From positions 40,542 to 104,541 of the forward strand of contig DATJNM010000060.1 in assembly GCA_035508155.1 (NCBI GenBank): a stretch of DNA of 64,000 nucleotides. Direction: 5' to 3'. Shown here piece by piece: positions 1 through 64,000 of this stretch. The DNA comes from Candidatus Sulfopaludibacter sp. GTDB lineage: Bacteria > Verrucomicrobiota > Verrucomicrobiia > Limisphaerales > UBA11358. The notes beneath the pieces were generated by a model. It ran no database searches. It was not told the DNA's origin and was given only the letters and a program-made list of their open reading frames with translations. Within the stretch, counting starts at the first letter, position 1. The number at the start of each line of letters is the position of its first letter. A program made the position numbers and the translations under genes.

Positions 1-1
1 G

Positions 2-496
2 AACGGTACTACCGTCATCAAACTGGATGGTTCCGGAACGAACGACATGGTTCAGGCTGCTGCCAATATTACTTATGGGGGCACTCTGAATCTGGTCAAT
101 ATCAGCAGCTCGCCACTGGCAGCCGGAAACAGTTTCCATATTTTCAGTGCGGCGGCTTATTCTGGTTCCTTTGCCGGCATTACGCCGGGCACGCCCGGGG
201 CGGGGCTGGCATGGAACACAAACCAACTGGGCAACGGCATCGTGAGTGTGGTGACTGCACCGGCGCAGCCGGTGATTGGCAGCGTGAAGGCTTCGGGGGG
301 AAACCTGGTCTTCAGCGGCACCGGTGGCACGGCCTTTGGCACCTACTATGTGTTGACCACTACCAATCTGGCGACACCGTTGGCGAACTGGACACCGCTC
401 TTCACCAACGCATTTGATAGCAGTGGCAATTTCAGCGTGACCAACGCCATCAATGCCGGCACGCCGCGGTTATTCTATTTGCTTAAAACACCTTAA
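2..496 (+). CDS. 3' fragment (truncated by window start) of a secreted PATR-repeat protein; paralog of the C-terminus of 610..4509
   Basis: The frame is open from base 2; the ORF track only starts at the internal Met at 47. The translation NGTTVIKLDGSGTND...GGTLNLVNISSSPLAAGNSFHIF...FYLLKTP is colinear with the last ~165 aa of the next gene (NGTTVLKLNGSGTND...FYLLKE). Confidence 0.85.
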   Translation, partial: NGTTVIKLDGSGTNDMVQAAANITYGGTLNLVNISSSPLAAGNSFHIFSAAAYSGSFAGITPGTPGAGLAWNTNQLGNGIVSVVTAPAQPVIGSVKASGGNLVFSGTGGTAFGTYYVLTTTNLATPLANWTPLFTNAFDSSGNFSVTNAINAGTPRLFYLLKTP

Positions 497-530
497 CCAG
501 ACAACATAGACAATATTGTGACACTCACCA

Positions 531-564
531 CCACCGCCGGGTCAGGACACTGATCCGGCGGTGG
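531..564 (+). terminator. GC-rich hairpin after first CDS (possible intrinsic terminator)
   Basis: CCACCGCCGG (531-540) and CCGGCGGTGG (555-564) form a perfect 10-bp inverted repeat with a 14-nt loop, 35 nt after the stop at 496. No clear T-tract follows, so function is uncertain. Confidence 0.35.
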
Positions 565-609
565 GTTGTTGAGGCTCGAAAATTGTCCAATTCCGGCCAC
601 CGGCGGTAC

Positions 610-3600
610 ATGATCATCCAAAAGCGAATTCCTGGAGCTTTTATCTCGGCGCTGCTTCTGTCGCTTTGGGTTGAATCGGTTTCGGCTGCTCCATCGTTCC
701 AGCAGGTGGGAAGCACTCTGGTCATGTCCAACGGCGATGTCGTGTTGAATTACAATCTCAACGCGGGCACGACGGATTTTTACTGGAACGCTTCCAAAAA
801 GATCTCCGCCTTCTACAGTGGCGTTACGCTGAGCACGGGATACATAAAGGGCATAAATTTCAGCAGTTGGAGTTACACTGTCACCAGTAGTAACCAGGTG
901 GCGGTTACCGCCACGGGCAATGGTTTGCCGACGATGAGGCAGTATTTCACGCTCGACCAGACCGACAGTTTTCTGGTTCGCGTGGACATGGTGGGAACGA
1001 ATTTGAGCGCTAATTGGATGGGACCGGTGGTGGTCGATACGACCGGCGGCGTGGACATTGGCAGTTACGGCGACGATCGGGCGTTGTGCGTGCCGTTCGA
1101 TAATGACGGGTTCGTTTCCTACAACGCGATGCCGATAAACAACACGGGCGTCAGTTATGAAGTTGGCGCTTTCTACGACAATTCCAGCCGCAATGGTCTG
1201 GTGGTCGGCTCAGTCACGCACGACGTCTGGAAAACCGGCATTTATTTCTACGGCGCAAACAACAAGTTGAACCAGATGAACGTGTACGGAGGCGCGACCG
1301 CTCCGGCGGACGTCATGTCACATGGCTCGGTGATGGGGAATACGATTTCTTCGCCGACAATGTTTGTCGGGTTTGGAAGCGACTGGCGGCAGGTTATGGA
1401 AAACTTCGCGGCGGAGAACACGAATTTCGTTCCCAGGATGGCCTGGACCAATGGTGTTCCGTTTGGCTGGAACAGTTGGGGCGTCCTCCAACAAAATATT
1501 ACTTACACCGACGCAGTCGCCGTGTCGGATTTTTTCCACACTAATTTGGAGCCGAATGGTTTTACCAATGGAGGGACGGTTTACATCAACCTGGATGCCT
1601 TTTGGAACAACCTCAACAGCTTTCAGTTGCAGAGCTTTGTGAACCACTGTCACGCGCTCGGCCAGAAGGCGGGGATTTACTTCGGACCTTTTGTCTGGTT
1701 TGGATCGGTTACCAATGCAACCAACACGTTTGTAGAAGGTTCCGCCAACCAGTACCGCTACAGCGATCTTTTACTTCGAGGCACCAATGGAAACGCCGAA
1801 TCCGTGGATGGCGGTCTGGCCCTCGATCCGACGCATCCCGCTGACAAGGATTTGATTAATTATTACGTGAATCTCTATACCAATTATGGGTTCGATTACA
1901 TCAAGCTGGACTTCTTGTCGCACGGCGCTCTGGAAGGGGTTCATTACGACACCAACGCGACCACTGGGATTGAGGCTTACAATGAGGGAATGTCAAACGT
2001 ACTTCAGGCCATCAACGGTTGTATGTTTGTCAGCGAGTCCATAGCGCCGCTTTTTCCTTATCAGTATGCCGACAGCCGACGGATTGCCTGCGATGCTCAA
2101 ACTTCCCTGATTGGCAACACCGCCTACACCATGAATTCAGTGACGTACGGTTGGTGGCTGGACGACTTATACCAGTTTAACGACCCGGACATCATGGTGT
2201 TTAATGGCTACGGTGCCACCACAAATGAAAATCAAAGCCGGCTTATCAGCGGTGCTATCACAGGCATTTTTCTGGACGGTGACGACTTGACATCCTCCAA
2301 CGGCCAACAGGCGGCTGACACATGCTTGACCAACGCCTCAATCAACGCCGTGGCCCGGGTAGGCCGGTCCTTCACGCCCGTTGAAGGGAATACGGGAACC
2401 AGCGCTGCCAACATTTTTGTCCGGCAGGATGGTTCAACCTGGTGTATTGCAGTTTTCAACTATACTGCCAATGGCACAAACATCGTGGTTGACCTGACCC
2501 GCGCCGGTCTGCCTGCGGGGAATTATCGTGCAATGAATTTATGGAACGGGAGCACGACGAACGTATCCGGCTCTTTCAACGTGAGTTTGAATGCCAAGCA
2601 GGCAGAATTGTTTCAACTGACCGTCCCGGTTCCCGCGAATTTGGTCTGGAGCGCCAACGCGAATAGCGGAATCTGGGACACCGGGAATTCCGCCAACTGG
2701 CTCAACCTGTCCAACAGCCAACAGGTAACATTCAATCCCGGCGATCAGGTGTTGTTTGACGATACGGCGGGAGTTCCGACCGCTGTGACCGTCAATGGCA
2801 CAGTTACACCGGGCAGTGTCACGGTTAATTCCAGCGCCAATAATTTCACCTTTGGTGGTTCGGGTTCCATCACTGGTTCGGGCGGTTTAATCAAGGACGG
2901 TTCCAGCTTGTTGACAATTGTCAGTCCGGCCAATTTCACCGGGCCGGTGTTCATTGGCGGCGGGAGCATCTATGCCGGCGATTATTCCTTTACGAGCGTT
3001 TCTTCGATCACGCTTACCAACAACGCCACTCTCGATTTTGGCGGCGGGCCATTGAGTGGTCCCAAGCCAATCATTGTTTCCGGCACGGGGGTGAATGGGG
3101 AAGGTGCCCTGTATAACAGTTACAATGATTTGCCCGGCGAGGTTTTAAATATCACTCTCGCCGGCAATACCGTTTTTGGCGGCAGTAGTCGGTGGGACTT
3201 GATGAGCGGCTCAACTGTCAGTGGTCCCTACAAATTGACCGTGAATTGGTCCGACAGCAGCGGCTATGGCGAATGGAACAGTGCAACGATTGCCTCGAAC
3301 GTGGGTGACGTCGAATTGGCCACCGGCAAGCTCGGCATTAAAAATATGGGCAACAGTTTTGGCAATCCTGCCGGCACGTTCACAGTGGATTCGGGCGCAG
3401 AATTGGATTTCTGGACCGGTGACGGCGGTTATGACAAAAACATACATGTCCTGAGCAATGCTCTTCTGCAAATCCTGACCGGGTTCACGACATTTAATGC
3501 CAATCTCATCCTCGAAAATAACGCGAGTTTTAAGGCGCTCTATGGCAGCGGCATTCAGAACATTGATGGCACACTCACGCTGAATGGCATCGCGCATGTC

Positions 3601-4509
3601 ATGCTCAGCGGCGCGAATTTCATCTTCACGAATGTCATCAACGGGCCGGGCGGTTTTGTGTGGGACACTTCCGACCATCAAATGATACTGGAAGCGTCCA
3701 ACACCTACACCGGTCCGACTGTCATTGGGAACGGCTTGACGTTGGCGTTGAGCGGCAATGGTTCCATCGCGCAAAGCTCGCTCATTTTCTTCGGCGGCGG
3801 CAGTCCGGCCAATACTTCCCTGGATGTGAGTGGGCGGCCGGACCAAACCTTGATGCTGGCCAATGGCCAAACACTGGCCGGCATCGGCGGAATCAACGGC
3901 AGCTTAGTCGTTTCTTCCGGAGCAACCGTTTCGCCAGCAGGGACCAATATCACTCTGGGAATTACTGAAGGCGCAAATTCCACCGGCACGATCGCTGCAT
4001 CGGGAAGTGTTACTCTGAATGGCACCACGGTCCTCAAACTGAACGGTTCTGGAACCAACGATGCAATTCAGGCAGGCGCAAATCTCGTATACGGCGGGAC
4101 CTTAAATCTGGTTAATATTAACAGTTATCCTCTGGCGGCCGGCAACAGTTTCCACATTTTCAATGCAGCAAGTTATTCCGGGTCGTTTGCGAATATCATT
4201 CCGGCTGCCCCGGCACCAGGGCTGGCCTGGGACACAAGTGAATTGAACAGCGGAATATTGAATGTTATGACCGCCGCGTCGCAACCAGTCATCCGCGGTG
4301 CGCAGCTTTCCGGCGGCAATCTGGTGTTGAGCGGTTCCAACGGCGTGGCCAATGGCACCTACTATTTGCTGACCTCGACCAATGTGGCAATGCCGTTTGC
4401 CGACTGGACCGTGCTGGCCACGAACAATTTCGACGCCAATGGCGCCTTTAGCTTCACCGACATCATTGCCACCAGTGTCGCTCAATGTTTTTATCTGCTG
4501 AAAGAATAG
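610..4509 (+). CDS. Large secreted glycosidase-like protein: clan GH-D-like (alpha-galactosidase/melibiase-like) TIM-barrel region fused to PATR beta-strand repeats and a conserved C-terminal tail
   Basis: ATG at 610 gives the signal peptide MIIQKRIPGAFISALLLSLWVESVSAAP (track start 583 is a TTG). GFDYIKLDFLSHG and SRRIACDA resemble the nucleophile and acid/base strands of GH27/36-type barrels (read by eye). The distal half has repeated G-x-L-x-K-x-G...NTYTGPT units typical of autotransporter-associated beta-strand repeats. The CDS is certain; the family call is tentative. Confidence 0.85.
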   Translation: MIIQKRIPGAFISALLLSLWVESVSAAPSFQQVGSTLVMSNGDVVLNYNLNAGTTDFYWNASKKISAFYSGVTLSTGYIKGINFSSWSYTVTSSNQVAVTATGNGLPTMRQYFTLDQTDSFLVRVDMVGTNLSANWMGPVVVDTTGGVDIGSYGDDRALCVPFDNDGFVSYNAMPINNTGVSYEVGAFYDNSSRNGLVVGSVTHDVWKTGIYFYGANNKLNQMNVYGGATAPADVMSHGSVMGNTISSPTMFVGFGSDWRQVMENFAAENTNFVPRMAWTNGVPFGWNSWGVLQQNITYTDAVAVSDFFHTNLEPNGFTNGGTVYINLDAFWNNLNSFQLQSFVNHCHALGQKAGIYFGPFVWFGSVTNATNTFVEGSANQYRYSDLLLRGTNGNAESVDGGLALDPTHPADKDLINYYVNLYTNYGFDYIKLDFLSHGALEGVHYDTNATTGIEAYNEGMSNVLQAINGCMFVSESIAPLFPYQYADSRRIACDAQTSLIGNTAYTMNSVTYGWWLDDLYQFNDPDIMVFNGYGATTNENQSRLISGAITGIFLDGDDLTSSNGQQAADTCLTNASINAVARVGRSFTPVEGNTGTSAANIFVRQDGSTWCIAVFNYTANGTNIVVDLTRAGLPAGNYRAMNLWNGSTTNVSGSFNVSLNAKQAELFQLTVPVPANLVWSANANSGIWDTGNSANWLNLSNSQQVTFNPGDQVLFDDTAGVPTAVTVNGTVTPGSVTVNSSANNFTFGGSGSITGSGGLIKDGSSLLTIVSPANFTGPVFIGGGSIYAGDYSFTSVSSITLTNNATLDFGGGPLSGPKPIIVSGTGVNGEGALYNSYNDLPGEVLNITLAGNTVFGGSSRWDLMSGSTVSGPYKLTVNWSDSSGYGEWNSATIASNVGDVELATGKLGIKNMGNSFGNPAGTFTVDSGAELDFWTGDGGYDKNIHVLSNALLQILTGFTTFNANLILENNASFKALYGSGIQNIDGTLTLNGIAHVMLSGANFIFTNVINGPGGFVWDTSDHQMILEASNTYTGPTVIGNGLTLALSGNGSIAQSSLIFFGGGSPANTSLDVSGRPDQTLMLANGQTLAGIGGINGSLVVSSGATVSPAGTNITLGITEGANSTGTIAASGSVTLNGTTVLKLNGSGTNDAIQAGANLVYGGTLNLVNINSYPLAAGNSFHIFNAASYSGSFANIIPAAPAPGLAWDTSELNSGILNVMTAASQPVIRGAQLSGGNLVLSGSNGVANGTYYLLTSTNVAMPFADWTVLATNNFDANGAFSFTDIIATSVAQCFYLLKE

Positions 4510-4552
4510 CCCCCCGACCACCTTGCAAATGAATTACATCCGGGCATCTAAA

Positions 4553-5242
4553 ATGAGGAAATTCCTTCCCGCGATTCTCTTCACCGCCGCTCTGGTGGCG
4601 TCAAGCAATGAGATTCATGCCGGGACACCCCCCTTTTCGCGTGAGTCTGTCGAATGGTGCGACATCTGGATTTCCCACGCCAATGAAACCAATCTGCCGC
4701 GCGTTCTGCTGATTGGCGATTCCATTTCCCGGGATTACTATCCCGGAGTTGAAAAACGTCTGTCCGGCAAAGCCTACGTCGCCCGGCTTTCGACCTCGGC
4801 GTTTGTGTCCGATCCGGTTTTGCTCCAGGAAATCAGGATGGTGCTCGGCGAATACCAATTCGACGTGATTCATTTCAACAACGGTATGCACGGCTGGCAG
4901 CACAGCGAAACGGAATACCAGAAGGCCTTTCCCAAATTCCTGGAAGCAATTCAGAAATACGCGCCCCGCGCGGAATTAGTCTGGGCGACCACCACGCCGT
5001 TAAAAGTGTCTCCCAAGTTGCCGCCGGATAATCAGACCGAGGCCACTGACGAACGCATTGCCGCGCGCAATGCCATCGCCCTGAAATTTGTACAAGCTGA
5101 AGGTATTCCTGTGGATGATTTGAACGCACTCGTCCGGGGGCATCCTGAATATCACAGCGATAATGTTCATTTTGACAGCCAGGGGATTGATCTCGAAGCC
5201 GCGCAGGTCGCCCGGCAAATCGAGCCTCTGTTGAAAAATTAA
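4553..5242 (+). CDS. SGNH/GDSL-family hydrolase (esterase), secreted
   Basis: SGNH blocks are present: LLIGDSISRDY (Ser block), HFNNGMHG, SDNVHFD (Asp-x-x-His). ATG 4553 gives the signal peptide MRKFLPAILFTAALVASSNEIHA. The track start 4523 is an upstream TTG. Confidence 0.85.
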   Translation: MRKFLPAILFTAALVASSNEIHAGTPPFSRESVEWCDIWISHANETNLPRVLLIGDSISRDYYPGVEKRLSGKAYVARLSTSAFVSDPVLLQEIRMVLGEYQFDVIHFNNGMHGWQHSETEYQKAFPKFLEAIQKYAPRAELVWATTTPLKVSPKLPPDNQTEATDERIAARNAIALKFVQAEGIPVDDLNALVRGHPEYHSDNVHFDSQGIDLEAAQVARQIEPLLKN

Positions 5243-5272
5243 AATTCCCTGGCGATTGTTGACCGCACCAAC

Positions 5273-6076
5273 TCAGATCTCGTCGGCAACTGGATTGGTC
5301 AGCACCCCGATTTTTTCGATTTCAATACTTACCTGATCACCGGCTTTCAGCCAGCGTGGTGGCTTCTGTGCCATACCTACACCGTGAGGTGTGCCTGTCA
5401 GAATTACCGTTCCCGGCAACAGGGTGGTGCTGCCACTCAAAAACTCAATCAGGGCCGGCACATCAAAAATCATGTCATTCGTGTTCCAATCCTGCATCAC
5501 CTGACCGTTCAAAATCGTGCGGATTTTCAGCGCATTTGGGTTGGGAATTTCATCGCGTGTGACCAGGCACGGACCGAGTGGACTAAACGTGTCGAAGGTC
5601 TTGCCGCGGCACCACTGGCCGCCGCCGTGTTTAATCTGCCAGTCCCGGGCACTCACATCATTGCAGCAAGTATAACCGAGCACAAAGTCCAGTGCCCGGT
5701 CGCGCCTGATGTCCTTGCCGGCGCGGCCGATGACCACTGCCAGTTCACATTCGTAGTCCACCTCGTTGCTTTTCAAGTGAGTCGGCAGCAGGATTGGATC
5801 GCCGGGGTGTTGCAGCGTGTTAACGCCCTTGAAGAAGACTACCGGATATTCAGGGAACTTCGCGCCGGTTTCCTCGGCGTGCTTGCGATAGTTCAAGCCA
5901 ATGCAAATGATGGAAGTCGGTTGAATCGGAGCGAGCAGTTTGGTTACTTCCGCTTTTTCCGACGTGATCCTGGGAGAACCCAAGATCTCGCCAACCAGTT
6001 TTAATGCCGAGCCATCGGCTTGTCGGGCGGCGTGAACGAAGTTTCCCTGACGGTCCTGGTAACGGATGATTTTCAT
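5273..6076 (-). CDS. Fumarylacetoacetate hydrolase (FAH) family protein; candidate 2,4-diketo-3-deoxy-L-fuconate hydrolase
   Basis: FAH-family sequence (GLNYRKHAEE, ECELAVVIG, ILTGTP). Start trimmed to MKIIRYQD (ATG at 6076), 4 nt from the upstream SDR stop. It is the last gene of the fucose operon. Confidence 0.85.
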   Translation of the reverse strand: MKIIRYQDRQGNFVHAARQADGSALKLVGEILGSPRITSEKAEVTKLLAPIQPTSIICIGLNYRKHAEETGAKFPEYPVVFFKGVNTLQHPGDPILLPTHLKSNEVDYECELAVVIGRAGKDIRRDRALDFVLGYTCCNDVSARDWQIKHGGGQWCRGKTFDTFSPLGPCLVTRDEIPNPNALKIRTILNGQVMQDWNTNDMIFDVPALIEFLSGSTTLLPGTVILTGTPHGVGMAQKPPRWLKAGDQVSIEIEKIGVLTNPVADEI

Positions 6077-6080
6077 ACAT

Positions 6081-6821
6081 TTATTTTCCCGCACTCCAGC
6101 CGCCGTCAATCATCAGCGTGCTGCCGGTGATCATCGCGCTTTCGTCTGCGGCAAGATACAGCGCGGCGGTGGCGATTTCCTCCGGCTTCGCCATGCGACC
6201 ATTCAATTGGGTTGAGGCCATATCGCGGTAGGCTGCCTGCGGGTCGGGATATTCCTTGAGCCGCGCGAGGACGAATGGCGTTTCGACGCGGCCGGGACAA
6301 ATGCAATTGAATCGAACACCGGTGTGCGAGTGATCCAGCGCCAGCGCCTTCGTCAATCCCACAACGGCGAATTTCGTCGTCGTATAGGCCACCCGTTCGC
6401 GGACGGCGACCACGCCGCCGATGGAAGCCATGTTGATGACACTACCTGACTTCCGCTTCAACATATTGGGTACAAACGCTTTGCAGCAATTAAACACGCC
6501 GCGCACGTTGACACCGTAAAGCCTGTCCAAGTCCGTGGCCAGTGTGTGGAGCAGGGTACCCACGTGGCCGATGCCAGCGACATTTGCCAAAATATCCAAC
6601 GCACCGACGGTCTGCCCTGCCTGGTTACAGGCGGTTTCGTTGGTCACATCGAGGGCGAGGAATTTTCCACCGATACATTCCGCGTGCGCGCGCCCGTCAG
6701 CTTCATTACGGTCGGCAACCCAAACGGTAGCCCCGGCTTGAGCAAACACCCTGGCTATCGCCGCGCCGATGCCGGAAGCTGCACCGGTGACCAGCGCCGT
6801 TTTGTTTTGGAGACTAAACAT
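6081..6821 (-). CDS. SDR-family oxidoreductase (candidate 2-keto-3-deoxy-L-fuconate dehydrogenase or L-fucose dehydrogenase)
   Basis: Rossmann motif TGAASGIGAAIA and catalytic YTTTK (YxxxK). Start at ATG 6821 (MFSLQNKTALVTG) overlaps the upstream gene stop by 8 nt. The track start 6917 is an over-extension. Confidence 0.85.
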   Translation of the reverse strand: MFSLQNKTALVTGAASGIGAAIARVFAQAGATVWVADRNEADGRAHAECIGGKFLALDVTNETACNQAGQTVGALDILANVAGIGHVGTLLHTLATDLDRLYGVNVRGVFNCCKAFVPNMLKRKSGSVINMASIGGVVAVRERVAYTTTKFAVVGLTKALALDHSHTGVRFNCICPGRVETPFVLARLKEYPDPQAAYRDMASTQLNGRMAKPEEIATAALYLAADESAMITGSTLMIDGGWSAGK

Positions 6822-7665
6822 GATAGATCCTTTCTGCATTGGTCTGGAATAATTTGATCCGGTCTGACGGACTAGAGACTGAAAGTAAATTCTGGATGGT
6901 TTCAATCCAGCGTTCATAACTGGTCGCCAAGGTCGCCACCGGCCAATCGCCGCCGAACAAAACGCGGTCGAAGCCGAAACATTCCAACGCCCGGTCGAAA
7001 TAGAATTTTAAATCGCCCGGCTGCCAGCGGTTCCAATCAGCCTCCGTTGTCAATCCGGAGATTTTGCAGACAACGTTCGGATTCGCCGCCAACAACTTCA
7101 AGTCCGCCGCCCACGGTTCGGCTTCCTTGCCGCGCACATCCGGTTTGCCAAAATGGTCCAACACGAATGTAACTTGGGGGATCTGCCCAACGAGCTCGGC
7201 AACACTGTGCAGTTGCTCTGGTCGGATGCACAGGTCGAAGACGAATTCGAACTCTGCCAGTAATCGGATTCCGGTAACGAATTCCGGCCGCAGGCAAAAC
7301 TCCGAATTCCGTTCGCCCTGCAAATTCCGGCGAACGCCTTTCACCAGTGGACGATTGGACAGCTTCTCCAAATCTCCACGAGCGCCTTCACCCTTTTCCA
7401 GCGGGGCATGCGCGATGATGCCTTTCAATCGCGGCTCATTTCTGGCCAGACGGACGATCCAATCCACTTCGGCCAGGTTTTGCTCCGGCTCGCAGCCGCA
7501 CTCCACGAAGACGAGCTTGTGCACATTTGCCATAGCGTTCTCCGCAGCAAAATCCGCAGGTGAAAACGGGCGATTCAAGGCCGGCAATTCAGCGAGCCAC
7601 GTGTAACGAAATTGAGCGGGGTTCCAGAAATGAACATGTGAATCAACAATGGGGGGCGCGCTCAT
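6814..7665 (-). CDS. Amidohydrolase-2 family protein; candidate L-fucono-1,5-lactonase
   Basis: N-terminal metal-binding VDSHVHFW motif, ~283 aa, sitting next to the fuconate dehydratase. This matches the COG3618-type fuconolactonase context described for the non-phosphorylative fucose pathway. Confidence 0.8.
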   Translation of the reverse strand: MSAPPIVDSHVHFWNPAQFRYTWLAELPALNRPFSPADFAAENAMANVHKLVFVECGCEPEQNLAEVDWIVRLARNEPRLKGIIAHAPLEKGEGARGDLEKLSNRPLVKGVRRNLQGERNSEFCLRPEFVTGIRLLAEFEFVFDLCIRPEQLHSVAELVGQIPQVTFVLDHFGKPDVRGKEAEPWAADLKLLAANPNVVCKISGLTTEADWNRWQPGDLKFYFDRALECFGFDRVLFGGDWPVATLATSYERWIETIQNLLSVSSPSDRIKLFQTNAERIYHV

Positions 7666-7668
7666 GCT

Positions 7669-8895
7669 TCAGACCGGTTTCAAATCACAGCCAGAACCAA
7701 TTTCCTGCGGGGTTTGGTAAACACCACCTTCGACCTTGCAGGGGTGGACAAAGTGATCGCGTAAATGCGGGATGTGTTCGAGGAACACAACTTCGTTGTT
7801 GAGTGCGATGTGATTGAACAATACGAGGTGCTGGTGTAATTGGCCCATGTCGCCGACGTGCGGTACCACGGGCACGCCGAATTTGCGGCAGAGCAGGCTG
7901 ACAGCGACAAATTCGCTGACCCCCGCGACTCGCACGGAGTCCACTTGTATAAACCCGGCGCATCTGGCTCGCAGGTAGTTTTTGAAAACAACTCGATTGG
8001 GAACATGTTCGCCCAACGCCAGCTTCGCCGGCGCAATGGTGTCGGCGAGCGTTTTGTGGCCAAGCACGTCGTCAGGATGCGTCGGTTCCTCAATCCAAAA
8101 TGGATTGATGGAGTTCAACCGCTGACAGATATTCAACGCCTGCGGCAGGGTCCATTGCTGGTTGGCGTCGACCATAACGCGGGCCTGATCACCGGCCACT
8201 TCGCGAACGATGGTGGCGCGACGCAAATCCCGTTCCGGATTACGCGAGCCGACCTTAAGCTTCATCGCGGTAAAACCAGCGGCAACGGCCCGCCGACAGT
8301 TTTCACGGACTTGTTCGTCATCATAATTAAACCAGCCAACCGAAGTGTCATAACCGGGATACCCGGTTTTCAATACGGTTTCACGGGAAGAACGCGTCGG
8401 TTGATATTTTCTAAGCATTTCGAGTGCGAGCTGGGCGGTCAGCTCGTCCTCGAGATAGGACAGGTCGAGGGTGGCGACGATTTGTTCCGGCGTAAGATCG
8501 AGCAGCAATTTCCAAAGTGGCACGTCACACTTCTTGGCCCACAAATCCCAGCAGGCGTTCGTGACGGAAGCTAGCGCGAGCTGCACTATGCCCTTATGAG
8601 GGCCGAGCCAGCGGAATTGTTGCTCGTCGGCCATCTCGTGTTGCAATGTGCCGAAATCAGCCATGATTTCCTCGATGGATCTTCCGACCAGCCGTTGCGC
8701 GTAGAACCGGGCGGCTTCGCAGACCAGCTGGTTACCTTCGCCGAGTGTGAACGCAAGACCGATTCCGGTTTTGCCGCCGTCGTCGTGCAATTGGGTAACG
8801 GCGTAGGAATAAATCGGATCGCGATGGATGGCATCGCTGCCGTGGCCATGGCCGATGGGAAACCGCGCGTCGCGGGTGGAAATTTGCCGGATCAT
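7669..8895 (-). CDS. fucD: L-fuconate dehydratase (enolase superfamily, mandelate racemase subgroup)
   Basis: Enolase-superfamily barrel motifs are present: MKLKVG (KxK), MVDANQQW, WIEEPT, ALGEH. The N-terminus ISTRDARFP...GSDAIHRDPIYSYA resembles characterised FucD. Operon context agrees. Confidence 0.85.
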   Translation of the reverse strand: MIRQISTRDARFPIGHGHGSDAIHRDPIYSYAVTQLHDDGGKTGIGLAFTLGEGNQLVCEAARFYAQRLVGRSIEEIMADFGTLQHEMADEQQFRWLGPHKGIVQLALASVTNACWDLWAKKCDVPLWKLLLDLTPEQIVATLDLSYLEDELTAQLALEMLRKYQPTRSSRETVLKTGYPGYDTSVGWFNYDDEQVRENCRRAVAAGFTAMKLKVGSRNPERDLRRATIVREVAGDQARVMVDANQQWTLPQALNICQRLNSINPFWIEEPTHPDDVLGHKTLADTIAPAKLALGEHVPNRVVFKNYLRARCAGFIQVDSVRVAGVSEFVAVSLLCRKFGVPVVPHVGDMGQLHQHLVLFNHIALNNEVVFLEHIPHLRDHFVHPCKVEGGVYQTPQEIGSGCDLKPV

Positions 8896-8898
8896 AAA

Positions 8899-9672
8899 TC
8901 AAAGCTTCCGGCGATAACCAAGTTCCGCGCCGCCGCTGACATGCATGATGTGGCCAGTAATGAAACGCGCCTTGTCCGAAAGCAAAAAGACGCAGGCGTC
9001 CGCGATGACATCCCCCTCGGGACAATAGCCCAGTGGATGAATTTCGTTCAGGTAACTTTCAATGGACACGGGATTGGGCTGTTCGGCGCACCACTTGCGG
9101 AGCATGGGTGTCCACGTGCCCGCGGGGCAGACCGCATTGACGCGGATGCCATATTTCGCATAGTCGAGCGCCATGGATTTCGTGAGTGCATTCATACCGC
9201 CTTTGGTCGCGGTGTAGGCGGCGTGAATTTCCTGACCAATGACGCCGACGAGCGACGAGGTGTTGAGAATGCAGCCCTTGCTCGCTTTCAAGGCGGCAAA
9301 GGCATGGCGTGTTGTGTGCAGAACACTTTTTAGGTTGATGTTCAACAGCGCGTTCCACTCGGCGTCGGTGGTTTCGTGGATGGCTTTCGATGGCGTGGCG
9401 ATGCCGGCATTATTGTGAACGGCATCGAGCCTGCCGTAATGCGCCAGAGTTTTCTCAATCGCGGCTCTCACCTCGGTGTCACTCGAAACATCGCAGGAAA
9501 AACCCAGATGCCCACCGCCCAAATCCGTGGCCGCTTTCGTCACGGCCTTCTGGTCCCGCGCCACCAGCGCGACTTTTGCCCCTTCGGCAGCATAAGCTTT
9601 GGCGCAATCCCAGCCAATGCCGCAGGAACCGCCGGTGAGAAAAATTACCTTGTCTTTCAGCGAGGGATTCAT
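8899..9672 (-). CDS. SDR-family oxidoreductase (second dehydrogenase of the fucose pathway)
   Basis: TGGSCGIGW glycine-rich motif and YTATK active-site motif. Start at ATG 9672 (MNPSLKDKVIFLTGG) forms an ATGA overlap with the mutarotase stop. The track start 9768 is an over-extension. Confidence 0.85.
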   Translation of the reverse strand: MNPSLKDKVIFLTGGSCGIGWDCAKAYAAEGAKVALVARDQKAVTKAATDLGGGHLGFSCDVSSDTEVRAAIEKTLAHYGRLDAVHNNAGIATPSKAIHETTDAEWNALLNINLKSVLHTTRHAFAALKASKGCILNTSSLVGVIGQEIHAAYTATKGGMNALTKSMALDYAKYGIRVNAVCPAGTWTPMLRKWCAEQPNPVSIESYLNEIHPLGYCPEGDVIADACVFLLSDKARFITGHIMHVSGGAELGYRRKL

Positions 9673-10085
9673 GGTAAAAAATAAATCTCCTTTGTGTCGG
9701 ACCAGATTTTTCCCTTGGCAGCCGCATCCGGCAAAGGCGACTGGCAGGGATCGGTTTCCTTCCACCACCGTTGCGTTTCCGGATCGGCGGCCATCCTCGC
9801 CATATCGGCTTCGAAATTAGTGCCGGTGTATTCGAGGTAAGCGAAGACAAAAGTCTGGCCGTCGATTTCACATTCGTGGATGGAAAAGTTTTGGATGTGG
9901 CACTCCTTGATCATTTTGTTCACGCCTGGCCAAATATGGGCGTGCAGATATTCGTAATGCGCCACCTTTTCCGGTTTGAGGCCCGTGACCCAGGCGATCC
10001 GCTGCGGCGGTTTTTGCGTCGCACAACCGGCGATCAGACCGGCGGCGGAAAGGAGAACCGCACCTTTGGTGATTTGAGATTTCAT
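9669..10085 (-). CDS. L-rhamnose mutarotase (RhaM/DUF718) family protein with lipoprotein signal peptide
   Basis: Core IAWVTGLKPEKVAHYEYLHAHIWPGV...NFSIH...FAYLEYTG is RhaM-like. The N-terminus MKSQITKGAVLLSAAGLIAGC has a lipobox (LIAG/C). Confidence 0.75.
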   Translation of the reverse strand: MKSQITKGAVLLSAAGLIAGCATQKPPQRIAWVTGLKPEKVAHYEYLHAHIWPGVNKMIKECHIQNFSIHECEIDGQTFVFAYLEYTGTNFEADMARMAADPETQRWWKETDPCQSPLPDAAAKGKIWSDTKEIYFLP

Positions 10086-10088
10086 AAT

Positions 10089-11789
10089 TCAACGGAAAAT
10101 CAAATAGAGGGCGATGAACACCAACAGGATGACAGCGCTTAGAACCCGATAGTCGGCGAGGCCGCGTCCACCGGCAGCGCTGCGCAGCGGTTCACGCCAG
10201 TTTTCCCAGATGAGCAAACCGGCTTCCGCCTTGAGCGGTTCGGGGAATAAAAACGTCGTCGTCACCATGATGGCCAGGCAAGCGACGAAAAGCCAAAAGG
10301 CCATGAGCATGAAGTCGCCGCGATAAATGTTGAACCAATCCAAATAGAAACCGATGCACCCCAAGGCGATGCCGGCGAGCAGGGTGATGAATGCTGACTT
10401 GCCCGAGGCTCGTTTCCAAAATACGCCGAGCAGAAAAACGGTGGTAATCGGTGGCGCGACGTACGAAATCAACTTGTTGATACCTGAAAAAATGGTGTTG
10501 TAATGGCCAAACAGCGGCGAGGCTACGATGGCAAGGATTGTGCCGAGGACGGTTGTGATTCGACCGATCTGGACCAGTTGATGATCGCCCAAATTGGGTT
10601 GGTAGCGCTTGAATAAATCATAGGCCACGAGCGTGGCCGAGGAATTGAGCGCCGCAGAACAGGTCTGCATGGCGGCGGCGAGCATCGCGGCGGCGACAAG
10701 TCCTTTTAGTCCAACCGGCAGCAGATGAGTGAGCAGGAAGGTGTACGTATCGGCCGAGGTTTGTGGCGCTTCACCGTTAAAGAAATGTTTTTGCACCAAA
10801 GCCACGCAGATTACGCCCGGTAACACGAATAGAAACACCGGCAGGATTTTCAGGAAGGCGCAGAACAAAGGCCCGAGCCGCGCATTCTTTTCGTCCTTGG
10901 CTGCGAGCACGCGTTGCACGATGGTTTGGTCGCAGCACCAATACCAGATGCCCAAAATGGGGTAGCCGAGCAAAATGGAATACCACGGCAAGCCGCTGGG
11001 ATCCTGAGCGCCACGCGCCATGTCTAGAAAGTTCCTTGTATCCCAGGCAACTTTGCTGCCGGTCACGGCCGCCAGCGGGTGTGAATTCGACGCCAGAGTG
11101 CGGGCGAGTTCCGTCCAGCCGCCGATCTTTAAATATCCAGTGACGGTAATAACCACGGCGCCGACCAGGAGCAAAACGGTCTGGACGCTTTCGGTCCACA
11201 CCACTGCGAGCAGGCCACCCAACATGGTGTAGATTCCCGTCATTAATCCCAAAATGACAATGAAGAGCATCAAGGGGTCTGCGCCGAGAATTTTTGTGTC
11301 AGGCGCCAGGTCTAGGATTCCCCGCAACACCCATGCCGACGTGTACAGCGCCACGCCCATGTGGATGACGATGGCAGAAAAGAGTGAGATGACAGACAGA
11401 ATGTCGCGGCAGCCACGATTGAAACGGCGTTCCAGGAAGTCTGGCAATGTGGCAACCCGGGAACGCAGGTAAAGCGGCGCAAAAAACAGCGAGAGCAGGA
11501 TGAGCGTGAAGCCGGCCATCCACTCGAAGTTGCCAAATACCAGGCCGTACTTGTAAGCCGCCTCCGCCAGGCTAACGAGATGGACGGTGGAAATGTTCGC
11601 CGCGAACATGGCCAGGCCTATGACCGGCCAGGCCAGCGTGTTGCCCGCCAGAAAGTAATGCCCGCCTTCACCGCCGCGCTCGTTTTTGCGGCGCCAAAAT
11701 CCCGCGGCAACGCCAAGACCGACCACCACCAGCAGATACGCGGCTATGATGGTCCAATCGAGAGGGTCCATGGGGTTGTTGACACGCAT
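10089..11789 (-). CDS. Sodium:solute symporter (SSS) family transporter, probable fucose/sugar uptake
   Basis: 566 aa polytopic membrane protein with SSS-like segments (GHYFLAGN, multiple TM helices). It lies 3 nt from the mutarotase gene and shares 1 nt with the fucosidase stop. Confidence 0.85.
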   Translation of the reverse strand: MRVNNPMDPLDWTIIAAYLLVVVGLGVAAGFWRRKNERGGEGGHYFLAGNTLAWPVIGLAMFAANISTVHLVSLAEAAYKYGLVFGNFEWMAGFTLILLSLFFAPLYLRSRVATLPDFLERRFNRGCRDILSVISLFSAIVIHMGVALYTSAWVLRGILDLAPDTKILGADPLMLFIVILGLMTGIYTMLGGLLAVVWTESVQTVLLLVGAVVITVTGYLKIGGWTELARTLASNSHPLAAVTGSKVAWDTRNFLDMARGAQDPSGLPWYSILLGYPILGIWYWCCDQTIVQRVLAAKDEKNARLGPLFCAFLKILPVFLFVLPGVICVALVQKHFFNGEAPQTSADTYTFLLTHLLPVGLKGLVAAAMLAAAMQTCSAALNSSATLVAYDLFKRYQPNLGDHQLVQIGRITTVLGTILAIVASPLFGHYNTIFSGINKLISYVAPPITTVFLLGVFWKRASGKSAFITLLAGIALGCIGFYLDWFNIYRGDFMLMAFWLFVACLAIMVTTTFLFPEPLKAEAGLLIWENWREPLRSAAGGRGLADYRVLSAVILLVFIALYLIFR

Positions 11790-13489
11790 TATTCCGACAA
11801 TTCGATCTCGTTGATTGTTGGGCCTTCGCTGGCGGCCAAGATGTCCAGGCGGAAGTCCTGCGCCATTGCCGTTCCAAAACTTTTCTCATAGTTTTCGCCC
11901 AGGGTTGTTCCGCTGAAGATTGTTTTCCAATCGTCGCCAGTGCGATATTGGAACTCAAATTTCTGCACACGGTCGGGATATGCTTCAGAGATGCGGATGT
12001 GATTTGCTGCCAGCGGCTTTACGAAGTGCACGGCAATCCAGGCCTGTTTAGTCTCATCGTCCGCGGCCCAGCGGGTTTGCTCGTTGCCATCAAAGGCAAA
12101 TTGCGGGCCGTAATCCGCTTCATCGTTGCGATACGTGTTTGAGGCAGTTGCCTCGAAGGCGGCAGGCAAGGTTACAGCTGGCAAATTAAGCGCCGTACCG
12201 TCCAGTGTTAATTTTATAACCGTGTCACGCGCTTCCTTTTGGCCAGGTGGAAGAGTGAGAACCAACAGGCCAGCCTGATTGACGAATGTAACTTTGTTTC
12301 CATTAAGCAACGAGGCCGACACTACTTTGCGGGGAATGGCCGGAAGTTGGATGTGATCACTGGCTGCGCGCAGAACGTGAACGTAAATGACACTGCCTTT
12401 GCGTGTGCTGGCGATGGCAGTGGTCGGTTTCCAGGGCCCGCCACGCGTGCCGTAAATACTTTCGCCGTTCTTAACCAGCCAGGCGCCGACTTGGTGCAAC
12501 ACAGCAACCTGCCGCGGTTCAATGCGGCCATCGGGCATCGGCCCGACATCGAGCAGCAGGTTGCCATCACCGCCGGCACATTGCGCGAGTATTTGGATGA
12601 CCATGCCCGCGGACTTTATTTTGTCAGTCGGTTTCCAGGACCACTGGGTGCCGAGTGTCATGCAAGTTTCCCACGGAACCTTGTCGTCATAAGCTCCAAT
12701 GCGCTGTTCTGGCGTGTAAAAATCCTCGTTCGGATTAAGATGGCCTTGGTGTACCCACTCATCGTGGGTGCTCATCTCCAGACGATTGTTGATTAGGATC
12801 TGCGGTTGCCACTGGCGGACAAGCGCATAAGTTTTCGTCGGATCCCACATTGCTGGCAGCCCATCGCAATCAAACCAAAGCACATTGATCTCGCCGTAAC
12901 GGGAAAGTAATTCACCCGCTTCCGCCTGAATTTTGCGTACAAAACGGTCGTTGTTCGCCGATCGGCAATCGGGATCGCGCCAGTCCATGGGGGAAAAATA
13001 CCAGCCGATCATCATACCCTGGCGGTGGGCAGCGTCAGCCAGTTTCTCGCAAATGTCCCGATGGAACGGTGTCGCGCTGATGTTGTAACCGTCAACTTTT
13101 GAATCCCAAAGCAAGAACCCATCGGCGTGTTTGGCGGTAAGCACCATATATTTCATGCCGGCGTCCCGGGCGACACCGACCCACTCTGCGGCGTTGAAAT
13201 TGGTCGGATCAAAACTCCTATAAAGATTGTCATAGACGGCGACGGGTATAGGGCCGTGGTTCGGGCAATTGGTATTAGAATTGGCGCGCGACCAACTAAT
13301 TTCCTGCCCGGTGAGACTGACTGGTCCCCAGTGGATAAACATGCCAAACCGAGCTGCACGCCACGCGGCGAGTTGCGAATCGTGTTCCGTAAGGATGGTG
13401 CTGGGCACCGCCTGGACGATCGTCAGGAATGGGGCAGAACTAATGAGAAACACGATCATCGTTTTCCTCATGGAGGCAATCACCATCAT
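11789..13489 (-). CDS. GH29 alpha-L-fucosidase with C-terminal F5/8 type C (discoidin/CBM32-like) domain
   Basis: GH29 motifs FGMFIHWGP and MVLTAKHADGF. The C-terminal FAFDGNEQTRWAAD is discoidin-like. The alternative start ATG 13471 (MRKTMIVFLISSAPFLTIVQA) gives a cleaner signal peptide. Confidence 0.9.
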   Translation of the reverse strand: MMVIASMRKTMIVFLISSAPFLTIVQAVPSTILTEHDSQLAAWRAARFGMFIHWGPVSLTGQEISWSRANSNTNCPNHGPIPVAVYDNLYRSFDPTNFNAAEWVGVARDAGMKYMVLTAKHADGFLLWDSKVDGYNISATPFHRDICEKLADAAHRQGMMIGWYFSPMDWRDPDCRSANNDRFVRKIQAEAGELLSRYGEINVLWFDCDGLPAMWDPTKTYALVRQWQPQILINNRLEMSTHDEWVHQGHLNPNEDFYTPEQRIGAYDDKVPWETCMTLGTQWSWKPTDKIKSAGMVIQILAQCAGGDGNLLLDVGPMPDGRIEPRQVAVLHQVGAWLVKNGESIYGTRGGPWKPTTAIASTRKGSVIYVHVLRAASDHIQLPAIPRKVVSASLLNGNKVTFVNQAGLLVLTLPPGQKEARDTVIKLTLDGTALNLPAVTLPAAFEATASNTYRNDEADYGPQFAFDGNEQTRWAADDETKQAWIAVHFVKPLAANHIRISEAYPDRVQKFEFQYRTGDDWKTIFSGTTLGENYEKSFGTAMAQDFRLDILAASEGPTINEIELSE

Positions 13490-13506
13490 AATATTTCAAA
13501 AACTTG

Positions 13507-13563
13507 ATTTGTCTGATTCTTGGCATAAATTGTCCTACAAAGAATAAATCTGTCTTGCAAAAT
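13507..13563. promoter_or_regulatory. Phased TGTC boxes / 19-nt direct repeat in fucose-operon/araC divergent intergenic region (candidate AraC-type operator)
   Basis: TGTC cores at 13510, 13531 and 13551 (spacing 21 and 20 nt). ATAAATTGTCCTACAAAGA (13525-13543) and ATAAATCTGTCTTGCAAAA (13544-13562) are adjacent similar repeats, in an AT-rich 100-nt gap between divergent genes. Confidence 0.35.
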
Positions 13564-13589
13564 TGTTCGGCGAAGGACATTGAACAAGT

Positions 13590-14636
13590 ATGTTCACGGA
13601 ACCGACTTACCAAGCCCGGAACAAGCGATATGAAATTGACCGCTGCGAACCGCAGGTGCGCGCCGTGCGCGAAGGTAAAATCAAATTTCACGCCTTGTCC
13701 AAGGGGCACTATCCCGGCACACCTATCCCTGAAAATGTGCTCCCCGGATTGAACAGCATCGGGTTTTGGGACGCAGGCGGCACGCCGGATTGGGGCGAGG
13801 ATCCGCATCGCAATGAGGGCGTTGAAGTGGTGTTCCTGGAGACTGGGACAACGGCGTTTACAGTGGATCGGGCGCAATTCAATCTGCGCGCCGGTAATTT
13901 TACGATCACCCGGCCGTGGCAACTGCACAAACTGGGCGGCCCGAACATTGGGCCGTGTCGACTGCACTGGGTTATTCTTGATGTGGGTGTGCGTCGTCCG
14001 CATCAAGATTGGTGCTGGCCGGACTGGGTGGTACTGACGAAGAGCGATCTGGCCGAGCTTACCCAAAAACTGCGACGTAACGAACATCCAGTTTGGTCAT
14101 CCACTCCTGCCATTGCGCAGTCCTTCTGTGCACTGGCCCGCGCCATTGCCGCTTGGGATCAATCTCATGCCGTTTCCCGCATGGCCGTTTATCTGAACCA
14201 GTTATTGATCGGTATTCTGGATGCGTTGGCGGAACAACAGACCCATGAAAATGAGCAATTGATTTCACGCAAGCGGGCAGTGGAAATGTTCCTGCGCGAT
14301 CTCCACGAGGGGCGCGTTGATGTAGGTGAACCATGGACCCTGGAACGTATGGCTTTCCACTGTGGGATGCGGGCAACCGCATTTTCAAAATATTGCCGCC
14401 AGTTGGTAAACGCCGGGCCGATGGAGTATTTAAACCAATGCCGTTTGGACCGAGCTGCGCAGCAATTGCGAACTCAACCCGGTCGTTCTGTCACGGATAT
14501 CGCTTTCGCAAATGGTTTTAACTCCAGCCAATACTTCGCCACACGTTTCCGCCGCCGCTTTCGTGTTTCTCCAAGCCATTTTGTGAACAATGCTTCATTC
14601 CGTAAAACGGAGCCGGCCATCCCGCTATTCATATAG
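13590..14636 (+). CDS. AraC-family transcriptional regulator (cupin-like N-domain + C-terminal dual HTH)
   Basis: The C-terminus FHCGMRATAFSKYCRQL...VTDIAFANGFNSSQYFATRFRRRFRVSP is a classical AraC HTH. It is divergent from the fucose operon. Confidence 0.9.
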   Translation: MFTEPTYQARNKRYEIDRCEPQVRAVREGKIKFHALSKGHYPGTPIPENVLPGLNSIGFWDAGGTPDWGEDPHRNEGVEVVFLETGTTAFTVDRAQFNLRAGNFTITRPWQLHKLGGPNIGPCRLHWVILDVGVRRPHQDWCWPDWVVLTKSDLAELTQKLRRNEHPVWSSTPAIAQSFCALARAIAAWDQSHAVSRMAVYLNQLLIGILDALAEQQTHENEQLISRKRAVEMFLRDLHEGRVDVGEPWTLERMAFHCGMRATAFSKYCRQLVNAGPMEYLNQCRLDRAAQQLRTQPGRSVTDIAFANGFNSSQYFATRFRRRFRVSPSHFVNNASFRKTEPAIPLFI

Positions 14637-14912
14637 CGAGTAAGGGCCATCATCGGCACGCAGGCCGTTAGGTCGGTTGTTGACGAGGCGGGCGCCGGAC
14701 GACGCGCAATCGTCAAATGTCGCGAGCACGGGCCGGATGTCGTAATAATGAACGTGAGAATGCCCAGGCTTGGGGGCGTTGAGGCCGCGCTTCAAATCCG
14801 CAAGGGATTCCCCAGTACACGCATCATTGTTTTGAATACTTACGAAGGAGACGAGCACATGCATCGTGCGTTGGAAACAGGGGCGCATGCTTATCTTCTG
14901 AAAGATAGATAA
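14637..14912 (+). pseudogene. Decayed NarL/FixJ-type receiver-domain remnant (no start codon, no output domain, phospho-acceptor residues lost)
   Basis: In the frame directly following the AraC TAG it reads RVRAIIGTQAVRSVVDEAGAGRRAIVKCREHGPDVVIMNVRMPRLGGVEAALQIRKGFPSTRIIVLNTYEGDEHMHRALETGAHAYLLKDR*. This is REC-like, but DD is replaced by GT and the acceptor D by N (VIMNVRMP). There is no canonical in-frame start before ATG 14748, and it stops right after LLKD. Confidence 0.6.
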
Positions 14913-14928
14913 CTCACGCAACATCGGC

Positions 14929-15783
14929 TTACATGCCGGGCTTCATCATGTTGTCCCCCATTGATCCCGCATCGAGCGCTTTTAGCACGGTGTCGGCTTT
15001 GACACGGTCGCCGTGCTGCTTGCTGACGTGAGCAAAAATCACCTTGTTGTCCTTGCCAATAATGAACGTGGATGGATAGGCAGTCTCCCTCGGCGCATCC
15101 CAACGCAAACCATAGGCTGTGGTGAAGAAATAATCCGGATCAAGAACGAGCAGAAAATCCTGCGGCCAGTCTTTGCCCTTAAGAAAGTCAGCCGCGTGCG
15201 ACTTGAGATCGTCCGACGGCCCGGGATAAACCATCACTACTTGGACCCCATCGGCCACAAGCTCTTTTTCATGATTCACAAAATCGTGCGCTTGACGAGA
15301 GCAGAATGGGCATTGATAACCCGGCCAGCCGCGCAAGACAACAAGCACCACCTTGCTTTTGGCGGTGAGGTCGTCGAGCCGCACCGATTGGTCGTCAAGC
15401 GTATTGAGCGTGAAATCAGGCGCCGAACTCCCGACGCTTGGCGGATTGGTCTCGCTCATCATGCCGGACGCCATGTTGTCCATTGGGGTGGTGTTCATGG
15501 CAGGTGCCATATTTCCCATTTGGGATGTATTGGTGCCATTCATGTTATCTGAGCCCATGCCGCCCATTTTGGATGAAGGCTGCATCTTGTCCGAACTCAT
15601 GCCATCCATTTTGGACGGGGACTGCATGTTTTCTGAATTCATGCCACCCATTTGATTTGAGTTGGTGCCATTCATGGTGTCTTGCGCCATGCCGACCATC
15701 TGCGCGTTCAGAACCAGAGGAAAAGCGCAGGCCAAAATGGCGACCAAGTGTTTGCGGTGATTAATGGTTTCTTTGAGTTTCAT
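14929..15783 (-). CDS. Secreted thioredoxin-fold PRX-like (AhpC/TSA/redoxin) protein with Met-rich N-terminal tract
   Basis: Start trimmed to ATG 15783 (MKLKETINHRKHLVAILACAFPLVLNA signal peptide). Redoxin core VVLVVLRGWPGYQCPFCSRQAHDF (CxxC). It is preceded by ~80 aa containing about 19 Met. Confidence 0.85.
   Translation of the reverse strand: MKLKETINHRKHLVAILACAFPLVLNAQMVGMAQDTMNGTNSNQMGGMNSENMQSPSKMDGMSSDKMQPSSKMGGMGSDNMNGTNTSQMGNMAPAMNTTPMDNMASGMMSETNPPSVGSSAPDFTLNTLDDQSVRLDDLTAKSKVVLVVLRGWPGYQCPFCSRQAHDFVNHEKELVADGVQVVMVYPGPSDDLKSHAADFLKGKDWPQDFLLVLDPDYFFTTAYGLRWDAPRETAYPSTFIIGKDNKVIFAHVSKQHGDRVKADTVLKALDAGSMGDNMMKPGM
15460..15702 (-). repeat. Coding low-complexity tandem repeat (Met-rich MxxM-type units)
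   Basis: Translated units: MGGMNSENMQSPSK / MDGMSSDKMQPSSK / MGGMGSDNMNGTNTSQ / MGNMAPAMNTTPMDNMASGMM. The repetition is also visible in the DNA (catgcc/catttt periodicity). Confidence 0.8.
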
Positions 15784-15836
15784 TTGTAGTTTTATTGTTG
15801 TGTTGATTGCTTTGCAGGCAAAATCATTTTCATCGG

Positions 15837-16577
15837 CTACGGCAACCAGCCCCCGGTGGCCTGTAACGGCTTGAGTTCTCCGTTGTGCGTCACCCAAACG
15901 GCAAGCGCCCGACGCCCAGCAATGCCTTTGGAGTTGGGATCAATGGCGACGGCGCCTTGAAATCCGTTGGTCTGGCTGATGAGCGGACATGTAACAAGTG
16001 AAAGCACGGCGAAATCGTGATTCAAAACATGGCCTGAATTCTCGCCGGCCGTGACTACAGAGTTCAGTCCGCTTGCGAGGACTGCGACGGCGGCTTCGTA
16101 ATCCGCGACGCCTTCATTTCCCGCCGGATTAAAATGCACCTGCCAATGTTTGCCGTCATCGGAATTGACCCGCAGCGCCCCGGCCTTGTTTTCAGACGCG
16201 GAGGGTGCGCCCCGGAAACCCAGCCCATTTCCCCATTCATGGCCATTTAAAACAAATTCGGGTGTGTAGATGTTTTCGGCCGACCATGCCTGCGCGTAGC
16301 TGCGCTGCCGGTCGGAATATTGTCCGCTGGAGAGTTTGTCACGCCAGCCGAGGTTGTTCCAATAATCCACGTGAAAGGCGACGGGGACAAATTCGCTCCA
16401 CAGGCCCGGTGCGGTTTTCAACTTGCTCAACCACGCCTCAGCGGGCGGACAACTGCTGCAACCTTCGGACGTGTAAAGCTCCAGCAGTGCCGTCTGGCGC
16501 TCAGCACTTTGAAATGCCACCGGCCCGGCGGTTGCGGTGACACTGGCTAACATCGCAAAGAAACAAATCCATTTCAT
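15837..16577 (-). CDS. DUF1223 family protein (thioredoxin-like, secreted)
   Basis: LELYTSEGCSSCPPAEAWLSKL and FHVDYWNNLGWRD are hallmark DUF1223 segments. ATG 16577 gives the signal peptide MKWICFFAMLASVTATA (track start 16601 is a GTG). Confidence 0.85.
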   Translation of the reverse strand: MKWICFFAMLASVTATAGPVAFQSAERQTALLELYTSEGCSSCPPAEAWLSKLKTAPGLWSEFVPVAFHVDYWNNLGWRDKLSSGQYSDRQRSYAQAWSAENIYTPEFVLNGHEWGNGLGFRGAPSASENKAGALRVNSDDGKHWQVHFNPAGNEGVADYEAAVAVLASGLNSVVTAGENSGHVLNHDFAVLSLVTCPLISQTNGFQGAVAIDPNSKGIAGRRALAVWVTHNGELKPLQATGGWLP

Positions 16578-16610
16578 CGTGTTAATGGTGGGAGCAACCA
16601 CGAATGGCTT

Positions 16611-16646
16611 TTATTCCAAAAAACTTTATCTAAAAAAATGGAATAA
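16611..16646. promoter_or_regulatory. Inverted repeat in divergent promoter region (candidate operator)
   Basis: TTATTCCA (16611-16618) and TGGAATAA (16639-16646) form a perfect 8-bp inverted repeat around a 20-nt A/T-rich spacer, between the DUF1223 operon (-) and tlpA-like gene (+). Confidence 0.35.
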
Positions 16647-16676
16647 TGTCGGCGGCTGCTTCCTCATATATTGTGA

Positions 16677-17210
16677 ATGAAAAATCTGAAGGCCTACGGG
16701 ATGGCTTTGGTGGTCATGGCGGTTCTCGCCATCATCGCGTTGCCGGCCGGGAGTTCTCCGTCACAGGATGCGCCTCCGGTTGCCGCCGACCAATCCGTTG
16801 CGGCGCCGAGTTGGGAGCTGACGGACGTAAATGGCAAAACGATTCATTCCACCGACTTTAAGGACAAGGTTATTATTCTGGATTTTTGGGCCACGTGGTG
16901 CGCTCCGTGTCGCATGGAAATCCCGGGCCTTATCGCGTTGCAAAAAAAATACGCGCGGCAGGGATTGGTGGTCATCGGCGCGTCAGTGGATGAAGGCGGG
17001 GCTTCAATGGTCAAACAATTTGTGGAAAAAATGGGCATGAATTACCCGGTGGTATTGACGGATGAAAAAATGCAGGACTTGTTTGGCGGGATCGAGGTAG
17101 TGCCAACGACGTTCATCATAGATCGTGAAGGCCACATCGTGAAAAAATATCTCGGTTTGACGGACCAGAGCGAGTTTGAGCAGGAAATCAAGCCGCTGCT
17201 CGGTCCCTGA
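16677..17210 (+). CDS. TlpA/ResA-family periplasmic thiol:disulfide oxidoreductase
   Basis: ILDFWATWCAPCRMEIPGL (WCxxC thioredoxin motif) and an N-terminal membrane anchor/signal MKNLKAYGMALVVMAVLAIIALPAG. Confidence 0.9.
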   Translation: MKNLKAYGMALVVMAVLAIIALPAGSSPSQDAPPVAADQSVAAPSWELTDVNGKTIHSTDFKDKVIILDFWATWCAPCRMEIPGLIALQKKYARQGLVVIGASVDEGGASMVKQFVEKMGMNYPVVLTDEKMQDLFGGIEVVPTTFIIDREGHIVKKYLGLTDQSEFEQEIKPLLGP

Positions 17211-17375
17211 ACTGGCATTCCTGAAAATGAATATTCAAAGGGTCATTGCCCGCAGACAATGCAAACATCGCAAGGGAAAGCCCGGCAACCCGGCCCTGAA
17301 TCACTGCCTTGCGCCGGTTGCGGTTGACGGAGACCTGCGTTATGGTGCCGACACACAAATCGAAAGGAGTGGAAT

Positions 17376-17678
17376 ATGATCAAAGTTGCATTATTCGTGC
17401 GGCTGGAGGCCAAACCCGGAAAAGCAGATGAAGTGGAGAATTTTTTGTGCGGAGGTTTGCCTCTGGTGGAACAGGAGCCGGCGACGCTGGCCTGGTTCGG
17501 AATTCGTCTGGGGCCAACCACGTTCGGTATTTTCGATGTCTTCCCGGACGAATCAGGCCGGCAGGCGCACCTCTCGGGGAGAGTCGCAGCCGCCTTGATG
17601 GCCAAGGCGCCGGACTTGCTTGCCCGACCGCCGGTCATTGAGAAGGCCGACGTCCTTGCCGTCAAGCTTCCCACATAG
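17376..17678 (+). CDS. Antibiotic-biosynthesis-monooxygenase (ABM)-like small protein
   Basis: 100 aa with a ferredoxin-like ABM pattern (IKVALFVRLEAKPGKADEVENFL...WFGIRLGPTTFGIFDVF). Strong SD (AAGGAG) 7 nt upstream of the ATG. Confidence 0.7.
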   Translation: MIKVALFVRLEAKPGKADEVENFLCGGLPLVEQEPATLAWFGIRLGPTTFGIFDVFPDESGRQAHLSGRVAAALMAKAPDLLARPPVIEKADVLAVKLPT

Positions 17679-17701
17679 ATTGTACCCAAACTCTTCATTG
17701 C

Positions 17702-18244
17702 GTGAAAGAAGTGGACTACGAGCAAGCGGTGAATTCCTTTTACGAAGGATTATACCGTTTTGCCTTCAGCCTGTGCGGCAATACGGATGATGCCTGCGAA
17801 TTGACACAGGAAACCTATGCGCGGCTGCTCACCAAAGGAGGGCAGTTGAGGGACCGTTCTAAAATGAAGGCATGGCTGTTCACCACGCTGTATCGTGTTT
17901 ACCTCGGCTGGAAACGCCGCGAGACGCGGCATCCGCATCTGGAAATCAACAGCGTCGAGGACGAACTGCCGCCAGTGACACCGGAAATCGTGGACAAACT
18001 TGAGGCTGAGGCCGTAAGCCGGTCGTTACTGGCTCTTGAAGAGCTGTATCGCGTGCCTCTTGCACTTCACTATTTCGAGAATCATTCCTATCGGGAAATT
18101 TCCAAACTGCTCGATATTCCCGTTGGCACGATCATGTCGCGCCTCTCGCGCGGGAAGGAACTGATGCGCAAGTCGCTTGCCGCGAAATCAATCAACGCGG
18201 AACGCAAGGTTATCTCCATCAACCCGGAAATGCGGAGGAACTGA
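17702..18244 (+). CDS. ECF-type RNA polymerase sigma-70 family factor
   Basis: Region 2 (FYEGLYRFAFSLCGNTDDACELTQETYARL) and region 4 HTH (SYREISKLLDIPVGTIMSRLSRGKELM). Confidence 0.9.
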   Translation: MKEVDYEQAVNSFYEGLYRFAFSLCGNTDDACELTQETYARLLTKGGQLRDRSKMKAWLFTTLYRVYLGWKRRETRHPHLEINSVEDELPPVTPEIVDKLEAEAVSRSLLALEELYRVPLALHYFENHSYREISKLLDIPVGTIMSRLSRGKELMRKSLAAKSINAERKVISINPEMRRN

Positions 18245-18248
18245 CGAT

Positions 18249-19010
18249 ATGATGAACAATCAGGAAGCCAAATTGATTTTGCAGGCGTATCGCGCCGATG
18301 GACAGGATGCATCCGATCCACTATTCGCCGGGGCGCTCGAACAGGTCCGGCGCGACCCGGAATTGCAAAAGTGGTTCGCGCAGCAAAACTCGCTGGATGT
18401 CCGGGTGCAAGCCCGGCTGGAAATGGCCATCCCGGTTCCGCGTGGATTGAAATCCGACTTGCTCGCGCTGCAAAAAATTTCGCATCCGGCACCCTGGCGG
18501 CCGTGGTGGTTTCATCCGATGAAGCTGGCGGCGGCCGCGGCGGTGGTATTGCTGCTGGGCTTGGCCGCATTTTTTCTATACCCGCGACCGCAAACGCGGC
18601 TCGTCTCATTCCGTGCAACGATGGCACACTATTCGGCGCAGGAACAGGGGCACATCACTTTTGAGTCGCACGACTTGGCGAAGATTCAGGAATGGCTTCA
18701 AGGCCAAGGCACCGAAACCAATTTTGATTTACCTGCCGCGCTGCCGGGCCGTTCGGCGCAGGGCTGCCGCGTCGTTGACTGGAACGGACACAAAGCCACA
18801 ATGCTTTGTTTCATCCTTGATGGCGAGCACATGGATCTGTTTGTCCTGGATCGCACCGGCTTGCCGGATTTGCCTGACAACGGCACGCCGCAATATGCCA
18901 GGGCCGGCGGTTTAATGACGGCTGCCTGGTCAAAAGGCGGAAAGGTTTATCTGCTGACGGGCGAGAACAAGGAAGTTTTGCAAAATGTTCTCCAGCAATC
19001 ATCCATTTAA
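18249..19010 (+). CDS. Putative membrane anti-sigma factor
   Basis: Starts 4 nt after the sigma factor stop (MMNNQEAKLIL...). It has a single TM helix (MKLAAAAAVVLLLGLAAFFLY) separating a short cytoplasmic part from a periplasmic part. Function is inferred from position only. Confidence 0.6.
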   Translation: MMNNQEAKLILQAYRADGQDASDPLFAGALEQVRRDPELQKWFAQQNSLDVRVQARLEMAIPVPRGLKSDLLALQKISHPAPWRPWWFHPMKLAAAAAVVLLLGLAAFFLYPRPQTRLVSFRATMAHYSAQEQGHITFESHDLAKIQEWLQGQGTETNFDLPAALPGRSAQGCRVVDWNGHKATMLCFILDGEHMDLFVLDRTGLPDLPDNGTPQYARAGGLMTAAWSKGGKVYLLTGENKEVLQNVLQQSSI

Positions 19011-19465
19011 CCATACCATTGAAAGTTTGGCCGGACTCGTCGATGGATCACTTCAATGTGTGTCGGTGCAGCAAATTACCCGTGCTGCTGCGAGCGGGGA
19101 CACTGGCCGAGGGAAAGCTGGCAAAAGACCGCAAAAAGTGAGATGAAGGGTGTAAAGGAAACTGCAGGGGGAATTGAAATAAAACTGTTACTGATCCGTC
19201 AGTATTTGTTACGCCACTGTTACCGCTCATCCTACGCCGTGCGCCGGTGTCGTGCCAAGCGTGTTGTGAACCTTGCACCGGTTGCATGCCGTCACAAATA
19301 ACTTTACCACTGCGATTGCTCTACCGACGGCCAATGGCCGGCTCCACGAACATTTTGGCGGCCGGCGGGAAGTCACTTTTGTTCAAACGGACCGGGGAAC
19401 GGATAACCCTTAATCAACGCGCAGTGGTTCCGCCTCCGCACGGGCCTGGACTTTTTCCGCGCCGG

Positions 19466-21481
19466 TTAATTTGCTGGCGGCGGTTTCAGCGCACGCAAAT
19501 TGGCCAATTGCGCCGGCGAAAGAAAATTCAAGCCGATTTCAAACGAGGCGTTCATCCAACCGAAACCCTCCGGCGCAATGTAGGAAAACTTCGTCCCGAC
19601 GTTGCCGTATTCGACAAAGACGTCGTGCGATCCGGTGACGACGTTGTATTTTTCTGGAATCACGCCGTTGTAGTCGTGCGCGTTCCGAGCGATGCAGTAG
19701 AGCCAGCGGTAGGCCAGCCGCCCGGCGTCGGTGTCCAATCCGTAATTTCTGAAGCCCTGCCAAGCAAGCATCTGGTGCGGCGCCCAGCCGTAGGGATAAT
19801 CCCATTGCCGCGAGTCATGGGTCCGGGCGGACGCTACGGATTCCTTCGCGGTCGCCGAAAGGCCGGCGAACTGCTCCAACTTTTCGCAGGCAAAGGCAGC
19901 AACCCGCTTCGCGCGCCCCCTGTCCTTCAGATTGTTCGTATCGAACATGTTCGCCCAGAGGGGCCACAGGCCAGTCGCGCTGATGTAGGTCGAACGCCGG
20001 TGATTGACGAAATCGTAGTCGAAGAAGTAACCGAGTTTTTCGTCCCACATCAAGCCCATCATTGCCGCCTTGCGTTTGAAAGCCTGCTGTCGCCAGAATT
20101 CTGCATTCGCCGGCTCGCCGCTGACGCCGGGCAGCTTGCCGCCGAATTGCGTTTCAATCAAATCGGCAAAATCCGTTTCGTATTTGTAAAGCAACGAATT
20201 CAAGTCCACGGAAACGAAATCCGTAGTGCGGTCATTAAAGCGGTGTGTCGTATCGTGACCCGATTCACGCAACGCCCGATCGTTCTTGAAAAAATCGGCA
20301 AGCGTCATGCCGCCGACTTTCAAGTCCGCGAATTGGCCGCAGTATAGGTATTCGTTCAGGAACCGGTAGGGTGTGAGGGGGAGCTCCGGGTCTCCCGGCT
20401 TGACCAGCTTCAGCCACGGCCGAATTTTTTCGTCGTAATGGCCGGGTTCCACTTCCGGGCAGGGACCGTTGCCCTCGCCGTAATAGCGGCTCAATTCAAA
20501 AGGGCCAATCTTCACCAACCGGCAGGAACCGAGCCAGACCGTTTCGTATTCTGTCATTGCGATTTTCAGTGCTGCTGCCAGCCACGTCTTGTCCGCCGCG
20601 CCGGATTCATAAACCGCGCGGATGATGCTGGTCAGGAACGGCGGCTGCGAGCGGGTGAGATAATACGTGCGATTGGCATTGGGAATTTTTCCATAGTAAC
20701 GGACCTCGTAAAGGAGATTGTCCGCCATGCCGCGCGCGAGGTTGGTGCGGCCAACTTGCAGTAAACCGAGCGTGATGAAGTAGCTGTCCCAGCCATACAA
20801 CTCATTAAAACGCCCTCCGGGCACAACGTATGGCACGCCGCTGATCTTGCCGTCGGCGTTTGTTTCCAGAGCCAGCGACAGAATGCCGTGTTCGCCGTCG
20901 AGGTTACGGACAAACGCGCCGGAGATTTTGGCTGGCGCGGGCAGCAGCCGGACTTTGAGCGGAGGCGAACGGTGTTGTTCGCCAGCAGTTTTTGCGACAG
21001 CTGCAAAATAATTCACCGCCGCCGTGTCCGCGCCAGGCACGTAAATGTAATCCGCTTTGGAAACGACTTTCGGATCGTGGACAACTTGGTCAATGTGCGC
21101 CGCATCAATCTGCCGCGTCAAGGCATCCCAATAAACGTCTTTGATAAGCCGATGCGTGCGGTCCACGATGTTTTCGTCCAGCCGGAGTTGGTCGAGGGAA
21201 ATTTCTGACGCATGGTTGTCCTCCGCCTGCTTGAGCTCCTGCAACAGCACGGACAATTGATATTCATTCGTTACGGCGCGCACGCCCACACCGTTTTGGT
21301 TGAGGATTTCAAACGGCGTGATGTGATCGTGGACAGTGATTTTCTTGTCGCCGTCCGTGTCCTCCTGGGCGGCAAGCCGCCAGAGATTGTCAACGACGGG
21401 CACGCTTTGGCAGAAGGCGGATACAGGGGCAACCAACCAGGCAAGAAGCGCAACCAACAAAAAGCGAAGTGACCTTTTCAC
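19466..21481 (-). CDS. treA: Periplasmic alpha,alpha-trehalase (GH37)
   Basis: Both GH37 signatures are present: PGGRFNELYGWDSYF and QWDYPYGWAPHQ. Signal peptide MKRSLRFLLVALLAWLVAPVSA. Confidence 0.92.
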   Translation of the reverse strand: MKRSLRFLLVALLAWLVAPVSAFCQSVPVVDNLWRLAAQEDTDGDKKITVHDHITPFEILNQNGVGVRAVTNEYQLSVLLQELKQAEDNHASEISLDQLRLDENIVDRTHRLIKDVYWDALTRQIDAAHIDQVVHDPKVVSKADYIYVPGADTAAVNYFAAVAKTAGEQHRSPPLKVRLLPAPAKISGAFVRNLDGEHGILSLALETNADGKISGVPYVVPGGRFNELYGWDSYFITLGLLQVGRTNLARGMADNLLYEVRYYGKIPNANRTYYLTRSQPPFLTSIIRAVYESGAADKTWLAAALKIAMTEYETVWLGSCRLVKIGPFELSRYYGEGNGPCPEVEPGHYDEKIRPWLKLVKPGDPELPLTPYRFLNEYLYCGQFADLKVGGMTLADFFKNDRALRESGHDTTHRFNDRTTDFVSVDLNSLLYKYETDFADLIETQFGGKLPGVSGEPANAEFWRQQAFKRKAAMMGLMWDEKLGYFFDYDFVNHRRSTYISATGLWPLWANMFDTNNLKDRGRAKRVAAFACEKLEQFAGLSATAKESVASARTHDSRQWDYPYGWAPHQMLAWQGFRNYGLDTDAGRLAYRWLYCIARNAHDYNGVIPEKYNVVTGSHDVFVEYGNVGTKFSYIAPEGFGWMNASFEIGLNFLSPAQLANLRALKPPPAN

Positions 21482-22902
21482 GGTTTTGGCAGTGCGTCGG
21501 CATTCACCCCGCCAATGCGCGTGCGGAAGTGCGGCAGGCTGTGCGGATGGTGTTGCTGAACCCAGGCGATGAGCTTCTCGCGGATATCGCAGCGCAAATC
21601 CCAGGATTGGGAGGAATCGGCAGCCGTGGCTAGTACCCGGATTTGCATCGTTTTTTCCGTGGCGTCAGTCACCTGCAAATTCCAAAAGCGTTTATCCCAA
21701 AGCGCATTCGGCTCGATGATTTCCTTGAGCGCCTTGCGCGTCTCGTCGAGCGGCAGTGAATAATCCACCCAAACGAACACCGAGCCGAGCAGGTCGGCGG
21801 AGGTGCGCGTCCAGTTTTGGAAGGGTTTTTCGATGAAGTAACTCAACGGCACGACCAGCCGGCGGTCGTCCCAGATGTGGATGATTACGTAAGTCAGGGT
21901 GATTTCTTCGACTCGTCCCCATTCGCCCTCGACGATGACGACGTCGTCGAGCCGGATGGGCTGGGTCATGGCGAGTTGGAAGCCGGCGAACAGATTTGCA
22001 ATCGTCTTTTGCGCGGCAAAACCGAGGACGATGCCAATGACGCCCGCCGAGGCGAGGATGCTTGTGCCGAAGCGTCGCACTTCCTCGAACAGCATCAGAA
22101 TGGATGCCACTGCGAACAGGCCGATGATGACGTAAAGTGTTTTGCTGATGACGTGGACCTGGGTATAGATCTTTCGGGCTTGGAGGTTGTCGGCGACATT
22201 AATGTCGTATTCTGTCAAAACAGCTTTTTCACCGAGGTTCACAGCTTGAAAGGCAATCAGCGCCACGGCCACAATCAGGAGGATGCTGGTGCCTTTGGCC
22301 AGAAGCCCGGCGTATTCGGCGGGCAGGCCAAGAAGCGGCAGAGCCAAAATGATTCCGACGACCGGCACAATCACACGCAGACTCTTGCCCACCAACGGTA
22401 CGAACAGGTCGTCGAGCTTGCTTTCAGTCTTGGCAGCGAAGGCAGCCAGCCGCAGTTCCAAAACACGGGTGAAACGGAAAAACAGCCAGAATACCACCGC
22501 AAATACGCCGAGGTCAAAAAGCTTGTCAAAAAATTCGCGTACAACGTGCAAGCCTTCATCGGGCGGCAGTTTCGATAATAGCGGCGTGGCCGACACGTAA
22601 ATGCCGTAAATCCAGATCAGCAGGTAAAGTGGCCTGCCCAGCGCGTGAAAAACATGATGGCGCACTTGCTTCGATTCAGATCGGGCCGTATCATGGATTT
22701 TACGCCGGAGGAAGGCGACGGCGAGGCCGTTCACGAGCAGAGCAACCAGCAGGAAACACAGCGTCGCGCCAAGGTCTGCCCACGTCACGGCGCCGAACGC
22801 CACACGGTCCGCACCGGGGCCGAAGACTTCTTCGATCGCGCGGACCAGCAGCGCCGTCATTGCGCCAGCGGCGTTAAATGAATCATTTCCAGGCATGGTC
22901 AT
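21478..22902 (-). CDS. Mechanosensitive ion channel (MscS family) protein
   Basis: Several N-terminal TM helices, then the MscS core QKTIANLFAGFQLAMTQPIRLDDVVIVEGEWGRVEEITLTYV. It overlaps the trehalase start by 4 nt. Confidence 0.88.
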   Translation of the reverse strand: MTMPGNDSFNAAGAMTALLVRAIEEVFGPGADRVAFGAVTWADLGATLCFLLVALLVNGLAVAFLRRKIHDTARSESKQVRHHVFHALGRPLYLLIWIYGIYVSATPLLSKLPPDEGLHVVREFFDKLFDLGVFAVVFWLFFRFTRVLELRLAAFAAKTESKLDDLFVPLVGKSLRVIVPVVGIILALPLLGLPAEYAGLLAKGTSILLIVAVALIAFQAVNLGEKAVLTEYDINVADNLQARKIYTQVHVISKTLYVIIGLFAVASILMLFEEVRRFGTSILASAGVIGIVLGFAAQKTIANLFAGFQLAMTQPIRLDDVVIVEGEWGRVEEITLTYVIIHIWDDRRLVVPLSYFIEKPFQNWTRTSADLLGSVFVWVDYSLPLDETRKALKEIIEPNALWDKRFWNLQVTDATEKTMQIRVLATAADSSQSWDLRCDIREKLIAWVQQHHPHSLPHFRTRIGGVNADALPKP

Positions 22903-22918
22903 GTTTGCAATTGGGTTA

Positions 22919-25157
22919 TTAAGGCATTGCGCCAGCGGTGACTTTTTCGCGTTGTTCCGCGCCCAGCTCGCGGAGTATCCGCCGTACGGCCGTGTGGTTG
23001 CTCAAGTAGTATCGCGCGGCAGTGTTGGCCAGTCCGACGCGAACGGAATAGGCAGTGGGTGGTAACGCGCGAAACAAATCCTCGTCCGTCCAATCATCGC
23101 CGATGCCCACGATGAAATCCGGCGCGTTGTCCGTGAGCCATTCCAACGCCGCCGTGCCCTTGTTGACGCCAGTGTTGCGGATTTCGATGACCTTGTTGCC
23201 TTCAAACACCTGCACATCAATGTTGCGGGTGTAACCGGACAAATCGTCCACCAACTCCTTCGCGCGCAGGGACGCCTGTTCGGGGTCCGCCTGACGATAA
23301 TGCCACGCGAGTGAAAATTCCTTCTCCTCAAGCAACGCGCCCGGCAACCGATCAACGTAAAGCGGGAGAATCGGGCGCACGCGCTCCTTCCATTCAGTCG
23401 TCATGTTTTTCAGCATGCGCCATTCCCCCCGTTTGCAACGCAGCCAGACGCCGTCTTCAGCGACCAGCGCGACTGGCAAACGACCGAACCATTCCTCCAA
23501 ATCGTGCCGGGGCCGGCCGCTGATGATGACCACGTCATTGGTGGAATCGTTCGCCAGCGTCGAGAGCAATTCCAGCAATTCCGCGTCCGGTCGCGCCAGT
23601 TGGGGTTCCGCAGCGAACGGCACCAGCGTGCCATCGTAGTCCAGCAACAGGGATCGCCGCGCTGCCAAGCGATATTGTTGCCCTAATGCGGTGAGCGCCT
23701 TGCCCGTCAGCAACCGCGCCCGTCTCGCCGCTTCAATTTTATGTGTGGACACCATTGCTTGGACAAATTCATTCGCCCAGCGGTTCACATTGTAGCGCCG
23801 CAATCGTTCTTGAAGAATCTGGTTACGCCGGACTTGTTCCTCGACCGGCATGGTCAGGGCTTGTTCCAGCGCGTGGGCAAAATCCTCCAGATGCACCGGA
23901 TTGATGATGATGGCTTCGCCCATTTCCTTCGCCGCGCCGGCCATTTCGCTCAACACCAGCACGCCCTTTTGGTCGGAGCACGACGCAACGAATTCCTTGG
24001 CCACCAGATTCATCCCATCGCGCACCGGCGTAATCAACGCCACGTCGCACAGCCGGTAGAGCGCCACGATTTCCTCGAACGACAGATTGCGGAACTGAAA
24101 AATCAGCGCGTCCAATGCACGTTGCCGTAGGCGCCGGCAATGCGGCCCACCGTCTGTTCCAGTTCCAGCTTCATGGATTGGTAACTCTCCGCCGCTACGC
24201 GCGACGGCGCGACGGAAATGATGAAGACGACCTTGCCGTGCCATCGCGGGTTTTTTTTCAAAAACAAGTCGTAGCCGCGCAGGCGGTTAACAAGCCCCTT
24301 GGTATAATCCAGCCGGTCCACGGGAAAAATAACCTTTTGGCCGAGGCACTGGTTCCGCAGCTCTGCCACTCGTGCCTCGGTTTCAGGTAATTGCGCCGCC
24401 TTGGCGAACCTTTCGAAATCCACGCCCATTGGAAACGTGTCCACCTTCACCACTCGATCGCGCAGCGCGAGGATGCCCAGTTGATGCTCGTAGCCGCACG
24501 TGCGCAGCGTCGAGGTCAAAAACTCGCGCGTGTAATCGTGCGTATGAAATCCCACCAGACTGGCGCCCAGCAGGCCTTCGATGATTTCCTCGCGCCAGGC
24601 CCGCGGCACCAACCGGAAGACCTCGTAGGAAGGGAACGGGATGTGCAGGAAGAAGCCGATCGGCATTTCGGGGAATTTCTCGCGTATCAATTTCGGCAGC
24701 AACATGAAGTGGTAGTCATGGACCCAGACCATGTCATCCGGCTTCAGTGCGTTCACCACCGCCTCGCCGAAAATGCGGTTCACGTTTCGGTATTCCTGCC
24801 AATTCTCCTCCACGTAATGTGTCAGCGACTGGAAATAATGGAAGAGCGGCCAGATAGTCTTGTTGCAAAAACCGTGGTAAAACCGCTCCATACTTTTTCC
24901 TCCGGCAGAAAAACCGGACAGCACTTGAAATGCTGTTCTGCGAAGGTCCGCACCGCCGCTTCCTGTTCCGGCGGGATGCTGGCACCCGGCCAACCCAGCC
25001 AGAAATAATCGGGATTGCTCGATGCGCCCGCCGTGGACTGCCGCAAACAGCTTGCCAGCCCGGTGCTCAACCCGTCCGAACTGGCATTAAATTTCGGCGC
25101 TCCGTGTTCGAAGGAAACCGTAAAGGGCAACCGATTTGAAACGACAACCAAACGCAT
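22919..25157 (-). pseudogene. otsAB: Bifunctional trehalose-6-phosphate synthase/phosphatase (otsA-otsB fusion) interrupted by two 1-nt deletions
   Basis: The protein is spread over three frames. The first runs from MRLVVVSNRLPF...PVFLPEEK (from 25157). The second runs ...MERFYHGFCNKTIWPLFHYF...GNVHWT. The third runs LIFQFRNLSFEEIVALYRLCDVALITPVRDGMNLVAKEF...LLLDYDGTLVPF (HAD phosphatase) to the stop at 22919. The shifts map to the T5 run at 24894-24898 and to acgcgctg at ~24103-24112, where restoring one C gives the conserved WTPL. Confidence 0.75.
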
Positions 25158-25282
25158 AAATAAATTTTCGTAAAATTTCAGCGATTGTCCAAGCCATTCG
25201 GCCGGACATTTCAAAAAAGTTTGCACGGGCGGGCGCGAGGATTCCTTGAATTGCGCGGCGGATTTGCGAATATATTGGCGAC

Positions 25283-27004
25283 GTGTTTGTTTTAACATCA
25301 TCGGGTTATTTTGGGAAGCTGCCTCCCAACACCCGCAACATTCTGCAGACCTGTCTTTATGGGCTTGTTGCGGGATTGGCGGTGGTTGCATTTCAACTGC
25401 TGATCAATCTGTTGTATAACGCGACCTTCGCGAGGCTGGCGGCGCTGTCCTCTCCGGCATTTCTGATTGGTAGTTTTGGCGTGATGGTTACCACCGCGCT
25501 GGCGGCCGGCTATTTGCTGAATTCGTTTTGCCAGGAGGCAGCCGGCAGCGGTATTCCGCAAGCCAAAGTGGCCTTCTGGAAAGATTTTGGCGTAATTCCG
25601 TGGCGTGCGGTGTGGGTAAAGTTTTTGGCCGGCATTTTGAGCATCGGTGGGGGCAGCAGTCTCGGACGGGAAGGGCCGAGCGTTCATGTCGCCGCCGGAG
25701 CGGCATCACAGCTGGCGGGCTTGACCGGCGAGGCGAAACAAAACCGGCGACGCGCAACCGCGGCGGGCGCAGCGGCGGGCTTGGCAGCGGCCTTCAATAC
25801 GCCGATTGCAGCAGTAACGTTCGTGCTGGAGGAAATCATCCAGGACTTGAACAGCAATCTCCTGGGCAGCGTCCTGCTGGCGTCGGTGATTGGGGCGCTG
25901 ATCGTGCACGGTCTGGTCGGTCGGCAACCGGCATTTTCCATCGCGAATATCGAAGCGCCGACGTGGCGGGCGTATGTGCTGACTCCCTTCGCCGCCGCGC
26001 TGGCGAGTTTGGCGGGTATCTTCTTTCAAAAGGCGACGCTGGACTTGCGCGCACAGCAGCGGCGTGTGGCCAGAGTTCCCGGCTGGCTTAAACCGGCCAT
26101 CGGCGCAACGCTGGCATGGGGCGTTGGCGCTTCGGTCTTTCTTCTCACCGGGCACCTCGGCGTGTTTGGCTTGGGTTATGGCGATCTGACCGCCGGATTG
26201 AATCAGCAGTTGCCTTGGGACATTGCCGGAATCTTGCTGGTCGCGAAATTGCTGGCGACAGTTCTTTGTTATGGGTTGGGCGGCTGCGGCGGAATTTTTT
26301 CGCCGACGCTGTTTTTCGGGGGTATGAGCGGTTTGCTGCTGGCGGGTGTAGTCGGGTTGATCACACCATTGCCAACCGAAGACACGCTCACGCTGGCGGT
26401 TGTCGGCATGAGCGCCTGCCTAGGCGCGGTCGTGCGTGCGCCGGTGACGGGCATCCTCATCGTGTTTGAAATGACCCACGAATTTTCACTTGTGCCGGCG
26501 CTGATGATCGGTGCGCTGGTCAGTCAAGGCATTGGGCGTCGCATGACGCGTGCGAATTTCTACGACGCCATTCTGGAACAGGACGGCCACAAGCTGGAGA
26601 AGTTGCTTCCGCCGCGCGATATGCGGAGTTGGCAAAAGCTGCCCGTCTCGACCATCGCCAATTTTCAACCGGTTGTCCTGAACAGCTTGGAACCGGCGGC
26701 GATGGGAAAAATCCTGAAGGCCCACGCCTATGCCTGTTTTCCCGTGATACAGGAAGGCAAACTCAGCGGCATTGCCTCGCGCGGCGAAATGACCGACGCC
26801 GTTGCGGAAAACCGTGCGCCTAAACTGGCTCCGATTGTTCGCTGCGAACCGCGTCAGACCATTCGCGAGTTACAGGTCAAGCTCATCGAATCACCGACTG
26901 GCATGGCGATGGTATGCGATCCCACGGACGGCAAGTTGCTTGGCTTGGTCACGCTGCACGATTTGCTTCGGGCTCAAAATAACGCCGCCGAGAGCAGTCT
27001 TTGA
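25283..27004 (+). CDS. ClC-family chloride channel/antiporter with C-terminal CBS pair
   Basis: ClC selectivity motifs GSGIPQ, GREGP and GIFSPTLFFG. The C-terminal ~150 aa look like a CBS pair. The start (GTG 25283) is uncertain. Confidence 0.88.
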   Translation: MFVLTSSGYFGKLPPNTRNILQTCLYGLVAGLAVVAFQLLINLLYNATFARLAALSSPAFLIGSFGVMVTTALAAGYLLNSFCQEAAGSGIPQAKVAFWKDFGVIPWRAVWVKFLAGILSIGGGSSLGREGPSVHVAAGAASQLAGLTGEAKQNRRRATAAGAAAGLAAAFNTPIAAVTFVLEEIIQDLNSNLLGSVLLASVIGALIVHGLVGRQPAFSIANIEAPTWRAYVLTPFAAALASLAGIFFQKATLDLRAQQRRVARVPGWLKPAIGATLAWGVGASVFLLTGHLGVFGLGYGDLTAGLNQQLPWDIAGILLVAKLLATVLCYGLGGCGGIFSPTLFFGGMSGLLLAGVVGLITPLPTEDTLTLAVVGMSACLGAVVRAPVTGILIVFEMTHEFSLVPALMIGALVSQGIGRRMTRANFYDAILEQDGHKLEKLLPPRDMRSWQKLPVSTIANFQPVVLNSLEPAAMGKILKAHAYACFPVIQEGKLSGIASRGEMTDAVAENRAPKLAPIVRCEPRQTIRELQVKLIESPTGMAMVCDPTDGKLLGLVTLHDLLRAQNNAAESSL

Positions 27005-27437
27005 ATGGGGGTACGTCAAATGACCTCGAGCAAAACAATAGTGGAAATTAGCAAGGTGATGGCGGACGGCTGGTGAACGAATGCTGACAAATTGTTCTTG
27101 CTGGCCGGGAAACGCCTTCTAAAACTTGGCGCAACTGGATTCCTCGTAACGACAGTAGATATCACACAAGGCACACCAAATCAGTAAGCGGTTGCGCCAG
27201 GGACAGCAAAGCTGCTGAGGTTTGCAGAGCATGATATTCCGGTTTTGATGGCGGTTGGGAAAGTCACGCTTTTGGGCGATCCGTTCCGAATGCCTCAAAA
27301 TGGTTTGCGACGGTCGAGGTCCTCCAACTGGCAACGGACCGGGATCGGCTGCACAAGGCTACGTAAGAAGTTTCAGAACTTTGCGCGACAGAAACGTGAG
27401 CGCTGCGTAGGCTCCTTGGCGAGAGATTGAAACGGAG

Positions 27438-28475
27438 GTGGTGGCTGACAATAACTCTGCCTTGACCAAGGGCATTAGATTTCGTAAGATCACTTGTAAA
27501 TCGAGAGAGACTGATATCATAAATCTATACTGGAAACCTACGAAAACGAGAATTCAGAAGTGGGCCTCCTTTGTTCCCAGAGCGGTGTGTGCGGAAGTGA
27601 TCATGCTATGGGTTGCAACCTTGTGTGCTCAAGCTCAATTCATCTATACTACGTTTAGTGTGTCAGGGGCAGTAGGCACTTACGCCAATAGTATTTCCGG
27701 TAATAACATCGTCGGGAGATATGCAACCGGGAGTACATGGTATGGTTTTATCTACAATGGGAGTGGGTGCACCACTTTGGACGTACCTGGATCAACATAT
27801 ACTTTTGCCTGGGGTATTTCCGGCAACAACATCGTGGGGTCTTACGGGGTTGCGAACGGTCCAGGTTACGGCTTCCTATACAATGGCAGCAGCTACACGA
27901 GCTTGAATGTGCCTGGGGCATCAATTACTGATGCCAATGGTATTTCCGGGAACAACATCGTGGGGGATTACTTTTTTAATAACGGCAGCATCTATGGTTA
28001 CAACGGTTTTCTTTACAATGGCAGCAGTTACACCACCATAGCCGTGCCGAGTGCAGGGAGCACCAGTGCCATGAGCATTTCTGGAAACAACATCGTTGGC
28101 GTGTATGGTGCCTACGGCAATGAGAACAATGCCTTTCTCTACAATGGCACAAGTTACACGACAATTGACGTTCCGGGAGCATCATCCACCTATGCTTACG
28201 GCATCTCGGGCAACGATGTCGTCGGGGCGTACTTTGACGGCACCACCTATCACGGTTTTCTCTACAATGGCAGCAGTTACACTACTTTGAACGTTCCGGG
28301 GGCCAGCTCCACTTCTGCCATCGGCATCGACGGAAACACTATCGTAGGGTATTGCTACATTGGGGGCGGCATTGAAAGTTTCATAGCGACCCCCGTTCCC
28401 GAACCGTCACTTTTGGCGCTGCTGATAGTTGGCGCAGGAACTCTTCTGTCTCGTCGTCGGTGTTGTGATCTGTAA
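27438..28475 (+). CDS. PEP-CTERM-anchored extracellular protein with HAF-like repeats
   Basis: About 5.5 repeats of A-x-G-I-S-G-N-N-I-V-G-x-Y...GFLYNGSSYTTL-x-VPGASST. The C-terminus PVPEPSLLALLIVGAGTLLSRRR is a PEP-CTERM sorting signal. The true start is uncertain (ATG 27603 or a nearby GTG is also possible). Confidence 0.8.
   Translation: MVADNNSALTKGIRFRKITCKSRETDIINLYWKPTKTRIQKWASFVPRAVCAEVIMLWVATLCAQAQFIYTTFSVSGAVGTYANSISGNNIVGRYATGSTWYGFIYNGSGCTTLDVPGSTYTFAWGISGNNIVGSYGVANGPGYGFLYNGSSYTSLNVPGASITDANGISGNNIVGDYFFNNGSIYGYNGFLYNGSSYTTIAVPSAGSTSAMSISGNNIVGVYGAYGNENNAFLYNGTSYTTIDVPGASSTYAYGISGNDVVGAYFDGTTYHGFLYNGSSYTTLNVPGASSTSAIGIDGNTIVGYCYIGGGIESFIATPVPEPSLLALLIVGAGTLLSRRRCCDL
27684..28395 (+). 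repeat. Tandem ~120-nt coding repeats (HAF-like units)
   Basis: The recurring DNA tatttccgg(c/t/g)aacaacatcgt(c/g)gg(g) and ta(c/t)aatggcagcagtta(c/t)ac correspond to the ISGNNIVG and YNGSSYT peptide blocks. This stretch is visibly lower in GC than its neighbours. Confidence 0.85.
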
Positions 28476-28520
28476 TGGTGACTCCGCTATCTCCTTGCCG
28501 CCTCACAGTTAGAAATGGTG

Positions 28521-30551
28521 TTAGGGGGCGGAGTCGGTCGTTTGGATTACAGGCAGCGTGGTCAGCCGCAAATGCGTCGAGCCGTACGGCACCAACGTCA
28601 TGGTCTCTGGCCGGCCCGCGCCGCGGAGCTCCGAGAGCAATGGCAGGCCGCGGGGCTCGCCGTAAGCAGCGCCGTTTGTTTCCCGCAACCAGCCTGGCAA
28701 TGAACAAAGCGGCAATTCCAACCGCACCGGCGTTTGGTCTTCCAGAAACGGATTGTCAGGCATCGCCGACTCGACAACCTCGATTTTTCCCGGATCGCTT
28801 TTTAATGACCGGCTGAAGCCGTAACGCCAGTCGCTTTGCGGCAGAAATTCGATTTCGGGGAAGCCTTGGATGTCGTGCCCTCCCAGGAGGGCTTTGATGT
28901 CCGGGGGATCGTTCGTGTGCTCAATGCGTTCCTCGGCAATCTTCAGTGAAAACACCAGCGGCCCGCGCGTGACGCAGACGGCCTGAGGCTTGAACCAGTC
29001 CTCGATCCGCACCGGCATCGGCAGCTCCAGGCTCACCACGTCGCCGTCATGGAACTCCCGGCGCAGCGATGCGAACGCCCCTGGCTTCAGCGACTCGTGC
29101 AAAGTCCGGCCGTTCACCCGGACCGTGGCGGCGTCGCACCATTGTGGAATGCGGAATTGAAAATTGAACGCAACCGGCCGGGCCATTTTGAACCGGAACA
29201 AGACGCGGTCGCGGAACGGGTAATCTGTTTCCTCGGTGCTGGTCACCGTCTGACCGTTGACCCTGGTCTTCACTTCGCTTGGCCCATAATAGACCGCGGC
29301 GAGGCCGCCGTCGTTCGCGCGCATCCACATGCGGATGACATAATTCGGCATCGCGCGGTTGATGTTGCCCGGACAGCATTCCACGTCGTGCGCCGCGCGG
29401 TAGGTCATGCGCGTGGACCAGTGCGGCGTGTGGCGGTTGGTGGCTGCGATCTCCGTCTGGTTCACGGCGGAAAAATATTGAAGCTGGCGGAAATTTTTTG
29501 TGACCGCGCCGGGCAGCGCGTTGAACGTGGCGCGCTCAATCAAATCGGCAAACCGCGCCTCCCCGGTCGCCATGAACAGATACCCCAGGCTCCATGACCA
29601 GTCCGTGATATCGCAGCTTTCGTGGACGGAATAAAACGCGGTTGGCTCCAGATGTTCCGAGCTGACGATGCCGCCGTCGGGCATGAGACTGTTGTCCAAA
29701 ACTTTCTCATAGGCGCGCCCCGCCAGATGCAGTGCCTCGCGGTTGCCGGTGTAACTGAACATCAGCGGCAAACATTTCAATTCCTCCGCCGCCGTGACGC
29801 CGTGTTCATGGAAAGGCGCCCGGCTCCGGATTTTGGCGATCGTGCAAAAGGAATTCGTGTCGTGCAAATAGCCGTCGTAAATTTTCCGGCATAAATCCAA
29901 GAGCCGCCCGTTACCCGTCAGTCCGTAAAGATAAAACGCCTCCTCGAAATTCGCGCCGTTCCGGCCGCCTTGGGCGATGGCGTCGGCGCTGGTCAGCAGC
30001 CAGTTTTCCAAGACTGCCGCCACGCGCGGGTCGCCGGTCGCGGAAAATTGCGCCATCAGCGCGCGGCCAACGACCGCGTTAGGCCAGCACCAATGGGAAC
30101 CGCCAAAATTGGTGCCGCTGGAGTGGTCGAGAATGTAATTCAGATTCGCATCGCGCCGCTGGCGGATTGCCGGATCGTTGACGAGCCAGCTCAACCGTGT
30201 CGTGGCATCCACAAAGTAACCGGATTGTTCGTAGGGCCACCAGTCCTTCCACGATTGGTTACGGACCGCCGGCGGCGGGATAACGCCCGCATACATGCAG
30301 GTGTCATACGGATAGGACATGTTTTCCGGATGGCCGGTCAGGCCTTGCGCCTGCTGTTCCAGCCATTGCCGAATCCAGCCACGCGGCTGGACCGAACCCA
30401 CGGGCAGTTCGGAGAACTGTGCGTAATACTTGACCTTGAATTGTCCCGGCTCCGGCGCGGCTGGCGCGGATGAAATCTGTGCCCGGTCGGCGCCGGCCAG
30501 CCCGAACAACAGAAGGGCAAGGACGAAGCGGCCGTTGGATTTCATTTTCAT
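28521..30551 (-). CDS. GH127/DUF1680-like glycoside hydrolase (beta-L-arabinofuranosidase family-like), secreted
   Basis: 676 aa with signal peptide MKMKSNGRFVLALLLFGLAGA. HESCDITDW and HDVECCPGNINRAMPNY resemble the Cys/Glu Zn-site segments of GH127 (read by eye). Confidence 0.7.
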   Translation of the reverse strand: MKMKSNGRFVLALLLFGLAGADRAQISSAPAAPEPGQFKVKYYAQFSELPVGSVQPRGWIRQWLEQQAQGLTGHPENMSYPYDTCMYAGVIPPPAVRNQSWKDWWPYEQSGYFVDATTRLSWLVNDPAIRQRRDANLNYILDHSSGTNFGGSHWCWPNAVVGRALMAQFSATGDPRVAAVLENWLLTSADAIAQGGRNGANFEEAFYLYGLTGNGRLLDLCRKIYDGYLHDTNSFCTIAKIRSRAPFHEHGVTAAEELKCLPLMFSYTGNREALHLAGRAYEKVLDNSLMPDGGIVSSEHLEPTAFYSVHESCDITDWSWSLGYLFMATGEARFADLIERATFNALPGAVTKNFRQLQYFSAVNQTEIAATNRHTPHWSTRMTYRAAHDVECCPGNINRAMPNYVIRMWMRANDGGLAAVYYGPSEVKTRVNGQTVTSTEETDYPFRDRVLFRFKMARPVAFNFQFRIPQWCDAATVRVNGRTLHESLKPGAFASLRREFHDGDVVSLELPMPVRIEDWFKPQAVCVTRGPLVFSLKIAEERIEHTNDPPDIKALLGGHDIQGFPEIEFLPQSDWRYGFSRSLKSDPGKIEVVESAMPDNPFLEDQTPVRLELPLCSLPGWLRETNGAAYGEPRGLPLLSELRGAGRPETMTLVPYGSTHLRLTTLPVIQTTDSAP

Positions 30552-30748
30552 CGCTGGACTGCAAATGCGGCGCCGGAGAACACGCGCGCCGTAATCACGA
30601 CGGACATCGGAACCAAGAACGACAATTTAACCGATTTCGCAAGGGAGTGTGGCTTCATTGCTGGTGGCATGATAAACGGAATTGAGAACCTGACCAGCCC
30701 CCGAAAAACTGGGGGATTTGGTTTTTTTCGTGGCGAGAAAACCTCTGT

Positions 30749-33700
30749 TTGTTTCATAATGGATCCGTGCCTCCCGCCGCGAAACATTCTCTCCGCCAGC
30801 TGCTGTTGTTTCTCTGCCTGGCGCTGCCGACCTTTGCCGCGGCGGACGAGGATGATTCCGCCAGCCAGGACTACGTGGTCAAGGTCTGGGGTGCGGATAA
30901 CGGCCTGACCGAAAGTTCCGTTACCGACGTCGCGCAAACTCCGGAGGGCTATTTATGGGTCGGCACGCTTTTCGGCAGCGTGCTGCGATTCGACGGCACG
31001 AGCTTTGTCAGGTATAACTCGGCCAACACGCCGGAATTTTCCCAGAAATGGGGTGTCCCCCGGCTGATGGTGGACCAGGAAGGGACACTTTGGATCAGCA
31101 TGGTGGACGGCGGCATGACCACTTGGGACAAGCGCGGTTTCAGCTCGGTCTTCAACAGCACGAACCGTCCCGACCGCTTGTTATGGTCGGCGCCCGGCAG
31201 GGTCATTTTTATCTATGCCAATGGGAAGCTGCTGTCCGGGCAGAAAGCCCGCGAACAGTGGAACTGGCAGACCGTGACGTTACCGGACGTATTGCCGCAA
31301 GGTCAGCAATGCGCCGATGCCGAGGGCCGGATTTGGTATTTACAAAGTGAAAATAAAATCGGGGTCTGGAACGGCAGGGGAACCAATACACCCGCTCAGA
31401 CAAGCGAGTTGGAAGACCAGACGATCAACGTGCTGGCCGCGGACGAGGAGGGCCGGATCTGGATCGGCACCGATCGCTCCCTGGCCGTCTGGCAAACGAA
31501 CCATTTTGAGGCAATGACGCCGACCAACGGCGAGGCGGTGCTGAATGTGCAGGGAATTATTCCGTCCGGCGGCGGCAACCTTTGGGTGGAGGCCAACAAC
31601 CGAATGCGCCGCTGCGCCGGTCGGCGATGGCTGGCGGAGTCGGACGGCTGGAACCGCGAGCTTGCCGGGAGGACTTCGTTGCAATTTGTGCACGGTGATC
31701 GGGAAGGTGGTTTGTGGGCCGGCGCCGGCAATTTGGGATTAATCCATGTTGCCGCGGATGGCGCGTTCCAGCGACTGACCACGCGGGACGGATTGCCCAG
31801 CAATGTGATCCGCTTTGCCTATGAGGACCGCGATGGAAACATCTGGACGGGTTACGACCGGGGCGGCCTGGTGGAAGTGCGGCGGCGGCTCTTTCGGGTC
31901 ATCGGAAAGAGCCAAGGCCTGGGCGACAGCCTGATCAACAGCGTGTGTGAAGACATTCACGGCGGCGTTTGGATCGGCACGCACAGCGGCATGGTGGGCC
32001 ATTACGAGAATGGCGTCTGCACGAACATCGTATTGCCGGAACCGGCGCGCACGCAGGACAGTTGCATTGCGGCTGACGCGCGCGGCAGGGTGTGGATTGG
32101 CGGACAGGGGATCGGGCTGTTGAGGTGGGAGAACGAACAGTTGCGGCCAATCGCCACGGAGACGCAACTGGGTGGTTATCCGCGTCTGCTGTTGCCGGGC
32201 CGGGATGACCGGCTTTGGGTTGGAACCATTTGGTCCATCATCTGCGTCACCAACGGAAATCTCGCCTTTGATTACACCACGCAATCAGCGGGTGGTCATC
32301 CGACGGCACTGGCGGAAGCGGCGGACGGCACGATTTGGGCGGGAACCCTGGATGGTCTTCTTTTGCGCTGGGACGGCAAACAATTTGTCCCGCTGGCGCC
32401 GCCGGACCGGAATTCACTGGGACGAATCTGGGCGTTGTGGGCGGCGCCCGACAACAGCCTGTGGGCGGGAACCGAGGAAGGCGGTTTGTTGCACTTGAGC
32501 GATGGCAAATTCTTCCGCTACACCACAAAAAATGGAATGCCCTCGGACAGCGTCGTTCAGATTCTGAGCGACGCCCAGGGCAACTTGTGGCTCGGAACGC
32601 GCGCGGGCATTGCGCGCATCCCGGTTGACGCGCTGGCGCAATTCGAGCGTGGCCAATTGAACGTGCTGCCGGTGAGCGTTTACGGGCTGTCGGACGGGTT
32701 GCCGACGATTGCCAGCGCGATCATCTACCAGCCAAACTGCTGGCGCGGGCAGAACGGCACCCTATTTTTCGCCATGGCCAACAGCGTGGCGATGGTCAAT
32801 CCGGAGGAAGTTCACCTCAATCTTTTGCCGCCAACGGTGGTGCTGGAAGAAATATGGTCCGATGACAAACGGGTTTGGCCGGAAAACGTCGGCGCGGTCG
32901 TGACGGCTCCCGAAACCGCTGAAGGCCACTCCTCCGCCACGCCCGCCATCAAGGTCGGGCCCGGTCGCGGGGACCTGGAATTTCAGTACACCGGATTGAG
33001 CCTTGGTTCATCGGCGCGTGTCCGCTTCAAATACCGTCTGGCTGGACTGGAAAGCGACTGGAACGAGGCCGGGCGGGAACGAAAAGCCATCTACCGCCAC
33101 GTCCCGCCGGGCCGGTATGTTTTTCAAGTCATGGCGTGCAACAGTGATTCGGTGTGGAGCGACGACACGGCCTTGCTGGCGGTGAGGGTGGTTCCATTTT
33201 TCTACCAGACAGCCTGGTTCAAAGGTGGCGCGGGGCTGCTGGTGGTGGCGGGTTTATCCTTCGCCGTGGCGGTCGCCGTGCGCCGGCGGATGCGCCTGCG
33301 GCTGGAACGTTTGAAAAGCCAGCACGCGTTGGAACGGGAGCGGTCGCGCATCGCCCGGGATTTGCACGACGATCTCGGCGCGGGCCTGACTGAAATTGGT
33401 TTGCTGGGCGGAATGCTCCGGGACCCGGCGCGGCTCCCGGCGCACAAGGAGGAGGCGCTGAACCGGATCGTCGGCCGCAGCCACGAGTTGGTCATGGCGC
33501 TGGACGAAATTGTGTGGGCGGTCAACCCGCGGAACGACTCGGTGAATTCGCTCGGTGGCTATCTCTGCCGCTACGCGCAGGGCTTTCTGGAGCCGACGGC
33601 CATCCGCTGCCGTTTGGAAATGCAGGAAACAGAACCGGATCAGCCGCTGAATTCGGAGCAAAGACACAATCTTTTCCTGGCTTTCGAGGAGGCCTTGACC

Positions 33701-33961
33701 AACGTCGTCAAACATTCCGGAGCGACCGAAGTCCGCGTTAAAATCTCCGTCGAGAAGGAAAGCTGTCTGTTCATCAGCATCGAAGACAACGGACGCGGCC
33801 TGTCGCCGACCGTCAGGGGAGACGCCGACGGCTTGATCAACTTGCAGCAACGAATGGCCCGGATCGGCGGCCGGTGCGAGATTGTCAACCGGGCGGCGGG
33901 TGGCGTTTCCGTCAGCTTTGGCCTGCCGCTGGCCGCGCGGCGGCCCCGGCGGAGTGGTTAG
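30749..33961 (+). CDS. Sensor histidine kinase with periplasmic beta-propeller repeats + Y_Y_Y domain, HisKA_3 and HATPase domains
   Basis: Repeated propeller units (YLWVGT, IWIGTD, LWAGT, IWAGTLDGL, LWLGTRAGI). Y_Y_Y-type segment LEFQYTGLSL...RFKYRLAGLESDWNE...PPGRYVFQV. One TM helix. H-box ERSRIARDLHDDLGAGLT. ATPase NVVKHSGAT...DNGRG. The start is TTG 30749 or GTG 30767. Confidence 0.9.
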   Translation: MFHNGSVPPAAKHSLRQLLLFLCLALPTFAAADEDDSASQDYVVKVWGADNGLTESSVTDVAQTPEGYLWVGTLFGSVLRFDGTSFVRYNSANTPEFSQKWGVPRLMVDQEGTLWISMVDGGMTTWDKRGFSSVFNSTNRPDRLLWSAPGRVIFIYANGKLLSGQKAREQWNWQTVTLPDVLPQGQQCADAEGRIWYLQSENKIGVWNGRGTNTPAQTSELEDQTINVLAADEEGRIWIGTDRSLAVWQTNHFEAMTPTNGEAVLNVQGIIPSGGGNLWVEANNRMRRCAGRRWLAESDGWNRELAGRTSLQFVHGDREGGLWAGAGNLGLIHVAADGAFQRLTTRDGLPSNVIRFAYEDRDGNIWTGYDRGGLVEVRRRLFRVIGKSQGLGDSLINSVCEDIHGGVWIGTHSGMVGHYENGVCTNIVLPEPARTQDSCIAADARGRVWIGGQGIGLLRWENEQLRPIATETQLGGYPRLLLPGRDDRLWVGTIWSIICVTNGNLAFDYTTQSAGGHPTALAEAADGTIWAGTLDGLLLRWDGKQFVPLAPPDRNSLGRIWALWAAPDNSLWAGTEEGGLLHLSDGKFFRYTTKNGMPSDSVVQILSDAQGNLWLGTRAGIARIPVDALAQFERGQLNVLPVSVYGLSDGLPTIASAIIYQPNCWRGQNGTLFFAMANSVAMVNPEEVHLNLLPPTVVLEEIWSDDKRVWPENVGAVVTAPETAEGHSSATPAIKVGPGRGDLEFQYTGLSLGSSARVRFKYRLAGLESDWNEAGRERKAIYRHVPPGRYVFQVMACNSDSVWSDDTALLAVRVVPFFYQTAWFKGGAGLLVVAGLSFAVAVAVRRRMRLRLERLKSQHALERERSRIARDLHDDLGAGLTEIGLLGGMLRDPARLPAHKEEALNRIVGRSHELVMALDEIVWAVNPRNDSVNSLGGYLCRYAQGFLEPTAIRCRLEMQETEPDQPLNSEQRHNLFLAFEEALTNVVKHSGATEVRVKISVEKESCLFISIEDNGRGLSPTVRGDADGLINLQQRMARIGGRCEIVNRAAGGVSVSFGLPLAARRPRRSG

Positions 33962-34034
33962 GGAGGCACAACCGTTTCGCGGATTTATTCAGCCATCGGT
34001 TGTCCGGTTAAAATCGTTTTGGTAATAAAAGAAA

Positions 34035-34670
34035 ATGATCACCGTGGCGATAGTCGAGGATGACGCGGGCATACGCCGCAGTCTGGAATGGCTGCTGAAA
34101 TCGTCGGCGGAATTTTCGTGCGTCGCGGCCTGCAGGAACACCGAGGAGGCGCTTCGCCTCCTGCCGAAGACCGCGCCGGATGTCATTCTCATGGACATCA
34201 ATCTGCCCGACCGCTCGGGCATCGAATGCACCGCGCGCATCAAGGAGCTGCTGCCTTCGGCGCAGGTGGTGATGATCACGGTTTATGACGACGCCGAAAA
34301 AGTGTTTAACTCGCTGCGCGCCGGGGCGAGCGGCTACATCCTCAAACGAGCAACGCCGGAGCGGATCTCCCAGGCGATCCGGGAGGTCCACGCCGGTGGG
34401 GTGCCGATGTCGAGCGAGATTGCGCGCAAGGTCCTGGGCGTATTCCGCGAGCCGGCGCCTGCGCCGGCGGAGGATCAGAATCTTTCCCGGCGGGAACAGG
34501 AGGTGCTGGAACTGCTGTCCCAGGGCTGCGCGAACAAGGAAATTGCGGACAAACTTTCCATCAGCATCGAAACGGTAACCTGGCATCTGCGGCATATTTA
34601 CGCCAAGCTGCACGTCCGCTCGCGCACGCAGGCGGCCTTGAAATTTCTCGGCCAACGGAAAGGCTCGTAA
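34035..34670 (+). CDS. NarL/LuxR-family response regulator (REC + LuxR HTH)
   Basis: REC: ITVAIVEDDAGIR...DVILMDINLPDRSGIE...GASGYILK. HTH: LSRREQEVLELLSQGCANKEIADKLSISIETVTWHLRHIYAKLHV. Confidence 0.92.
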   Translation: MITVAIVEDDAGIRRSLEWLLKSSAEFSCVAACRNTEEALRLLPKTAPDVILMDINLPDRSGIECTARIKELLPSAQVVMITVYDDAEKVFNSLRAGASGYILKRATPERISQAIREVHAGGVPMSSEIARKVLGVFREPAPAPAEDQNLSRREQEVLELLSQGCANKEIADKLSISIETVTWHLRHIYAKLHVRSRTQAALKFLGQRKGS

Positions 34671-34697
34671 GCTTCCGCGCCGACAGCCGCCTCCAGG

Positions 34698-34744
34698 CCC
34701 CAGTTTTTGGGGGCTGGCCAGTTCGAGAACTTCTCGCGTAAATT
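34698..34744 (+). promoter_or_regulatory. Conserved 24-nt element copy 1 + -10-like box (candidate regulated promoter)
   Basis: CCCCAGTTTTTGGGGGCTGGCCAG (34698-34721), then 17 nt, then TAAATT (34739-34744). The ATG of the prepilin-like gene is at 34752. Confidence 0.5.
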
Positions 34745-34751
34745 AGAATGG

Positions 34752-35618
34752 ATGAACCCGCATCAGAAGAACCGCGGGGGTGCATTCCCCGGGGCATTTT
34801 CCCGCCACGTTTCCTTGCGAAGCCGCGAAACCACGGGGTCAGCGTTCACGCTCATCGAGCTGCTGGTCGTCATCGCCATCATCGCCGTTCTGGCGGCAAT
34901 GCTGCTGCCCGCTTTGAGCGCAGCCAGGGAAAGGGCGCAGTCAACCTACTGCCGGAACAATCTTGAGCAGTTGCAGTTGGCGATTGAAATGTACGCCGAT
35001 GACAACAAGCAGAAATTTCCCGACAACGCCGGAGCCACCATCAGCTACCAAGCCTGGGTCACCGGCAATATGAGTTGGGATTTGCCGCCGAATTTTCCAA
35101 GCACGGAAAACACCAACACGACCTATCTGACCGCCGGCGAGATCGGTCGGTATGTGGCCAAGAACGTCAAAATTTTCAAGTGCCCGGCGGACATTTATCG
35201 CGGTCGTTGGGGGCCGCGGGTGCGGAGCTACGCCATGAACGGTTTCGTGGGCGACACGTCGGATTTCAACGGCAAGGATAATCCCGGCTGGCGCAGATAT
35301 TTAAAAACCGGCGACTGCATCAGCCCCGGCCCGTCGAAAACGTGGGTGTTGATTTGCGAATGCCCGGATAGCATTGACGATGATTATTTCAAGATGCCCA
35401 TGCAGGGAGGTTCCGCCGCCAACTGGGTCGAGCTGCCGGCTTCGACTCATGCCGGGGCAGCCGGCTTGTCGTTTGCCGATGGCCACGCGGAGACGAAGCA
35501 ATGGCTCGACGCCAACTCCAAAGCGCCCGTCCGCAGGGTACATCCTTGTCCCGACTTCGGGAAGAATTCGCCCGACGATATGGCCTGGCTGCAACAACGG
35601 ACCAGCAGTCAACAGTAA
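34752..35618 (+). CDS. Prepilin-type N-terminal cleavage/methylation domain protein, H-X9-DG family (pseudopilin-like)
   Basis: [32 protein letters not shown] is a class III signal / N-methylation motif. The C-terminal [13 protein letters not shown] fits H-X9-DG exactly. Start taken at ATG 34752; the track TTG 34707 lies inside the upstream element. Confidence 0.88.
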
Positions 35619-35678
35619 CCATTGAAGCGGGACGACGGAAGAGTTTGCGAGTCACGGGAACGTTCGGCGGCTGGATTA

Positions 35679-35725
35679 CCCCAGTTTTTTGGGGCTGGCC
35701 AGATTGAATCCACTGCGCATAATTA
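35679..35725 (+). promoter_or_regulatory. Conserved 24-nt element copy 2 + -10-like box
   Basis: CCCCAGTTTTTTGGGGCTGGCCAG (35679-35702), then 17 nt, then TAATTA (35720-35725). TTG is at 35729 and ATG at 35732. Confidence 0.5.
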
Positions 35726-35728
35726 AGG

Positions 35729-37990
35729 TTGATGAGTCTGCGTTTCCAATTTGTGTTTCACTTTTTCATCGTCGGGTTAGCGCTGACGCTGGGGTTGGGC
35801 CGCTGCGAAGCGGCGGTTGTCGCTTCGGCCAGCGGCTTGTCGCTGCGTCTGAACGCAAGCGATGGCAGCTATCAACTCTCTGCCCGACAGCCGGCGTGGG
35901 AACTGGGCGGCAGCATCAACCAGCCCTTTCAGGACGTCGCCACCGGTCAAGGGCGGGATGCCATTGGCCATTATCGGCAGTTGTCATTCGAATGGGAGGA
36001 CGGGCAGACGCCGATGAGGGGCCAAATCCGGATTTATGAGGAGAAGCCGCTGGCGTTGTTTTCGCAAACCTGCGGCGCGGCGACCGAACTGCCGCCGCGC
36101 GCGTTCCCGGATTTCCAGGTGTTGCCGGGCAAATTGCACGTTTTCAGCTACGGTCATCATGAATTTGCGCCGCCACGTTTCGCGGCGACCGAAATCTCCA
36201 CACCCTGGCTGTTCTTTGATGATTCCGCCAACGCTTTGGTCATTTCTCCGGCGTCGCATTTCATGGTGGCCAGCATGGTGGGCGATGGGCGGACGGAGGC
36301 AGGCAGCGGATTTAATCCGGCCTTGCGGAACCTGCCGGCGGGTTTCACTCAACAAACGCTGGTCGCGTTCGGCCAGGGCATCAATCGGACTTGGGATTTA
36401 TGGGGCGGCGCGCTGCTGGCTTTGCACCACGCTCAACGCCCCTCCGACGACGCCGACACGGTGCTGAAGTACCTTGGTTACTGGACCGACAACGGCGCGA
36501 CTTATTATTATAACTACGACACCAATCTTGGCTACGTCGGCACGCTCCAATCGCTGGTCGAGCGTTACCGCCAGGAGCAGATTCCCATTCACTATTTGCA
36601 ACTGGATTCGTGGTGGTATGAAAAGAGCACCACCGGTCCCGACGGCCAGCCGGGAAGGGAAAAGAAATCCGATAAGTTGCCCGGCGGCGAGTGGAACTGT
36701 TACGGCGGCCTGTTGAAATACAAGGCCGACACCAATCTGTTCCCGAACGGCCTGGACGCTTTTCAGGAATCCATCGGCCTGCCGCTGGTCACGCACAATC
36801 GCTGGATTGATCCGGCCAGCCCTTACCATCAACAATACAAAATTTCCGGCATTGCGGCCGTGGATCCGAAATGGTGGGACCATATCGCCGATTACCTGAA
36901 GGTTTCCGGCATCATTACCTACGAACAGGACTGGCTGGACCGCATTTACACCTATTCCCCGGCGTTCAGCAGCAATGTCGAAACGGGGGAGGCTTTTCTC
37001 AACAACATGGCGCGTGCCTGCCAGGAACAGGGCATCACCATGCAGTATTGCATGCCTTATCCGTGTTATTTTCTTCAAGGCAGCCGCTACGATAATCTGA
37101 CGACCATCCGCACCAGCGGCGACCGGTTCAATATGGACCACTGGGACAATTTTCTCTACACGTCGCGCCTGGCTGCCTCGCTGGGAATCTGGCCGTGGGC
37201 GGATGTTTATATGAGCGGCGAAACCAACAACGTCCTGCTCTCCACGCTTTCCGCCGGGCCGGTTGGCATCGGCGACGCCATCGGCGCGGTCAACAAGGCC
37301 AATCTTCTCCATGCCGTCCGCACCGACGGGGTGATTGTCAAACCTGATGCGCCCATCGTACCGCTGGACCAGAGCTACATCGCCGACGCGAAGAAAAAAC
37401 CGGCGCCCCTGACGGCGGGCACCTACACCGACCGCGGCGGCGTCAAAACCGGATATATCTTCGCCTACAACCGGCCCGACACACCGGCGGACACGGTTCG
37501 TTTCAGTCCAGGCGAGTTGGGCTTGCGCGGCCCGGTGTATGTTTATGATTATTTTTCCGGCACAGGCAAATTGCTCCATGACGGTGCTGACTTCACCGCG
37601 CCGCTGGGCGGGGACGCCAGCGTATTCTACATGGTCGCGCCCGTCGGCCAAAGCGGCATCGCCTTCCTCGGCGACAAGAATAAATTTGTCGGCACCGGCC
37701 GGCAGCGGATTGTGTCGCTGGACGATGAGCCCGGCAGGCTGACCATCGGAGTCGTATTGGCGCAGAACGAAAAATCGGTCGTCCTTCACGGCTATGCCGC
37801 CGCGGAACCGAAAGTGACGGTCATTTCCGGCTCGGACGACACGGTCCAATACGATCCCGCCAGCCACTACTTCACGGTCGAAGTAAAGCCCGACGGAGAT
37901 GCGACGGGTGCCGAAACCGCCGACGCTCGCACCCGGCAAATGACGGTGGTGCTGGAAACAAGAAAGTGGCGAGTGACGAGTGACAAGTGA
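35729..37990 (+). CDS. Secreted clan GH-D-like TIM-barrel glycosidase (family unassigned)
   Basis: 753 aa with N-terminal signal/anchor FQFVFHFFIVGLALTLGLG. The segments YLGYWTDNGATYYYNY, HYLQLDSWWY, ITYEQDWLD and TIRTSGDRFNMDHWDNF resemble the barrel strands (nucleophile Asp, R-x-S-G-D acid/base) of GH27/31/36 enzymes. Family is read by eye only. The stop lies inside GTGAC element A. Confidence 0.8.
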   Translation: MMSLRFQFVFHFFIVGLALTLGLGRCEAAVVASASGLSLRLNASDGSYQLSARQPAWELGGSINQPFQDVATGQGRDAIGHYRQLSFEWEDGQTPMRGQIRIYEEKPLALFSQTCGAATELPPRAFPDFQVLPGKLHVFSYGHHEFAPPRFAATEISTPWLFFDDSANALVISPASHFMVASMVGDGRTEAGSGFNPALRNLPAGFTQQTLVAFGQGINRTWDLWGGALLALHHAQRPSDDADTVLKYLGYWTDNGATYYYNYDTNLGYVGTLQSLVERYRQEQIPIHYLQLDSWWYEKSTTGPDGQPGREKKSDKLPGGEWNCYGGLLKYKADTNLFPNGLDAFQESIGLPLVTHNRWIDPASPYHQQYKISGIAAVDPKWWDHIADYLKVSGIITYEQDWLDRIYTYSPAFSSNVETGEAFLNNMARACQEQGITMQYCMPYPCYFLQGSRYDNLTTIRTSGDRFNMDHWDNFLYTSRLAASLGIWPWADVYMSGETNNVLLSTLSAGPVGIGDAIGAVNKANLLHAVRTDGVIVKPDAPIVPLDQSYIADAKKKPAPLTAGTYTDRGGVKTGYIFAYNRPDTPADTVRFSPGELGLRGPVYVYDYFSGTGKLLHDGADFTAPLGGDASVFYMVAPVGQSGIAFLGDKNKFVGTGRQRIVSLDDEPGRLTIGVVLAQNEKSVVLHGYAAAEPKVTVISGSDDTVQYDPASHYFTVEVKPDGDATGAETADARTRQMTVVLETRKWRVTSDK

Positions 37991-38047
37991 CGGGAAAACT
38001 CCGGCGCCGGCCACTGCTAGTCACTTGTCACGTGTTGCCCGTCAACT
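37964..38047 (+). repeat. GTGAC-heptad palindromic element, copy A
   Basis: AAGTGGC GAGTGAC GAGTGAC AAGTGAC, then a 28-nt loop (contains CCGGCGCCGG), then GTCACTT GTCACGT GTTGCCC GTCAACT. GTGACAAGTGAC (37980-37991) is perfectly complementary to GTCACTTGTCAC (38020-38031). Confidence 0.85.
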
Positions 38048-39998
38048 CGGCGCTGTGGCTTTGGTGTCGTTGTTTCTCATCCCATCGTTCGCCGCCACCG
38101 GCGAAAATCCTTTCTGGCAGCGCCAGAGCATTTACCAAATCATCACCGACCGTTTTTACGACGGCGATCCGTCAAACGACAATGCCGACGGCAATTACGA
38201 TCCGACGGGTCACCGCGGCACGTCCGTTCACGGCGGTGATTTCAAGGGCATCGAGGAAAAACTGGATTACCTCAAGTCGCTCGGCGCGACGGCCATCTGG
38301 ATTTCGCCGGTGGTGTTGAATGCCCGCGGCGAATTTCACGGTTACGCGGGGCTGGATTTTTACAAGGTGGACCCGCATTGGGGCACGATGGCGGACCTGC
38401 GACATCTGGTTCAGGCGGCGCACGCGCGCGGCATTCTGGTCATTGACGACATCGTGGTGAATCACGGCGGCAACCTCGTGGACAGCGCCGATCCGGGGTA
38501 TCCCGATTTCAAATATCCGCCCGCGGGATACCATTTGCGCTTCCGCGATCCCGCACGGCAATATCCGCCACCGTTTGATCTGAATGCCACCCACCCGTCG
38601 CTCACGAACCTGTTTCACGACAACGGCTTCATCCAGGACTATCACGACCCGGTCCAGGTTGAACTGGGCGAGTTGGGCGGGCTTGATGATTTTCGGACCG
38701 AAACGCCGTACGTTCGGGCACAGATGGAGAAGATTTACGAGTTTTGGATCCAGCAAGCGGGCTTCGACGCCTTCCGCATTGACACCGTCAAGCACGTCGA
38801 GGTCGGATTCTGGCGGGATTGGTGTCCGGCCATCCGCGCGTTCGCGGCGGCGCGCGGCAAGCCGGACTTTTTCATGTTCGGCGAAGTGCTGGATCATTCC
38901 GACGCCAAGTGTGGTTCCTACACCGGCATGATGGGGGGTGGGCCGTTCAAACTCGACTCAGTTCTGGATTACCCGCTGTATTTCAAAATCAAGTCCGTCT
39001 TCGCCGAGGCCACCGGCGGCACGAAACAAATCGTTGAGCACTACCGCGCCGTCAGCGCGAATTACGACCCGTCGGCGCAAAATCAATTGGTGACGTTCCT
39101 CGACAACCACGATCAGCCGCGTTTTTTGAGTGTCCCCGGGGCAACCGTCGCCCGGCTCAAGGTGGCGCTGATTTTTCTCTATACCGCGCAGGGCATTCCC
39201 TGCCTGTATTACGGCACGGAACAGGCCTTCAACGGCGGGAAGGACCCATTTGACCGGGAGGACATGTTCGCCGGACGATTCGAGTGGGGGCCGTCGCTGG
39301 GCGATAACTTCGACATGACGCATCCGTTGTTTCAACTCGTCGCCAGGCTTAACAATTTCCGGCGGCTCTATCCGGTGTTGCAAACCGGCATCCAATCCAA
39401 TCTGTGGGCCGGCGCCGGCGGCCCCGGCCTGTTCGCCTACATACGGCGGCTCGGTACACAACAAGTGTTCGTGGTTTTCAACACAGCGGAAACGAACCGG
39501 ATTCTGCCACCCTGCCCGACGATTTATCCGGCGGGAAAAAGGCTGCAAAATTTGCTCGATGAAAAGGAAAATTTAACCGTGCTCGCGGGCGGAAAGACTC
39601 CATCCCTCGCCGTGCCGGGCACATCGGCAAAAATCTTCGTCGCCAAATCCGAAATCCGTCCGCTTGATCCGGTGGTGACCGGCATATTGCCGAAACACGA
39701 CTCGCGGGAAATTTCGCCGACCGCGCCGATTATCGTTCGCTTCAGTCAGCCGATGGAAACCACGAGCGTGGAGCGTGCTTTTTCGACGGTGCCGGCGGTG
39801 CCGGGCGCGTTTTCCTGGACGGCCGCAGGCGACGAAATGACTTTCCAGCCGGCAAATCCCGGATTCCAACCGCAAACGATGATCACCGTGCGCATCGGCG
39901 ACGCGGCGCGTTCCGCCGATTCCGGCAGGACATTTTACGCCGGGTTTGAATCACGTTTCCGGTGCGGCGGGGCGGGCAGGGTCTCGCCGCCAAATTGA
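37980..39998 (+). CDS. GH13 alpha-amylase-family enzyme with C-terminal Ig-like domain
   Basis: GH13 regions I-IV are present: DDIVVNHGG, GFDAFRIDTVKHV, FMFGEVLD, FLDNHDQPRF. The C-terminal ~90 aa are Ig-like (SbsA/Big_5-like). The alternative start TTG 38025 (MSRVARQLGAVALVSLFLIPSFAA) gives a cleaner signal peptide than GTG 37980. Confidence 0.9.
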   Translation: MTSDGKTPAPATASHLSRVARQLGAVALVSLFLIPSFAATGENPFWQRQSIYQIITDRFYDGDPSNDNADGNYDPTGHRGTSVHGGDFKGIEEKLDYLKSLGATAIWISPVVLNARGEFHGYAGLDFYKVDPHWGTMADLRHLVQAAHARGILVIDDIVVNHGGNLVDSADPGYPDFKYPPAGYHLRFRDPARQYPPPFDLNATHPSLTNLFHDNGFIQDYHDPVQVELGELGGLDDFRTETPYVRAQMEKIYEFWIQQAGFDAFRIDTVKHVEVGFWRDWCPAIRAFAAARGKPDFFMFGEVLDHSDAKCGSYTGMMGGGPFKLDSVLDYPLYFKIKSVFAEATGGTKQIVEHYRAVSANYDPSAQNQLVTFLDNHDQPRFLSVPGATVARLKVALIFLYTAQGIPCLYYGTEQAFNGGKDPFDREDMFAGRFEWGPSLGDNFDMTHPLFQLVARLNNFRRLYPVLQTGIQSNLWAGAGGPGLFAYIRRLGTQQVFVVFNTAETNRILPPCPTIYPAGKRLQNLLDEKENLTVLAGGKTPSLAVPGTSAKIFVAKSEIRPLDPVVTGILPKHDSREISPTAPIIVRFSQPMETTSVERAFSTVPAVPGAFSWTAAGDEMTFQPANPGFQPQTMITVRIGDAARSADSGRTFYAGFESRFRCGGAGRVSPPN

Positions 39999-40009
39999 CA
40001 CGCGCAAAT

Positions 40010-40057
40010 CCCCAGTTTTTGGGGGCTAGGCAGGATTCCAAAGTCTGCGGATATTAA
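40010..40057 (+). promoter_or_regulatory. Conserved 24-nt element copy 3 + -10-like box
   Basis: CCCCAGTTTTTGGGGGCTAGGCAG (40010-40033), then 18 nt, then TATTAA (40052-40057). The next ATG is at 40100. Confidence 0.5.
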
Positions 40058-40099
40058 GCTCGCGCATATTCAATCCAGAACACCTTAACCGATTAAACT

Positions 40100-41974
40100 A
40101 TGAAGACCAAAACCGCCGTTCTTTCGTCCATGTTTTGTGCGGGGCTTTTGCTGGGCACCACCTGGCCGGTTTGCGCGGACACCCTGATCGCCTTTCAGTG
40201 CGACATGACGTATCAGGTTCAAAACTCACAATTCACCAATGGGGTCAATACGCTTAAAGTGTATACATATAACGCCACTCCGGCCGCCGTAACCAACTTG
40301 GTGTTGACCAACAATCCCGCATCATTGGTCAATACCAATCTCTATACGGGAACGTGGGACGATATGGTTGATACCAACGGCGCTCAAATCCAATATAAAT
40401 TTTATGCCGTCGGAAGTTCGATTCCCGGTGGCCCCTATGAAACGACGGCGACTTACAACGATAACCGGGTGACATTGCTTCCTGCGGGCAGCGGCCAGCA
40501 GAGTCTGGTCTTGCCCGTTCAGTTTTTCAGCGACCAGGGCATAAACCTAGCCTCCCCCCAATTTGTCGTAACCAGCAACATCTGGTTCCAAGTGGACATG
40601 TCACAGCAAATTGCCCTTGGGACTTTCAATCCCTCGACACAAACGGTGGAAGTTGACGGCAGCTTGGGCAGCGGCAATAATTTCGGTTTCGGCCAGGGGA
40701 CCACCCCCAGCGGCAACACCTTGACCAATGATCCCACCCTCCTGAGAACCAATCAGTTTGGTTTGGTGACTTCCAATGTATATACCGGATTTCTCTCCCA
40801 GCTCATTGCCGGCTCACCCGGGCAGAATGCCCAATTTAAATATCGAATCCAGCCATCTGCCATATACGAAAGCCCCAACAATCTAAACGGAGACGCGCAA
40901 AACAGCCATAACCGCTTCTTTTTCCTCACCGCGACCACCACAAACCCGATTGTCTTTTTCAGCGATCAGCCCTACGCGCCAATTGGAACAAACCGGATCA
41001 CCTTCTCGGTGGACATGAGCGCTCAAATCTGGAGCGGCCAGATGAGCAATCAACAAGTTCGCTTGAGCGGAGATTTTAACAATTGGGATACGAGCGGCAC
41101 GCTGGGCAATCTCTGCACAAATAATCCCAACGCCAGCAACACCAACATTTACTCTGCAACGGCAACTATCACCAATGGAGTCGGAGCTGCAACTCAATTC
41201 AAGTTCGGCTATGTCAATGGGAATTACGAAAACAATCCCACTCATACCTACCCGGGCGATCCATCCGTTGCCATCATCACCCCCAACCGGGAATTCATCA
41301 TGCCTGATGTCAGTGGCACCAATCTGACTTTGCCGACTGTTTATTTCAATGACACATCCACTTACTCCGTGCTGCCGGCTCCGCCCCCCACCAATTTCGT
41401 GACCTTCAGTGTCAGCATGACCAATGCGGTGGGCACGGATTCGCACGTGTTCAATCCCAACACCGACAGTGTTTATCTGAACGGTGTGGATGTGACCATG
41501 ACGTTGGGAACCTACCGCTTTGACCCATGGACCAACAATCCGACCGGCAACCCGCTGGGAAATTTCCTGATGATCAACAATCCGGTGGGCAGCGAGATTT
41601 ACACCATCACGGTCCCGATTCCGGCGGGATACCCGGTGATGCTTTCGTACCAATATTCCATCAACGGTAACCAGGATGAGGCCAATGGCATCAATCATAC
41701 CCGTTACATCCGGTCCACCGGAAACTACGTTCTGCCGCTGGATGTCTTCGGCAACATGGTTCAGGAACAGTCGTTCGGTAACCTGGCCGTCGGGGCAAAG
41801 TCAGGCGGCAACGTGCCGATCACCTGGCTGGGCCGTCCGGGCGTCCATTTGCAAGTCAAAACGAACCTGACCGTCGGTGCCTGGACCGATCTGCTCGGCA
41901 CCGATGCCCAAAGCGCAACGAACTATCCTGCAGGCGCGGGCGCCAGCTACTTCCGGTTAACCAATCCGTTTTGA
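40100..41974 (+). CDS. Secreted protein with four tandem CBM20/48-like beta-sandwich modules and conserved C-terminal tail (putative glucan-binding surface protein)
   Basis: Signal peptide MKTKTAVLSSMFCAGLLLGTTWPVCA. Four modules open with IAFQCDMTYQV / IWFQVDMSQQI / ITFSVDMSAQI / VTFSVSMTNAV. Module 3 has VRLSGDFNNWD...QFKF, typical of starch/glycogen-binding CBMs. Function is inferred. Confidence 0.8.
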   Translation: MKTKTAVLSSMFCAGLLLGTTWPVCADTLIAFQCDMTYQVQNSQFTNGVNTLKVYTYNATPAAVTNLVLTNNPASLVNTNLYTGTWDDMVDTNGAQIQYKFYAVGSSIPGGPYETTATYNDNRVTLLPAGSGQQSLVLPVQFFSDQGINLASPQFVVTSNIWFQVDMSQQIALGTFNPSTQTVEVDGSLGSGNNFGFGQGTTPSGNTLTNDPTLLRTNQFGLVTSNVYTGFLSQLIAGSPGQNAQFKYRIQPSAIYESPNNLNGDAQNSHNRFFFLTATTTNPIVFFSDQPYAPIGTNRITFSVDMSAQIWSGQMSNQQVRLSGDFNNWDTSGTLGNLCTNNPNASNTNIYSATATITNGVGAATQFKFGYVNGNYENNPTHTYPGDPSVAIITPNREFIMPDVSGTNLTLPTVYFNDTSTYSVLPAPPPTNFVTFSVSMTNAVGTDSHVFNPNTDSVYLNGVDVTMTLGTYRFDPWTNNPTGNPLGNFLMINNPVGSEIYTITVPIPAGYPVMLSYQYSINGNQDEANGINHTRYIRSTGNYVLPLDVFGNMVQEQSFGNLAVGAKSGGNVPITWLGRPGVHLQVKTNLTVGAWTDLLGTDAQSATNYPAGAGASYFRLTNPF

Positions 41975-42053
41975 TTTCAGCCGGGTACCACTGTCAAACC
42001 GACCGCCCAATGCCGGAGCGCGCGTTCCGGTTCCGGCGCGGAGCTTAATTGAC

Positions 42054-42952
42054 ATGGAATTGCCGACAAAAACAAAGTCCAAGACGGCAATGATGGTTTC
42101 ACCTTGATTGAGTTGTTGTTGGTGATTGCCATCATAGCGATTCTGGCCGCGATGTTGTTGCCGGCTTTGTCCGCGGCCAAGGTGCGGGCGCAGATCATTG
42201 CTGGCCTGAGCAATAAGAGGCAGTTGATGCTGGCCTGGTATATGTATCCCGGGGACCACAACGACCTGTTGGTGCTCAATACCAATCAGTCAGTCAACGT
42301 CAACGGCGTCGATCCGTGGATTCCACCGGGCAGCAAATTGGATTGGGGCAGTTCCTCGGCCAATACAAGCGTGACGCTCCTGGTAAGCTGTCAACTAGGC
42401 CCCTATTGTGGCGGTCAATTTAAAATTTTTACTTCGCCGGGGGATGTTTTCCTGTCTCCCATTCAGCAGGTGCTGAATATGGGCAAGCTTTTTAATCATC
42501 GGGCCAGGAGCGTCGCCATGGATGCGGCGATTGGCGGCGACGGATGGAATCATCCCGCCGACAATGGCAAGTCCGGGTATAAACCCCCCGCCTCTCTTGC
42601 TTCAAGCCTCAATCCCTTTTTCTTCGCGACCAAGTTAAGCCAAATGGTCAATCCCGGCCCGAGCAAGTGCTGGGTGTTTCTGAACGAGCACCCGGACAGC
42701 ATTGACGATGGGATTTTCTATGACGATCCTCGGGCAACAGATGGAACCGGCACGCTCATCGAAGTGCCGTCGAGCTATCTGGGCGGCGGCTGCGGCGTTT
42801 CTTTTGCCGACGGGCATGCGGAGGTTCATAAATGGACAACCAGCGCGTTCCTCGTTCCGGTTAAATATGCGAAGTATCCGGGAACCGGCGGGGTGCATTA
42901 CACCCAAAACGAGGACATGGCCTGGCTGGCACAGCACACACCCGCGCATTAG
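42054..42952 (+). CDS. Second prepilin-type N-terminal methylation domain protein (H-X9-DG-like, degenerate), with leader out of frame (frameshift or non-canonical start)
   Basis: The main frame reads ...[32 protein letters not shown]...[13 protein letters not shown]. The first canonical in-frame start is TTG 42104, downstream of the G/F cleavage site. A plausible leader ATG at 42054 ([17 protein letters not shown]) is in another frame and stops at 42105-42107. Confidence 0.7.
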
Positions 42953-42962
42953 CCGTCCTAAC

Positions 42963-43008
42963 CCCCAGTTTTTGGGGGCTAGGCAGATTCCGCAACCTCA
43001 CGTACATT
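42963..43008 (+). promoter_or_regulatory. Conserved 24-nt element copy 4 + -10-like box
   Basis: CCCCAGTTTTTGGGGGCTAGGCAG (42963-42986), then 16 nt, then TACATT (43003-43008). The next gene's ATG is at 43068. Confidence 0.5.
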
Positions 43009-43067
43009 CAACATGTGATTTTCCCCGACCGAAGAGAAAACCTGAAACTCGAAACAACTTGAAATTT

Positions 43068-43952
43068 ATGAAAATTAGAAAACGTCTCAACGGATTCGCT
43101 ATCGGATTGGGTGTGCTGGTTGTGGCGGTTTATTCGGTGCCAGGTCAAGACACTATTAATGTGACGGGTACATCTGGCACGACTTATCCCGGCAATAACA
43201 CGGGCCAAGGGAGCGCCAACAAGGGACGCGAAATCTACTCCGCAACCATTGCCAATGACGCGAACAATCTCTACATCACACTCGCTCTTAATCCAGCGGG
43301 CAACGCAATGACCCAGGGCGGTTTTGATTATCTCATGGTCATCACCTCCGGCAATCCTTCCGCCGGCGGCGACACCTCCGCCGACGCCACGACCCACGGG
43401 AATGCGTACGACCGTGCCATATCCATTGACAGTGGATTCGGCGGAATGACGGATATGATAGGAATATACACACCTAACTCCAGCAGTCCCTACAGCTTCG
43501 GATTTAACGATTGGATTTTCAGTGGCGGGAGCTGGATACAGGAGAATACCTATCCCACCGGCGTGACGTTAGTCAATGGCTCGGGAGGCAACCCGACTGA
43601 ACTCACCTTCACCGCCCCGTTGAGTGATTTCCCAAATCTGACTCTCACTCCCGGCTCAACTTTCGATTTCGATTTTGACAGCACGGGCACCGGCGCCGGT
43701 CAGACCGCTTATGGCGACCTGGTGCTTCCTGGGCCGGTTCAGGGCGGAACTTATTATGTTAATGGAACTTCGATGAGCGGTGCGGGGACCTATAGCGCCA
43801 CATACCAATTCAACGAAACCACGCTTGATCAATACACAGTCGCAGCGGTGCCCGAGCCGGCCACCCTGGCCCTGGCGGGTTTAAGCGGGTTGTCTCTGAC
43901 GCTGCTCCGTCGTCAGCGGAGGAAAGCCGGTTTGTCTTCGGCACTGCGCTAA
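43068..43952 (+). CDS. PEP-CTERM sorting-domain protein (function unknown)
   Basis: ATG 43068 gives MKIRKRLNGFAIGLGVLVVAVYSVPG. The C-terminus AAVPEPATLALAGLSGLSLTLLRRQRRK is a PEP-CTERM signal. The track ORF start 42702 overlaps the upstream gene and is rejected. Confidence 0.85.
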   Translation: MKIRKRLNGFAIGLGVLVVAVYSVPGQDTINVTGTSGTTYPGNNTGQGSANKGREIYSATIANDANNLYITLALNPAGNAMTQGGFDYLMVITSGNPSAGGDTSADATTHGNAYDRAISIDSGFGGMTDMIGIYTPNSSSPYSFGFNDWIFSGGSWIQENTYPTGVTLVNGSGGNPTELTFTAPLSDFPNLTLTPGSTFDFDFDSTGTGAGQTAYGDLVLPGPVQGGTYYVNGTSMSGAGTYSATYQFNETTLDQYTVAAVPEPATLALAGLSGLSLTLLRRQRRKAGLSSALR

Positions 43953-44024
43953 CCCGGTCGGGGCGTCGCATAGTTTTCAACCGCGCAAGTCACACCGCCT
44001 GCCCGGGGATTTGCGTTGTATGAA

Positions 44025-46601
44025 ATGAAATCACCCGGGTTCACAACGGTGAGACTTTGTGTTGCGGCCGCCAGTGTGATGGTTGCGTCCGTCAATGCGG
44101 CGCCGGCCCAAATTGTAGCTGACGACGACGCGGCCGCCTACTTCAAAACCTCCAACTGGACCAATGGCGCGAACCAGGGTTTCGGTTTTACTCCCTGGGT
44201 GTTGGCTACCAATGCCTTTGGCGGCGGAGGTTACCGCGGCTGGTATCTCAACAACGGCTATGCCATCGCCTCGGTCACCAATGTCAGCGGCACGGCCTAC
44301 ACAAACTGTTCCTGGGGCATTTACGCCAACGGCGCCGCTCCAGCCGGCGGCAACCGCACGGTCGCCTGTCGTGGCTTTGCCAGTTCTTTGACGACCAACC
44401 TGGTTTTCAAACTCCAGTGGATGACGGAGGGCATCGGTCCCGGCACGACGAATTACGCCGGGTTTGTCCTGCGCAATGGAAATTCCACCGGCGACGTGAC
44501 TGCATACGAAACCGGCTACCGCTTTGAATTTTATTACACGGGCGGCGGCACCGATTCCTTTCTTGTCAAAGATGGCAACGGTGTCACGGCTATTGGGCTT
44601 CCCTTCGCGGCAGGTTACGGCAATTCCGCCGCCGGCCACCTCAACGCCACCGGGCTGAACTGCGAATTCACCCTGGAGCCAAACGACACCTATCGCTTCG
44701 TGGTCCGGAGCGCGACGAACAACGAAGTGCTCGCTTTTCTGGACCACCAGCCGCTCGCTGGCAATCCCGGCTCGACCATTGACAGCGTGGCACTCTTCGC
44801 CAACGAAACCACCGGCAGCGGCTCCAGCGGCGGGGACCAGAATTACAACCGGATGCAAATCGTCTCCCCGTTGCTCAGCCCGCCCATTATCATCAATGTT
44901 CAACCGACCAACGGATCGGTTTTCGTCAACCCGGCCGCCAATATTTCCTTTGAAGTGGATTCGGCTTCAGGTGTGTCCGGCGCAGATGTCACGCTGCTTC
45001 TCGATGGCATCCCGCAGACGCTCGCCTTCAATACCAACGGCGCGACGCAGCAACTACTGGCGACCAACACCACGCTGCTGGCGACCAACGTTTCCGAGAG
45101 CGGCACCATTATCGCCATGGATGTCTATGGCAACAGCGCAACAAACACGTTCAGTTTCAACACGATTCAGACCAATTCACTGTGGCAAGACGCAAAAAAC
45201 TACGGCGCCACCGGAAATGGCACGACCCGGGACACCGCCTCGATTCAGGCGGCTATCAACGCCTGCCCGCCCGGCGGATATGTATGGCTCCACAACGGCA
45301 CGTTCCTGTCGGGAACGATTTTCCTGAAGAGCGACATGACGCTTTACATTGACCCGACTGCGACCTTGCTGGGCAGCGGGTCAACCAATGATTATCCCAT
45401 CCTCAACCCTCCGGCCAACAACAGCCAGCAGCACAACTGCGACATGGCCCTGGTTTATGCCCAAAGCTGCGCCAACGTCACGGTTGACGGCGGCGGAACC
45501 ATCAACGGCAACGGCCGCAATTATTTTACCTCCGGGGTTGAGGCAACCCGGCCCATCTCCATTTGGACGGCGCTGTGCAATCAGGTGAACCTCCGCAACC
45601 TCAACGTCGTGGACGCGGCCATGTGGACCGTGGTCAATATGCAGTCCGATTACCTGACCATCAGCAACCTCAACATCAATGACGATGGCTTGAATGGGAA
45701 TCGGGACGGCTGCGACGTGGTGGATTGCTGGCACGTCCTCGTTGCCAATTGCACGATCGACTCCGGCGACGATTCCATCTGTCTCAAAAGCGGCAATCCG
45801 CGCGGCGTGAACGATCTTTTGGTCACGAACTGCGTGATCACCCGGTCACAGTCCAACGGCTTGAAATTCGGGACCGCCAGCACGGGGCCGTTCACGAACA
45901 TCGCGTTTCAGAATTGCACGGTGCTGAACACGGCGCATTCGGCGATGGCGGTGGAATCAGTGGACGGCGCCGCGATCAGCGATGTCACATTCCAGGGAAT
46001 CAATTTCTCCGGCTGCCAGAATGCCATTTTCATCATCTTGGGAACCCGCGACGCGGGAGTGACGCCGGGCAGTGTCAATGGCATCACCTTTAGAAACATC
46101 ACCGGCTCCAGCATGACCGACACGCGCGGTTGCCCCATCTCCGGCTGTATTACGAATGGCGCGACCTACCCGTTACAGAACCTCCTGTTCGACAATGTGA
46201 ACGTGTCCTTCGCTGGAGGGTTGGGTTCGATTCCTTCGGCGCCCCCGGAATATGCGGGCCAGTATCCTGAAAACACCATGTGGGGGAATCTGCCGGCTTA
46301 CGGATATTACATCCGACACGCGACGAATGTGACCTTTACGAATTGTTTCACCAGCGCCGCTTCCCCGGACGCCCGGCCGTGGCTCGCCACCAATGACGTT
46401 TCAAATTTAACCGCTGTCGGTCCGCCGTTGAATATTTTCTCAAGCGGCGCGAATGTGGTGCTCCAATGGCCGAACGCCTTTACTTTGCAGACGGCCACCA
46501 ATGTGACGGGTCCATATGCCGATGTGACCGGAGCGTTCAACCCATACACGAACCCGATTACTGCCGGCGGACTGCCGCACTTTTTCAGACTGCGGCAATA
46601 A
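44025..46601 (+). CDS. Secreted right-handed beta-helix glycosidase (clan GH-N, GH28/GH49-like) with N-terminal lectin-like and Ig-like regions and conserved C-terminal tail
   Basis: AKNYGATGNGTTRDTASIQAAINAC, NGNRDGCDVVDC, SGDDSICLKSG and QSNGLKFGT match the GH28-type beta-helix catalytic pattern. Signal peptide MKSPGFTTVRLCVAAASVMVASVNA (TTG 44016 is an alternative start). Confidence 0.8.
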   Translation: MKSPGFTTVRLCVAAASVMVASVNAAPAQIVADDDAAAYFKTSNWTNGANQGFGFTPWVLATNAFGGGGYRGWYLNNGYAIASVTNVSGTAYTNCSWGIYANGAAPAGGNRTVACRGFASSLTTNLVFKLQWMTEGIGPGTTNYAGFVLRNGNSTGDVTAYETGYRFEFYYTGGGTDSFLVKDGNGVTAIGLPFAAGYGNSAAGHLNATGLNCEFTLEPNDTYRFVVRSATNNEVLAFLDHQPLAGNPGSTIDSVALFANETTGSGSSGGDQNYNRMQIVSPLLSPPIIINVQPTNGSVFVNPAANISFEVDSASGVSGADVTLLLDGIPQTLAFNTNGATQQLLATNTTLLATNVSESGTIIAMDVYGNSATNTFSFNTIQTNSLWQDAKNYGATGNGTTRDTASIQAAINACPPGGYVWLHNGTFLSGTIFLKSDMTLYIDPTATLLGSGSTNDYPILNPPANNSQQHNCDMALVYAQSCANVTVDGGGTINGNGRNYFTSGVEATRPISIWTALCNQVNLRNLNVVDAAMWTVVNMQSDYLTISNLNINDDGLNGNRDGCDVVDCWHVLVANCTIDSGDDSICLKSGNPRGVNDLLVTNCVITRSQSNGLKFGTASTGPFTNIAFQNCTVLNTAHSAMAVESVDGAAISDVTFQGINFSGCQNAIFIILGTRDAGVTPGSVNGITFRNITGSSMTDTRGCPISGCITNGATYPLQNLLFDNVNVSFAGGLGSIPSAPPEYAGQYPENTMWGNLPAYGYYIRHATNVTFTNCFTSAASPDARPWLATNDVSNLTAVGPPLNIFSSGANVVLQWPNAFTLQTATNVTGPYADVTGAFNPYTNPITAGGLPHFFRLRQ

Positions 46602-46693
46602 GGCCCATGACCCGGGTGCGTGGGACGGCTCGCTCCTTCGTGGATTTTCCAGCGGTTTCGATTTGAACAGGGCAAAGAAGGTCGGAATAGCGC

Positions 46694-49399
46694 TTAATTT
46701 CCGTTCCCTACCGTTTTGATGACCGCCGTCTCGGGCTTCAAGCCGCTGGCGTTTGCCGTGAGCCTGATTTTTCCCGGCTGCCCGGGTTCCCCCCGGATGA
46801 TGACCAGGCAAAGCCCGTTGAAGGCGTTGCGATCAGGCGATGGAAACGGTTCAAAGTCTGTCGGATCGCCGTTGTCGGTTGCTGCGATTTCACCCGGTCC
46901 CTGAATTTCAAAATAGATGCGATTGTCCGCACGCGGCGCCATGACGCCGCGTTTGTCCGTCAGGGTCACGGTTACAAAGGACAAATCTTTTCCGTCCGCG
47001 CAAATCGTATCGCGGTCCGGTTCCAGTTTGATCCGGGCGGGCGCTCCCGCGGTTTTGACTTCGTCGGTCGCCCACTTTTTTCCGTTCTTGTACGTGACCA
47101 CTTTGAGGGTGCCCGGTTCATAGACCACATCGTTCCAGCGGAGACGATATTCATCGGGTCCTTTCTTTTGTCGGCCCAATGACTTGCCGTTGAGGAACAA
47201 TTCGCCTTCATCGCCGGAAGTAAAGACGTGAACGGGTGTGACCTGCCCGACGCGTTCCGGCCAGGTCCAGTGCGGCAAAATATGAGCCATCGGATAATCG
47301 GGGCGCCAATGCGCTTGATAAAGGTAAAACCGGTCTTTCTTGAAACCGGCCAAATCAATGATGCCGGAATAAGAACTCCGGGACGAATCGAATGGCGTCG
47401 GCTCGCCCAGGTAATCCCAGCCGGTCCAGACAAATTCTCCGCCGACCCAGGGATTTTTTTCCTGCGCGGCAAACACCTTGTCCGCTGAGGATCCAAACGC
47501 CGCGGCGTACAACTCATAGGCGCTGACCTGCCGGCGTTTTCGATCTTCGCCGGAGTTTGGTCCGACGAGGGCGCTGTTGTTGGTCGTGACTGGAAAGACA
47601 TAGACGCCCCGACTGCTCAATGCGGAAGCCGTTTCGCTGCCAAAAATGAATTTATCCGGGAACTGCCGGTGGAACGCCGGATATTTCCCCGGCGCGCCGC
47701 GGATTCCGGCGCCCTGATAATTCAGGCCGATGAGATCCAAAACGCCGGGAAGCGGGTCGTTGGGATGCGACCAATTCATCGCGCTGGTGGTCGGGCGCGT
47801 GGGATCTTCTTCATGCACAATGTCACAGAGCTGCCTCGCCAGCGCGGCTCCATTCGTGCCGGTAAATTGCTCGCCGACTTCGTTGCCGATGCTCCACATG
47901 ATGACCGATGGGGAATTGCGGTCCCGCCGCAACTGCGCCCGCATGTCCTGTTCGTGCCAGTCATCAAACCACAGATGATAATCATTTGGCGTCTTGCTGC
48001 GCCGCCAGCAATCGAACATTTCATCCATCACGAGGAAGCCCATTTTGTCCGCCCATTCCAACAGTTCGGGCGCCGGCGGGTTGTGGCTGGTGCGGATGGC
48101 ATTGCAGCCCATGTCCGCCAGCATTGACAACTGCCGCTGCAAAGCGCGGTCATTGACCGCCGCGCCGAGCGCGCCCAGATCATGATGATCGCACACGCCG
48201 TTCAATGGAATACGCTCGCCGTTGATGATGAATCCTTCATTCGGATCGAACCGGATCGTTCGAATCCCAAAAGGCGTTTCATTAACGTCCACGACTTTGT
48301 CTCCCTGTAATAACGTCGTGACCGCCACGTAGCGATGGGGACGTTGTTGCGGCGGCGGCCCCCACAACTTTGGATTGGCGACCGTTCCGGCGCTTTCCGC
48401 CACCGCGCGGGAGCCTGCCGGGACCCTCAAATTCACGGGCGCAAGGTCGGCCACGGCGGCGCCAACCTTTTGGTCGCTGGCGTCCAGCGGGAAAATTTGC
48501 GTGGAGACGGTGACCTGCGCGTCTTGTTTTGAATCGTTGTCTACCTCCACTTTTAATTCAATGGTGGCGGAAGACGAAGAAACGCCGGGAGTCGTAAGGC
48601 AGGTTCCCCAATGTCCCACATGCACGGGCAGCGTTTTGACCAGCCACACGTTGCGATAAATTCCGGCCCCGGGGTACCAACGCGACGAATTCGGCGGATT
48701 GTCGAGCCGGATGGCCAATTCGTTCGTGCCGCCGGGCTTAACACAAGAGGTCAAGTCCACGCGCCACGAAGCATAACCATAAGGCCAGCCGCCCACCCAT
48801 TGACCGTTCAACCAAACCGCGGCGCAGGACATCGCGCCGTCCACATCGAGGAAAATGGATTTGCCGGAATCGGTGGCCGGAATGTTCAGTTCCTTTCGAT
48901 ACCATCCCACGCCGGCAGTCGGCAAACGGCCCATGCCGCCGCCGCCCGAGTGGGTGAACGGGCCGGTAATGGCCCAGTCGTGCGGCAGGTTTATTTTTTG
49001 CCACGAACTGTCATCGAAAGAGGGTTGCGCATACGCAATGGCATCACCGGGATTTCCCTCCGGCCGGACAAATCTGCGAGCGGCGTCTTTGATGAAATCA
49101 TTGCCGGTCGGCAGCATCCATGGTTCGATCGCCAATAGCGGCTTTGTGGCCGGCTCATTGGTTGTTCTTTCAACCACCAGGCGCACCGGGCAGTCGGCCG
49201 GGTCTCCTTTCGTAAACCGCCAGTTGTCATTGATGCAAATTCGCTCGCGCGACAAATCGGAGGAGACGGCGGTTCCCGCGCCGGCGATGAACGAAGAGAT
49301 CAGACAAAGATAGTGGAGCAAGCATGGCCCGACTGTCCGATGAAGGTTCGCCCTCCGTCTGTTTGCCAAAATATCAAGGGGTAACTGATTGGGGATCAT
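46694..49399 (-). CDS. GH2 family glycoside hydrolase (beta-galactosidase/beta-glucuronidase-like)
   Basis: GH2 segments INDNWRF, WQKINLPHDW, CNAIRTSHNPPAPELLEWADKMGFLVMDE and SVIMWSIGNEV. Start trimmed to ATG 49399, because the track start 49624 would overlap the divergent kinase region. Confidence 0.88.
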   Translation of the reverse strand: MIPNQLPLDILANRRRANLHRTVGPCLLHYLCLISSFIAGAGTAVSSDLSRERICINDNWRFTKGDPADCPVRLVVERTTNEPATKPLLAIEPWMLPTGNDFIKDAARRFVRPEGNPGDAIAYAQPSFDDSSWQKINLPHDWAITGPFTHSGGGGMGRLPTAGVGWYRKELNIPATDSGKSIFLDVDGAMSCAAVWLNGQWVGGWPYGYASWRVDLTSCVKPGGTNELAIRLDNPPNSSRWYPGAGIYRNVWLVKTLPVHVGHWGTCLTTPGVSSSSATIELKVEVDNDSKQDAQVTVSTQIFPLDASDQKVGAAVADLAPVNLRVPAGSRAVAESAGTVANPKLWGPPPQQRPHRYVAVTTLLQGDKVVDVNETPFGIRTIRFDPNEGFIINGERIPLNGVCDHHDLGALGAAVNDRALQRQLSMLADMGCNAIRTSHNPPAPELLEWADKMGFLVMDEMFDCWRRSKTPNDYHLWFDDWHEQDMRAQLRRDRNSPSVIMWSIGNEVGEQFTGTNGAALARQLCDIVHEEDPTRPTTSAMNWSHPNDPLPGVLDLIGLNYQGAGIRGAPGKYPAFHRQFPDKFIFGSETASALSSRGVYVFPVTTNNSALVGPNSGEDRKRRQVSAYELYAAAFGSSADKVFAAQEKNPWVGGEFVWTGWDYLGEPTPFDSSRSSYSGIIDLAGFKKDRFYLYQAHWRPDYPMAHILPHWTWPERVGQVTPVHVFTSGDEGELFLNGKSLGRQKKGPDEYRLRWNDVVYEPGTLKVVTYKNGKKWATDEVKTAGAPARIKLEPDRDTICADGKDLSFVTVTLTDKRGVMAPRADNRIYFEIQGPGEIAATDNGDPTDFEPFPSPDRNAFNGLCLVIIRGEPGQPGKIRLTANASGLKPETAVIKTVGNGN

Positions 49400-49710
49400 C
49401 AACGTCAGCGAAACAATCGTAATGAGTGAATAAATCCGGGTCAATGAAGTTTGCCATCGCGTGGGAGCCGTCAGGCGCACGGCGTTGTGCGCACGAACGG
49501 GTTGAACATCTAAAATCGAGCGGACGATATGTCGGCGGCGTACTCGCACTGACCTCAACCTTATCGGCCGGGCCGGGGCAGGCTGGCAAAGTTGCTTATA
49601 ATAAAGTGGTTCCGGCGACGCCATTCTCGTTGACGCTGTCTGTAAAGGTGGGTGTTTACCTGTCCGGGAATGTCTTTCCCGGCATATACTTTGCTGTGTT
49701 GCGCATACAG

Positions 49711-52173
49711 ATGAAACTCAGGGAAGCACTTCGTCGTTTGTCCGATTGGAAAAATGGGCACGCGCGCCTTAAAGCAGACCCGGCCACGGATAGGGGCGGA
49801 GCAAAAGGTGCGCCCGCTTCCAATCCCGGGTCGAAATTCGACAGACTTTTCAGGCGCCTGATGGAAGCGGCAGCGCCGATGAAAATCCGCCGCATCGTTG
49901 GGCCGCTGGCAAACCGCGCGTATGAGCTGTTTGATTCCAATTTCCGCGCCAAAGTGTTGTTGCCGGTGGTGGGCTGTATGGCCGGAGCAATGGCCATTGC
50001 GTTTTTTGTCGTGGGCCACCGGATCGCGCGGCAATCAGAACAGGAGGCGCGCAGTACGCTGGCCACCGCCAACACGGTCATCCGCTCCTCGCAGGACTTC
50101 CGACGGAACAATTTGCTCCTGCGTTTTCACAACCTGCCGAATCAGTCGCTCTGGCGGCAGATCTTTCAATTCGGTCAGGCCAAGGATCTGCATAGCACGC
50201 TGAGCGACCTCATGGAAATGCAGAAGGTGGACATCCTGTTTTACGCCTCCAACCGGGGTAAAATCCTCGACGTGGAGAAAAATGATCCGGGGATTCCGAC
50301 CCCGGAATTTGAGGCCGCGGCGGCGCCGGTGTTGCAACTGGCCTTGCGCGGGGATGAAAAGGCGGACACGGTCTTTGTGGGCGGAAAGCTCTACGACGTG
50401 ATCACCATTCCCGCCTACAATCTGGATAACGAGCAGATTGGCGTGTTGACCCTCGGGCTGGAACTCGGCGGCGCCACGGCGCACGAGTTCAGCAAACTCA
50501 CGCAAAGTCAGATTGCCCTGATGGCCAATGGACGGGTCATCACCTCCACACTGCCCGGACTGGATACCAACGTGAGGTTTGCCAGTGCCTTCGAGGGCGC
50601 GATGCCCGTCAATGACAATGAAGACCCGACGGCGAATGTGAAGCCCATCGTGCTCAACGATGTGCATTATTATTGTATCGCCGGGCGGTTTGATTCGCTG
50701 AACGCTGGCAGTAATCTCGGTTATGTCTTGCTGAGCTCGCGTGAGCAGTCGCTGGCGGCGTTGCGGGCGACGCAACATGTGCTGGCGGGCATGGGGTTCC
50801 TCGCCATTTTGTTCTGCGCGGTGGCGGTGCGGTTTTACATCAACCGGGTCACCGAACCCTTGCGCGAGCTGCGCCAGGGCGCCGAGGCGGTCGGGCGCGG
50901 CGATTTCAACCGGCGCGTGGCGGTGCGCAGTCGCGATGAGTGCGGACAACTGGCGATGGTGTTCAACGGGATGACCGAAAACATCCAGCAATCACGGTCG
51001 CAATTGGAGAAGACCGTGGTGACGCTCAAGACTACTCAGGAACAGCTGGTCCAGAGCGAAAAGCTTTCGGCCATCGGCAAATTTGTTGCCGGCGTGGCGC
51101 ATGAATTGAACAATCCGCTGACGGCGGTGGTCGGTTTTTCGGAGATCCTGAAGCAGGCGACGGCGGATGGGAAAAGCCGCCAGTACTCGGAAACCATCCT
51201 CAAGGCCGCGTTGCGCTGCAAACGAATCGTTCAATCTCTGTTGAGTTTCGCGCGGCGGGAACAGCCCGAGCACAAGCTGATCTCCCTGAACAGCCTGATT
51301 GAGATGGTTCTCGAAATCGTTGGTTACTCGCTGCGCACCAGCAATATCGAGGTGGTCACCCAACTGGAACCCAAACTGCCGATGGTGCTGGTGGACACCG
51401 GCCAAATCCAGCAAGTGTTACTTAACATCGTCAATAATGCTCAGGAGGCCATTCTGGCCGGTGGGCAGGCGGGGCGAATCCAGATCGTGACCGAAATCCG
51501 GTTGCCGAACGTCCGCATCACCATTCAGGACAACGGGCCGGGCATTCCGCGGGAACATCTGCGGCGCATTTTCGATCCCTTCTTTACTACCAAGGAGGTT
51601 GGCAAAGGCACCGGCCTGGGCTTGAGTTTGTGCTACGGCTACATCAAGGAAAACGGCGGCACGATCACAGCCTCCAGCCAGGTGGGCAAGGGGGCGACCT
51701 TCAACATCGAGTTGCCCGTTGCCGAGAAGGCGGAAGCCACCATAGAACTGGCGTCCTTGCCGGACATACCGCCGGCGGAAAAACCGGATCTGCACGAGGG
51801 CGACGGCAAACGCGTGCTGGTCATTGATGACGAGAAACCCATTCTGAACCTGATCCACGACGACTTTGAGCTTCGGGGCTACCAGGTGGAAGTGGCTGAG
51901 AACGGTAAAACGGCCCTGAGTAAACTCGAACAAAATCATTTCGACCTGGCATTTTGCGACTGGAAAATGCCCGGCTTGAACGGCCAGGAAGTTTACGAGC
52001 AACTGCGCCGCACCCATCCCCAATTCTGTCAGCGCATCATTTTCATCACCGGTGATGTCATCAACGACGAGATGCGACAGTTCCTGGAAACGGAAAAACG
52101 TCCCTGTCTCACCAAGCCCTTCACCCTGTCGGAACTTCATACCACGGCCGAAACCGTCCTGAAGGCGGGATGA
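49711..52173 (+). CDS. Hybrid sensor histidine kinase (periplasmic sensor, HAMP, HisKA, HATPase, C-terminal receiver)
   Basis: HAMP-like [22 protein letters not shown]-box [20 protein letters not shown]. ATPase DNGPGIP...[25 protein letters not shown]...[14 protein letters not shown]. The start is uncertain (ATG 49711 chosen; the track start is 49426). Confidence 0.88.
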
Positions 52174-52345
52174 CGAAAGTTTTCCCAGGCTTGCCTGCCG
52201 ATTTCCTCGAGGCCGGGATGCCTGAAGCGATTCAATTCATCCCGCAACCGCCCCGCCTTGAGGGATTGGTTCGCGCCCTATCATGGCCGGTTATCCGATT
52301 GGCCCCGACTCACGCCGGGGGCTGCGCACTTTTGGGGGAAGCGGT

Positions 52346-52723
52346 CTAGCGAATCGAGAGGGCAATGGAAATTTGACTGATGGCCGCCTGCACATGTTTG
52401 AGCGCCTTGCCGGACAGCCCGGCGCTGGCTTGTTCGAGAAGTCCCTGGGCGGCGCGAAGCTGGGCATCGGAAGTTCCCTGGGGTTCATGGTTCCTGCCCG
52501 TGCTGCTGATTTTTGCACCCATCTCACCGAGGGCGGCTTCGATTTGTTTCATCGCTCTGACCCGATGTCCCTTGTAATCGTGCTTGGCCTGGGCGAGCGT
52601 CGCGTAGGCATCGTTCAGCAGTATAGTGGAATTCGGTTGAGCCTGGGCACGGGTCACCAGGCCAAAGGCCAGGAGAATGATGGCGAGCAGAGTCGAGCCG
52701 CGGAGGAAGGATGGGTTATTCAT
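52346..52723 (-). CDS. Small secreted hypothetical protein
   Basis: 125 aa with signal peptide MNNPSFLRGSTLLAIILLAFGLVTRAQA followed by a helical, Ala/Gln-rich body (AKHDYKGHRVRAMKQIEAAL). I do not recognise the family. Confidence 0.6.
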   Translation of the reverse strand: MNNPSFLRGSTLLAIILLAFGLVTRAQAQPNSTILLNDAYATLAQAKHDYKGHRVRAMKQIEAALGEMGAKISSTGRNHEPQGTSDAQLRAAQGLLEQASAGLSGKALKHVQAAISQISIALSIR

Positions 52724-52824
52724 GCCATAAAGAAAGTTTGCCGCCCGTGGATTGTCAAGCCGGTAATGATTGGGCTAAGCTGGATGTCGGCATTGGCAAT
52801 TGACCGGAACAAAATTGGGTTCCC

Positions 52825-53814
52825 ATGTCCTGCTTTTATGAACAACTCGCCGCCGCTCTGGCGGAGAACCAGCCGTTTGCGCTGGCGCTGATTTCCGGCG
52901 TCAAAGGTTCCAGCCCGCAACGCATCGGGGCCAAGGCGCTGTTCTTCTCCGACGGCCGCATCGTGGGCACCCTCGGTGGCGGCTGTCTGGAGGCCGAAGT
53001 TCACGCCCGCGCCAAACGCGCCTTGAAAACCGGCGCGGCTTCGACCTTTGAAATGCTGCTGGATCATGATTTCGGCTGGGACGACGGCCTGATTTGCGGC
53101 GGCAGTGTGTCGGGATTGATTTTGCCGCGTGCGGCGGAAGCGGCGGACCTCTGGCGCCAACTCGCCGCCGTAACCGAACCGGTTCGCTGGGGTGTCAAAA
53201 GGGATTTTTCCATCTCACTTTGCCCGAAAACAAGTGACGAGTATCGTGTGACGGGTGACGCAGCCCCCTTTTCCCGCGACACGCGACACGTGCCACCCGC
53301 CACCGCCTCCGACTGGCTTTACCAGGAGATCGTTTCGCCGTCGCCCGCGTTCTGGATTGCCGGTTCCGGCCACGTGGCCCAGGCGGTCGCGCCCCTGGCC
53401 CGGCAATTGGAGTTCGACGTGACGGTCTTTGACGACCGACCCGGACTGGCGAATCGCCGTTTTTTCCCCGAAGCCGTACGCCTGCGCGTGGGCGGCTGGC
53501 ATGAGCTGTTGAAGGAACCTATGCCCAAACAGCCGGCCTTTGGCTTGATTGTCACCCGCGGGCACCAGCATGACGCGCTGGTGCTGACCGAGTGGATTCA
53601 GCGCCCGTTTGTTTTTCTGGGCATGATCGGCAGCCGCCGCAAGGCGCGGATCATTCGCGAACAATTCCTGAAACAAAACATCGCCACCGCGGAGCAATTG
53701 GATCGAATTGCCTGTCCCGTTGGTTTGGACATTGACGCGCGGAGCACGCCGGAAATTGCTGTGAGCGTTCTGGCGCAGTATATCGAGAAACGGGCCGCGT
53801 TGCGTGACGCGTGA
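52825..53814 (+). CDS. xdhC: XdhC/CoxI-family molybdoenzyme maturation (Moco insertion) chaperone
   Basis: N-domain FALALISGVKGSSPQRIGAKALF...GTLGGGCLEAEV and Rossmann C-domain FWIAGSGHVAQAVAPLARQLEFDVTVFDDRP...LIVTRGHQHD. The stop lies within GTGAC element B. Confidence 0.88.
   Translation: MSCFYEQLAAALAENQPFALALISGVKGSSPQRIGAKALFFSDGRIVGTLGGGCLEAEVHARAKRALKTGAASTFEMLLDHDFGWDDGLICGGSVSGLILPRAAEAADLWRQLAAVTEPVRWGVKRDFSISLCPKTSDEYRVTGDAAPFSRDTRHVPPATASDWLYQEIVSPSPAFWIAGSGHVAQAVAPLARQLEFDVTVFDDRPGLANRRFFPEAVRLRVGGWHELLKEPMPKQPAFGLIVTRGHQHDALVLTEWIQRPFVFLGMIGSRRKARIIREQFLKQNIATAEQLDRIACPVGLDIDARSTPEIAVSVLAQYIEKRAALRDA
53232..53303 (+). repeat. GTGAC-heptad palindromic element, copy D (in frame inside xdhC linker)
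   Basis: AAGTGAC GAGTATC GTGTGAC GGGTGAC, then a 16-nt loop, then GCGACAC GCGACAC GTGCCAC CCGCCAC. It is translated as KTSDEYRVTGDAAPFSRDTRHVPPATA, between the two XdhC domains. Confidence 0.7.
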
Positions 53815-53860
53815 CGGGTGGCCGGTAACGCGAAATCCCGTCACCCGTCACATGTCACCG
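53802..53860 (+). repeat. GTGAC-heptad palindromic element, copy B
   Basis: GCGTGAC GCGTGAC GGGTGGC CGGTAAC, then a 10-nt loop, then GTCACCC GTCACAT GTCACCG. It contains the xdhC stop (TGA 53812-53814) and the mocA-like ATG (53852-53854). Confidence 0.85.
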
Positions 53861-54484
53861 ACAAAAAATCGCCCGGCGCTCGGCGTCATCATCCTGGGAG
53901 CCGGCGCATCGTCGCGCATGGGCCGGCCCAAACTGCTGCTGCCGTGGGGCAAAACATCCATCGTCGGCCATCTCATCGAACAATGGCGGAGACTCGGGGC
54001 GGCACAAATCGTCATCGTTTGCCGCCCGGACGACCAGGAGCTGGCCGCCGAACTGGATCGCCTGAATTTGCCGCTTCGGGATCGGATTAAGACTCCGTAC
54101 CCCGAACACGGCATGTTCAGTTCAATTCTTTGCGCCGCTCGCTGGTCCGGCTGGCGAAAGGCAATTTCCAGCTGGGCGGTGGTTCTGGGGGACCAACCTC
54201 ATTTGCAGGCGGAAACCTTACGGGTATTGCTGGAACAAGTCGCACAAAATCCGGGCGCGATCTGCCAGCCGGCGTTCCGTGGTCAGGCGCGGCATCCGGT
54301 GATTTTGCCACGCGACGTGTTTGTTGAACTACAGCGGTCCGGCGCGGAAACGTTGAAGGATTTTTTGAAACCATTAGCCGGCCGGAGCGTCCAATGTCCG
54401 GTGGCGGATGCCGGACTGTTGCTTGACTTGGACCGGTGGGAGGACTATGAGAAGGCAGTTAAGTCCCATACAGGAGATTTATGA
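53852..54484 (+). CDS. mocA: MobA/MocA-like nucleotidyltransferase (molybdenum cofactor cytidylyl/guanylyl-transferase)
   Basis: LGVIILGAGASSRMGRPKLLLPW is the MobA-like NTP-transferase motif. Start taken at ATG 53852 (the track GTG 53804 overlaps xdhC). Confidence 0.82.
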   Translation: MSPTKNRPALGVIILGAGASSRMGRPKLLLPWGKTSIVGHLIEQWRRLGAAQIVIVCRPDDQELAAELDRLNLPLRDRIKTPYPEHGMFSSILCAARWSGWRKAISSWAVVLGDQPHLQAETLRVLLEQVAQNPGAICQPAFRGQARHPVILPRDVFVELQRSGAETLKDFLKPLAGRSVQCPVADAGLLLDLDRWEDYEKAVKSHTGDL

Positions 54485-55128
54485 ATGATCCGGACGCAGC
54501 CGGCGGAGGCTCCTTTTCCCGCCGGACATTTCTGAAAGGACTGGGCACCTCGGCGGTGGCGGCGGTGGCCGCGCAAACCACCGCGGTGGCGGCGGAGCTT
54601 GAAAAGGTCAACGCCGAAAAGATCCTCGGTCCCGGGGAGGTGCTGGTGACACTCGAGGTTAATGGCCGGAAACTGAAGCTTCAGCTGGAGCCGCGGGTGA
54701 CTTTGCTCGATGCGTTGAGGAATTACTCCAGTCTGACCGGCGCCAAAGAGGGCTGTGACCGCGCGGCGTGCGGCGCCTGCACGGTGTTGTGGGATGGGAC
54801 GCCGATTTATTCCTGCCAGAAACTCGCCATCGAGGCCCAAGGACACGAAATTACAACCGTGGAAGGCCTGGCCAAGGACGGCAAATTGTCGAAGGTGCAA
54901 CAGGCGTTTATAGCCAAAGACGCGTTGCAATGCGGTTATTGCACGCCGGGTTTTATCATGAGCGTGACGGCATTGCTGAAACAAAATCCCCATCCGACCG
55001 CCGACGAGGTAAAACACGCCTGTGCCGGGAACCTGTGCCGCTGCGGCACCCATCCGCACATTTTGCAGGCTGTGTTCCAGGCGGCGGGCGTAAAGGTCAC
55101 CAGCAAAACGGAGGTCATCCATGCCTAG
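54481..55128 (+). CDS. TAT-exported [2Fe-2S] small subunit of xanthine dehydrogenase-family molybdoenzyme (PaoA/YagT-like)
   Basis: Twin-arginine signal SRRTFLKGLGTSAVAAVAA. Ferredoxin-type cluster CDRAACGACTV and second cluster QCGYCTPGF...NLCRCGTH. 4-nt overlap with the upstream gene. Confidence 0.9.
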   Translation: MNDPDAAGGGSFSRRTFLKGLGTSAVAAVAAQTTAVAAELEKVNAEKILGPGEVLVTLEVNGRKLKLQLEPRVTLLDALRNYSSLTGAKEGCDRAACGACTVLWDGTPIYSCQKLAIEAQGHEITTVEGLAKDGKLSKVQQAFIAKDALQCGYCTPGFIMSVTALLKQNPHPTADEVKHACAGNLCRCGTHPHILQAVFQAAGVKVTSKTEVIHA

Positions 55129-57214
55129 CTGGCCGACCGAAACCAAATACATCAGCCACCCCACGTTGCGCGTGGATGCCGTGCCGAAGGTGACCGGTCG
55201 CGCGCGCTATTCATCCGACATCCAGGCGGACGGCTGGCTTTATGGCATGATTCTCCGGTCAAAATGGCCGGCGGCAAAAATTTTATCGGTGAACCTGGAC
55301 AAGGCGCGGCAAGTTCCCGGCATCAAGGCCGCGGTGGTCGCGCGCGACGGCGAGTTTACGGTGCGTTATTACGGCGAGGAAATCGCCGCGGTCGCCGGCA
55401 CCACCAGGCAGGCCTGCCTTGACGCGTTGCGCGCCATTGAAGTCAAAGCCGAGCCGCGCAATGAATTTGCCGTCAACGAAAACGAAGCGCGGAAGGATGA
55501 CGCACCCCAGGTCTGGGAGGGCAGGTCCAATGTGGCGGCGGGCCCGCCGCGCGAACATGGCAACGTGGATCAGGCCTTCGGCGAGTGCGCCGCCGTCATC
55601 GAAGGTTTTTACACGACGCCGGTGCAAATTCACAATCCGATGGAGACGCATGGCAATACGGTCTCCTGGACGGACGACGGAGTGACGGCTTGGGCTTCCA
55701 CCCAGGGCATTTCCAGCGTGCGCGACGGTCTGGCGGGCGCGCTGCAACTGGACCAAAGCAAGATACGGGTCATCACCGACTTCATGGGTGGCGGCTTTGG
55801 TTCGAAATTTGGCGCGGGCGTGGAAGGTATGCTGGCCGCGCAATTGTCGCGCGAGGCGAAAGCGCCGGTTCGGCTCATGCTCACGCGGTTTGATCAGGCG
55901 CTCGCCGTCGGCAACCGGCCTTCCAGTTTTCAAAAAATCAAAATGGGCGCGAAGGCGGACGGAACCCTGCACGCCTTTGAGGCGGAAAATTACGGAACGG
56001 CCGGCATCGGCGCGGGTGCGGACTCCGGCGGTGGCGGTGGAGGTGCGGACCTTACCATGCCCTATCTTTACCGGGTTCCCAACAGCCGCGTGAAACAATC
56101 GCATGTGGCGGTCAACGCCGGTTCCGCCCGCGCCTTTCGCGCGCCGGGAAATCCGCCCGCGTCCTTTGGCATGGAATCCGCCATGGACGACCTCGCGGTG
56201 AAGCTGGGCATGGACCCGCTGGCATTCCGGCTCAAGAATGATTCCAACGAAATCCGCCAGCGTGAATACGCCATCGGCGCGGAAAAAATCGGCTGGAAGG
56301 AAAAATACCAAAAGCCCGGCAGCTCGCCCGGCGTGGTGAAAACCGGCATCGGTTGCGCCGGCGCCGCGTGGCCCGCCGGCGGCCCCAGCCGCTCAACTCA
56401 GGGCGAGGCGCAAATCAATCCCGACGGCAGCGTTGAATTCCGCCTCGGCGTGCAGGACATCGGCACCGGCACCAAAACGGTCATCGCCGTGGTGGCGGCG
56501 GAAATGCTTGGATTGAAGCCGGAACAAATCACCGTGAAAGTCGGCGACACGAATTTCCCGCCCGGCCCCGGCAGCGGCGGCAGCACCACCTGTGCTTCGG
56601 TTTCGCCGACGGTTTATGACATCTGCCAGCGCGGTCTGCAGCAGTTGCTGAAGCAAACCGGCGTCGCCGACGCGCGCGGGAAGAACTGGTTTGCCGCCTG
56701 CAAAAAACTTGGGGTCAACCCGCTGGTCGTCCACGGAAATTGGATTGAAGGGCTCTCCAATCGCCCGGCCTACGGCGTGCAGTTTGCCGAGGTGGCCGTG
56801 GACACGGAAACCGGTCTGGTTGCAGTCAAGAAAATCGTCGCGGTTCACGACTGCGGCCTTATTATTGACACGCTGACGCTCGAAAGCCAGATCAACGGCG
56901 GTGTTATCATGGGCATGGGCTACGCGCTTTACGAGGAGCGCGTGATGGACGATCTGTCCGGCGTGGTGCTGAATCCGAATTTTGAAACGTACAAACTACC
57001 CGGCATCGCCGACGTGCCGGAAATTGAAATCGTCCTGTTGAACATGCCGGAGCGCGGCGTCATCGGCATCGGCGAACCGGCCACCGTGCCCACGGCAGCG
57101 GCGATCGGCAATGCCGTCGCCAACGCCATCGGCGTGCGCGTCGGCAGCCTGCCCATTACGCCGGCAAAAGTCCTGGCGGCGCTTGGTAAAGTTCCTCACG
57201 TTGCCACTACATGA
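55121..57214 (+). CDS. Molybdopterin-binding large subunit of xanthine dehydrogenase-family oxidoreductase (PaoC/YagR-like)
   Basis: 697 aa with typical segments (RVDAVPKVTGRARYSSD, HNPMETHG, GGGFGSK, AFRAPG, GEPATVPTAAAIGNAV). 8-nt overlap with the upstream gene. Confidence 0.9.
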   Translation: MPSWPTETKYISHPTLRVDAVPKVTGRARYSSDIQADGWLYGMILRSKWPAAKILSVNLDKARQVPGIKAAVVARDGEFTVRYYGEEIAAVAGTTRQACLDALRAIEVKAEPRNEFAVNENEARKDDAPQVWEGRSNVAAGPPREHGNVDQAFGECAAVIEGFYTTPVQIHNPMETHGNTVSWTDDGVTAWASTQGISSVRDGLAGALQLDQSKIRVITDFMGGGFGSKFGAGVEGMLAAQLSREAKAPVRLMLTRFDQALAVGNRPSSFQKIKMGAKADGTLHAFEAENYGTAGIGAGADSGGGGGGADLTMPYLYRVPNSRVKQSHVAVNAGSARAFRAPGNPPASFGMESAMDDLAVKLGMDPLAFRLKNDSNEIRQREYAIGAEKIGWKEKYQKPGSSPGVVKTGIGCAGAAWPAGGPSRSTQGEAQINPDGSVEFRLGVQDIGTGTKTVIAVVAAEMLGLKPEQITVKVGDTNFPPGPGSGGSTTCASVSPTVYDICQRGLQQLLKQTGVADARGKNWFAACKKLGVNPLVVHGNWIEGLSNRPAYGVQFAEVAVDTETGLVAVKKIVAVHDCGLIIDTLTLESQINGGVIMGMGYALYEERVMDDLSGVVLNPNFETYKLPGIADVPEIEIVLLNMPERGVIGIGEPATVPTAAAIGNAVANAIGVRVGSLPITPAKVLAALGKVPHVATT

Positions 57215-58176
57215 AAGCTTTTGAATATACCACCGCGCTTTCCACTGACAGCGCCCGCGAACTGGTTGCCGACAAGGGCGTTTATCTCGCCGGCGGCAAT
57301 GATTTGCTTGGCCTGCTCAAGGATTATCTCATTCCCGGTCCGAACATCCTCGTCAACGTCAAGTCGTTGCCCGGTTTGAACCGGATCGAGCGGGGCGCAA
57401 ATAGCTGGACCCTCGGCGCGCTGGTTACCATTGCGCAACTTGAAGGTGACACGGACCTATCGAAAGTTTTTCCCGGTTTGCACGATGCCGCGTCGGAAAT
57501 TGCCTCGCCGCAGATCCGCAACGTCGCCACCGTGGGCGGCAATCTTGCCCAACATTCGCGCTGTTGGTATTACCGCCAGCGCGACGTGCCGTGTCTGAAA
57601 AAGGGCGGTGACCTTTGTTACGCGCGGGAAGGCGACAGTCGCTATCACAGTCTGTTCAGCGGCAACGATTGCATCAGCCCGGTGGTTTCCAGCCTGGGCA
57701 CCACCTTCGCTGCGCTCGACGCCACCGCCGTCGTGCTGCGCGACGGCAAGGAAACACGCCTGAGCATGGCCGAGCTTTACCAGAAGGCGTGGACGGAGCC
57801 GACGGCGCACCATTCACTCAATCCCGGCGATTTGATTCTGCGCGTGGAAATTCCGACCGCGCGTACCGCCAGCGCTTATCTGCAGGTCAGCGACAAGCAC
57901 ACGTTCGACTGGGCCCTGGTGAGTTGCGCCGCGGCGGCGGATGTCAGCGGCGGAAAATTAAATCAGTCGCGCGTGGCGCTGGGCAGCATCTCGCCGGTGC
58001 CGCATCAGGTCGAGGCGGCCAACGCTTTCCTGGATGGCAAGGCCTTGGACGATGACATCGCGTCGCAGGCCGCAGACCTGATTTTAAAAGAGGCCCGGCC
58101 GCTGGAGCATAATGCTTACAAGGTGCCAATGGCGCACGCGCTCATCCGGCGCACGCTGCTGAAACTGAAAAGTTGA
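57211..58176 (+). CDS. FAD-binding subunit (CO dehydrogenase flavoprotein-like; PaoB/YagS-like)
   Basis: YLAGGNDLLGLLK, ASPQIRNVATVGGNLAQ and a C-terminal CO-DH flavoprotein domain. 4-nt overlap with the upstream gene. Confidence 0.88.
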   Translation: MKAFEYTTALSTDSARELVADKGVYLAGGNDLLGLLKDYLIPGPNILVNVKSLPGLNRIERGANSWTLGALVTIAQLEGDTDLSKVFPGLHDAASEIASPQIRNVATVGGNLAQHSRCWYYRQRDVPCLKKGGDLCYAREGDSRYHSLFSGNDCISPVVSSLGTTFAALDATAVVLRDGKETRLSMAELYQKAWTEPTAHHSLNPGDLILRVEIPTARTASAYLQVSDKHTFDWALVSCAAAADVSGGKLNQSRVALGSISPVPHQVEAANAFLDGKALDDDIASQAADLILKEARPLEHNAYKVPMAHALIRRTLLKLKS

Positions 58177-58180
58177 CGCC

Positions 58181-58384
58181 ATGAACCCGATATTTTGCAA
58201 GCATCTGCGGACAAAAAGCCTGTATGTCGGCGCGACACCGGAGGAAGCCTTTGCGGAAAAGGAAGGCGAGCACGTCACGCCCTGCCATTTCTGGTGCAAC
58301 CGCACGCAGACCGTCGTGGGCGTGGACGACCAGCCGGTCCACAAGGACGCGTGCCGGTCACCGCGTTCGTGCTTCGAGGAATGA
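58181..58384 (+). CDS. Small Cys-rich protein of unknown function, last gene of the molybdoenzyme operon
   Basis: 67 aa: MNPIFCKHLRTKSLYVGATPEEAFAEKEGEHVTPCHFWCNRTQTVVGVDDQPVHKDACRSPRSCFEE, with 5 Cys. It starts 4 nt after the FAD-subunit stop and is followed directly by GTGAC element C. Confidence 0.55.
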   Translation: MNPIFCKHLRTKSLYVGATPEEAFAEKEGEHVTPCHFWCNRTQTVVGVDDQPVHKDACRSPRSCFEE

Positions 58385-58388
58385 CTTC

Positions 58389-58431
58389 GCGTGACGAGTG
58401 ACGGGTGACGGGTGGCGCGATTGAGTCATCG
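58389..58431 (+). repeat. GTGAC-heptad element, copy C (right arm degenerate)
   Basis: GCGTGAC GAGTGAC GGGTGAC GGGTGGC, then gcgattga, then GTCATCG. It begins 5 nt after the stop at 58384. Confidence 0.75.
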
Positions 58432-58626
58432 CCCGGCGTATATTGCCAAAGGATTGCCGAAACTCGTGGTGGCAGGGAACTGCGCAATTTTTGCATCTTT
58501 CGGCCAGCGATTGGTCGCGGTTGCCCTAGATTCGTCAAAGTAAAAATTTTCCGAGGCCAACAGCAATTGTTTAATGCCCCGGGGCAGGGATTGGAATCCC
58601 GGATATGTCAAAATAATCGTTCTCAT
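58426..58626 (-). CDS. Hypothetical small protein
   Basis: 66 aa ORF beginning MRTIILTYPGFQSLPRGIKQLLLASENFYFDE, with AGGAAAAG immediately upstream of the ATG (SD-like). It sits alone in a 545-nt gap. The C-terminal half is low in information. Confidence 0.4.
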   Translation of the reverse strand: MRTIILTYPGFQSLPRGIKQLLLASENFYFDESRATATNRWPKDAKIAQFPATTSFGNPLAIYAGR

Positions 58627-58929
58627 CTTTTCCTAATACCTTTGAAAGATAAGACGCATTGGCGTTCAAATAGTTACAACGCACGATCCTTTTGCACGGG
58701 GGGCGCAGGCCATCCGCCCCAAAAAAGGCACAGCAAACACGAAGATTTTTGACACGGATTTCAGGGATTCACACGCATGAAGGCTCCGGCAGGGTAACCG
58801 GGAGCGGCCCGCGGTTTTGATCGGGAGTCGAATCATCAAAAAAGGATTCACGCGCCGGCTTGTCGGGCCGAAATCCGATGAAGGCCGAAGGGGCGGCAGA
58901 GCATTTACGGAATCCGCGGTTGGATTCTG

Positions 58930-60387
58930 TCAATTGTTGGCGCGGCCGACCTTGTGGCCTTTGATGCCATAAAAGGCGACGTAGGCGTAGGCGATGAGCG
59001 GGACGATAAACGCCACTTGTAGATTCCAGACATCCGCTATCCGCCCCAGGATTGCGGGCAGGATGGCACCGCCCACCACGGCCATCACCAGCAGGGATGA
59101 CACCTGACTTTTGTAAACTCCCATCCGGTCCAGCGCGAGTGAGAAGATGTTCGGCCAGCCGATGGAGGTGAACAGCCCGATGCCGACGATGCACCACATG
59201 GCGAGCTTGCCGCCGAACAGGATGGCAATGGCCAGCAGCACGACGATGATTCCGGAAAAGACAAACAGCGTCCGGTCGGCGAGCCCTTTGCCAAATTGAA
59301 AGAACAGCCAGCAGAGCGCAAGCAGGGGCAGATAATTTTTCACGATGGCCCAGCCGGCCGTAAAATCGAACTGGTGCTGGTCTCCATTCCAACTGCGCAG
59401 CGTCCAAAACAGCAGAAAGGCCAGGAGGGGAATGCCGGCGAGCAGAAGCCGCTTATGGCCCGGTTTCATTTCGCCCATTTCGACCGCGCCCATGAAGCGG
59501 CCAATCAACATGCCGCCCCAAAAAAGTGAAACGTATTTGCTGGCTTCCAACGCCGGCATGGCGGCGACGCTCGGTTGGCCGAGAAAATTGATGATCGCGC
59601 TGCCGACGGACACTTCGCCGCCGACATACATAAAAATAGCCACCATGCCGAGGATGACGTGCGGATATCTCAGCGAACCGATGCCGGGTTCCACCTTGCC
59701 TTCGCCGACGTGCGGCAGATGGATGGAAAAGAAAAACACCGCCAGAATCACGAAGACGATGCAGAAAATGAGATACGGCACTTTGACGGATTCCGCCCCA
59801 TTCGCGCCGCTTTCGGCGAAATACTTGAAAATCAAATAACCCCCGATCAGGGGTCCGGTCGTCGTACCGAGCGAATTGAACGCCTGGGCAAAATTCAGAC
59901 GACTGGAGGCAGTCCGCTCCGGGCCAAGGATGGTGACATAAGGATTGGCAGCGATTTGCAACATGGCGAATCCAATTCCGACGATAAACAGTCCGGCCAG
60001 AAAAGTCGGATAGGAATGAACCGTGGCCGCGGGCCAAAAGAGGGCGCTGCCCGCCGCGGAAAGCAAAAGTCCGATGACCACGCCGTTTTTGTAGCCGATT
60101 CGGGCAATGGGATCACCCCAGACGGCTGAAACAACAAAATACGCAATCGAGCCAATGCAATAAGCTCCGAAGAAAGCGAACTGGACCAGCATGGCTTCAA
60201 AGTAATTCAGTGTGAACGCCTCTTTGAATCGCGGGATGAGAATGTCATTGAAAACCGTCATGAATCCCCACATGAAAAAAAGGATGGTCATGATCGCAAA
60301 CGGGCCGCGATAGGATTTTCCGTTTTCTGATGGGGACGAAGTTGCTGTTTGCGAAGTGGTTACGCTGATGCTCGGCATAGAATTCAT
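58930..60387 (-). CDS. MFS sugar transporter, FucP/GluP (fucose / glucose-galactose:H+ symporter) family
   Basis: MTILFFMWGFMTVFNDILIPRFKEAFTLNYFEAMLVQFAFFGAYCIGS is characteristic of the FucP/GluP subfamily. About 12 TM helices. Confidence 0.88.
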   Translation of the reverse strand: MNSMPSISVTTSQTATSSPSENGKSYRGPFAIMTILFFMWGFMTVFNDILIPRFKEAFTLNYFEAMLVQFAFFGAYCIGSIAYFVVSAVWGDPIARIGYKNGVVIGLLLSAAGSALFWPAATVHSYPTFLAGLFIVGIGFAMLQIAANPYVTILGPERTASSRLNFAQAFNSLGTTTGPLIGGYLIFKYFAESGANGAESVKVPYLIFCIVFVILAVFFFSIHLPHVGEGKVEPGIGSLRYPHVILGMVAIFMYVGGEVSVGSAIINFLGQPSVAAMPALEASKYVSLFWGGMLIGRFMGAVEMGEMKPGHKRLLLAGIPLLAFLLFWTLRSWNGDQHQFDFTAGWAIVKNYLPLLALCWLFFQFGKGLADRTLFVFSGIIVVLLAIAILFGGKLAMWCIVGIGLFTSIGWPNIFSLALDRMGVYKSQVSSLLVMAVVGGAILPAILGRIADVWNLQVAFIVPLIAYAYVAFYGIKGHKVGRANN

Positions 60388-60660
60388 CCATCATCCCGAG
60401 ACTGCGGCCGGTGTCAAACATATTTCGGGGCCTGGTATGAACCGGAATTACGTGACAGGGCGGTTGATCCTTCCGGGTTGCGACGTCTTTTAAGATGGCG
60501 TTTAATGGCTGCCGAATCCTATGAGTCCCGGCTTGTGCTGGCAGTGAATCAACTGTTCCTCATGAAAATGAATTCAACTGACCTTGTTGATCTGATCGTA
60601 TCCGGGTGGCGGCATGGATTGGCATTCGTCTGGCACCAGGGCCGTCAGTTAAAGAAAAAT

Positions 60661-62502
60661 ATGAAACTTTCCATTCCGTGTCTGGCCGTGCTTTTGATGG
60701 TTTCCCCCCTGATTCCCCTGCACGCGGAACTCGCGTTCCGCAACTTTATCACCGTCCGAGGCGACCGGCTGATGGACGGCAACCAGCCCTTTCGCTTTAT
60801 TTCGTTTAATATTCCCAACCTGCTGATCGTTGAGGACAACGTGCCCTTCACCGAGACCAATGCCTGGCGCCTGCCCGACGAATTTGAACTCCAGGACGCA
60901 CTGGCAACGGTGCGTCAGATGGGTGGAACGGTGGTGCGCACCTATTCCATCCCGGTTTGGCGGGGTGACGATCCACCGGCGGAATCTTCATATGTGCTGG
61001 GGATTGACCGTTACAACGAAACCGCCTTTCGTACCTGCGACCTCGCGCTTAAACTGGCCAACGAAAACGGCGTCCGGCTCATCATCCCGCTCGTAAACAA
61101 TTGGAAATGGCAGGGCGGGCGAGGTGAATACGCCGGATTTCGCAGTAAAACCGCCGACGATTTCTGGACCGATCCGCAACTCGTCGCCGATTTTGAAAGA
61201 ACCCTCCGGTTCATCCTGACGCGGACCAATACGCTGACGGGCGTGCGTTATTGTGACGACAAGGCCATCCTCTGCTGGGAAACCGGCAATGAACTTTCGA
61301 GCCCGGTTTCCTGGACCCATGAAATCGCCCGTTACCTCAAGAGCCTCGACGATCATCATCTGGTCATGGACGGCGTGAACGGCGGCTATTTACACCCGGA
61401 CTCGCTTACCGATCCATACGTGGATGTTGTTACGACTCATCATTATCCCGGTTTATGGACAACGAAGAGCTTTACCCGACTCATCCGCGAAAATTGGGAG
61501 ATGGCGAGGGGCAAGAAGCCATACGTTGTCGGCGAGTTCGGTTTTGTCAGCACGGCTGAGATGGCGGACGCCATGAAAACCATCATGGACACCGGCACCG
61601 CGGGTGGATTGCTCTGGAGCCTGCGCTTTCATGACCGTGATGGCGGCTTCTATTGGCACAGTGAGCCTTCGGGCGGCAACCTCTACAAGGCATTTCACTG
61701 GCCCGGTTCGCCCATGGGCGCCGGCTATGACGAAATTCAACTCATGGCTTTGGTTCGCAGCAATGCCTTTAAAATTCGGGGGCTCTCTCCGCCGCCCCTT
61801 CCGGCTCCGGCGCCGCCCCAATTGTTGCCGATCACCGACGCGGGCGCAATTTCGTGGCAGGGTTCCGTAGGCGCCGCCAGCTACCGTGTTGAACGTGCGC
61901 CGAAACGAAACGGTCCGTGGAAAGTGGTCGGAGATGAAATTGACGAATGCGCGGTGCAGTATTATCCGCCGTTTGCCGATGAGTCGGTGCCGCGAGGGGA
62001 ATGGTTTTACCGCGTGGTGGCGAAGAACGAATCGGGAGTCTCAAAACCGTCCGATGTCGTAGGCCCGGTCACGGTCACCCACGATACGCTGGTGGACAAC
62101 CTGAATGACTTTTCGAGGGTTTACATCCGACAGGGCAATCTGGAGATAAAAACACGCGATTGCCGCGAGGCAAAGGAAGATGCGGCCCGCGCCACCGGCG
62201 CCGCCGGGGATGCGCTCATCTATAAGCTGCCAACTCCGATTGCAGGTTTCCATGTGTTCGCGTTCTTTCCCGGCGAGGTCGCGGACTTGAAGTTTTCCCT
62301 CTCCGACGATGGCCGGACTTACCGGGAGGTTGCTGCCGGCAAGCATGAATATTTCAGCGGCGCCGGCGATTATAATTACTGGAAACCCGTGCGGTACGAT
62401 GCTGAGAACGTGACCGGGGCGGGAAAATTCCTGAAAATTGAGATGACCGGCGAAACTCAAATCGGCCGCGTGGAAATCATCCACGCGCCGGAGAAAAATT
62501 AA
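60661..62502 (+). CDS. GH5-like (mannanase/cellulase-type) glycoside hydrolase with C-terminal beta-sandwich domains
   Basis: ATG 60661 gives the signal peptide MKLSIPCLAVLLMVSPLIPLHA. CWETGNELSSP (acid/base NE) and YVVGEFGF (nucleophile E) fit a clan GH-A/GH5 barrel. The track start 60349 overlaps the divergent transporter and is rejected. Confidence 0.8.
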   Translation: MKLSIPCLAVLLMVSPLIPLHAELAFRNFITVRGDRLMDGNQPFRFISFNIPNLLIVEDNVPFTETNAWRLPDEFELQDALATVRQMGGTVVRTYSIPVWRGDDPPAESSYVLGIDRYNETAFRTCDLALKLANENGVRLIIPLVNNWKWQGGRGEYAGFRSKTADDFWTDPQLVADFERTLRFILTRTNTLTGVRYCDDKAILCWETGNELSSPVSWTHEIARYLKSLDDHHLVMDGVNGGYLHPDSLTDPYVDVVTTHHYPGLWTTKSFTRLIRENWEMARGKKPYVVGEFGFVSTAEMADAMKTIMDTGTAGGLLWSLRFHDRDGGFYWHSEPSGGNLYKAFHWPGSPMGAGYDEIQLMALVRSNAFKIRGLSPPPLPAPAPPQLLPITDAGAISWQGSVGAASYRVERAPKRNGPWKVVGDEIDECAVQYYPPFADESVPRGEWFYRVVAKNESGVSKPSDVVGPVTVTHDTLVDNLNDFSRVYIRQGNLEIKTRDCREAKEDAARATGAAGDALIYKLPTPIAGFHVFAFFPGEVADLKFSLSDDGRTYREVAAGKHEYFSGAGDYNYWKPVRYDAENVTGAGKFLKIEMTGETQIGRVEIIHAPEKN

Positions 62503-62514
62503 CCGTTGATTTTA

Positions 62515-63729
62515 ATGGATTCGACCAGGCTTAAAAACTTTTCGCAGCGCATCCGCGATCTTTTGTTCGATCATCTCATGCCATTCTGGTGCGGGCCGGC
62601 GGTGGACCACGAGCAGGGTGGCTGGATGGGCTGGCTGTCCAACGACCTGAGGCCGGACCGGACCCAGCCCAAGGGGCTGATTGTCAACAGCCGCCTCCTT
62701 TGGGCTTTCTCGGCGGTTCACCAGGCGCGACCGGACAAACTTTTCCGGCAAATGGCCGACCGGGCGTTTGATTACGTGATGAACCGGTTCTGGGACAGCC
62801 GACACGGTGGCGCCTTCTGGCGGTTGGACGACACCGGGCGCGTCGTCCTGGATGATTCCAAGAAGACGTACGGCCAGGCGTTTTATATTTACGCCCTTTC
62901 GGAATATCACCGGGCCTTTGGCGGGTTGCCCGCGTTGACCCGCGCCCGGGAGCATTTTGAACTGATGGAACGGCACACGCACGACGGCAAATTCGGCGGT
63001 TATCTGGAAGTGCGCCGTCGCGATTGGTCGGAGGCTGACGCCGAGGCCCGGCTCAGCGACAAGGACATGAACGAGAAGAAGTCCATGAACAATCACCTTC
63101 ACGTTCTGGAGGCGTACACCAATCTTTACCGGGTCTGGAAGGAACCGCGCGTGGCCCAACGGTTGCGCGAGCTCATCCGGTTGTTTGAAGAGCGCATCCT
63201 CGATGCCCGCACAAAGCATTTGAACCACTTTTTCGACGAGGAATGGCGTGTGCGCTCGGATTCCTACACGTTCGGCCATGACATTGAAGCCACCTGGCTG
63301 CTTGGCGAAGCCGCCGAAGTTCTGGGCGACACCGGTTTGCGGAAGCAGGTGGAGCAAGTTTCGCTGCCGATGGCGGAGGTTGTCCTGAAGGAAGGAATTG
63401 ATGCCGACGGCGCGCTGCGTTACGAGGGCCGGGGAGGGAAAGTCATTGACGGCGGCAAGGAATGCTGGCCGCAAGCCGAGGCCGTCATCGGTTTTCTGAA
63501 CGCGTATCAAATCTCCCGCGACGAAAAGTATCTCAACGCTGCGTTGAGCGTCTGGGATTTCATTGAAAACCATCTGGTGGACCGCGTCCATGGCGACTGG
63601 TTCTGGCGCATCACGCCGGAAGGGAAGGTGGATGCCACCCTGCCGAAGGTCAGCGAATGGAAAGGCCCCTATCACGCGTCCCGGATGTGCCTGGAAACGC
63701 TCCATCGTTTGCGCACTCTCGGAGTTTAA
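62515..63729 (+). CDS. AGE-family epimerase/isomerase (N-acylglucosamine 2-epimerase / cellobiose-mannobiose 2-epimerase-like)
   Basis: About 400 aa (alpha/alpha)6-type sequence: HLMPFWCGPAVDHEQGGW, VNSRLLWAFS, KKTYGQAFYIYALSEY, NNHLHVLEAYTNLY, GHDIEATWLL, ECWPQAEAVIGF. TTG 62506 is an alternative start. Confidence 0.82.
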   Translation: MDSTRLKNFSQRIRDLLFDHLMPFWCGPAVDHEQGGWMGWLSNDLRPDRTQPKGLIVNSRLLWAFSAVHQARPDKLFRQMADRAFDYVMNRFWDSRHGGAFWRLDDTGRVVLDDSKKTYGQAFYIYALSEYHRAFGGLPALTRAREHFELMERHTHDGKFGGYLEVRRRDWSEADAEARLSDKDMNEKKSMNNHLHVLEAYTNLYRVWKEPRVAQRLRELIRLFEERILDARTKHLNHFFDEEWRVRSDSYTFGHDIEATWLLGEAAEVLGDTGLRKQVEQVSLPMAEVVLKEGIDADGALRYEGRGGKVIDGGKECWPQAEAVIGFLNAYQISRDEKYLNAALSVWDFIENHLVDRVHGDWFWRITPEGKVDATLPKVSEWKGPYHASRMCLETLHRLRTLGV

Positions 63730-63775
63730 CCGTTTTTTTCTCGAACGCCGATATCGGCGGGAGCAACATGGCCCC

Positions 63776-64000
63776 ATGCAAACCCAAGTCCTGTCTTTTC
63801 TGCAAAGGCGAAGTTCTGCCGGTCCGAAGCTTATTTTGGCAACCGGGTTTTTGCTTTGCACCGCGTTTGCCGGTTCCGCCGCCGAAACCATCGGCGTTTT
63901 CAATGTGCGGGATTACGGCGCGAGGGGTGACGGAACCAACGACGACACGGCCGCCGTTCAGAGGGCGATTGATGCCTGCGGCGCGCAGGGCGGCGGACAG
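63776..64000 (+). CDS. 5' fragment (truncated by window end) of a secreted pectate-lyase-fold / GH28-like beta-helix protein
   Basis: Not in the ORF track because there is no stop in the window. ATG 63776 gives MQTQVLSFLQRRSSAGPKLILATGFLLCTAFAGSAAETIGVFNVRDYGARGDGTNDDTAAVQRAIDACGAQGGGQ. The YGA-x-GDG-x-x-DDT-x-A-x-Q-x-AI motif is typical of this fold's N-terminus. Confidence 0.75.
   Translation, partial: MQTQVLSFLQRRSSAGPKLILATGFLLCTAFAGSAAETIGVFNVRDYGARGDGTNDDTAAVQRAIDACGAQGGGQ

Follow-up and report, generated by a model that had tools for sequence, protein, structure and literature searches.

A short DNA element heads the genes of a sugar-degradation cluster in an uncultured soil Verrucomicrobium and is most likely bound by the response regulator encoded next to them, judging from sequence comparison. 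Our best explanation, to which we assign a probability of roughly 70%, is that the two-component system of the locus itself uses the element as its operator, with promoters that would be activated by the adjacent Y_Y_Y kinase and NarL-type regulator. The element would then mark a solid, conventional regulon.

Five element sites in one glycan locus

The window, i.e., the whole 64-kb stretch of DNA that was analysed, contains four copies on the + strand at 34698, 35679, 40010, and 42963, exactly where a previous sequence-only reading had placed them. They differ from copy 1 at 0, 1, 2, and 2 positions, respectively, and begin 27, 60, 11, and 10 nt after the preceding stop codon. The chance expectation for these four + strand copies is zero, and 100 dinucleotide-preserving shuffles gave no match. 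That reading had found no other copy, but a fifth lies on the minus strand (30714 to 30690). When the whole 64 kb were scanned with a position weight matrix made from 30 non-redundant sites, the five copies scored 45.6 (site 3), 42.0 (site 4), 40.6 (site 2), 36.1 (site 1), and 15.6 bits (site 5, ungapped); the scan of the 64 kb returned no sixth site, and the next best position reached only 0.2 bits. All five sites lie inside the glycan locus and each heads a locus gene. Four transcription units, as initially counted, are too few: the GH127 gene is a fifth motif-headed unit, and the kinase-regulator operon has a sixth conserved promoter of the locus beside site 5.

Site 1 (CCCCAGTTTTTGGGGGCTGGCCAG, 34698..34721, + strand) lies just past the regulator stop codon at the promoter of a DUF1559 prepilin gene (prepilin-1) and is followed by the -10-like hexamer TAAATT (34739..34744), which ends 7 nt before the ATG at 34752. 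Orthologous sites follow the regulator gene in eight loci; the prepilin-1 N-terminus (MNP...) is conserved in orthologues, and its ATGAACCC start is kept in four of these loci. Site 2 (CCCCAGTTTTTTGGGGCTGGCCAG, 35679..35702, + strand) heads the operon of a 752-aa unknown protein and a GH13 enzyme (35732-39998), and its T6G4 variant recurs at the orthologous promoter in two other loci. Site 3 (CCCCAGTTTTTGGGGGCTAGGCAG, 40010..40033, + strand), located behind the GH13 stop codon, serves a 624-aa unknown protein and the next prepilin-like gene, and its orthologues in five loci are all of the CTAGGC subtype. The -10-like block that follows (GATATTAA, 40050..40057) can be read as GATATT (40050-55) or TATTAA (40052-57), and with the ATG at 40100 the predicted start would give the 624-aa gene a 5'UTR of ca. 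40 nt. Site 4 (CCCCAGTTTTTGGGGGCTAGGCAG, 42963..42986, + strand) precedes a PEP-CTERM gene (43068-43952), from where transcription possibly reads on into GH28; its hexamer TACATT (43003..43008) is followed by a conserved 5'UTR of ca. 55 nt, and orthologues were found in six loci. Site 5 (CCCCAGTTTTTcGGGGGCTGGTCAG, 30690..30714, minus strand) carries a 1-nt insertion that is absent from its orthologues in eight loci. It occupies the divergent region between the GH127 gene (28521-30551, minus strand), for which TATCAT (30669..30674, minus strand) is the downstream -10-like hexamer, and the kinase gene, whose start lies ca. 53 nt away on the opposite strand.

Conservation at orthologous promoters

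Many Limisphaerales-type Verrucomicrobia metagenome-assembled genomes (MAGs) have a syntenic locus with the element at the same promoters, where it has been kept while the flanking intergenic DNA diverged. Exact matches to the 20-mer were found in 20 stretches of Verrucomicrobia MAG contigs, in each case within a syntenic locus and ahead of orthologues of the genes it heads in the window. One of these contigs is labelled Bifidobacteriaceae and another uncultured bacterium, and both carry the syntenic genes. A 4.6-Mb contig of a relative has only two exact matches, one adjoining the kinase gene and the other, 170 kb away, heading the orthologous PEP-CTERM gene, which is consistent with a factor that acts in trans on a small regulon. 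With five window sites, all in the locus, and two exact matches in that contig, the element is not a generic intergenic repeat.

Across sites, the consensus reads AAT-N-CC(C/A)CAGTTTTTGGGGGCT(A/G)G(G/C)CAG and is near-invariant over 20-24 bp, with conservation extending outside the search pattern (AAT at -3 to -1, CA at 22-23). The 8-bp palindrome CTGGCCAG, which had been pointed out in one of two subtypes, is itself not kept; what is kept is CT(A/G)G and a TNGNCA-like -35. Two dyads, CCCCA-N5-TGGGG and CCAG-N10-CTGG, both lie within the element, while its inner T5G5 is invariant but asymmetric. Neither dyad is strictly kept across sites, as a common C3-to-A variant breaks the first and the common A19 subtype (G19 to A) the second. 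Position 19 follows the family of the downstream gene, with CTAGGC at 6 of 6 promoters of the 624-aa gene and 6 of 7 PEP-CTERM promoters, CTGGCC at all four promoters of the 752-aa gene, and CTGG at 4/4 GH127 promoters; this family-wise conservation suggests promoter-specific tuning. The information content amounts to ca. 35-43 bits in this motif-ascertained sample, compared to ca. 21 bits needed for about seven sites in a 5-6 Mb genome. It also exceeds what a simple helix-turn-helix (HTH) dimer site usually holds and, like the imperfect dyads, counts against the operator reading.

A rival reading is that the element acts as a nucleic-acid hairpin instead of a protein-binding site, either as a terminator or processing site of the upstream gene or as a REP/MITE-like repeat. 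CCCCAG-UUUUU-GGGGG can indeed pair as a hairpin of 5-6 bp, the copies sit 10-60 nt past stop codons, and the folding of three copies in the window is slightly more stable than that of shuffled sequences (z = -2.3, -2.2, and -1.6), but the remaining two do not stand out (z = 0.0 and -1.3) and the frequent C3-to-A variant is never compensated at G13. A terminator would further be at odds with the absence of a U-tract after the element, a terminator scan that calls none of the five sites, and site 5, which no gene precedes. REP/MITE-like repeats occur many times in a genome, in both orientations and without fixed relation to gene starts, whereas our element is rare per genome, lacks terminal repeats and target-site duplications, and has a fixed orientation and fixed distances to the -10 hexamer and the start codon. 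We therefore regard the hairpin reading as hardly credible. An Rfam scan of positions 30000-45000 at E<=1 gave no match to the element, only an unrelated sub-threshold sRNA at 38086-38227.

Promoter geometry and predicted leaderless mRNAs

Of 39 verrucomicrobial sites, 32 have a -10-like hexamer (A2, T6, and at least 4/6 matches to TATAAT) beginning at motif position 40-42, compared to 7.6% of random window positions and 0/6 chance matches in other phyla. With this spacing, the 20-mer would span about -52 to -33. Motif positions 18-23 (TGGCCA/TAGGCA) then form a weak -35 with a 4/6 match to TTGACA, and at five promoters or more the element precedes the predicted start by ca. 43 bp (centre ca. 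-42.5). In the window, the A/T-rich hexamers begin 16-18 nt past the 24-mer, in agreement with the sequence-only reading, whose first two hexamers do end 7 and 6 nt before the ATGs at 34752 and 35732. Its calls of TAAATT and TACATT stand, but judged by orthologous sites TAATTA at copy 2 (35720-35725) and TATTAA at copy 3 are better replaced by CATAAT (35718-35723) and GATATT (40050-40055).

An alternative sigma factor of ECF or sigma-54 type might instead recognise the block as its -35 or upstream element. A strongly conserved upstream block whose distance to the following hexamer is constant would fit this, and GerE-type HTH domains are homologous to sigma region 4 (faint Sigma70_r4_2 matches were seen). 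ECF promoters combine a GGAAC-like -35 with a CGTC-like -10 and a sigma/anti-sigma pair nearby, but the hexamers here are TATAAT-like (CATAAT, TATAGT, TAAATT) and no sigma or anti-sigma genes are found in the conserved locus or its orthologues. Sigma-54 promoters follow TGGCAC-N5-TTGC (-24 GG / -12 GC) and depend on an enhancer-binding AAA+ activator; here, GG-N10-GC at -24/-12 is absent, the TGGCCA of copies 1 and 2 lacks a GC at +10, and the regulator has no AAA+ domain. The conserved block moreover reaches -52, far past any sigma -35 contact, and we consider an alternative sigma factor very unlikely.

The promoter of the kinase-regulator operon (30731..30769, + strand) is composed of a -35-like TGGCGA (30731-36), an 18-nt spacer, the -10 hexamer CATAAT (30755-60), and 6 nt before a GTG at 30767, to which we have revised the kinase start codon. 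This layout is kept in 9/10 orthologous loci. Seen from GH127, the centre of site 5 falls near -42.5; seen from this divergent promoter, it falls near -63.

Leaderless or nearly leaderless mRNAs had been suggested for copies 1 and 2, and orthologues support this prediction. The layout expected of a leaderless mRNA, a -10 hexamer 6-8 nt before the start codon and no Shine-Dalgarno sequence, is seen at the promoters of prepilin-1 (TAAATT-7-ATG), the 752-aa gene (CATAAT-8-ATG), and the kinase (CATAAT-6-GTG). The spacing is conserved at both the prepilin-1 and 752-aa promoters, in ten loci altogether, besides the nine kinase promoters. With predicted starts at or within 1-2 nt of the start codons, the mRNAs of all three genes are predicted to be leaderless; for the 752-aa gene, a leader of 1-2 nt is the other option.

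The adjacent regulator as candidate reader

The sensor histidine kinase (30767..33961, + strand) has periplasmic Reg_prop beta-propeller repeats and a Y_Y_Y domain followed by HisKA_3 and HATPase_c. It is encoded next to a NarL/FixJ-family response regulator (34035..34670, + strand) with REC and GerE/LuxR HTH domains (Pfam Response_reg, 1.1e-26; GerE, 3.7e-20), whose best PDB relatives are VraR, NarL, and DevR and whose recognition helix is ETVTWHLRHIY. We propose this protein as the binder of the element. Its HTH is the most conserved protein part across 120 orthologue clusters, and no other DNA-binding protein is conserved in the locus. Among loci selected by regulator instead of by motif, the element was present in 8 of the 9 whose regulator is 75% or more identical (degenerate in one, L034); the ninth (L032), with no more than 172 nt of sequence downstream, showed no element. 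Where the regulator is 35-63% identical, it was found in 0/74 loci at any comparable position. The helix ETVTWHL(R/K)HIY is common to all motif-bearing loci, and those of paralogues differ (TVR[YFASM]H, TVKNH, and similar). All motif-bearing genomes form one clade with a syntenic locus, so this correlation is not phylogenetically independent and could partly reflect synteny within that clade.

The same confounding means that any clade-specific factor would give the same pattern. The element might thus be a real promoter-proximal operator read by another clade-specific factor encoded elsewhere, or one from which the adjacent regulator represses by blocking the -35. A site that abuts or overlaps the -35 could suit a repressor equally well, and its high information content may point to more than one reader. 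Against this alternative, only the regulator is conserved in the locus as DNA-binding protein, and its recognition helix does not vary among precisely those loci that carry the motif. A weak -35 (TGGCCA/TAGGCA, 4/6) with a good -10 is, moreover, the usual signature of activator dependence, and class II activators classically have their site centred at -42.5. On balance we find this alternative unlikely, though worth keeping in view. The original proposal of a locus-specific activator site at the -35 position, bound by the neighbouring NarL-type regulator, agrees with every computational test and is to that extent supported.

From these observations we infer how activation by the locus's own two-component system could proceed. 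The kinase would sense a periplasmic glycan fragment, the putative inducer, via its beta-propeller/Y_Y_Y domain and phosphorylate the regulator. Presumably as a dimer, the regulator would bind CC(C/A)CAGTTTTTGGGGGC at about -52 to -36, abutting the weak -35, and recruit RNA polymerase with the housekeeping sigma factor to the -10 that starts 16-18 nt further on. Five units would be switched on: GH127; prepilin-1; the 752-aa protein with GH13; the 624-aa protein with the prepilin-like protein; and the PEP-CTERM protein, possibly with GH28. Site 5 would probably also give positive autoregulation of the kinase-regulator operon.

Comparison with known systems

The proposed arrangement resembles LuxR/TraR class II and NarL-family sites in that a protein with GerE/LuxR-type HTH is encoded beside its targets. 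The lux box of LuxR/TraR-type class II promoters is a 20-bp dyad (CTG-N10-CAG) centred at -42.5, DevR/DosR proximal boxes lie at about -43.5, and CRP acts from -61.5 (class I) or -41.5 (class II). Our element shares with LuxR/TraR and DevR sites its 20 bp centred near -42.5, an overlapped weak -35, and a good -10, with activation as the proposed outcome. It has C/G-run half-sites with imperfect dyad character, its CAG-N10-CTG resembling the CTG-N10-CAG of the lux box in mirror image. NarL sites are 7-2-7 heptamers of TACCCCT type, and the element matches none of the LuxR/TraR, DevR, or NarL consensus sequences, differing from these sites by its asymmetric, invariant T5G5 centre and unusually high information content and from these systems by several target mRNAs that are predicted to be leaderless. 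Unlike LuxR/TraR, the regulator is a phosphorylation-dependent response regulator and not an acyl-homoserine-lactone receptor. One site at about -42.5 and about -63, two helical turns apart, is reminiscent of two-component operons that are positively autoregulated from an operator shared by divergent promoters. This likeness is one of geometry only; the kinase promoter carries a T-run and a TGGCGA -35-like box of its own.

The periplasmic sensor with Reg_prop beta-propellers and Y_Y_Y, the linkage to glycoside hydrolase genes, and the proposed locus-specific induction of a small glycan-degradation regulon recall the hybrid two-component systems (HTCS) of Bacteroides polysaccharide utilization loci. 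In contrast to these, kinase and regulator are separate proteins, with HisKA_3 and a NarL/GerE HTH instead of a fused AraC-type domain. The locus, from the phylum Verrucomicrobia, further differs from those of Bacteroides in having no SusC/SusD and in a regulon that holds DUF1559 prepilin-like and PEP-CTERM proteins.

Copies of the element in the glycan locus

A search of the window with the copy-1 pattern, allowing up to three mismatches, returned exactly the four + strand copies that a sequence-only reading had reported at 34698, 35679, 40010 and 42963, and the same pattern found 0 matches in 100 dinucleotide-preserving shuffles. Reading the sequence also bore out the geometry described for these copies: they start 27, 60, 11 and 10 nt past the preceding stops, each is followed after 16–18 nt by an A/T-rich hexamer, and the hexamers of copies 1 and 2 end 7 and 6 nt before the ATG codons at 34752 and 35732, respectively. 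That reading had seen no other copy, but a looser search uncovered a fifth on the minus strand (site 5, 30714->30690; CCCCAGTTTTTcGGGGGCTGGTCAG with a 1-nt insertion, then TATCAT), which lies in the divergent region between a GH127 gene and a sensor kinase gene. With a weight matrix built from 30 non-redundant verrucomicrobial sites, the five sites of the window score 45.6, 42.0, 40.6, 36.1 and 15.6 bits; the best non-site position across 64 kb reaches 0.2 bits.

The gene layout was derived from Pfam and NCBIfam matches. It runs from the GH127-like hydrolase (28521–30551, − strand) over the sensor kinase (30767–33961, + strand; Reg_prop propeller repeats, Y_Y_Y, HisKA_3 and HATPase_c) and a response regulator with REC and GerE domains (34035–34670, + strand) to a DUF1559 prepilin-type protein (prepilin-1), a 752-aa protein without family match that overlaps a GH13 alpha-amylase-family enzyme, a 624-aa protein likewise without family match, a second prepilin-like protein and, at the end, a PEP-CTERM protein followed by a GH28-like enzyme. 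The solved structures nearest to the regulator are VraR, NarL and DevR. For the 752-aa and 624-aa proteins, PDB sequence searches turned up nothing useful and NCBIfam had no match. Just beyond the motif-controlled block lie a GH2 gene (46694–49624, − strand) and an ORF for a hybrid histidine kinase of HAMP-HisKA-HATPase-REC architecture (49426–52173, + strand); since 46694–52173 contains no motif copy, regulation there is presumably separate.

Conservation in other genomes

We scanned species-representative genomes (ca. 600 Gb) with CCCCAGTTTTTKGGGGCTRG and obtained 26 matching stretches, 20 of them on contigs of Verrucomicrobia (Limisphaerales / subdivision 3) MAGs, if one includes a contig labelled only as uncultured bacterium that carries syntenic genes and another, CAZIFP010000002.1, that is binned as "uncultured Bifidobacteriaceae". 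The latter (loci L009 and L022 of our comparison) shows collinearity and high similarity to the verrucomicrobial contig CAWACS010000026.1 and contains three copies of the motif; mis-binning is thus almost certain. The other six stretches are single exact matches in unrelated phyla (Myxococcota, Acidoferrales, two Clostridiales, Phototrophicaceae and Synechococcus), about the number that we had estimated by hand for chance, and they show no -10 hexamer, related gene context or flanking AAT.

By tblastn, every one of the verrucomicrobial stretches shares synteny with the locus of the window, and the element heads orthologues of the same genes while the intergenic DNA around it has diverged. On a contig of 4.6 Mb (CAWDIX010000002.1), the exact-pattern scan found only two exact matches, one adjoining the kinase gene and one before a PEP-CTERM orthologue ca. 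170 kb away. The element is thus rare per genome, moves with its targets and is no generic repeat.

Anatomy of the element and promoter geometry

Ungapped alignment of 30 sites gave the motif AAT-N-CCCCAGTTTTTGGGGGCT(A/G)G(G/C)CAG, which we number from the first C of CC(C/A) in the 20-mer so that AAT occupies positions -3 to -1. Both AAT and the CA at positions 22–23 fall outside the search pattern, and their conservation is therefore free of ascertainment bias. Within the upstream 17 nt, two dyads overlap (CCCCA-N5-TGGGG and CCAG-N10-CTGG) around a T5G5 stretch that is invariant yet asymmetric.

Of 39 verrucomicrobial sites, 32 have a -10-like hexamer (A at position 2, T at position 6 and at least four of six matches to TATAAT) that starts at position 40–42 of the motif, compared with 7.6% of random window positions and 0/6 chance matches. 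If this hexamer is taken as -12 to -7, the 20-mer spans ca. -52 to -33 with its centre near -42.5, and positions 18–23 (TGGCCA, TAGGCA or TGGTCA) form a weak -35 that agrees with the T-G-CA of TTGACA at a spacer of 16–18 nt. A 20-bp element centred near -42.5 can be likened to the lux box or the proximal box of DevR, and functionally it looks like a class II LuxR/NarL-family activator site. It would be part of a two-component system for glycan sensing, the sensor domain of which resembles that of the Bacteroides hybrid two-component systems, but here kinase and regulator are separate proteins with a GerE-type output domain. That the element is instead read by an alternative sigma factor is very improbable given that the -10 is TATAAT-like, that a -24/-12 pattern is absent and that the locus carries no sigma gene. 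Another factor as the reader, or repression, is the less probable alternative; the combination of a weak -35, a good -10 and a centre at -42.5 favours activation.

The base at position 19 is kept by gene family, with CTAGGC before the 624-aa gene (6/6) and the PEP-CTERM gene (6/7), CTGGCC before the 752-aa gene (4/4) and CTGG before the GH127 (4/4) and prepilin-1 (7/8) genes. This pattern of the G/A choice suggests promoter-specific tuning rather than drift. The full CTGGCCAG palindrome stressed in the sequence-only reading is not conserved across orthologues and hence is no separate feature.

We also considered and rejected a hairpin or terminator. The element could form a hairpin of 5–6 bp, with z-scores of 0.0 to -2.3 indicating weak folds; a terminator scan called none of its sites, no U-tract follows it, and the frequent change of C3 to A is never compensated at G13. 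Site 5, moreover, follows no gene. An extended stem in window copies 1, 2 and 4, formed by the upstream flank with CTGG/CTAGG, is absent from orthologous sites, where the flank reads AAAT(A/C), and was therefore treated as coincidence. A scan of 30–45 kb of the window against Rfam gave no relevant match.

Co-occurrence with the regulator

A protein search recovered more than 120 clusters of regulators at 81–94% identity, and loci were then picked by this protein and not by the motif. The element is present in all three long contigs, whose regulators are 88, 83 and 81% identical, and there it precedes a prepilin gene, GH28-like genes and the gene of a 1282-aa protein; variants of the CCACAG type are common. 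In one of these loci (L028), a Transposase_mut/MULE transposase (11345–12577) sits directly 3' of the regulator gene in the usual place of the prepilin, and a motif copy is kept further downstream, at 17011, before the gene of the 1282-aa protein.

A metagenome scan seeded with the regulator yielded 80 loci at 89% to 35% identity. Among the six with a regulator at least 75% identical, five carry the element 25–45 nt past the regulator stop, followed in the same layout by the -10 and then ATGAACCC; the contig of the sixth ends 172 nt past the regulator gene. None of the 74 loci with a regulator at most 63% identical has the element, and only scattered intragenic matches with 3–5 errors were seen there. 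A search for an analogous repeated operator in L037, a locus with a paralogous regulator of 61% identity, found no convincing intergenic repeat.

All loci with the motif share the recognition helix ETVTWHL(R/K)HIY, compared with TVR[YFASM]H, TVKNH and similar sequences in paralogues. Across the 120 orthologue clusters this helix is essentially invariant, and conservation within the regulator is highest in the HTH (mean column identity of 0.94 vs 0.88 for the receiver domain). Such co-occurrence is the pattern expected if the regulator reads the element, though a single clade with a syntenic locus accounts for every case, which leaves the correlation without phylogenetic independence. An activator site for the adjacent regulator, as originally proposed, is the probable reading, supported by the sites, their geometry, their conservation and this co-occurrence.

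Divergent promoter and predicted leaderless mRNAs

Towards the kinase gene, the layout beside site 5 is kept in 9 of 10 orthologous loci: the inverted motif is followed by ATTTG, a T-run, (G/A)TGGCG, ca. 18 nt, CATA(A/C)T and, after 6–8 nt, the ATG or GTG of the kinase gene. The window conforms to this layout with TGGCGA at 30731–36, CATAAT at 30755–60 and GTG at 30767, behind which the encoded N-terminus is signal-peptide-like. The kinase-regulator operon thus possesses a conserved promoter of its own, and its mRNA is predicted to be leaderless. Relative to this promoter, site 5 is centred near -63, and relative to the GH127 promoter near -42.5, i.e., two helical turns apart, which makes positive autoregulation from a class I-like position a reasonable inference.

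A -10 placed 6–8 nt before the start codon without a Shine-Dalgarno sequence is also kept at the prepilin-1 and 752-aa promoters in many genomes, and a conserved MNP... N-terminus supports ATG 34752 as the real start. Leaderless expression is thus predicted for the operon of the sensor kinase and for two of the target units. Conserved 5'UTRs of ca. 40–55 nt instead precede the 624-aa and PEP-CTERM genes. Transcription would be predicted to start near 34751–34752, 35730–35732, 30767, ca. 40062 and ca. 43015, and at ca. 30662 on the − strand.

Some of these leaders have features of their own. An upstream ORF of 36 codons (MKPHSLAKSVKLSFLVPMSVVITARVFSGAAFAVQR*; 30548–30658, − strand) starts ca. 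10 nt past the GH127 -10 hexamer, and its stop shares bases with the start codon of GH127 (ATGA); the GH127 orthologue of L009 is without this leader of ca. 100 nt. In the PEP-CTERM 5'UTR (43010–43067, + strand), GATTCTCCCCCATCAGGAAGAGAA...CTGAAAC... is conserved in six of the compared loci (L011, L014, L016, L017, L022 and L026), and TTCTC might pair with GAGAA; a role of this leader in the control of translation is possible. Upstream of the 624-aa gene, the 5'UTR contains a block, (A/T)AGAACACC (40077–40084, + strand), that is conserved in L004, L008, L014, L016 and L022, lies ca. 15–35 nt upstream of the ATG and is not a Shine-Dalgarno sequence.

Information content and a possible composite element

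Summed over positions -3 to 24, the element holds ca. 43 bits in the motif-ascertained sample. Information is clearly lower yet still high at regulator-ascertained sites, which have C or A at position 3 and of which two carry 3–4 changes. Since ca. 21 bits are needed to specify ca. 7 sites in a genome of 5–6 Mb, the element carries about twice that amount. Part of the excess is the -35 itself, and the remainder may reflect joint reading by regulator and RNA polymerase, constraints on DNA shape at the junction of T-tract and G-tract, or ascertainment bias.

Several properties could point beyond a plain dimer operator: the twofold information, the invariant asymmetric T5G5, a 3' end that serves as -35 and one copy whose spacing is of class II type for one promoter but of class I type for the divergent promoter of the kinase-regulator operon, with its predicted leaderless mRNA. 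Tentatively, with a probability of roughly 0.2, we propose a composite element jointly read by the regulator and RNA polymerase (through sigma region 4, alpha-CTD or both, or through DNA shape where T-tract and G-tract meet) that would define a distinct, largely leaderless promoter architecture of Limisphaerales-type glycan loci. Its role would then be analogous to PUL regulation in Bacteroidota.

A candidate regulon in uncultured Verrucomicrobia

In soil and freshwater, this clade of Verrucomicrobia is an abundant and mostly uncultured group of glycan degraders, and we know of no work on the regulation of their CAZyme loci. The element fits no consensus known to us, no paper in the searchable literature contains the motif or its reverse complement, and keyword searches on Verrucomicrobia promoters, leaderless mRNAs and Y_Y_Y systems returned nothing relevant. 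The initial observation is confirmed and extended, and together the comparisons give a well-supported candidate for a previously undescribed operator and regulon. The putative regulon comprises GH13, GH127-like and GH28-like enzymes as well as DUF1559 prepilin-like and PEP-CTERM proteins, and it ties the two last-named, enigmatic kinds of protein to a predicted glycan response. What is gained is a precise sensor-regulator-operator hypothesis, testable by EMSA, and a motif that can be used for annotating the regulon in metagenomes. Because a two-component regulon is standard in concept, the value lies less in surprise than in a resource and an entry point for studying how Verrucomicrobia regulate their genes and express leaderless mRNAs.

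Apparent frameshifts in the window

The second prepilin-like gene (42104–42952, + strand) appears frameshifted at its 5' end (42054–42110): ATG 42054 opens a frame that stops at ca. 42104, and the frame encoding GFTLIELL lacks a start codon 3' of TGA 42050. In the orthologue of L004, the ATG is in frame. Either the assembly has an indel in an A-run here or the frameshift is real. Two overlapping ORFs also make up a fusion gene for trehalose-6-phosphate synthase/phosphatase (GT20 and Trehalose_PPase; 22919–24993, − strand), which an apparent frameshift of 1 nt interrupts near 24100, after ...GNVHWT; this again points to indel errors or pseudogenes in the assembly. The fusion gene is adjoined by genes for a trehalase (19466–21481) and a mechanosensitive channel.

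Follow-up and report, generated by a model that had tools for sequence, protein, structure and literature searches.

Why do tandem GTGAC heptads lie where one gene ends and the next begins, and what, if anything, reads them? The window, a 64,000-nucleotide stretch of DNA, contains four such sites, described in a sequence-only reading as copies of a dispersed palindromic family located at gene junctions. Over-representation of heptamers in bacterial genomes was reportedly noted in 1990 (STRR) and again in 2007 (Mrazek), and we know of no explanation given since. Here, we describe the four copies and the codons that they supply, the family to which they belong, and the explanations that its conservation permits.

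Four heptad sites and the codons that they supply

The four NNGTGAC heptad arrays are present where the earlier reading had placed them, and each has four left-arm heptads (Table 1). A search for (GTGACNN)x4 that tolerated up to 3 mismatches gave 6 overlapping matches, all at the four sites, and 0 in 100 dinucleotide shuffles; a 3-heptad pattern gave 10 matches against 0.07 expected. Tandem Repeats Finder reported period-7 repeats at 37965-37992, 53275-53290, 53802-53820, 53837-53859 and 58391-58414, and phased GTGAC or GTCAC pairs were found nowhere else within the 64 kb.

Table 1. Heptad elements of the window and the genes adjoining them
Feature	Position	Strand	Description
ORF upstream of copy A	35729..37990	+	753 aa, no Pfam hit; stop is the TGA of copy A heptad 4 (37988-37990)
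Copy A	37964..38047	.	Full heptad hairpin: left array, 28-nt spacer, right array
Copy A, left array	37964-37991		AAGTGGC GAGTGAC GAGTGAC AAGTGAC
Copy A, right array	38020-38047		GTCACTT GTCACGT GTTGCCC GTCAACT
Alpha-amylase gene	38025..39998	+	Pfam PF00128 and PF13205
XdhC-family accessory gene	52825..53814	+	Includes copy D as an in-frame segment; terminates at the TGA of copy B heptad 2 (53812-53814)
Copy D	53232..53303	+	Decayed element in the XdhC interdomain linker, translated in frame as ..SDEYRVTGDAAPFSRDTRHVPPATASD..
Copy D, arms			Left heptads GTGAC GTATC GTGAC GTGAC; right arm mutated to GACAC GACAC GCCAC GCCAC
Copy B	53802..53860	.	Full hairpin, fills the XdhC-MobA junction
Copy B, arms			Left array GCGTGAC GCGTGAC GGGTGGC CGGTAAC; loop GCGAAATCC; right array C GTCACCC GTCACAT GTCACCG
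MobA-like nucleotidyltransferase gene	53852..54484	+	Gene call in L001; Pfam PF12804
Copy C	58389..58431	+	Half element, decayed right arm
Copy C, left array			GCGTGAC GAGTGAC GGGTGAC GGGTGGC

The single architecture proposed for all four copies holds for A and B, which are full hairpins; copy C is a half element and copy D a decayed one. The perfect 12-bp stem of copy A was described correctly and pairs 37980-37991 with 38020-38031. Similarly, A and B occupy gene junctions, as claimed, and copy C begins 5 nt past the stop of a 67-aa ORF (58181-58384), but copy D does not fit this description, since it is an in-frame part of the XdhC ORF, located in the linker that separates the two Pfam domains.

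Copies A and B were also said to contain the stop codon of the gene before them and the start of the gene after them, and both do. The called start of the MobA-like gene is an ATG in the final right-arm heptad of copy B (53852), and copy A contains both candidate starts of the amylase: a GTG in the left arm (37980) and a TTG in the right (38025), translation from the latter giving a 657-aa product that corresponds to NCBI protein P0121. Since 7 mod 3 equals 1, three GTGAC heptads place a TGA in all three frames on whichever strand enters the element, so that any incoming ORF is closed within 21 nt and upstream genes end inside the left arm. The stops are therefore an arithmetic result of a 7-nt unit containing TGA and, contrary to how they had been read, do not by themselves argue for a coupling device. 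Copy A illustrates the backup: its heptad 1, GTGGC, reads TGG in frame with the upstream ORF, which is consequently closed at heptad 4 and 21 nt longer than its orthologs in L300 and L301, where the TGA of heptad 1 is the stop. Family-wide, a crude ORF caller put the stop of the preceding gene at -3, -10 or -17, which correspond to the TGA of the first, second or third heptad, or no more than 15 nt away, and the next start at a distance of 5-33 nt. Because the elements supply stops and sometimes starts to neighboring genes and insert in frame into proteins, gene prediction and the interpretation of operon structure will be affected in Verrucomicrobiota and Acidobacteriota assemblies.

RNA folding at gene junctions, another feature ascribed to the elements, was predicted for A and B at about -35 to -41 kcal/mol (-41 kcal/mol, z -4.3 against shuffles, for A; about -35 to -40 kcal/mol, z -6.0, for B), but C and D folded no better than shuffles (z -0.1 and +0.4). 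Predicted energies for orthologs of A and B ranged from -19 to -41 kcal/mol, and an XdhC linker segment carrying an ortholog of copy D (L122) reached -49 kcal/mol. Stem mismatches were G:T in 40 cases and A:C in 44 (9 and 8, respectively, when referred to the sense strand), and neither the sense nor the antisense strand was consistently predicted to fold with the lower energy; we therefore see no sign of selection on the mRNA strand and rejected strand-specific RNA selection. The palindrome extends into the inter-arm spacer, with 1.8 consecutive pairs as compared to 0.35 in shuffles, and the length of the inter-arm spacer follows neither helical nor heptad (7-bp) phasing.

A four-heptad unit with a fixed handedness

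The family is indeed dispersed well beyond chance, with very many further copies in bacterial genomes, viral contigs and metagenomes. A hairpin-pattern scan of bacterial genome contigs recovered at least 120 loci, and the matches listed cover more than 10 phyla, including Acidobacteriota, Verrucomicrobiota, Planctomycetota, Bacteroidota, Chloroflexota and Proteobacteria. Viral contigs contributed 22 matches to the hairpin pattern, and a 24-base left array of the Verrucomicrobia type was found in more than 100 metagenome contigs.

The unit has four RRGTGAC heptads on the left and four GTCACYY heptads on the right of a spacer of about 10-28 nt, and the commonest design in the bacterial genome scan was 4+4 heptads around a 15-25 nt spacer, always with the GTGAC arm first. 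Four heptads were counted in 78 of 151 left arms and in 78 of 151 right arms, followed by a sharp drop to 7 and 6 arms with five. The outer ends read (C)AGTGAC...GTCACT(G), and Pyrinomonadaceae copies have A-rich sequence upstream and T-rich sequence downstream (AAAAGCA-GTGAC...GTCAC-TGCTTTT). Loop sequences are shared between unrelated loci of one genome (e.g., AAGTTAAGG.. in L013, L030 and L045), and a GAAA..TCCC loop theme is common to the window and Verrucomicrobia copies. At one locus (L053), a GTGATGA hairpin is nested within a GTGAC hairpin.

That the window copies share an orientation, as had been emphasized, carries little information for A and B because a GTGAC...GTCAC palindrome reads alike on both strands; the informative point is that the swapped arrangement, GTCAC...GTGAC, is all but absent. 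Fetched loci, which were preselected by the forward pattern, contained 133 GTGAC-then-GTCAC hairpins and 0 swapped ones, and the same comparison in viral contigs set 22 extended arrays against 6 simple 2+2 palindromes. In an unbiased sample, a partner array lay downstream of 42 out of 106 arrays and upstream of 0 out of 106. The swapped arrangement is absent or trivial. About 60% of the arrays in this sample were single and 40% paired, suggesting that the basic unit may be the 4-heptad array rather than the hairpin.

With respect to genes, a crude ORF caller placed 58 elements between co-directional genes, 25 between convergent and 10 between divergent genes, and 9 inside ORFs. The sites include gene 3' ends, operon interiors, spacers between tRNA genes and the inside of an ORF. 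The orientation of solo arrays relative to genes showed no clear bias (24 vs. 15; 18 vs. 16). Arrays of different heptads were found side by side.

Many unrelated heptad flavors also occur as hairpins. The cores CAGTG and GAGTC, chosen as controls, proved to be true heptad-hairpin families themselves; they are therefore unusable as a null for GTGAC specificity and demonstrate that the design is general.

Searches for known families and partner genes returned little. Rfam at the gathering threshold gave 0 hits in the window and only tRNAs in 17 loci, and a permissive Rfam scan over copies B and D gave only chance hits (E of at least 0.09), covering B. A literature search for heptad strings (GTGACGAGTGAC, CAGTGGTCAGTGG and similar) retrieved primers only, and BLAST of the consensus element against PLSDB plasmids and INPHARED phages found no match, to which the low-complexity filter may contribute. 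The neighborhoods of about 350 loci yielded no recurrent neighbor gene, no transposase or RAYT was encountered in these neighborhoods, and no RHH or other small regulator gene recurred beside the arrays. Clustering of 742 ORFs downstream of arrays produced no family present in more than 5 loci, and those few were orthologous sites. Genes bracketed by two elements are housekeeping genes (serC, thiolase, pheS, fabZ, cinA and others) and not transposases, and a parent insertion sequence with the same ends was accordingly rejected. MatP matS (GTGACRNYGTCAC), integron attC, HutP and TRAP RNA sites, the Tsp45I site GTSAC and SECIS were considered and dropped, as none of them matches in taxon, sequence or location.

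Orthologous sites and what may maintain the arrays

Orthologous junctions, to which the sequence-only reading had looked for signs of mobility, revealed long conservation together with presence, absence and replacement. Syntenic retention was 3 out of 3 orthologs for copy A, 4 out of 7 for copy B and 2 out of 2 loci for copy C. Copy A recurs at its junction in L300 and L301, with a homologous loop; orthologs of copy B in L122, L178 and L179 have its loop inverted, as the reverse complement of the window sequence; and the counterpart of copy C in L123 is again a half element at the same site, with four perfect GTGAC heptads and different spacers. Across seven operons, the XdhC-MobA junction was of the GTGAC type in four, of a TTTTGAN/NTCAAAA type in two and of an AATGACN type in one. 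A GTGAC element occupies the XdhC linker of the window and of L122 and L124; the linker has no insert in L123 and L178, and unrelated elements fill it in L179 (a 60-nt GC palindrome) and L177 (an octamer array). Elements have thus been gained or lost at orthologous sites, as judged from these comparisons. The one comparison of a filled with an empty linker showed no clear target-site duplication, and the empty site already holds AGTGACGA. In a neighbor-joining XdhC tree the insert types are interspersed, at a resolution too poor for counting independent insertions.

Between orthologous copies, GTGAC cores are 90% identical and NN spacers 58%. Cores that stay constant between species while spacers drift point to a putative reader that acts in trans and recognizes GTGAC units spaced at 7 nt, so that selection is partly demonstrated. 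The scans and the comparisons of orthologous sites establish the family, its design, its distribution and its conservation. Conserved cores with free spacers bear a clear signature of sequence-specific constraint, and the question becomes what reads GTGAC every 7 nt; cultured carriers exist in Marinobacterium, and M. nitratireducens is a carrier species.

We tentatively favor, at slightly less than an even chance, a reading of the GTGAC sites as palindromic repeats resembling REPINs and MITEs that have been kept, in hairpin form, between genes, with mobility, an RNA function and coupling as the conjectural components of this reading. A sequence-recognizing factor would copy the element to new permissive sites; activity would probably reside in the convergent pair, with single arrays, copy C among them, as remnants. 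Copies would persist only where they do little harm: at gene ends, operon junctions, tRNA-gene spacers and protein linkers. When transcribed, A and B could form a stem of about 20-29 pairs burying the downstream start codon, and a ribosome terminating at the TGA of the 5' arm would open this stem and tie downstream translation to upstream translation. Such coupling at A and B is plausible. In favor of this reading are the fixed, non-random design, the dispersal and handedness of the copies, gain, loss and replacement at orthologous sites, the gene context, the constraint on the cores, the folding of A and B and the backup stop of copy A. Against it stand the lack of a transposase, RAYT or recurrent gene in the neighborhoods covered, of a clear target-site duplication and, in the window copies, of a T-tract; the large share of single arrays; mismatches and energies without a strand preference; spacer positions that pair in only 67% of cases; and gene contexts that depend on a crude ORF caller. 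In addition, A and B are retained at their junctions between species with 73-86% identity in the flanking proteins, a pattern more in keeping with a functional cis-element than with a selfish insert, and the conservation of cores above spacers is not predicted by a passive hairpin.

That conservation pattern is accommodated by an explanation that we nonetheless regard as unlikely, in which the heptads are docking sites on double-stranded DNA, with one protein per 7 bp over about four contiguous units, and the convergent pair is an operator, a centromere-like site or a nucleoid site. By analogy, a ribbon-helix-helix protein like omega (ParB) of pSM19035 could be the occupant. Docking would agree with 5 conserved and 2 free positions per heptad (and their unequal identity in orthologs), with four as the commonest unit number, with the fixed relative orientation of two arrays, with the many solo arrays and the neighboring arrays of different heptads, and with mismatches lacking strand asymmetry. 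Omega provides a precedent: it binds WATCACW heptads, which share the TCAC core, as one dimer per heptad and needs at least four contiguous repeats (PMC9499535). Its arrays, on plasmids of Firmicutes, are gapless, direct and inverted, and lie at three plasmid promoters with the RHH protein encoded adjacently (PMC9499535); they do not form a hairpin family scattered over chromosomes. Agreement is confined to the 7-bp period, the TCAC core and the number four. The GTGAC arrays are interrupted by a spacer of 10-28 nt, are located at gene 3' ends, in operon interiors, in tRNA-gene spacers and in an ORF rather than at promoters, and have no recurring RHH or other small gene beside them. In addition, a palindrome running into the spacer would be needless for independent protein arrays, and the spacer length lacks helical or 7-bp phasing.

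Replication slippage in place, with a 7-nt preference and template switching that symmetrizes the arms, would leave near-neutral repeats requiring neither a reader nor mobility; we consider this improbable. In many bacteria, heptamers exceed all other long simple repeats in over-representation, and a connection with the polymerase has been proposed (PMC4679880, PMC4692102). The many unrelated heptad flavors found as hairpins would suit such a process, as would the 21-nt (three-heptad) deletion in XdhC proteins P0030 and P0074 and the AGTGACGA unit of the empty XdhC site. It does not account for a unit number that peaks sharply at four and is stable between orthologs despite diverging spacers, for loops and flanks common to non-orthologous copies, or for an identical 24-base array in more than 100 metagenome contigs, and slippage would have homogenized the spacers along with the cores.

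We think it distinctly improbable that the elements function mainly as bidirectional intrinsic terminators or stabilizers of mRNA 3' ends, even though the stems are very stable, the elements are enriched at gene 3' ends and between convergent genes (25 convergent versus 10 divergent) and the Pyrinomonadaceae flanks are A-rich and T-rich. Family-wide, TTTT occurs within 14 nt in only 18%; a terminator scan did not call the window copies, which have no T-tract. A and B lie inside apparent operons with the next start codon in an arm, where termination would be counter-productive, the stems far exceed usual terminator length, and GTGAC conservation would be left unexplained. Chance similarity or ordinary low-complexity sequence, for which only the short unit length speaks, is practically refuted by the absence of matches in shuffles and by hundreds of further copies of the same extended design.

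Comparison with described repeats

The favored reading, a REPIN/MITE-like repeat, likens the GTGAC element to several described systems. Its arms are inverted; in MITEs, terminal inverted repeats go with a target-site duplication, and the single filled-versus-empty comparison at the XdhC linker showed no clear one. Rickettsia palindromic elements (RPE) insert in frame into protein genes and are translated; they measure 100-150 bp and are restricted to Rickettsia. Like copy D in XdhC, they are palindromic and translated in frame; unlike GTGAC elements, they are not built of heptads. REP and REPIN sequences, which RAYT transposases mobilize (PMC3116915, PMC3337134), share with the family the properties of short extragenic palindromes that persist for long periods in hundreds of copies, with one to few families per genome. 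Their cognate RAYT, a Y1 transposase, is encoded by a single-copy gene that the repeats flank. In REPINs, the inverted hairpin doublet is the proposed mobile unit and singlets are remnants, a likeness that for GTGAC is one of form only; copy C, a conserved singlet, is comparable to REP singlets. GTGAC arms are heptad arrays, whereas REP arms are imperfect palindromes with a GTAG or CGTC tag, and neither tag is present at the outer ends of GTGAC elements.

The TAACTGA direct repeats of Beggiatoaceae, cyanobacteria and Bacteroidetes and the cyanobacterial STRR heptamers occur as 2-6 tandem intergenic copies (PMC4679880). TAACTGA repeats lie near start codons, with stops in the forward frames limiting ORF overlap and a scattered phylogeny; they are direct only, with one inverted case among 170 and no predicted hairpin (PMC4679880). 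They resemble GTGAC arrays as tandem heptamers with stop codons and differ in their unit and in that GTGAC forms inverted pairs.

The sequence-only reading did not recognize the family and called a 7-nt period unusual for REP/BIME-like elements; the family is not without precedent, since four-unit heptamer arrays are described in Xanthomonas (PMC4692102) and four-heptad elements in Geobacter (PMC2700814), and the GTGAC family belongs to this known but unexplained class of bacterial heptamer repeats. Geobacter metallireducens carries GGGACCG x4 in 49 copies and MTYCTGA x5, catalogued as putative regulatory sites with orientation and conservation not analyzed (PMC2700814). These resemble the GTGAC elements in having 4-5 tandem heptads, in occurring both between and within genes and in being drawn, in some cases, as paired arms, although the units differ.

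The closest described relatives are the GGGAATC/(GGGANTN)n heptamers that Rehm et al. (2015) reported in Xanthomonas, along with GGGGAYT in Nostoc (PMC4692102). Most Xanthomonas arrays have four units with conserved and free positions, each genome has 70-75 convergent pairs able to form stem-loops, and the end of the upstream ORF is 28 nt away on average; intervals between convergent genes account for 16%, those between divergent genes for 7-8% and gene interiors for 7-11%, the same gene context is kept between two species in 83%, and the repeats are transcribed (PMC4692102). GTGAC arrays are alike in the 7-nt unit with its conserved core and free positions, the four units and frequent convergent pairs, the closeness to the upstream ORF end and relative rarity between divergent genes (judged with a crude ORF caller), and the gene context kept across related species. 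They differ in unit sequence, with TGA in all frames, and in spread, since Xanthomonas GGGAATC is confined to one genus and the GTGAC family spans many phyla. The four-unit arrays of Xanthomonas have been explained, in the one detailed study, by G-quadruplex formation (PMC4692102), whereas RRGTGAC has no GGG run or G-tracts and therefore forms no G-quadruplex; the quadruplex is part of the published explanation and no element of the design itself. The GTGAC family thus presents a Xanthomonas-like design, across more than 10 phyla, in a sequence unable to form a quadruplex.

A broader proposal, speculative and in our judgment probably incorrect, is that four-heptad arrays of many flavors (GTGAC, CAGTGGT, GAGTCNA, GGGAATC, GGGACCG, TCAAAA and others), whether solitary or convergently paired, constitute a single class of cis-elements spanning phyla, with a cognate protein reading each flavor at 7-nt spacing. 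The reader may be a transposase of a novel type that has been domesticated, or else a DNA-binding protein that forms a lattice and requires four units in a row. If this proposal were true, the GTGAC family would be the most widespread member of the class, and the G-quadruplex explanation of the Xanthomonas repeats would not be general.

Four heptad elements in the window

The window forms part of the ENA metagenome contig ERZ27256562 k141_2549992 (115.6 kb, 57% G+C). The sequence at all four sites, copies A to D, agrees with the architecture described in the sequence-only reading: a left arm of RRGTGAC heptads, a spacer, and a right arm of inverted GTCACNN heptads. Allowing up to 3 mismatches, (GTGACNN)x4 matched at these sites alone and not once in 100 shuffles, the three-heptad pattern gave 10 matches in the window against 0.07 expected, and Tandem Repeats Finder called a period of 7 at each site. 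No phased GTGAC or GTCAC pairs were found elsewhere within the 64 kb.

Copies A and B folded at -41 kcal/mol (z -4.3) and -40 kcal/mol (z -6.0) against shuffles, while copies C and D folded no better than shuffled sequence. Copy C consists of a left array with a decayed partner. The observation of a four-copy heptad family is confirmed; its earlier interpretation is partly supported. The placement at gene junctions, for instance, fails for copy D, which is an in-frame part of the XdhC ORF and separates its XdhC_CoxI domain from its XdhC_C domain.

NCBI lists the proteins of the window under "Candidatus Sulfopaludibacter sp." (Acidobacteriota). The closest homologs of the window XdhC and amylase come from Limisphaerales and other Verrucomicrobiota (80-86% identity), and the bin label is probably wrong.

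Features and their positions; L-numbers are loci fetched from other genomes
Locus	Position	Feature
Window	37964-38047	Copy A, junction of upstream ORF and alpha-amylase gene
Window	53802-53860	Copy B, XdhC-MobA junction
Window	58389-58431	Copy C, 3' of a 67-aa ORF
Window	53232-53303	Copy D, within XdhC ORF
Window	53200-53320	XdhC interdomain linker, just before WLYQE motif
Window	15556-15653	2.3 tandem copies of a 42-nt unit, 80% matching (score 126 in Tandem Repeats Finder), no relation to heptads
L002 (Pyrinomonadaceae)	1-2700	Array of about 20 tRNA genes; GTGAC hairpin in a spacer at 1967-2043
L015 (Chloroflexi)	1789-2066	Extreme element, ~20 heptads per arm, 278 nt
L052 (Porphyromonadaceae)	1200-7400	Almost all intergenic regions full of arrays of varied heptads (GACGAGT, CATTAAC, TTAATGA, CTCCCCA, TGACAGT, TCGCTAT)
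L053	7357-7520	GTGATGA-type heptad hairpin inside loop of GTGAC hairpin
L122	14380-14477	Non-GTGAC heptad hairpin at operon junction
L123	10930-10990	Non-GTGAC heptad hairpin at operon junction
L124	8925-8995	Non-GTGAC heptad hairpin at operon junction
L177	6940-7120	Non-GTGAC heptad hairpin at operon junction
L177	6001-6945	XdhC with octamer array in linker
L178 (4.64-Mb genome)	8235-11300	Gene calls split the xdh molybdopterin and FAD subunit genes into several short pieces
L179	6001-6990	XdhC with GC-rich palindrome in linker

Distribution, design and gene context

The sequence-only reading had proposed a pattern scan for further copies, and these were found: GTGACNNGTGAC-N(4-34)-GTCACNNGTCAC matched at least 120 loci in 185,579 species genomes, against a chance expectation of roughly 17 over the whole collection by our own arithmetic, and the heptad repeats at the matched loci reach well past the searched pattern. 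Judging by record titles, Pyrinomonadaceae and other Acidobacteriota were the majority among the matches listed, which also included Verrucomicrobiota, Planctomycetota, Bacteroidota, Chloroflexota, Nitrospirota, Gemmatimonadota, beta-, gamma- and deltaproteobacteria, and a few others such as cultured Marinobacterium strains. The two free NN positions of each heptad vary with lineage, being RR in Acidobacteriota and Verrucomicrobiota, TR in Bacteroidota, and GC or CC in Planctomycetota. Near-identical GTGACTR-type elements, including an odd GTCTAC/GTCCAC heptad, occur in three loci labelled Dialister sp. UBA734 (L004, L008, L044) and three labelled Paludibacteraceae (L007, L062, L108), which suggests mis-binning or recent transfer.

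Arms most often comprise four heptads (78/151 for left and right alike), with five in just 7 and 6 arms; the loop is mostly 15-25 nt long and the whole element 60-80 nt. The palindrome extends into the loop, with 1.8 consecutive pairs vs 0.35 in shuffles. GTGAC came first in 133 hairpins and second in none, a count biased by the choice of the fetched loci with a forward pattern. A metagenome scan with a 24-base Verrucomicrobia-type left array, which matched more than 100 contigs, was unbiased as to the presence of a partner: of 106 non-redundant arrays among the matches listed, an inverted partner lay downstream in 42 and upstream in none. The remaining arrays were single, and many of these were followed by arrays of other heptads. 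On viral contigs, the GTGAC-first order gave 22 extended arrays and the swapped order 6 simple 2+2 palindromes.

According to a crude ORF caller, 58 of 129 elements lie between co-directional genes, 25 between convergent and 10 between divergent genes, and 9 within ORFs, with the remaining 27 at locus edges. Upstream genes typically stop within the first arm, at offsets -3, -10 or -17 (the TGAs of heptads 1-3), or at most 15 nt away, and the next start follows 5-33 nt past the element. Pyrinomonadaceae elements are flanked by A-rich sequence upstream and T-rich sequence downstream; TTTT is present in just 18% of elements, and the window copies lack a T-tract, none being called as a terminator. 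In about 350 loci no gene was found to recur beside the arrays, and the genes bracketed by two elements were housekeeping genes.

Stop codons and orthologous sites

GTGAC includes a TGA, and each heptad shifts the frame by one (7 mod 3 = 1). Any three heptads in a row therefore supply TGA in all three frames, and the complement of the right arm likewise gives TGA in three frames on the opposite strand; this three-frame stop property is a direct consequence of the heptad sequence. The upstream stop codons do lie within copies A and B, as claimed earlier: heptad 4 of A provides the TGA that closes the ORF before it, and heptad 2 of B the one that closes XdhC. At the orthologous amylase loci L300 and L301, heptad 1 already ends the ORF that precedes copy A; the window has GTGGC as heptad 1, and its ORF therefore extends by 21 nt to the next in-frame TGA. 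A GTGGC second heptad also characterises an entire subfamily, leaving exactly one frame open. In copy D, one heptad would place its TGA in frame, and there the TGA is replaced in each ortholog, by TAT (window), TGT (L122) and TGG (L124); the aligned XdhC proteins have C, W, Y, R, S or G as this residue.

Comparison with the orthologous sites of relatives, suggested earlier for the junctions as a check of mobility, revealed both conservation (A, B) and presence/absence or replacement (B, D). The two syntenic amylase loci (amylase identity 86% and 80%) both keep copy A with a homologous loop. Of seven orthologous xdh operons, four carry a GTGAC hairpin at the XdhC-MobA junction; in two the junction has an unrelated hairpin of TTTTGAN/NTCAAAA heptads whose loop holds the ATG, and in one an AATGACN type. 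At all four GTGAC junctions, the XdhC stop is a left-array TGA and the last right heptad holds the MobA ATG. The copy B loop reads GCGAAATCC in the window and GGATTTCG, its reverse complement, in the other three GTGAC operons, an outcome that would be expected of recombination between inverted arms. L123, like the window, has copy C as a half element, with flanks near-identical by eye and spacers unlike at most positions.

Across orthologous copies overall, identity is 90% for the GTGAC cores and 58% for the NN spacers, with 3-4 units throughout; for noncoding copies the counts are 158/175 vs 30/52 (Fisher p about 5e-7, pairs non-independent). In the xdh locus L122, a TTCAACA/TGTTGAA type was also seen between the gene for the molybdopterin subunit and that for the FAD subunit. 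The fragmented subunit genes of L178 may represent frameshifts, pseudogenes or assembly errors.

Copy D is a 72-nt in-frame insert that is missing in L123 and L178. The XdhC interdomain linker that contains it is an insertion hotspot: among 120 homologs it is either empty or filled by one of at least five kinds of in-frame insert that are unrelated to one another. One is a 60-nt GC-rich palindrome, GGGAGCGCCGGC...GCCGGCGCTCCC (L179; linker segment -51.7 kcal/mol), translated as ..GSAGFQPA..AGKMPALP..; another is an array of the octamer AACGCTTC (L177), translated as ..TLQRFNAST..; a further type reads EGRAGSPLPAA..DGAHGVTRPT. The insert types are interspersed on a weakly resolved neighbour-joining XdhC tree.

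Possible origin and relation to known heptamer repeats

The best explanation, which we put at slightly under an even chance, is that of a REPIN/MITE-like heptad palindrome with built-in all-frame stops, retained as a hairpin between genes. A copied repeat of this kind would be expected to show the fixed size, the loops common to non-orthologous copies, the presence/absence at orthologous sites, the nested copy in L053, the inversion of the copy B loop, and the linker hotspot co-occupied with other palindromic repeats. At A and B, the stop lies in the 5' arm and the start in the 3' arm of a predicted stem of 20-29 pairs, a geometry compatible with translational coupling of downstream initiation to upstream termination.

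Other facts are not expected of a purely selfish or purely structural hairpin and point instead to a factor that reads GTGAC in trans at 7-nt intervals: the long conservation of A and B, the cores conserved far above the spacers, the pairing of spacer positions in just 67%, the equal frequency of G:T and A:C mismatches (40 vs 44), and the lack of a consistent sense-strand advantage in folding over antisense. The main rival, that the arrays are docking sites for a protein on double-stranded DNA, seems unlikely to us. A lead toward it is omega/ParB of pSM19035, a protein that binds WATCACW heptads and requires four or more of them in a row (PMC9499535) but does not match the GTGAC family; we found no other known reader of 7-bp arrays.

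The elements had no match in Rfam, and no paper containing the GTGAC heptad strings was found in the open-access literature searched. Further heptad hairpins (CAGTGGT/ACCACTG, GAGTCNA, AGAGTTG, AAATCGT and others) appeared in control scans and as by-catch. On IMG/VR viral contigs (L150-L176), hairpins with other cores (for example CAGTGGT/ACCACTG, CAGTGAA/TTCACTG and GAGTCNA/..GACTC) were roughly equal in frequency to the GTGAC type, and several often shared one contig.

Heptamer families have been reported in several groups. Geobacter metallireducens carries 49 intergenic and intragenic elements of four GGGACCG heptads (PMC2700814), and TAACTGA and STRR heptamers occur in Beggiatoaceae and cyanobacteria (PMC4679880). 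Xanthomonas genomes each hold about 185 GGGAATC-type arrays, mostly of four units with conserved and variable positions, and 70-75 pairs are convergent. Their mean distance from the upstream ORF is 28 nt, they favour convergent-gene gaps over divergent ones, and 83% are kept between two species (PMC4692102). Rehm et al. 2015 offered G-quadruplex formation as the reason for four units (PMC4692102). Since the GTGAC family cannot form a quadruplex, the arrangement of four units in convergent pairs needs a non-quadruplex explanation. Within this known but unexplained class of heptamer repeats, the GTGAC family is a new member with an unusually wide distribution.
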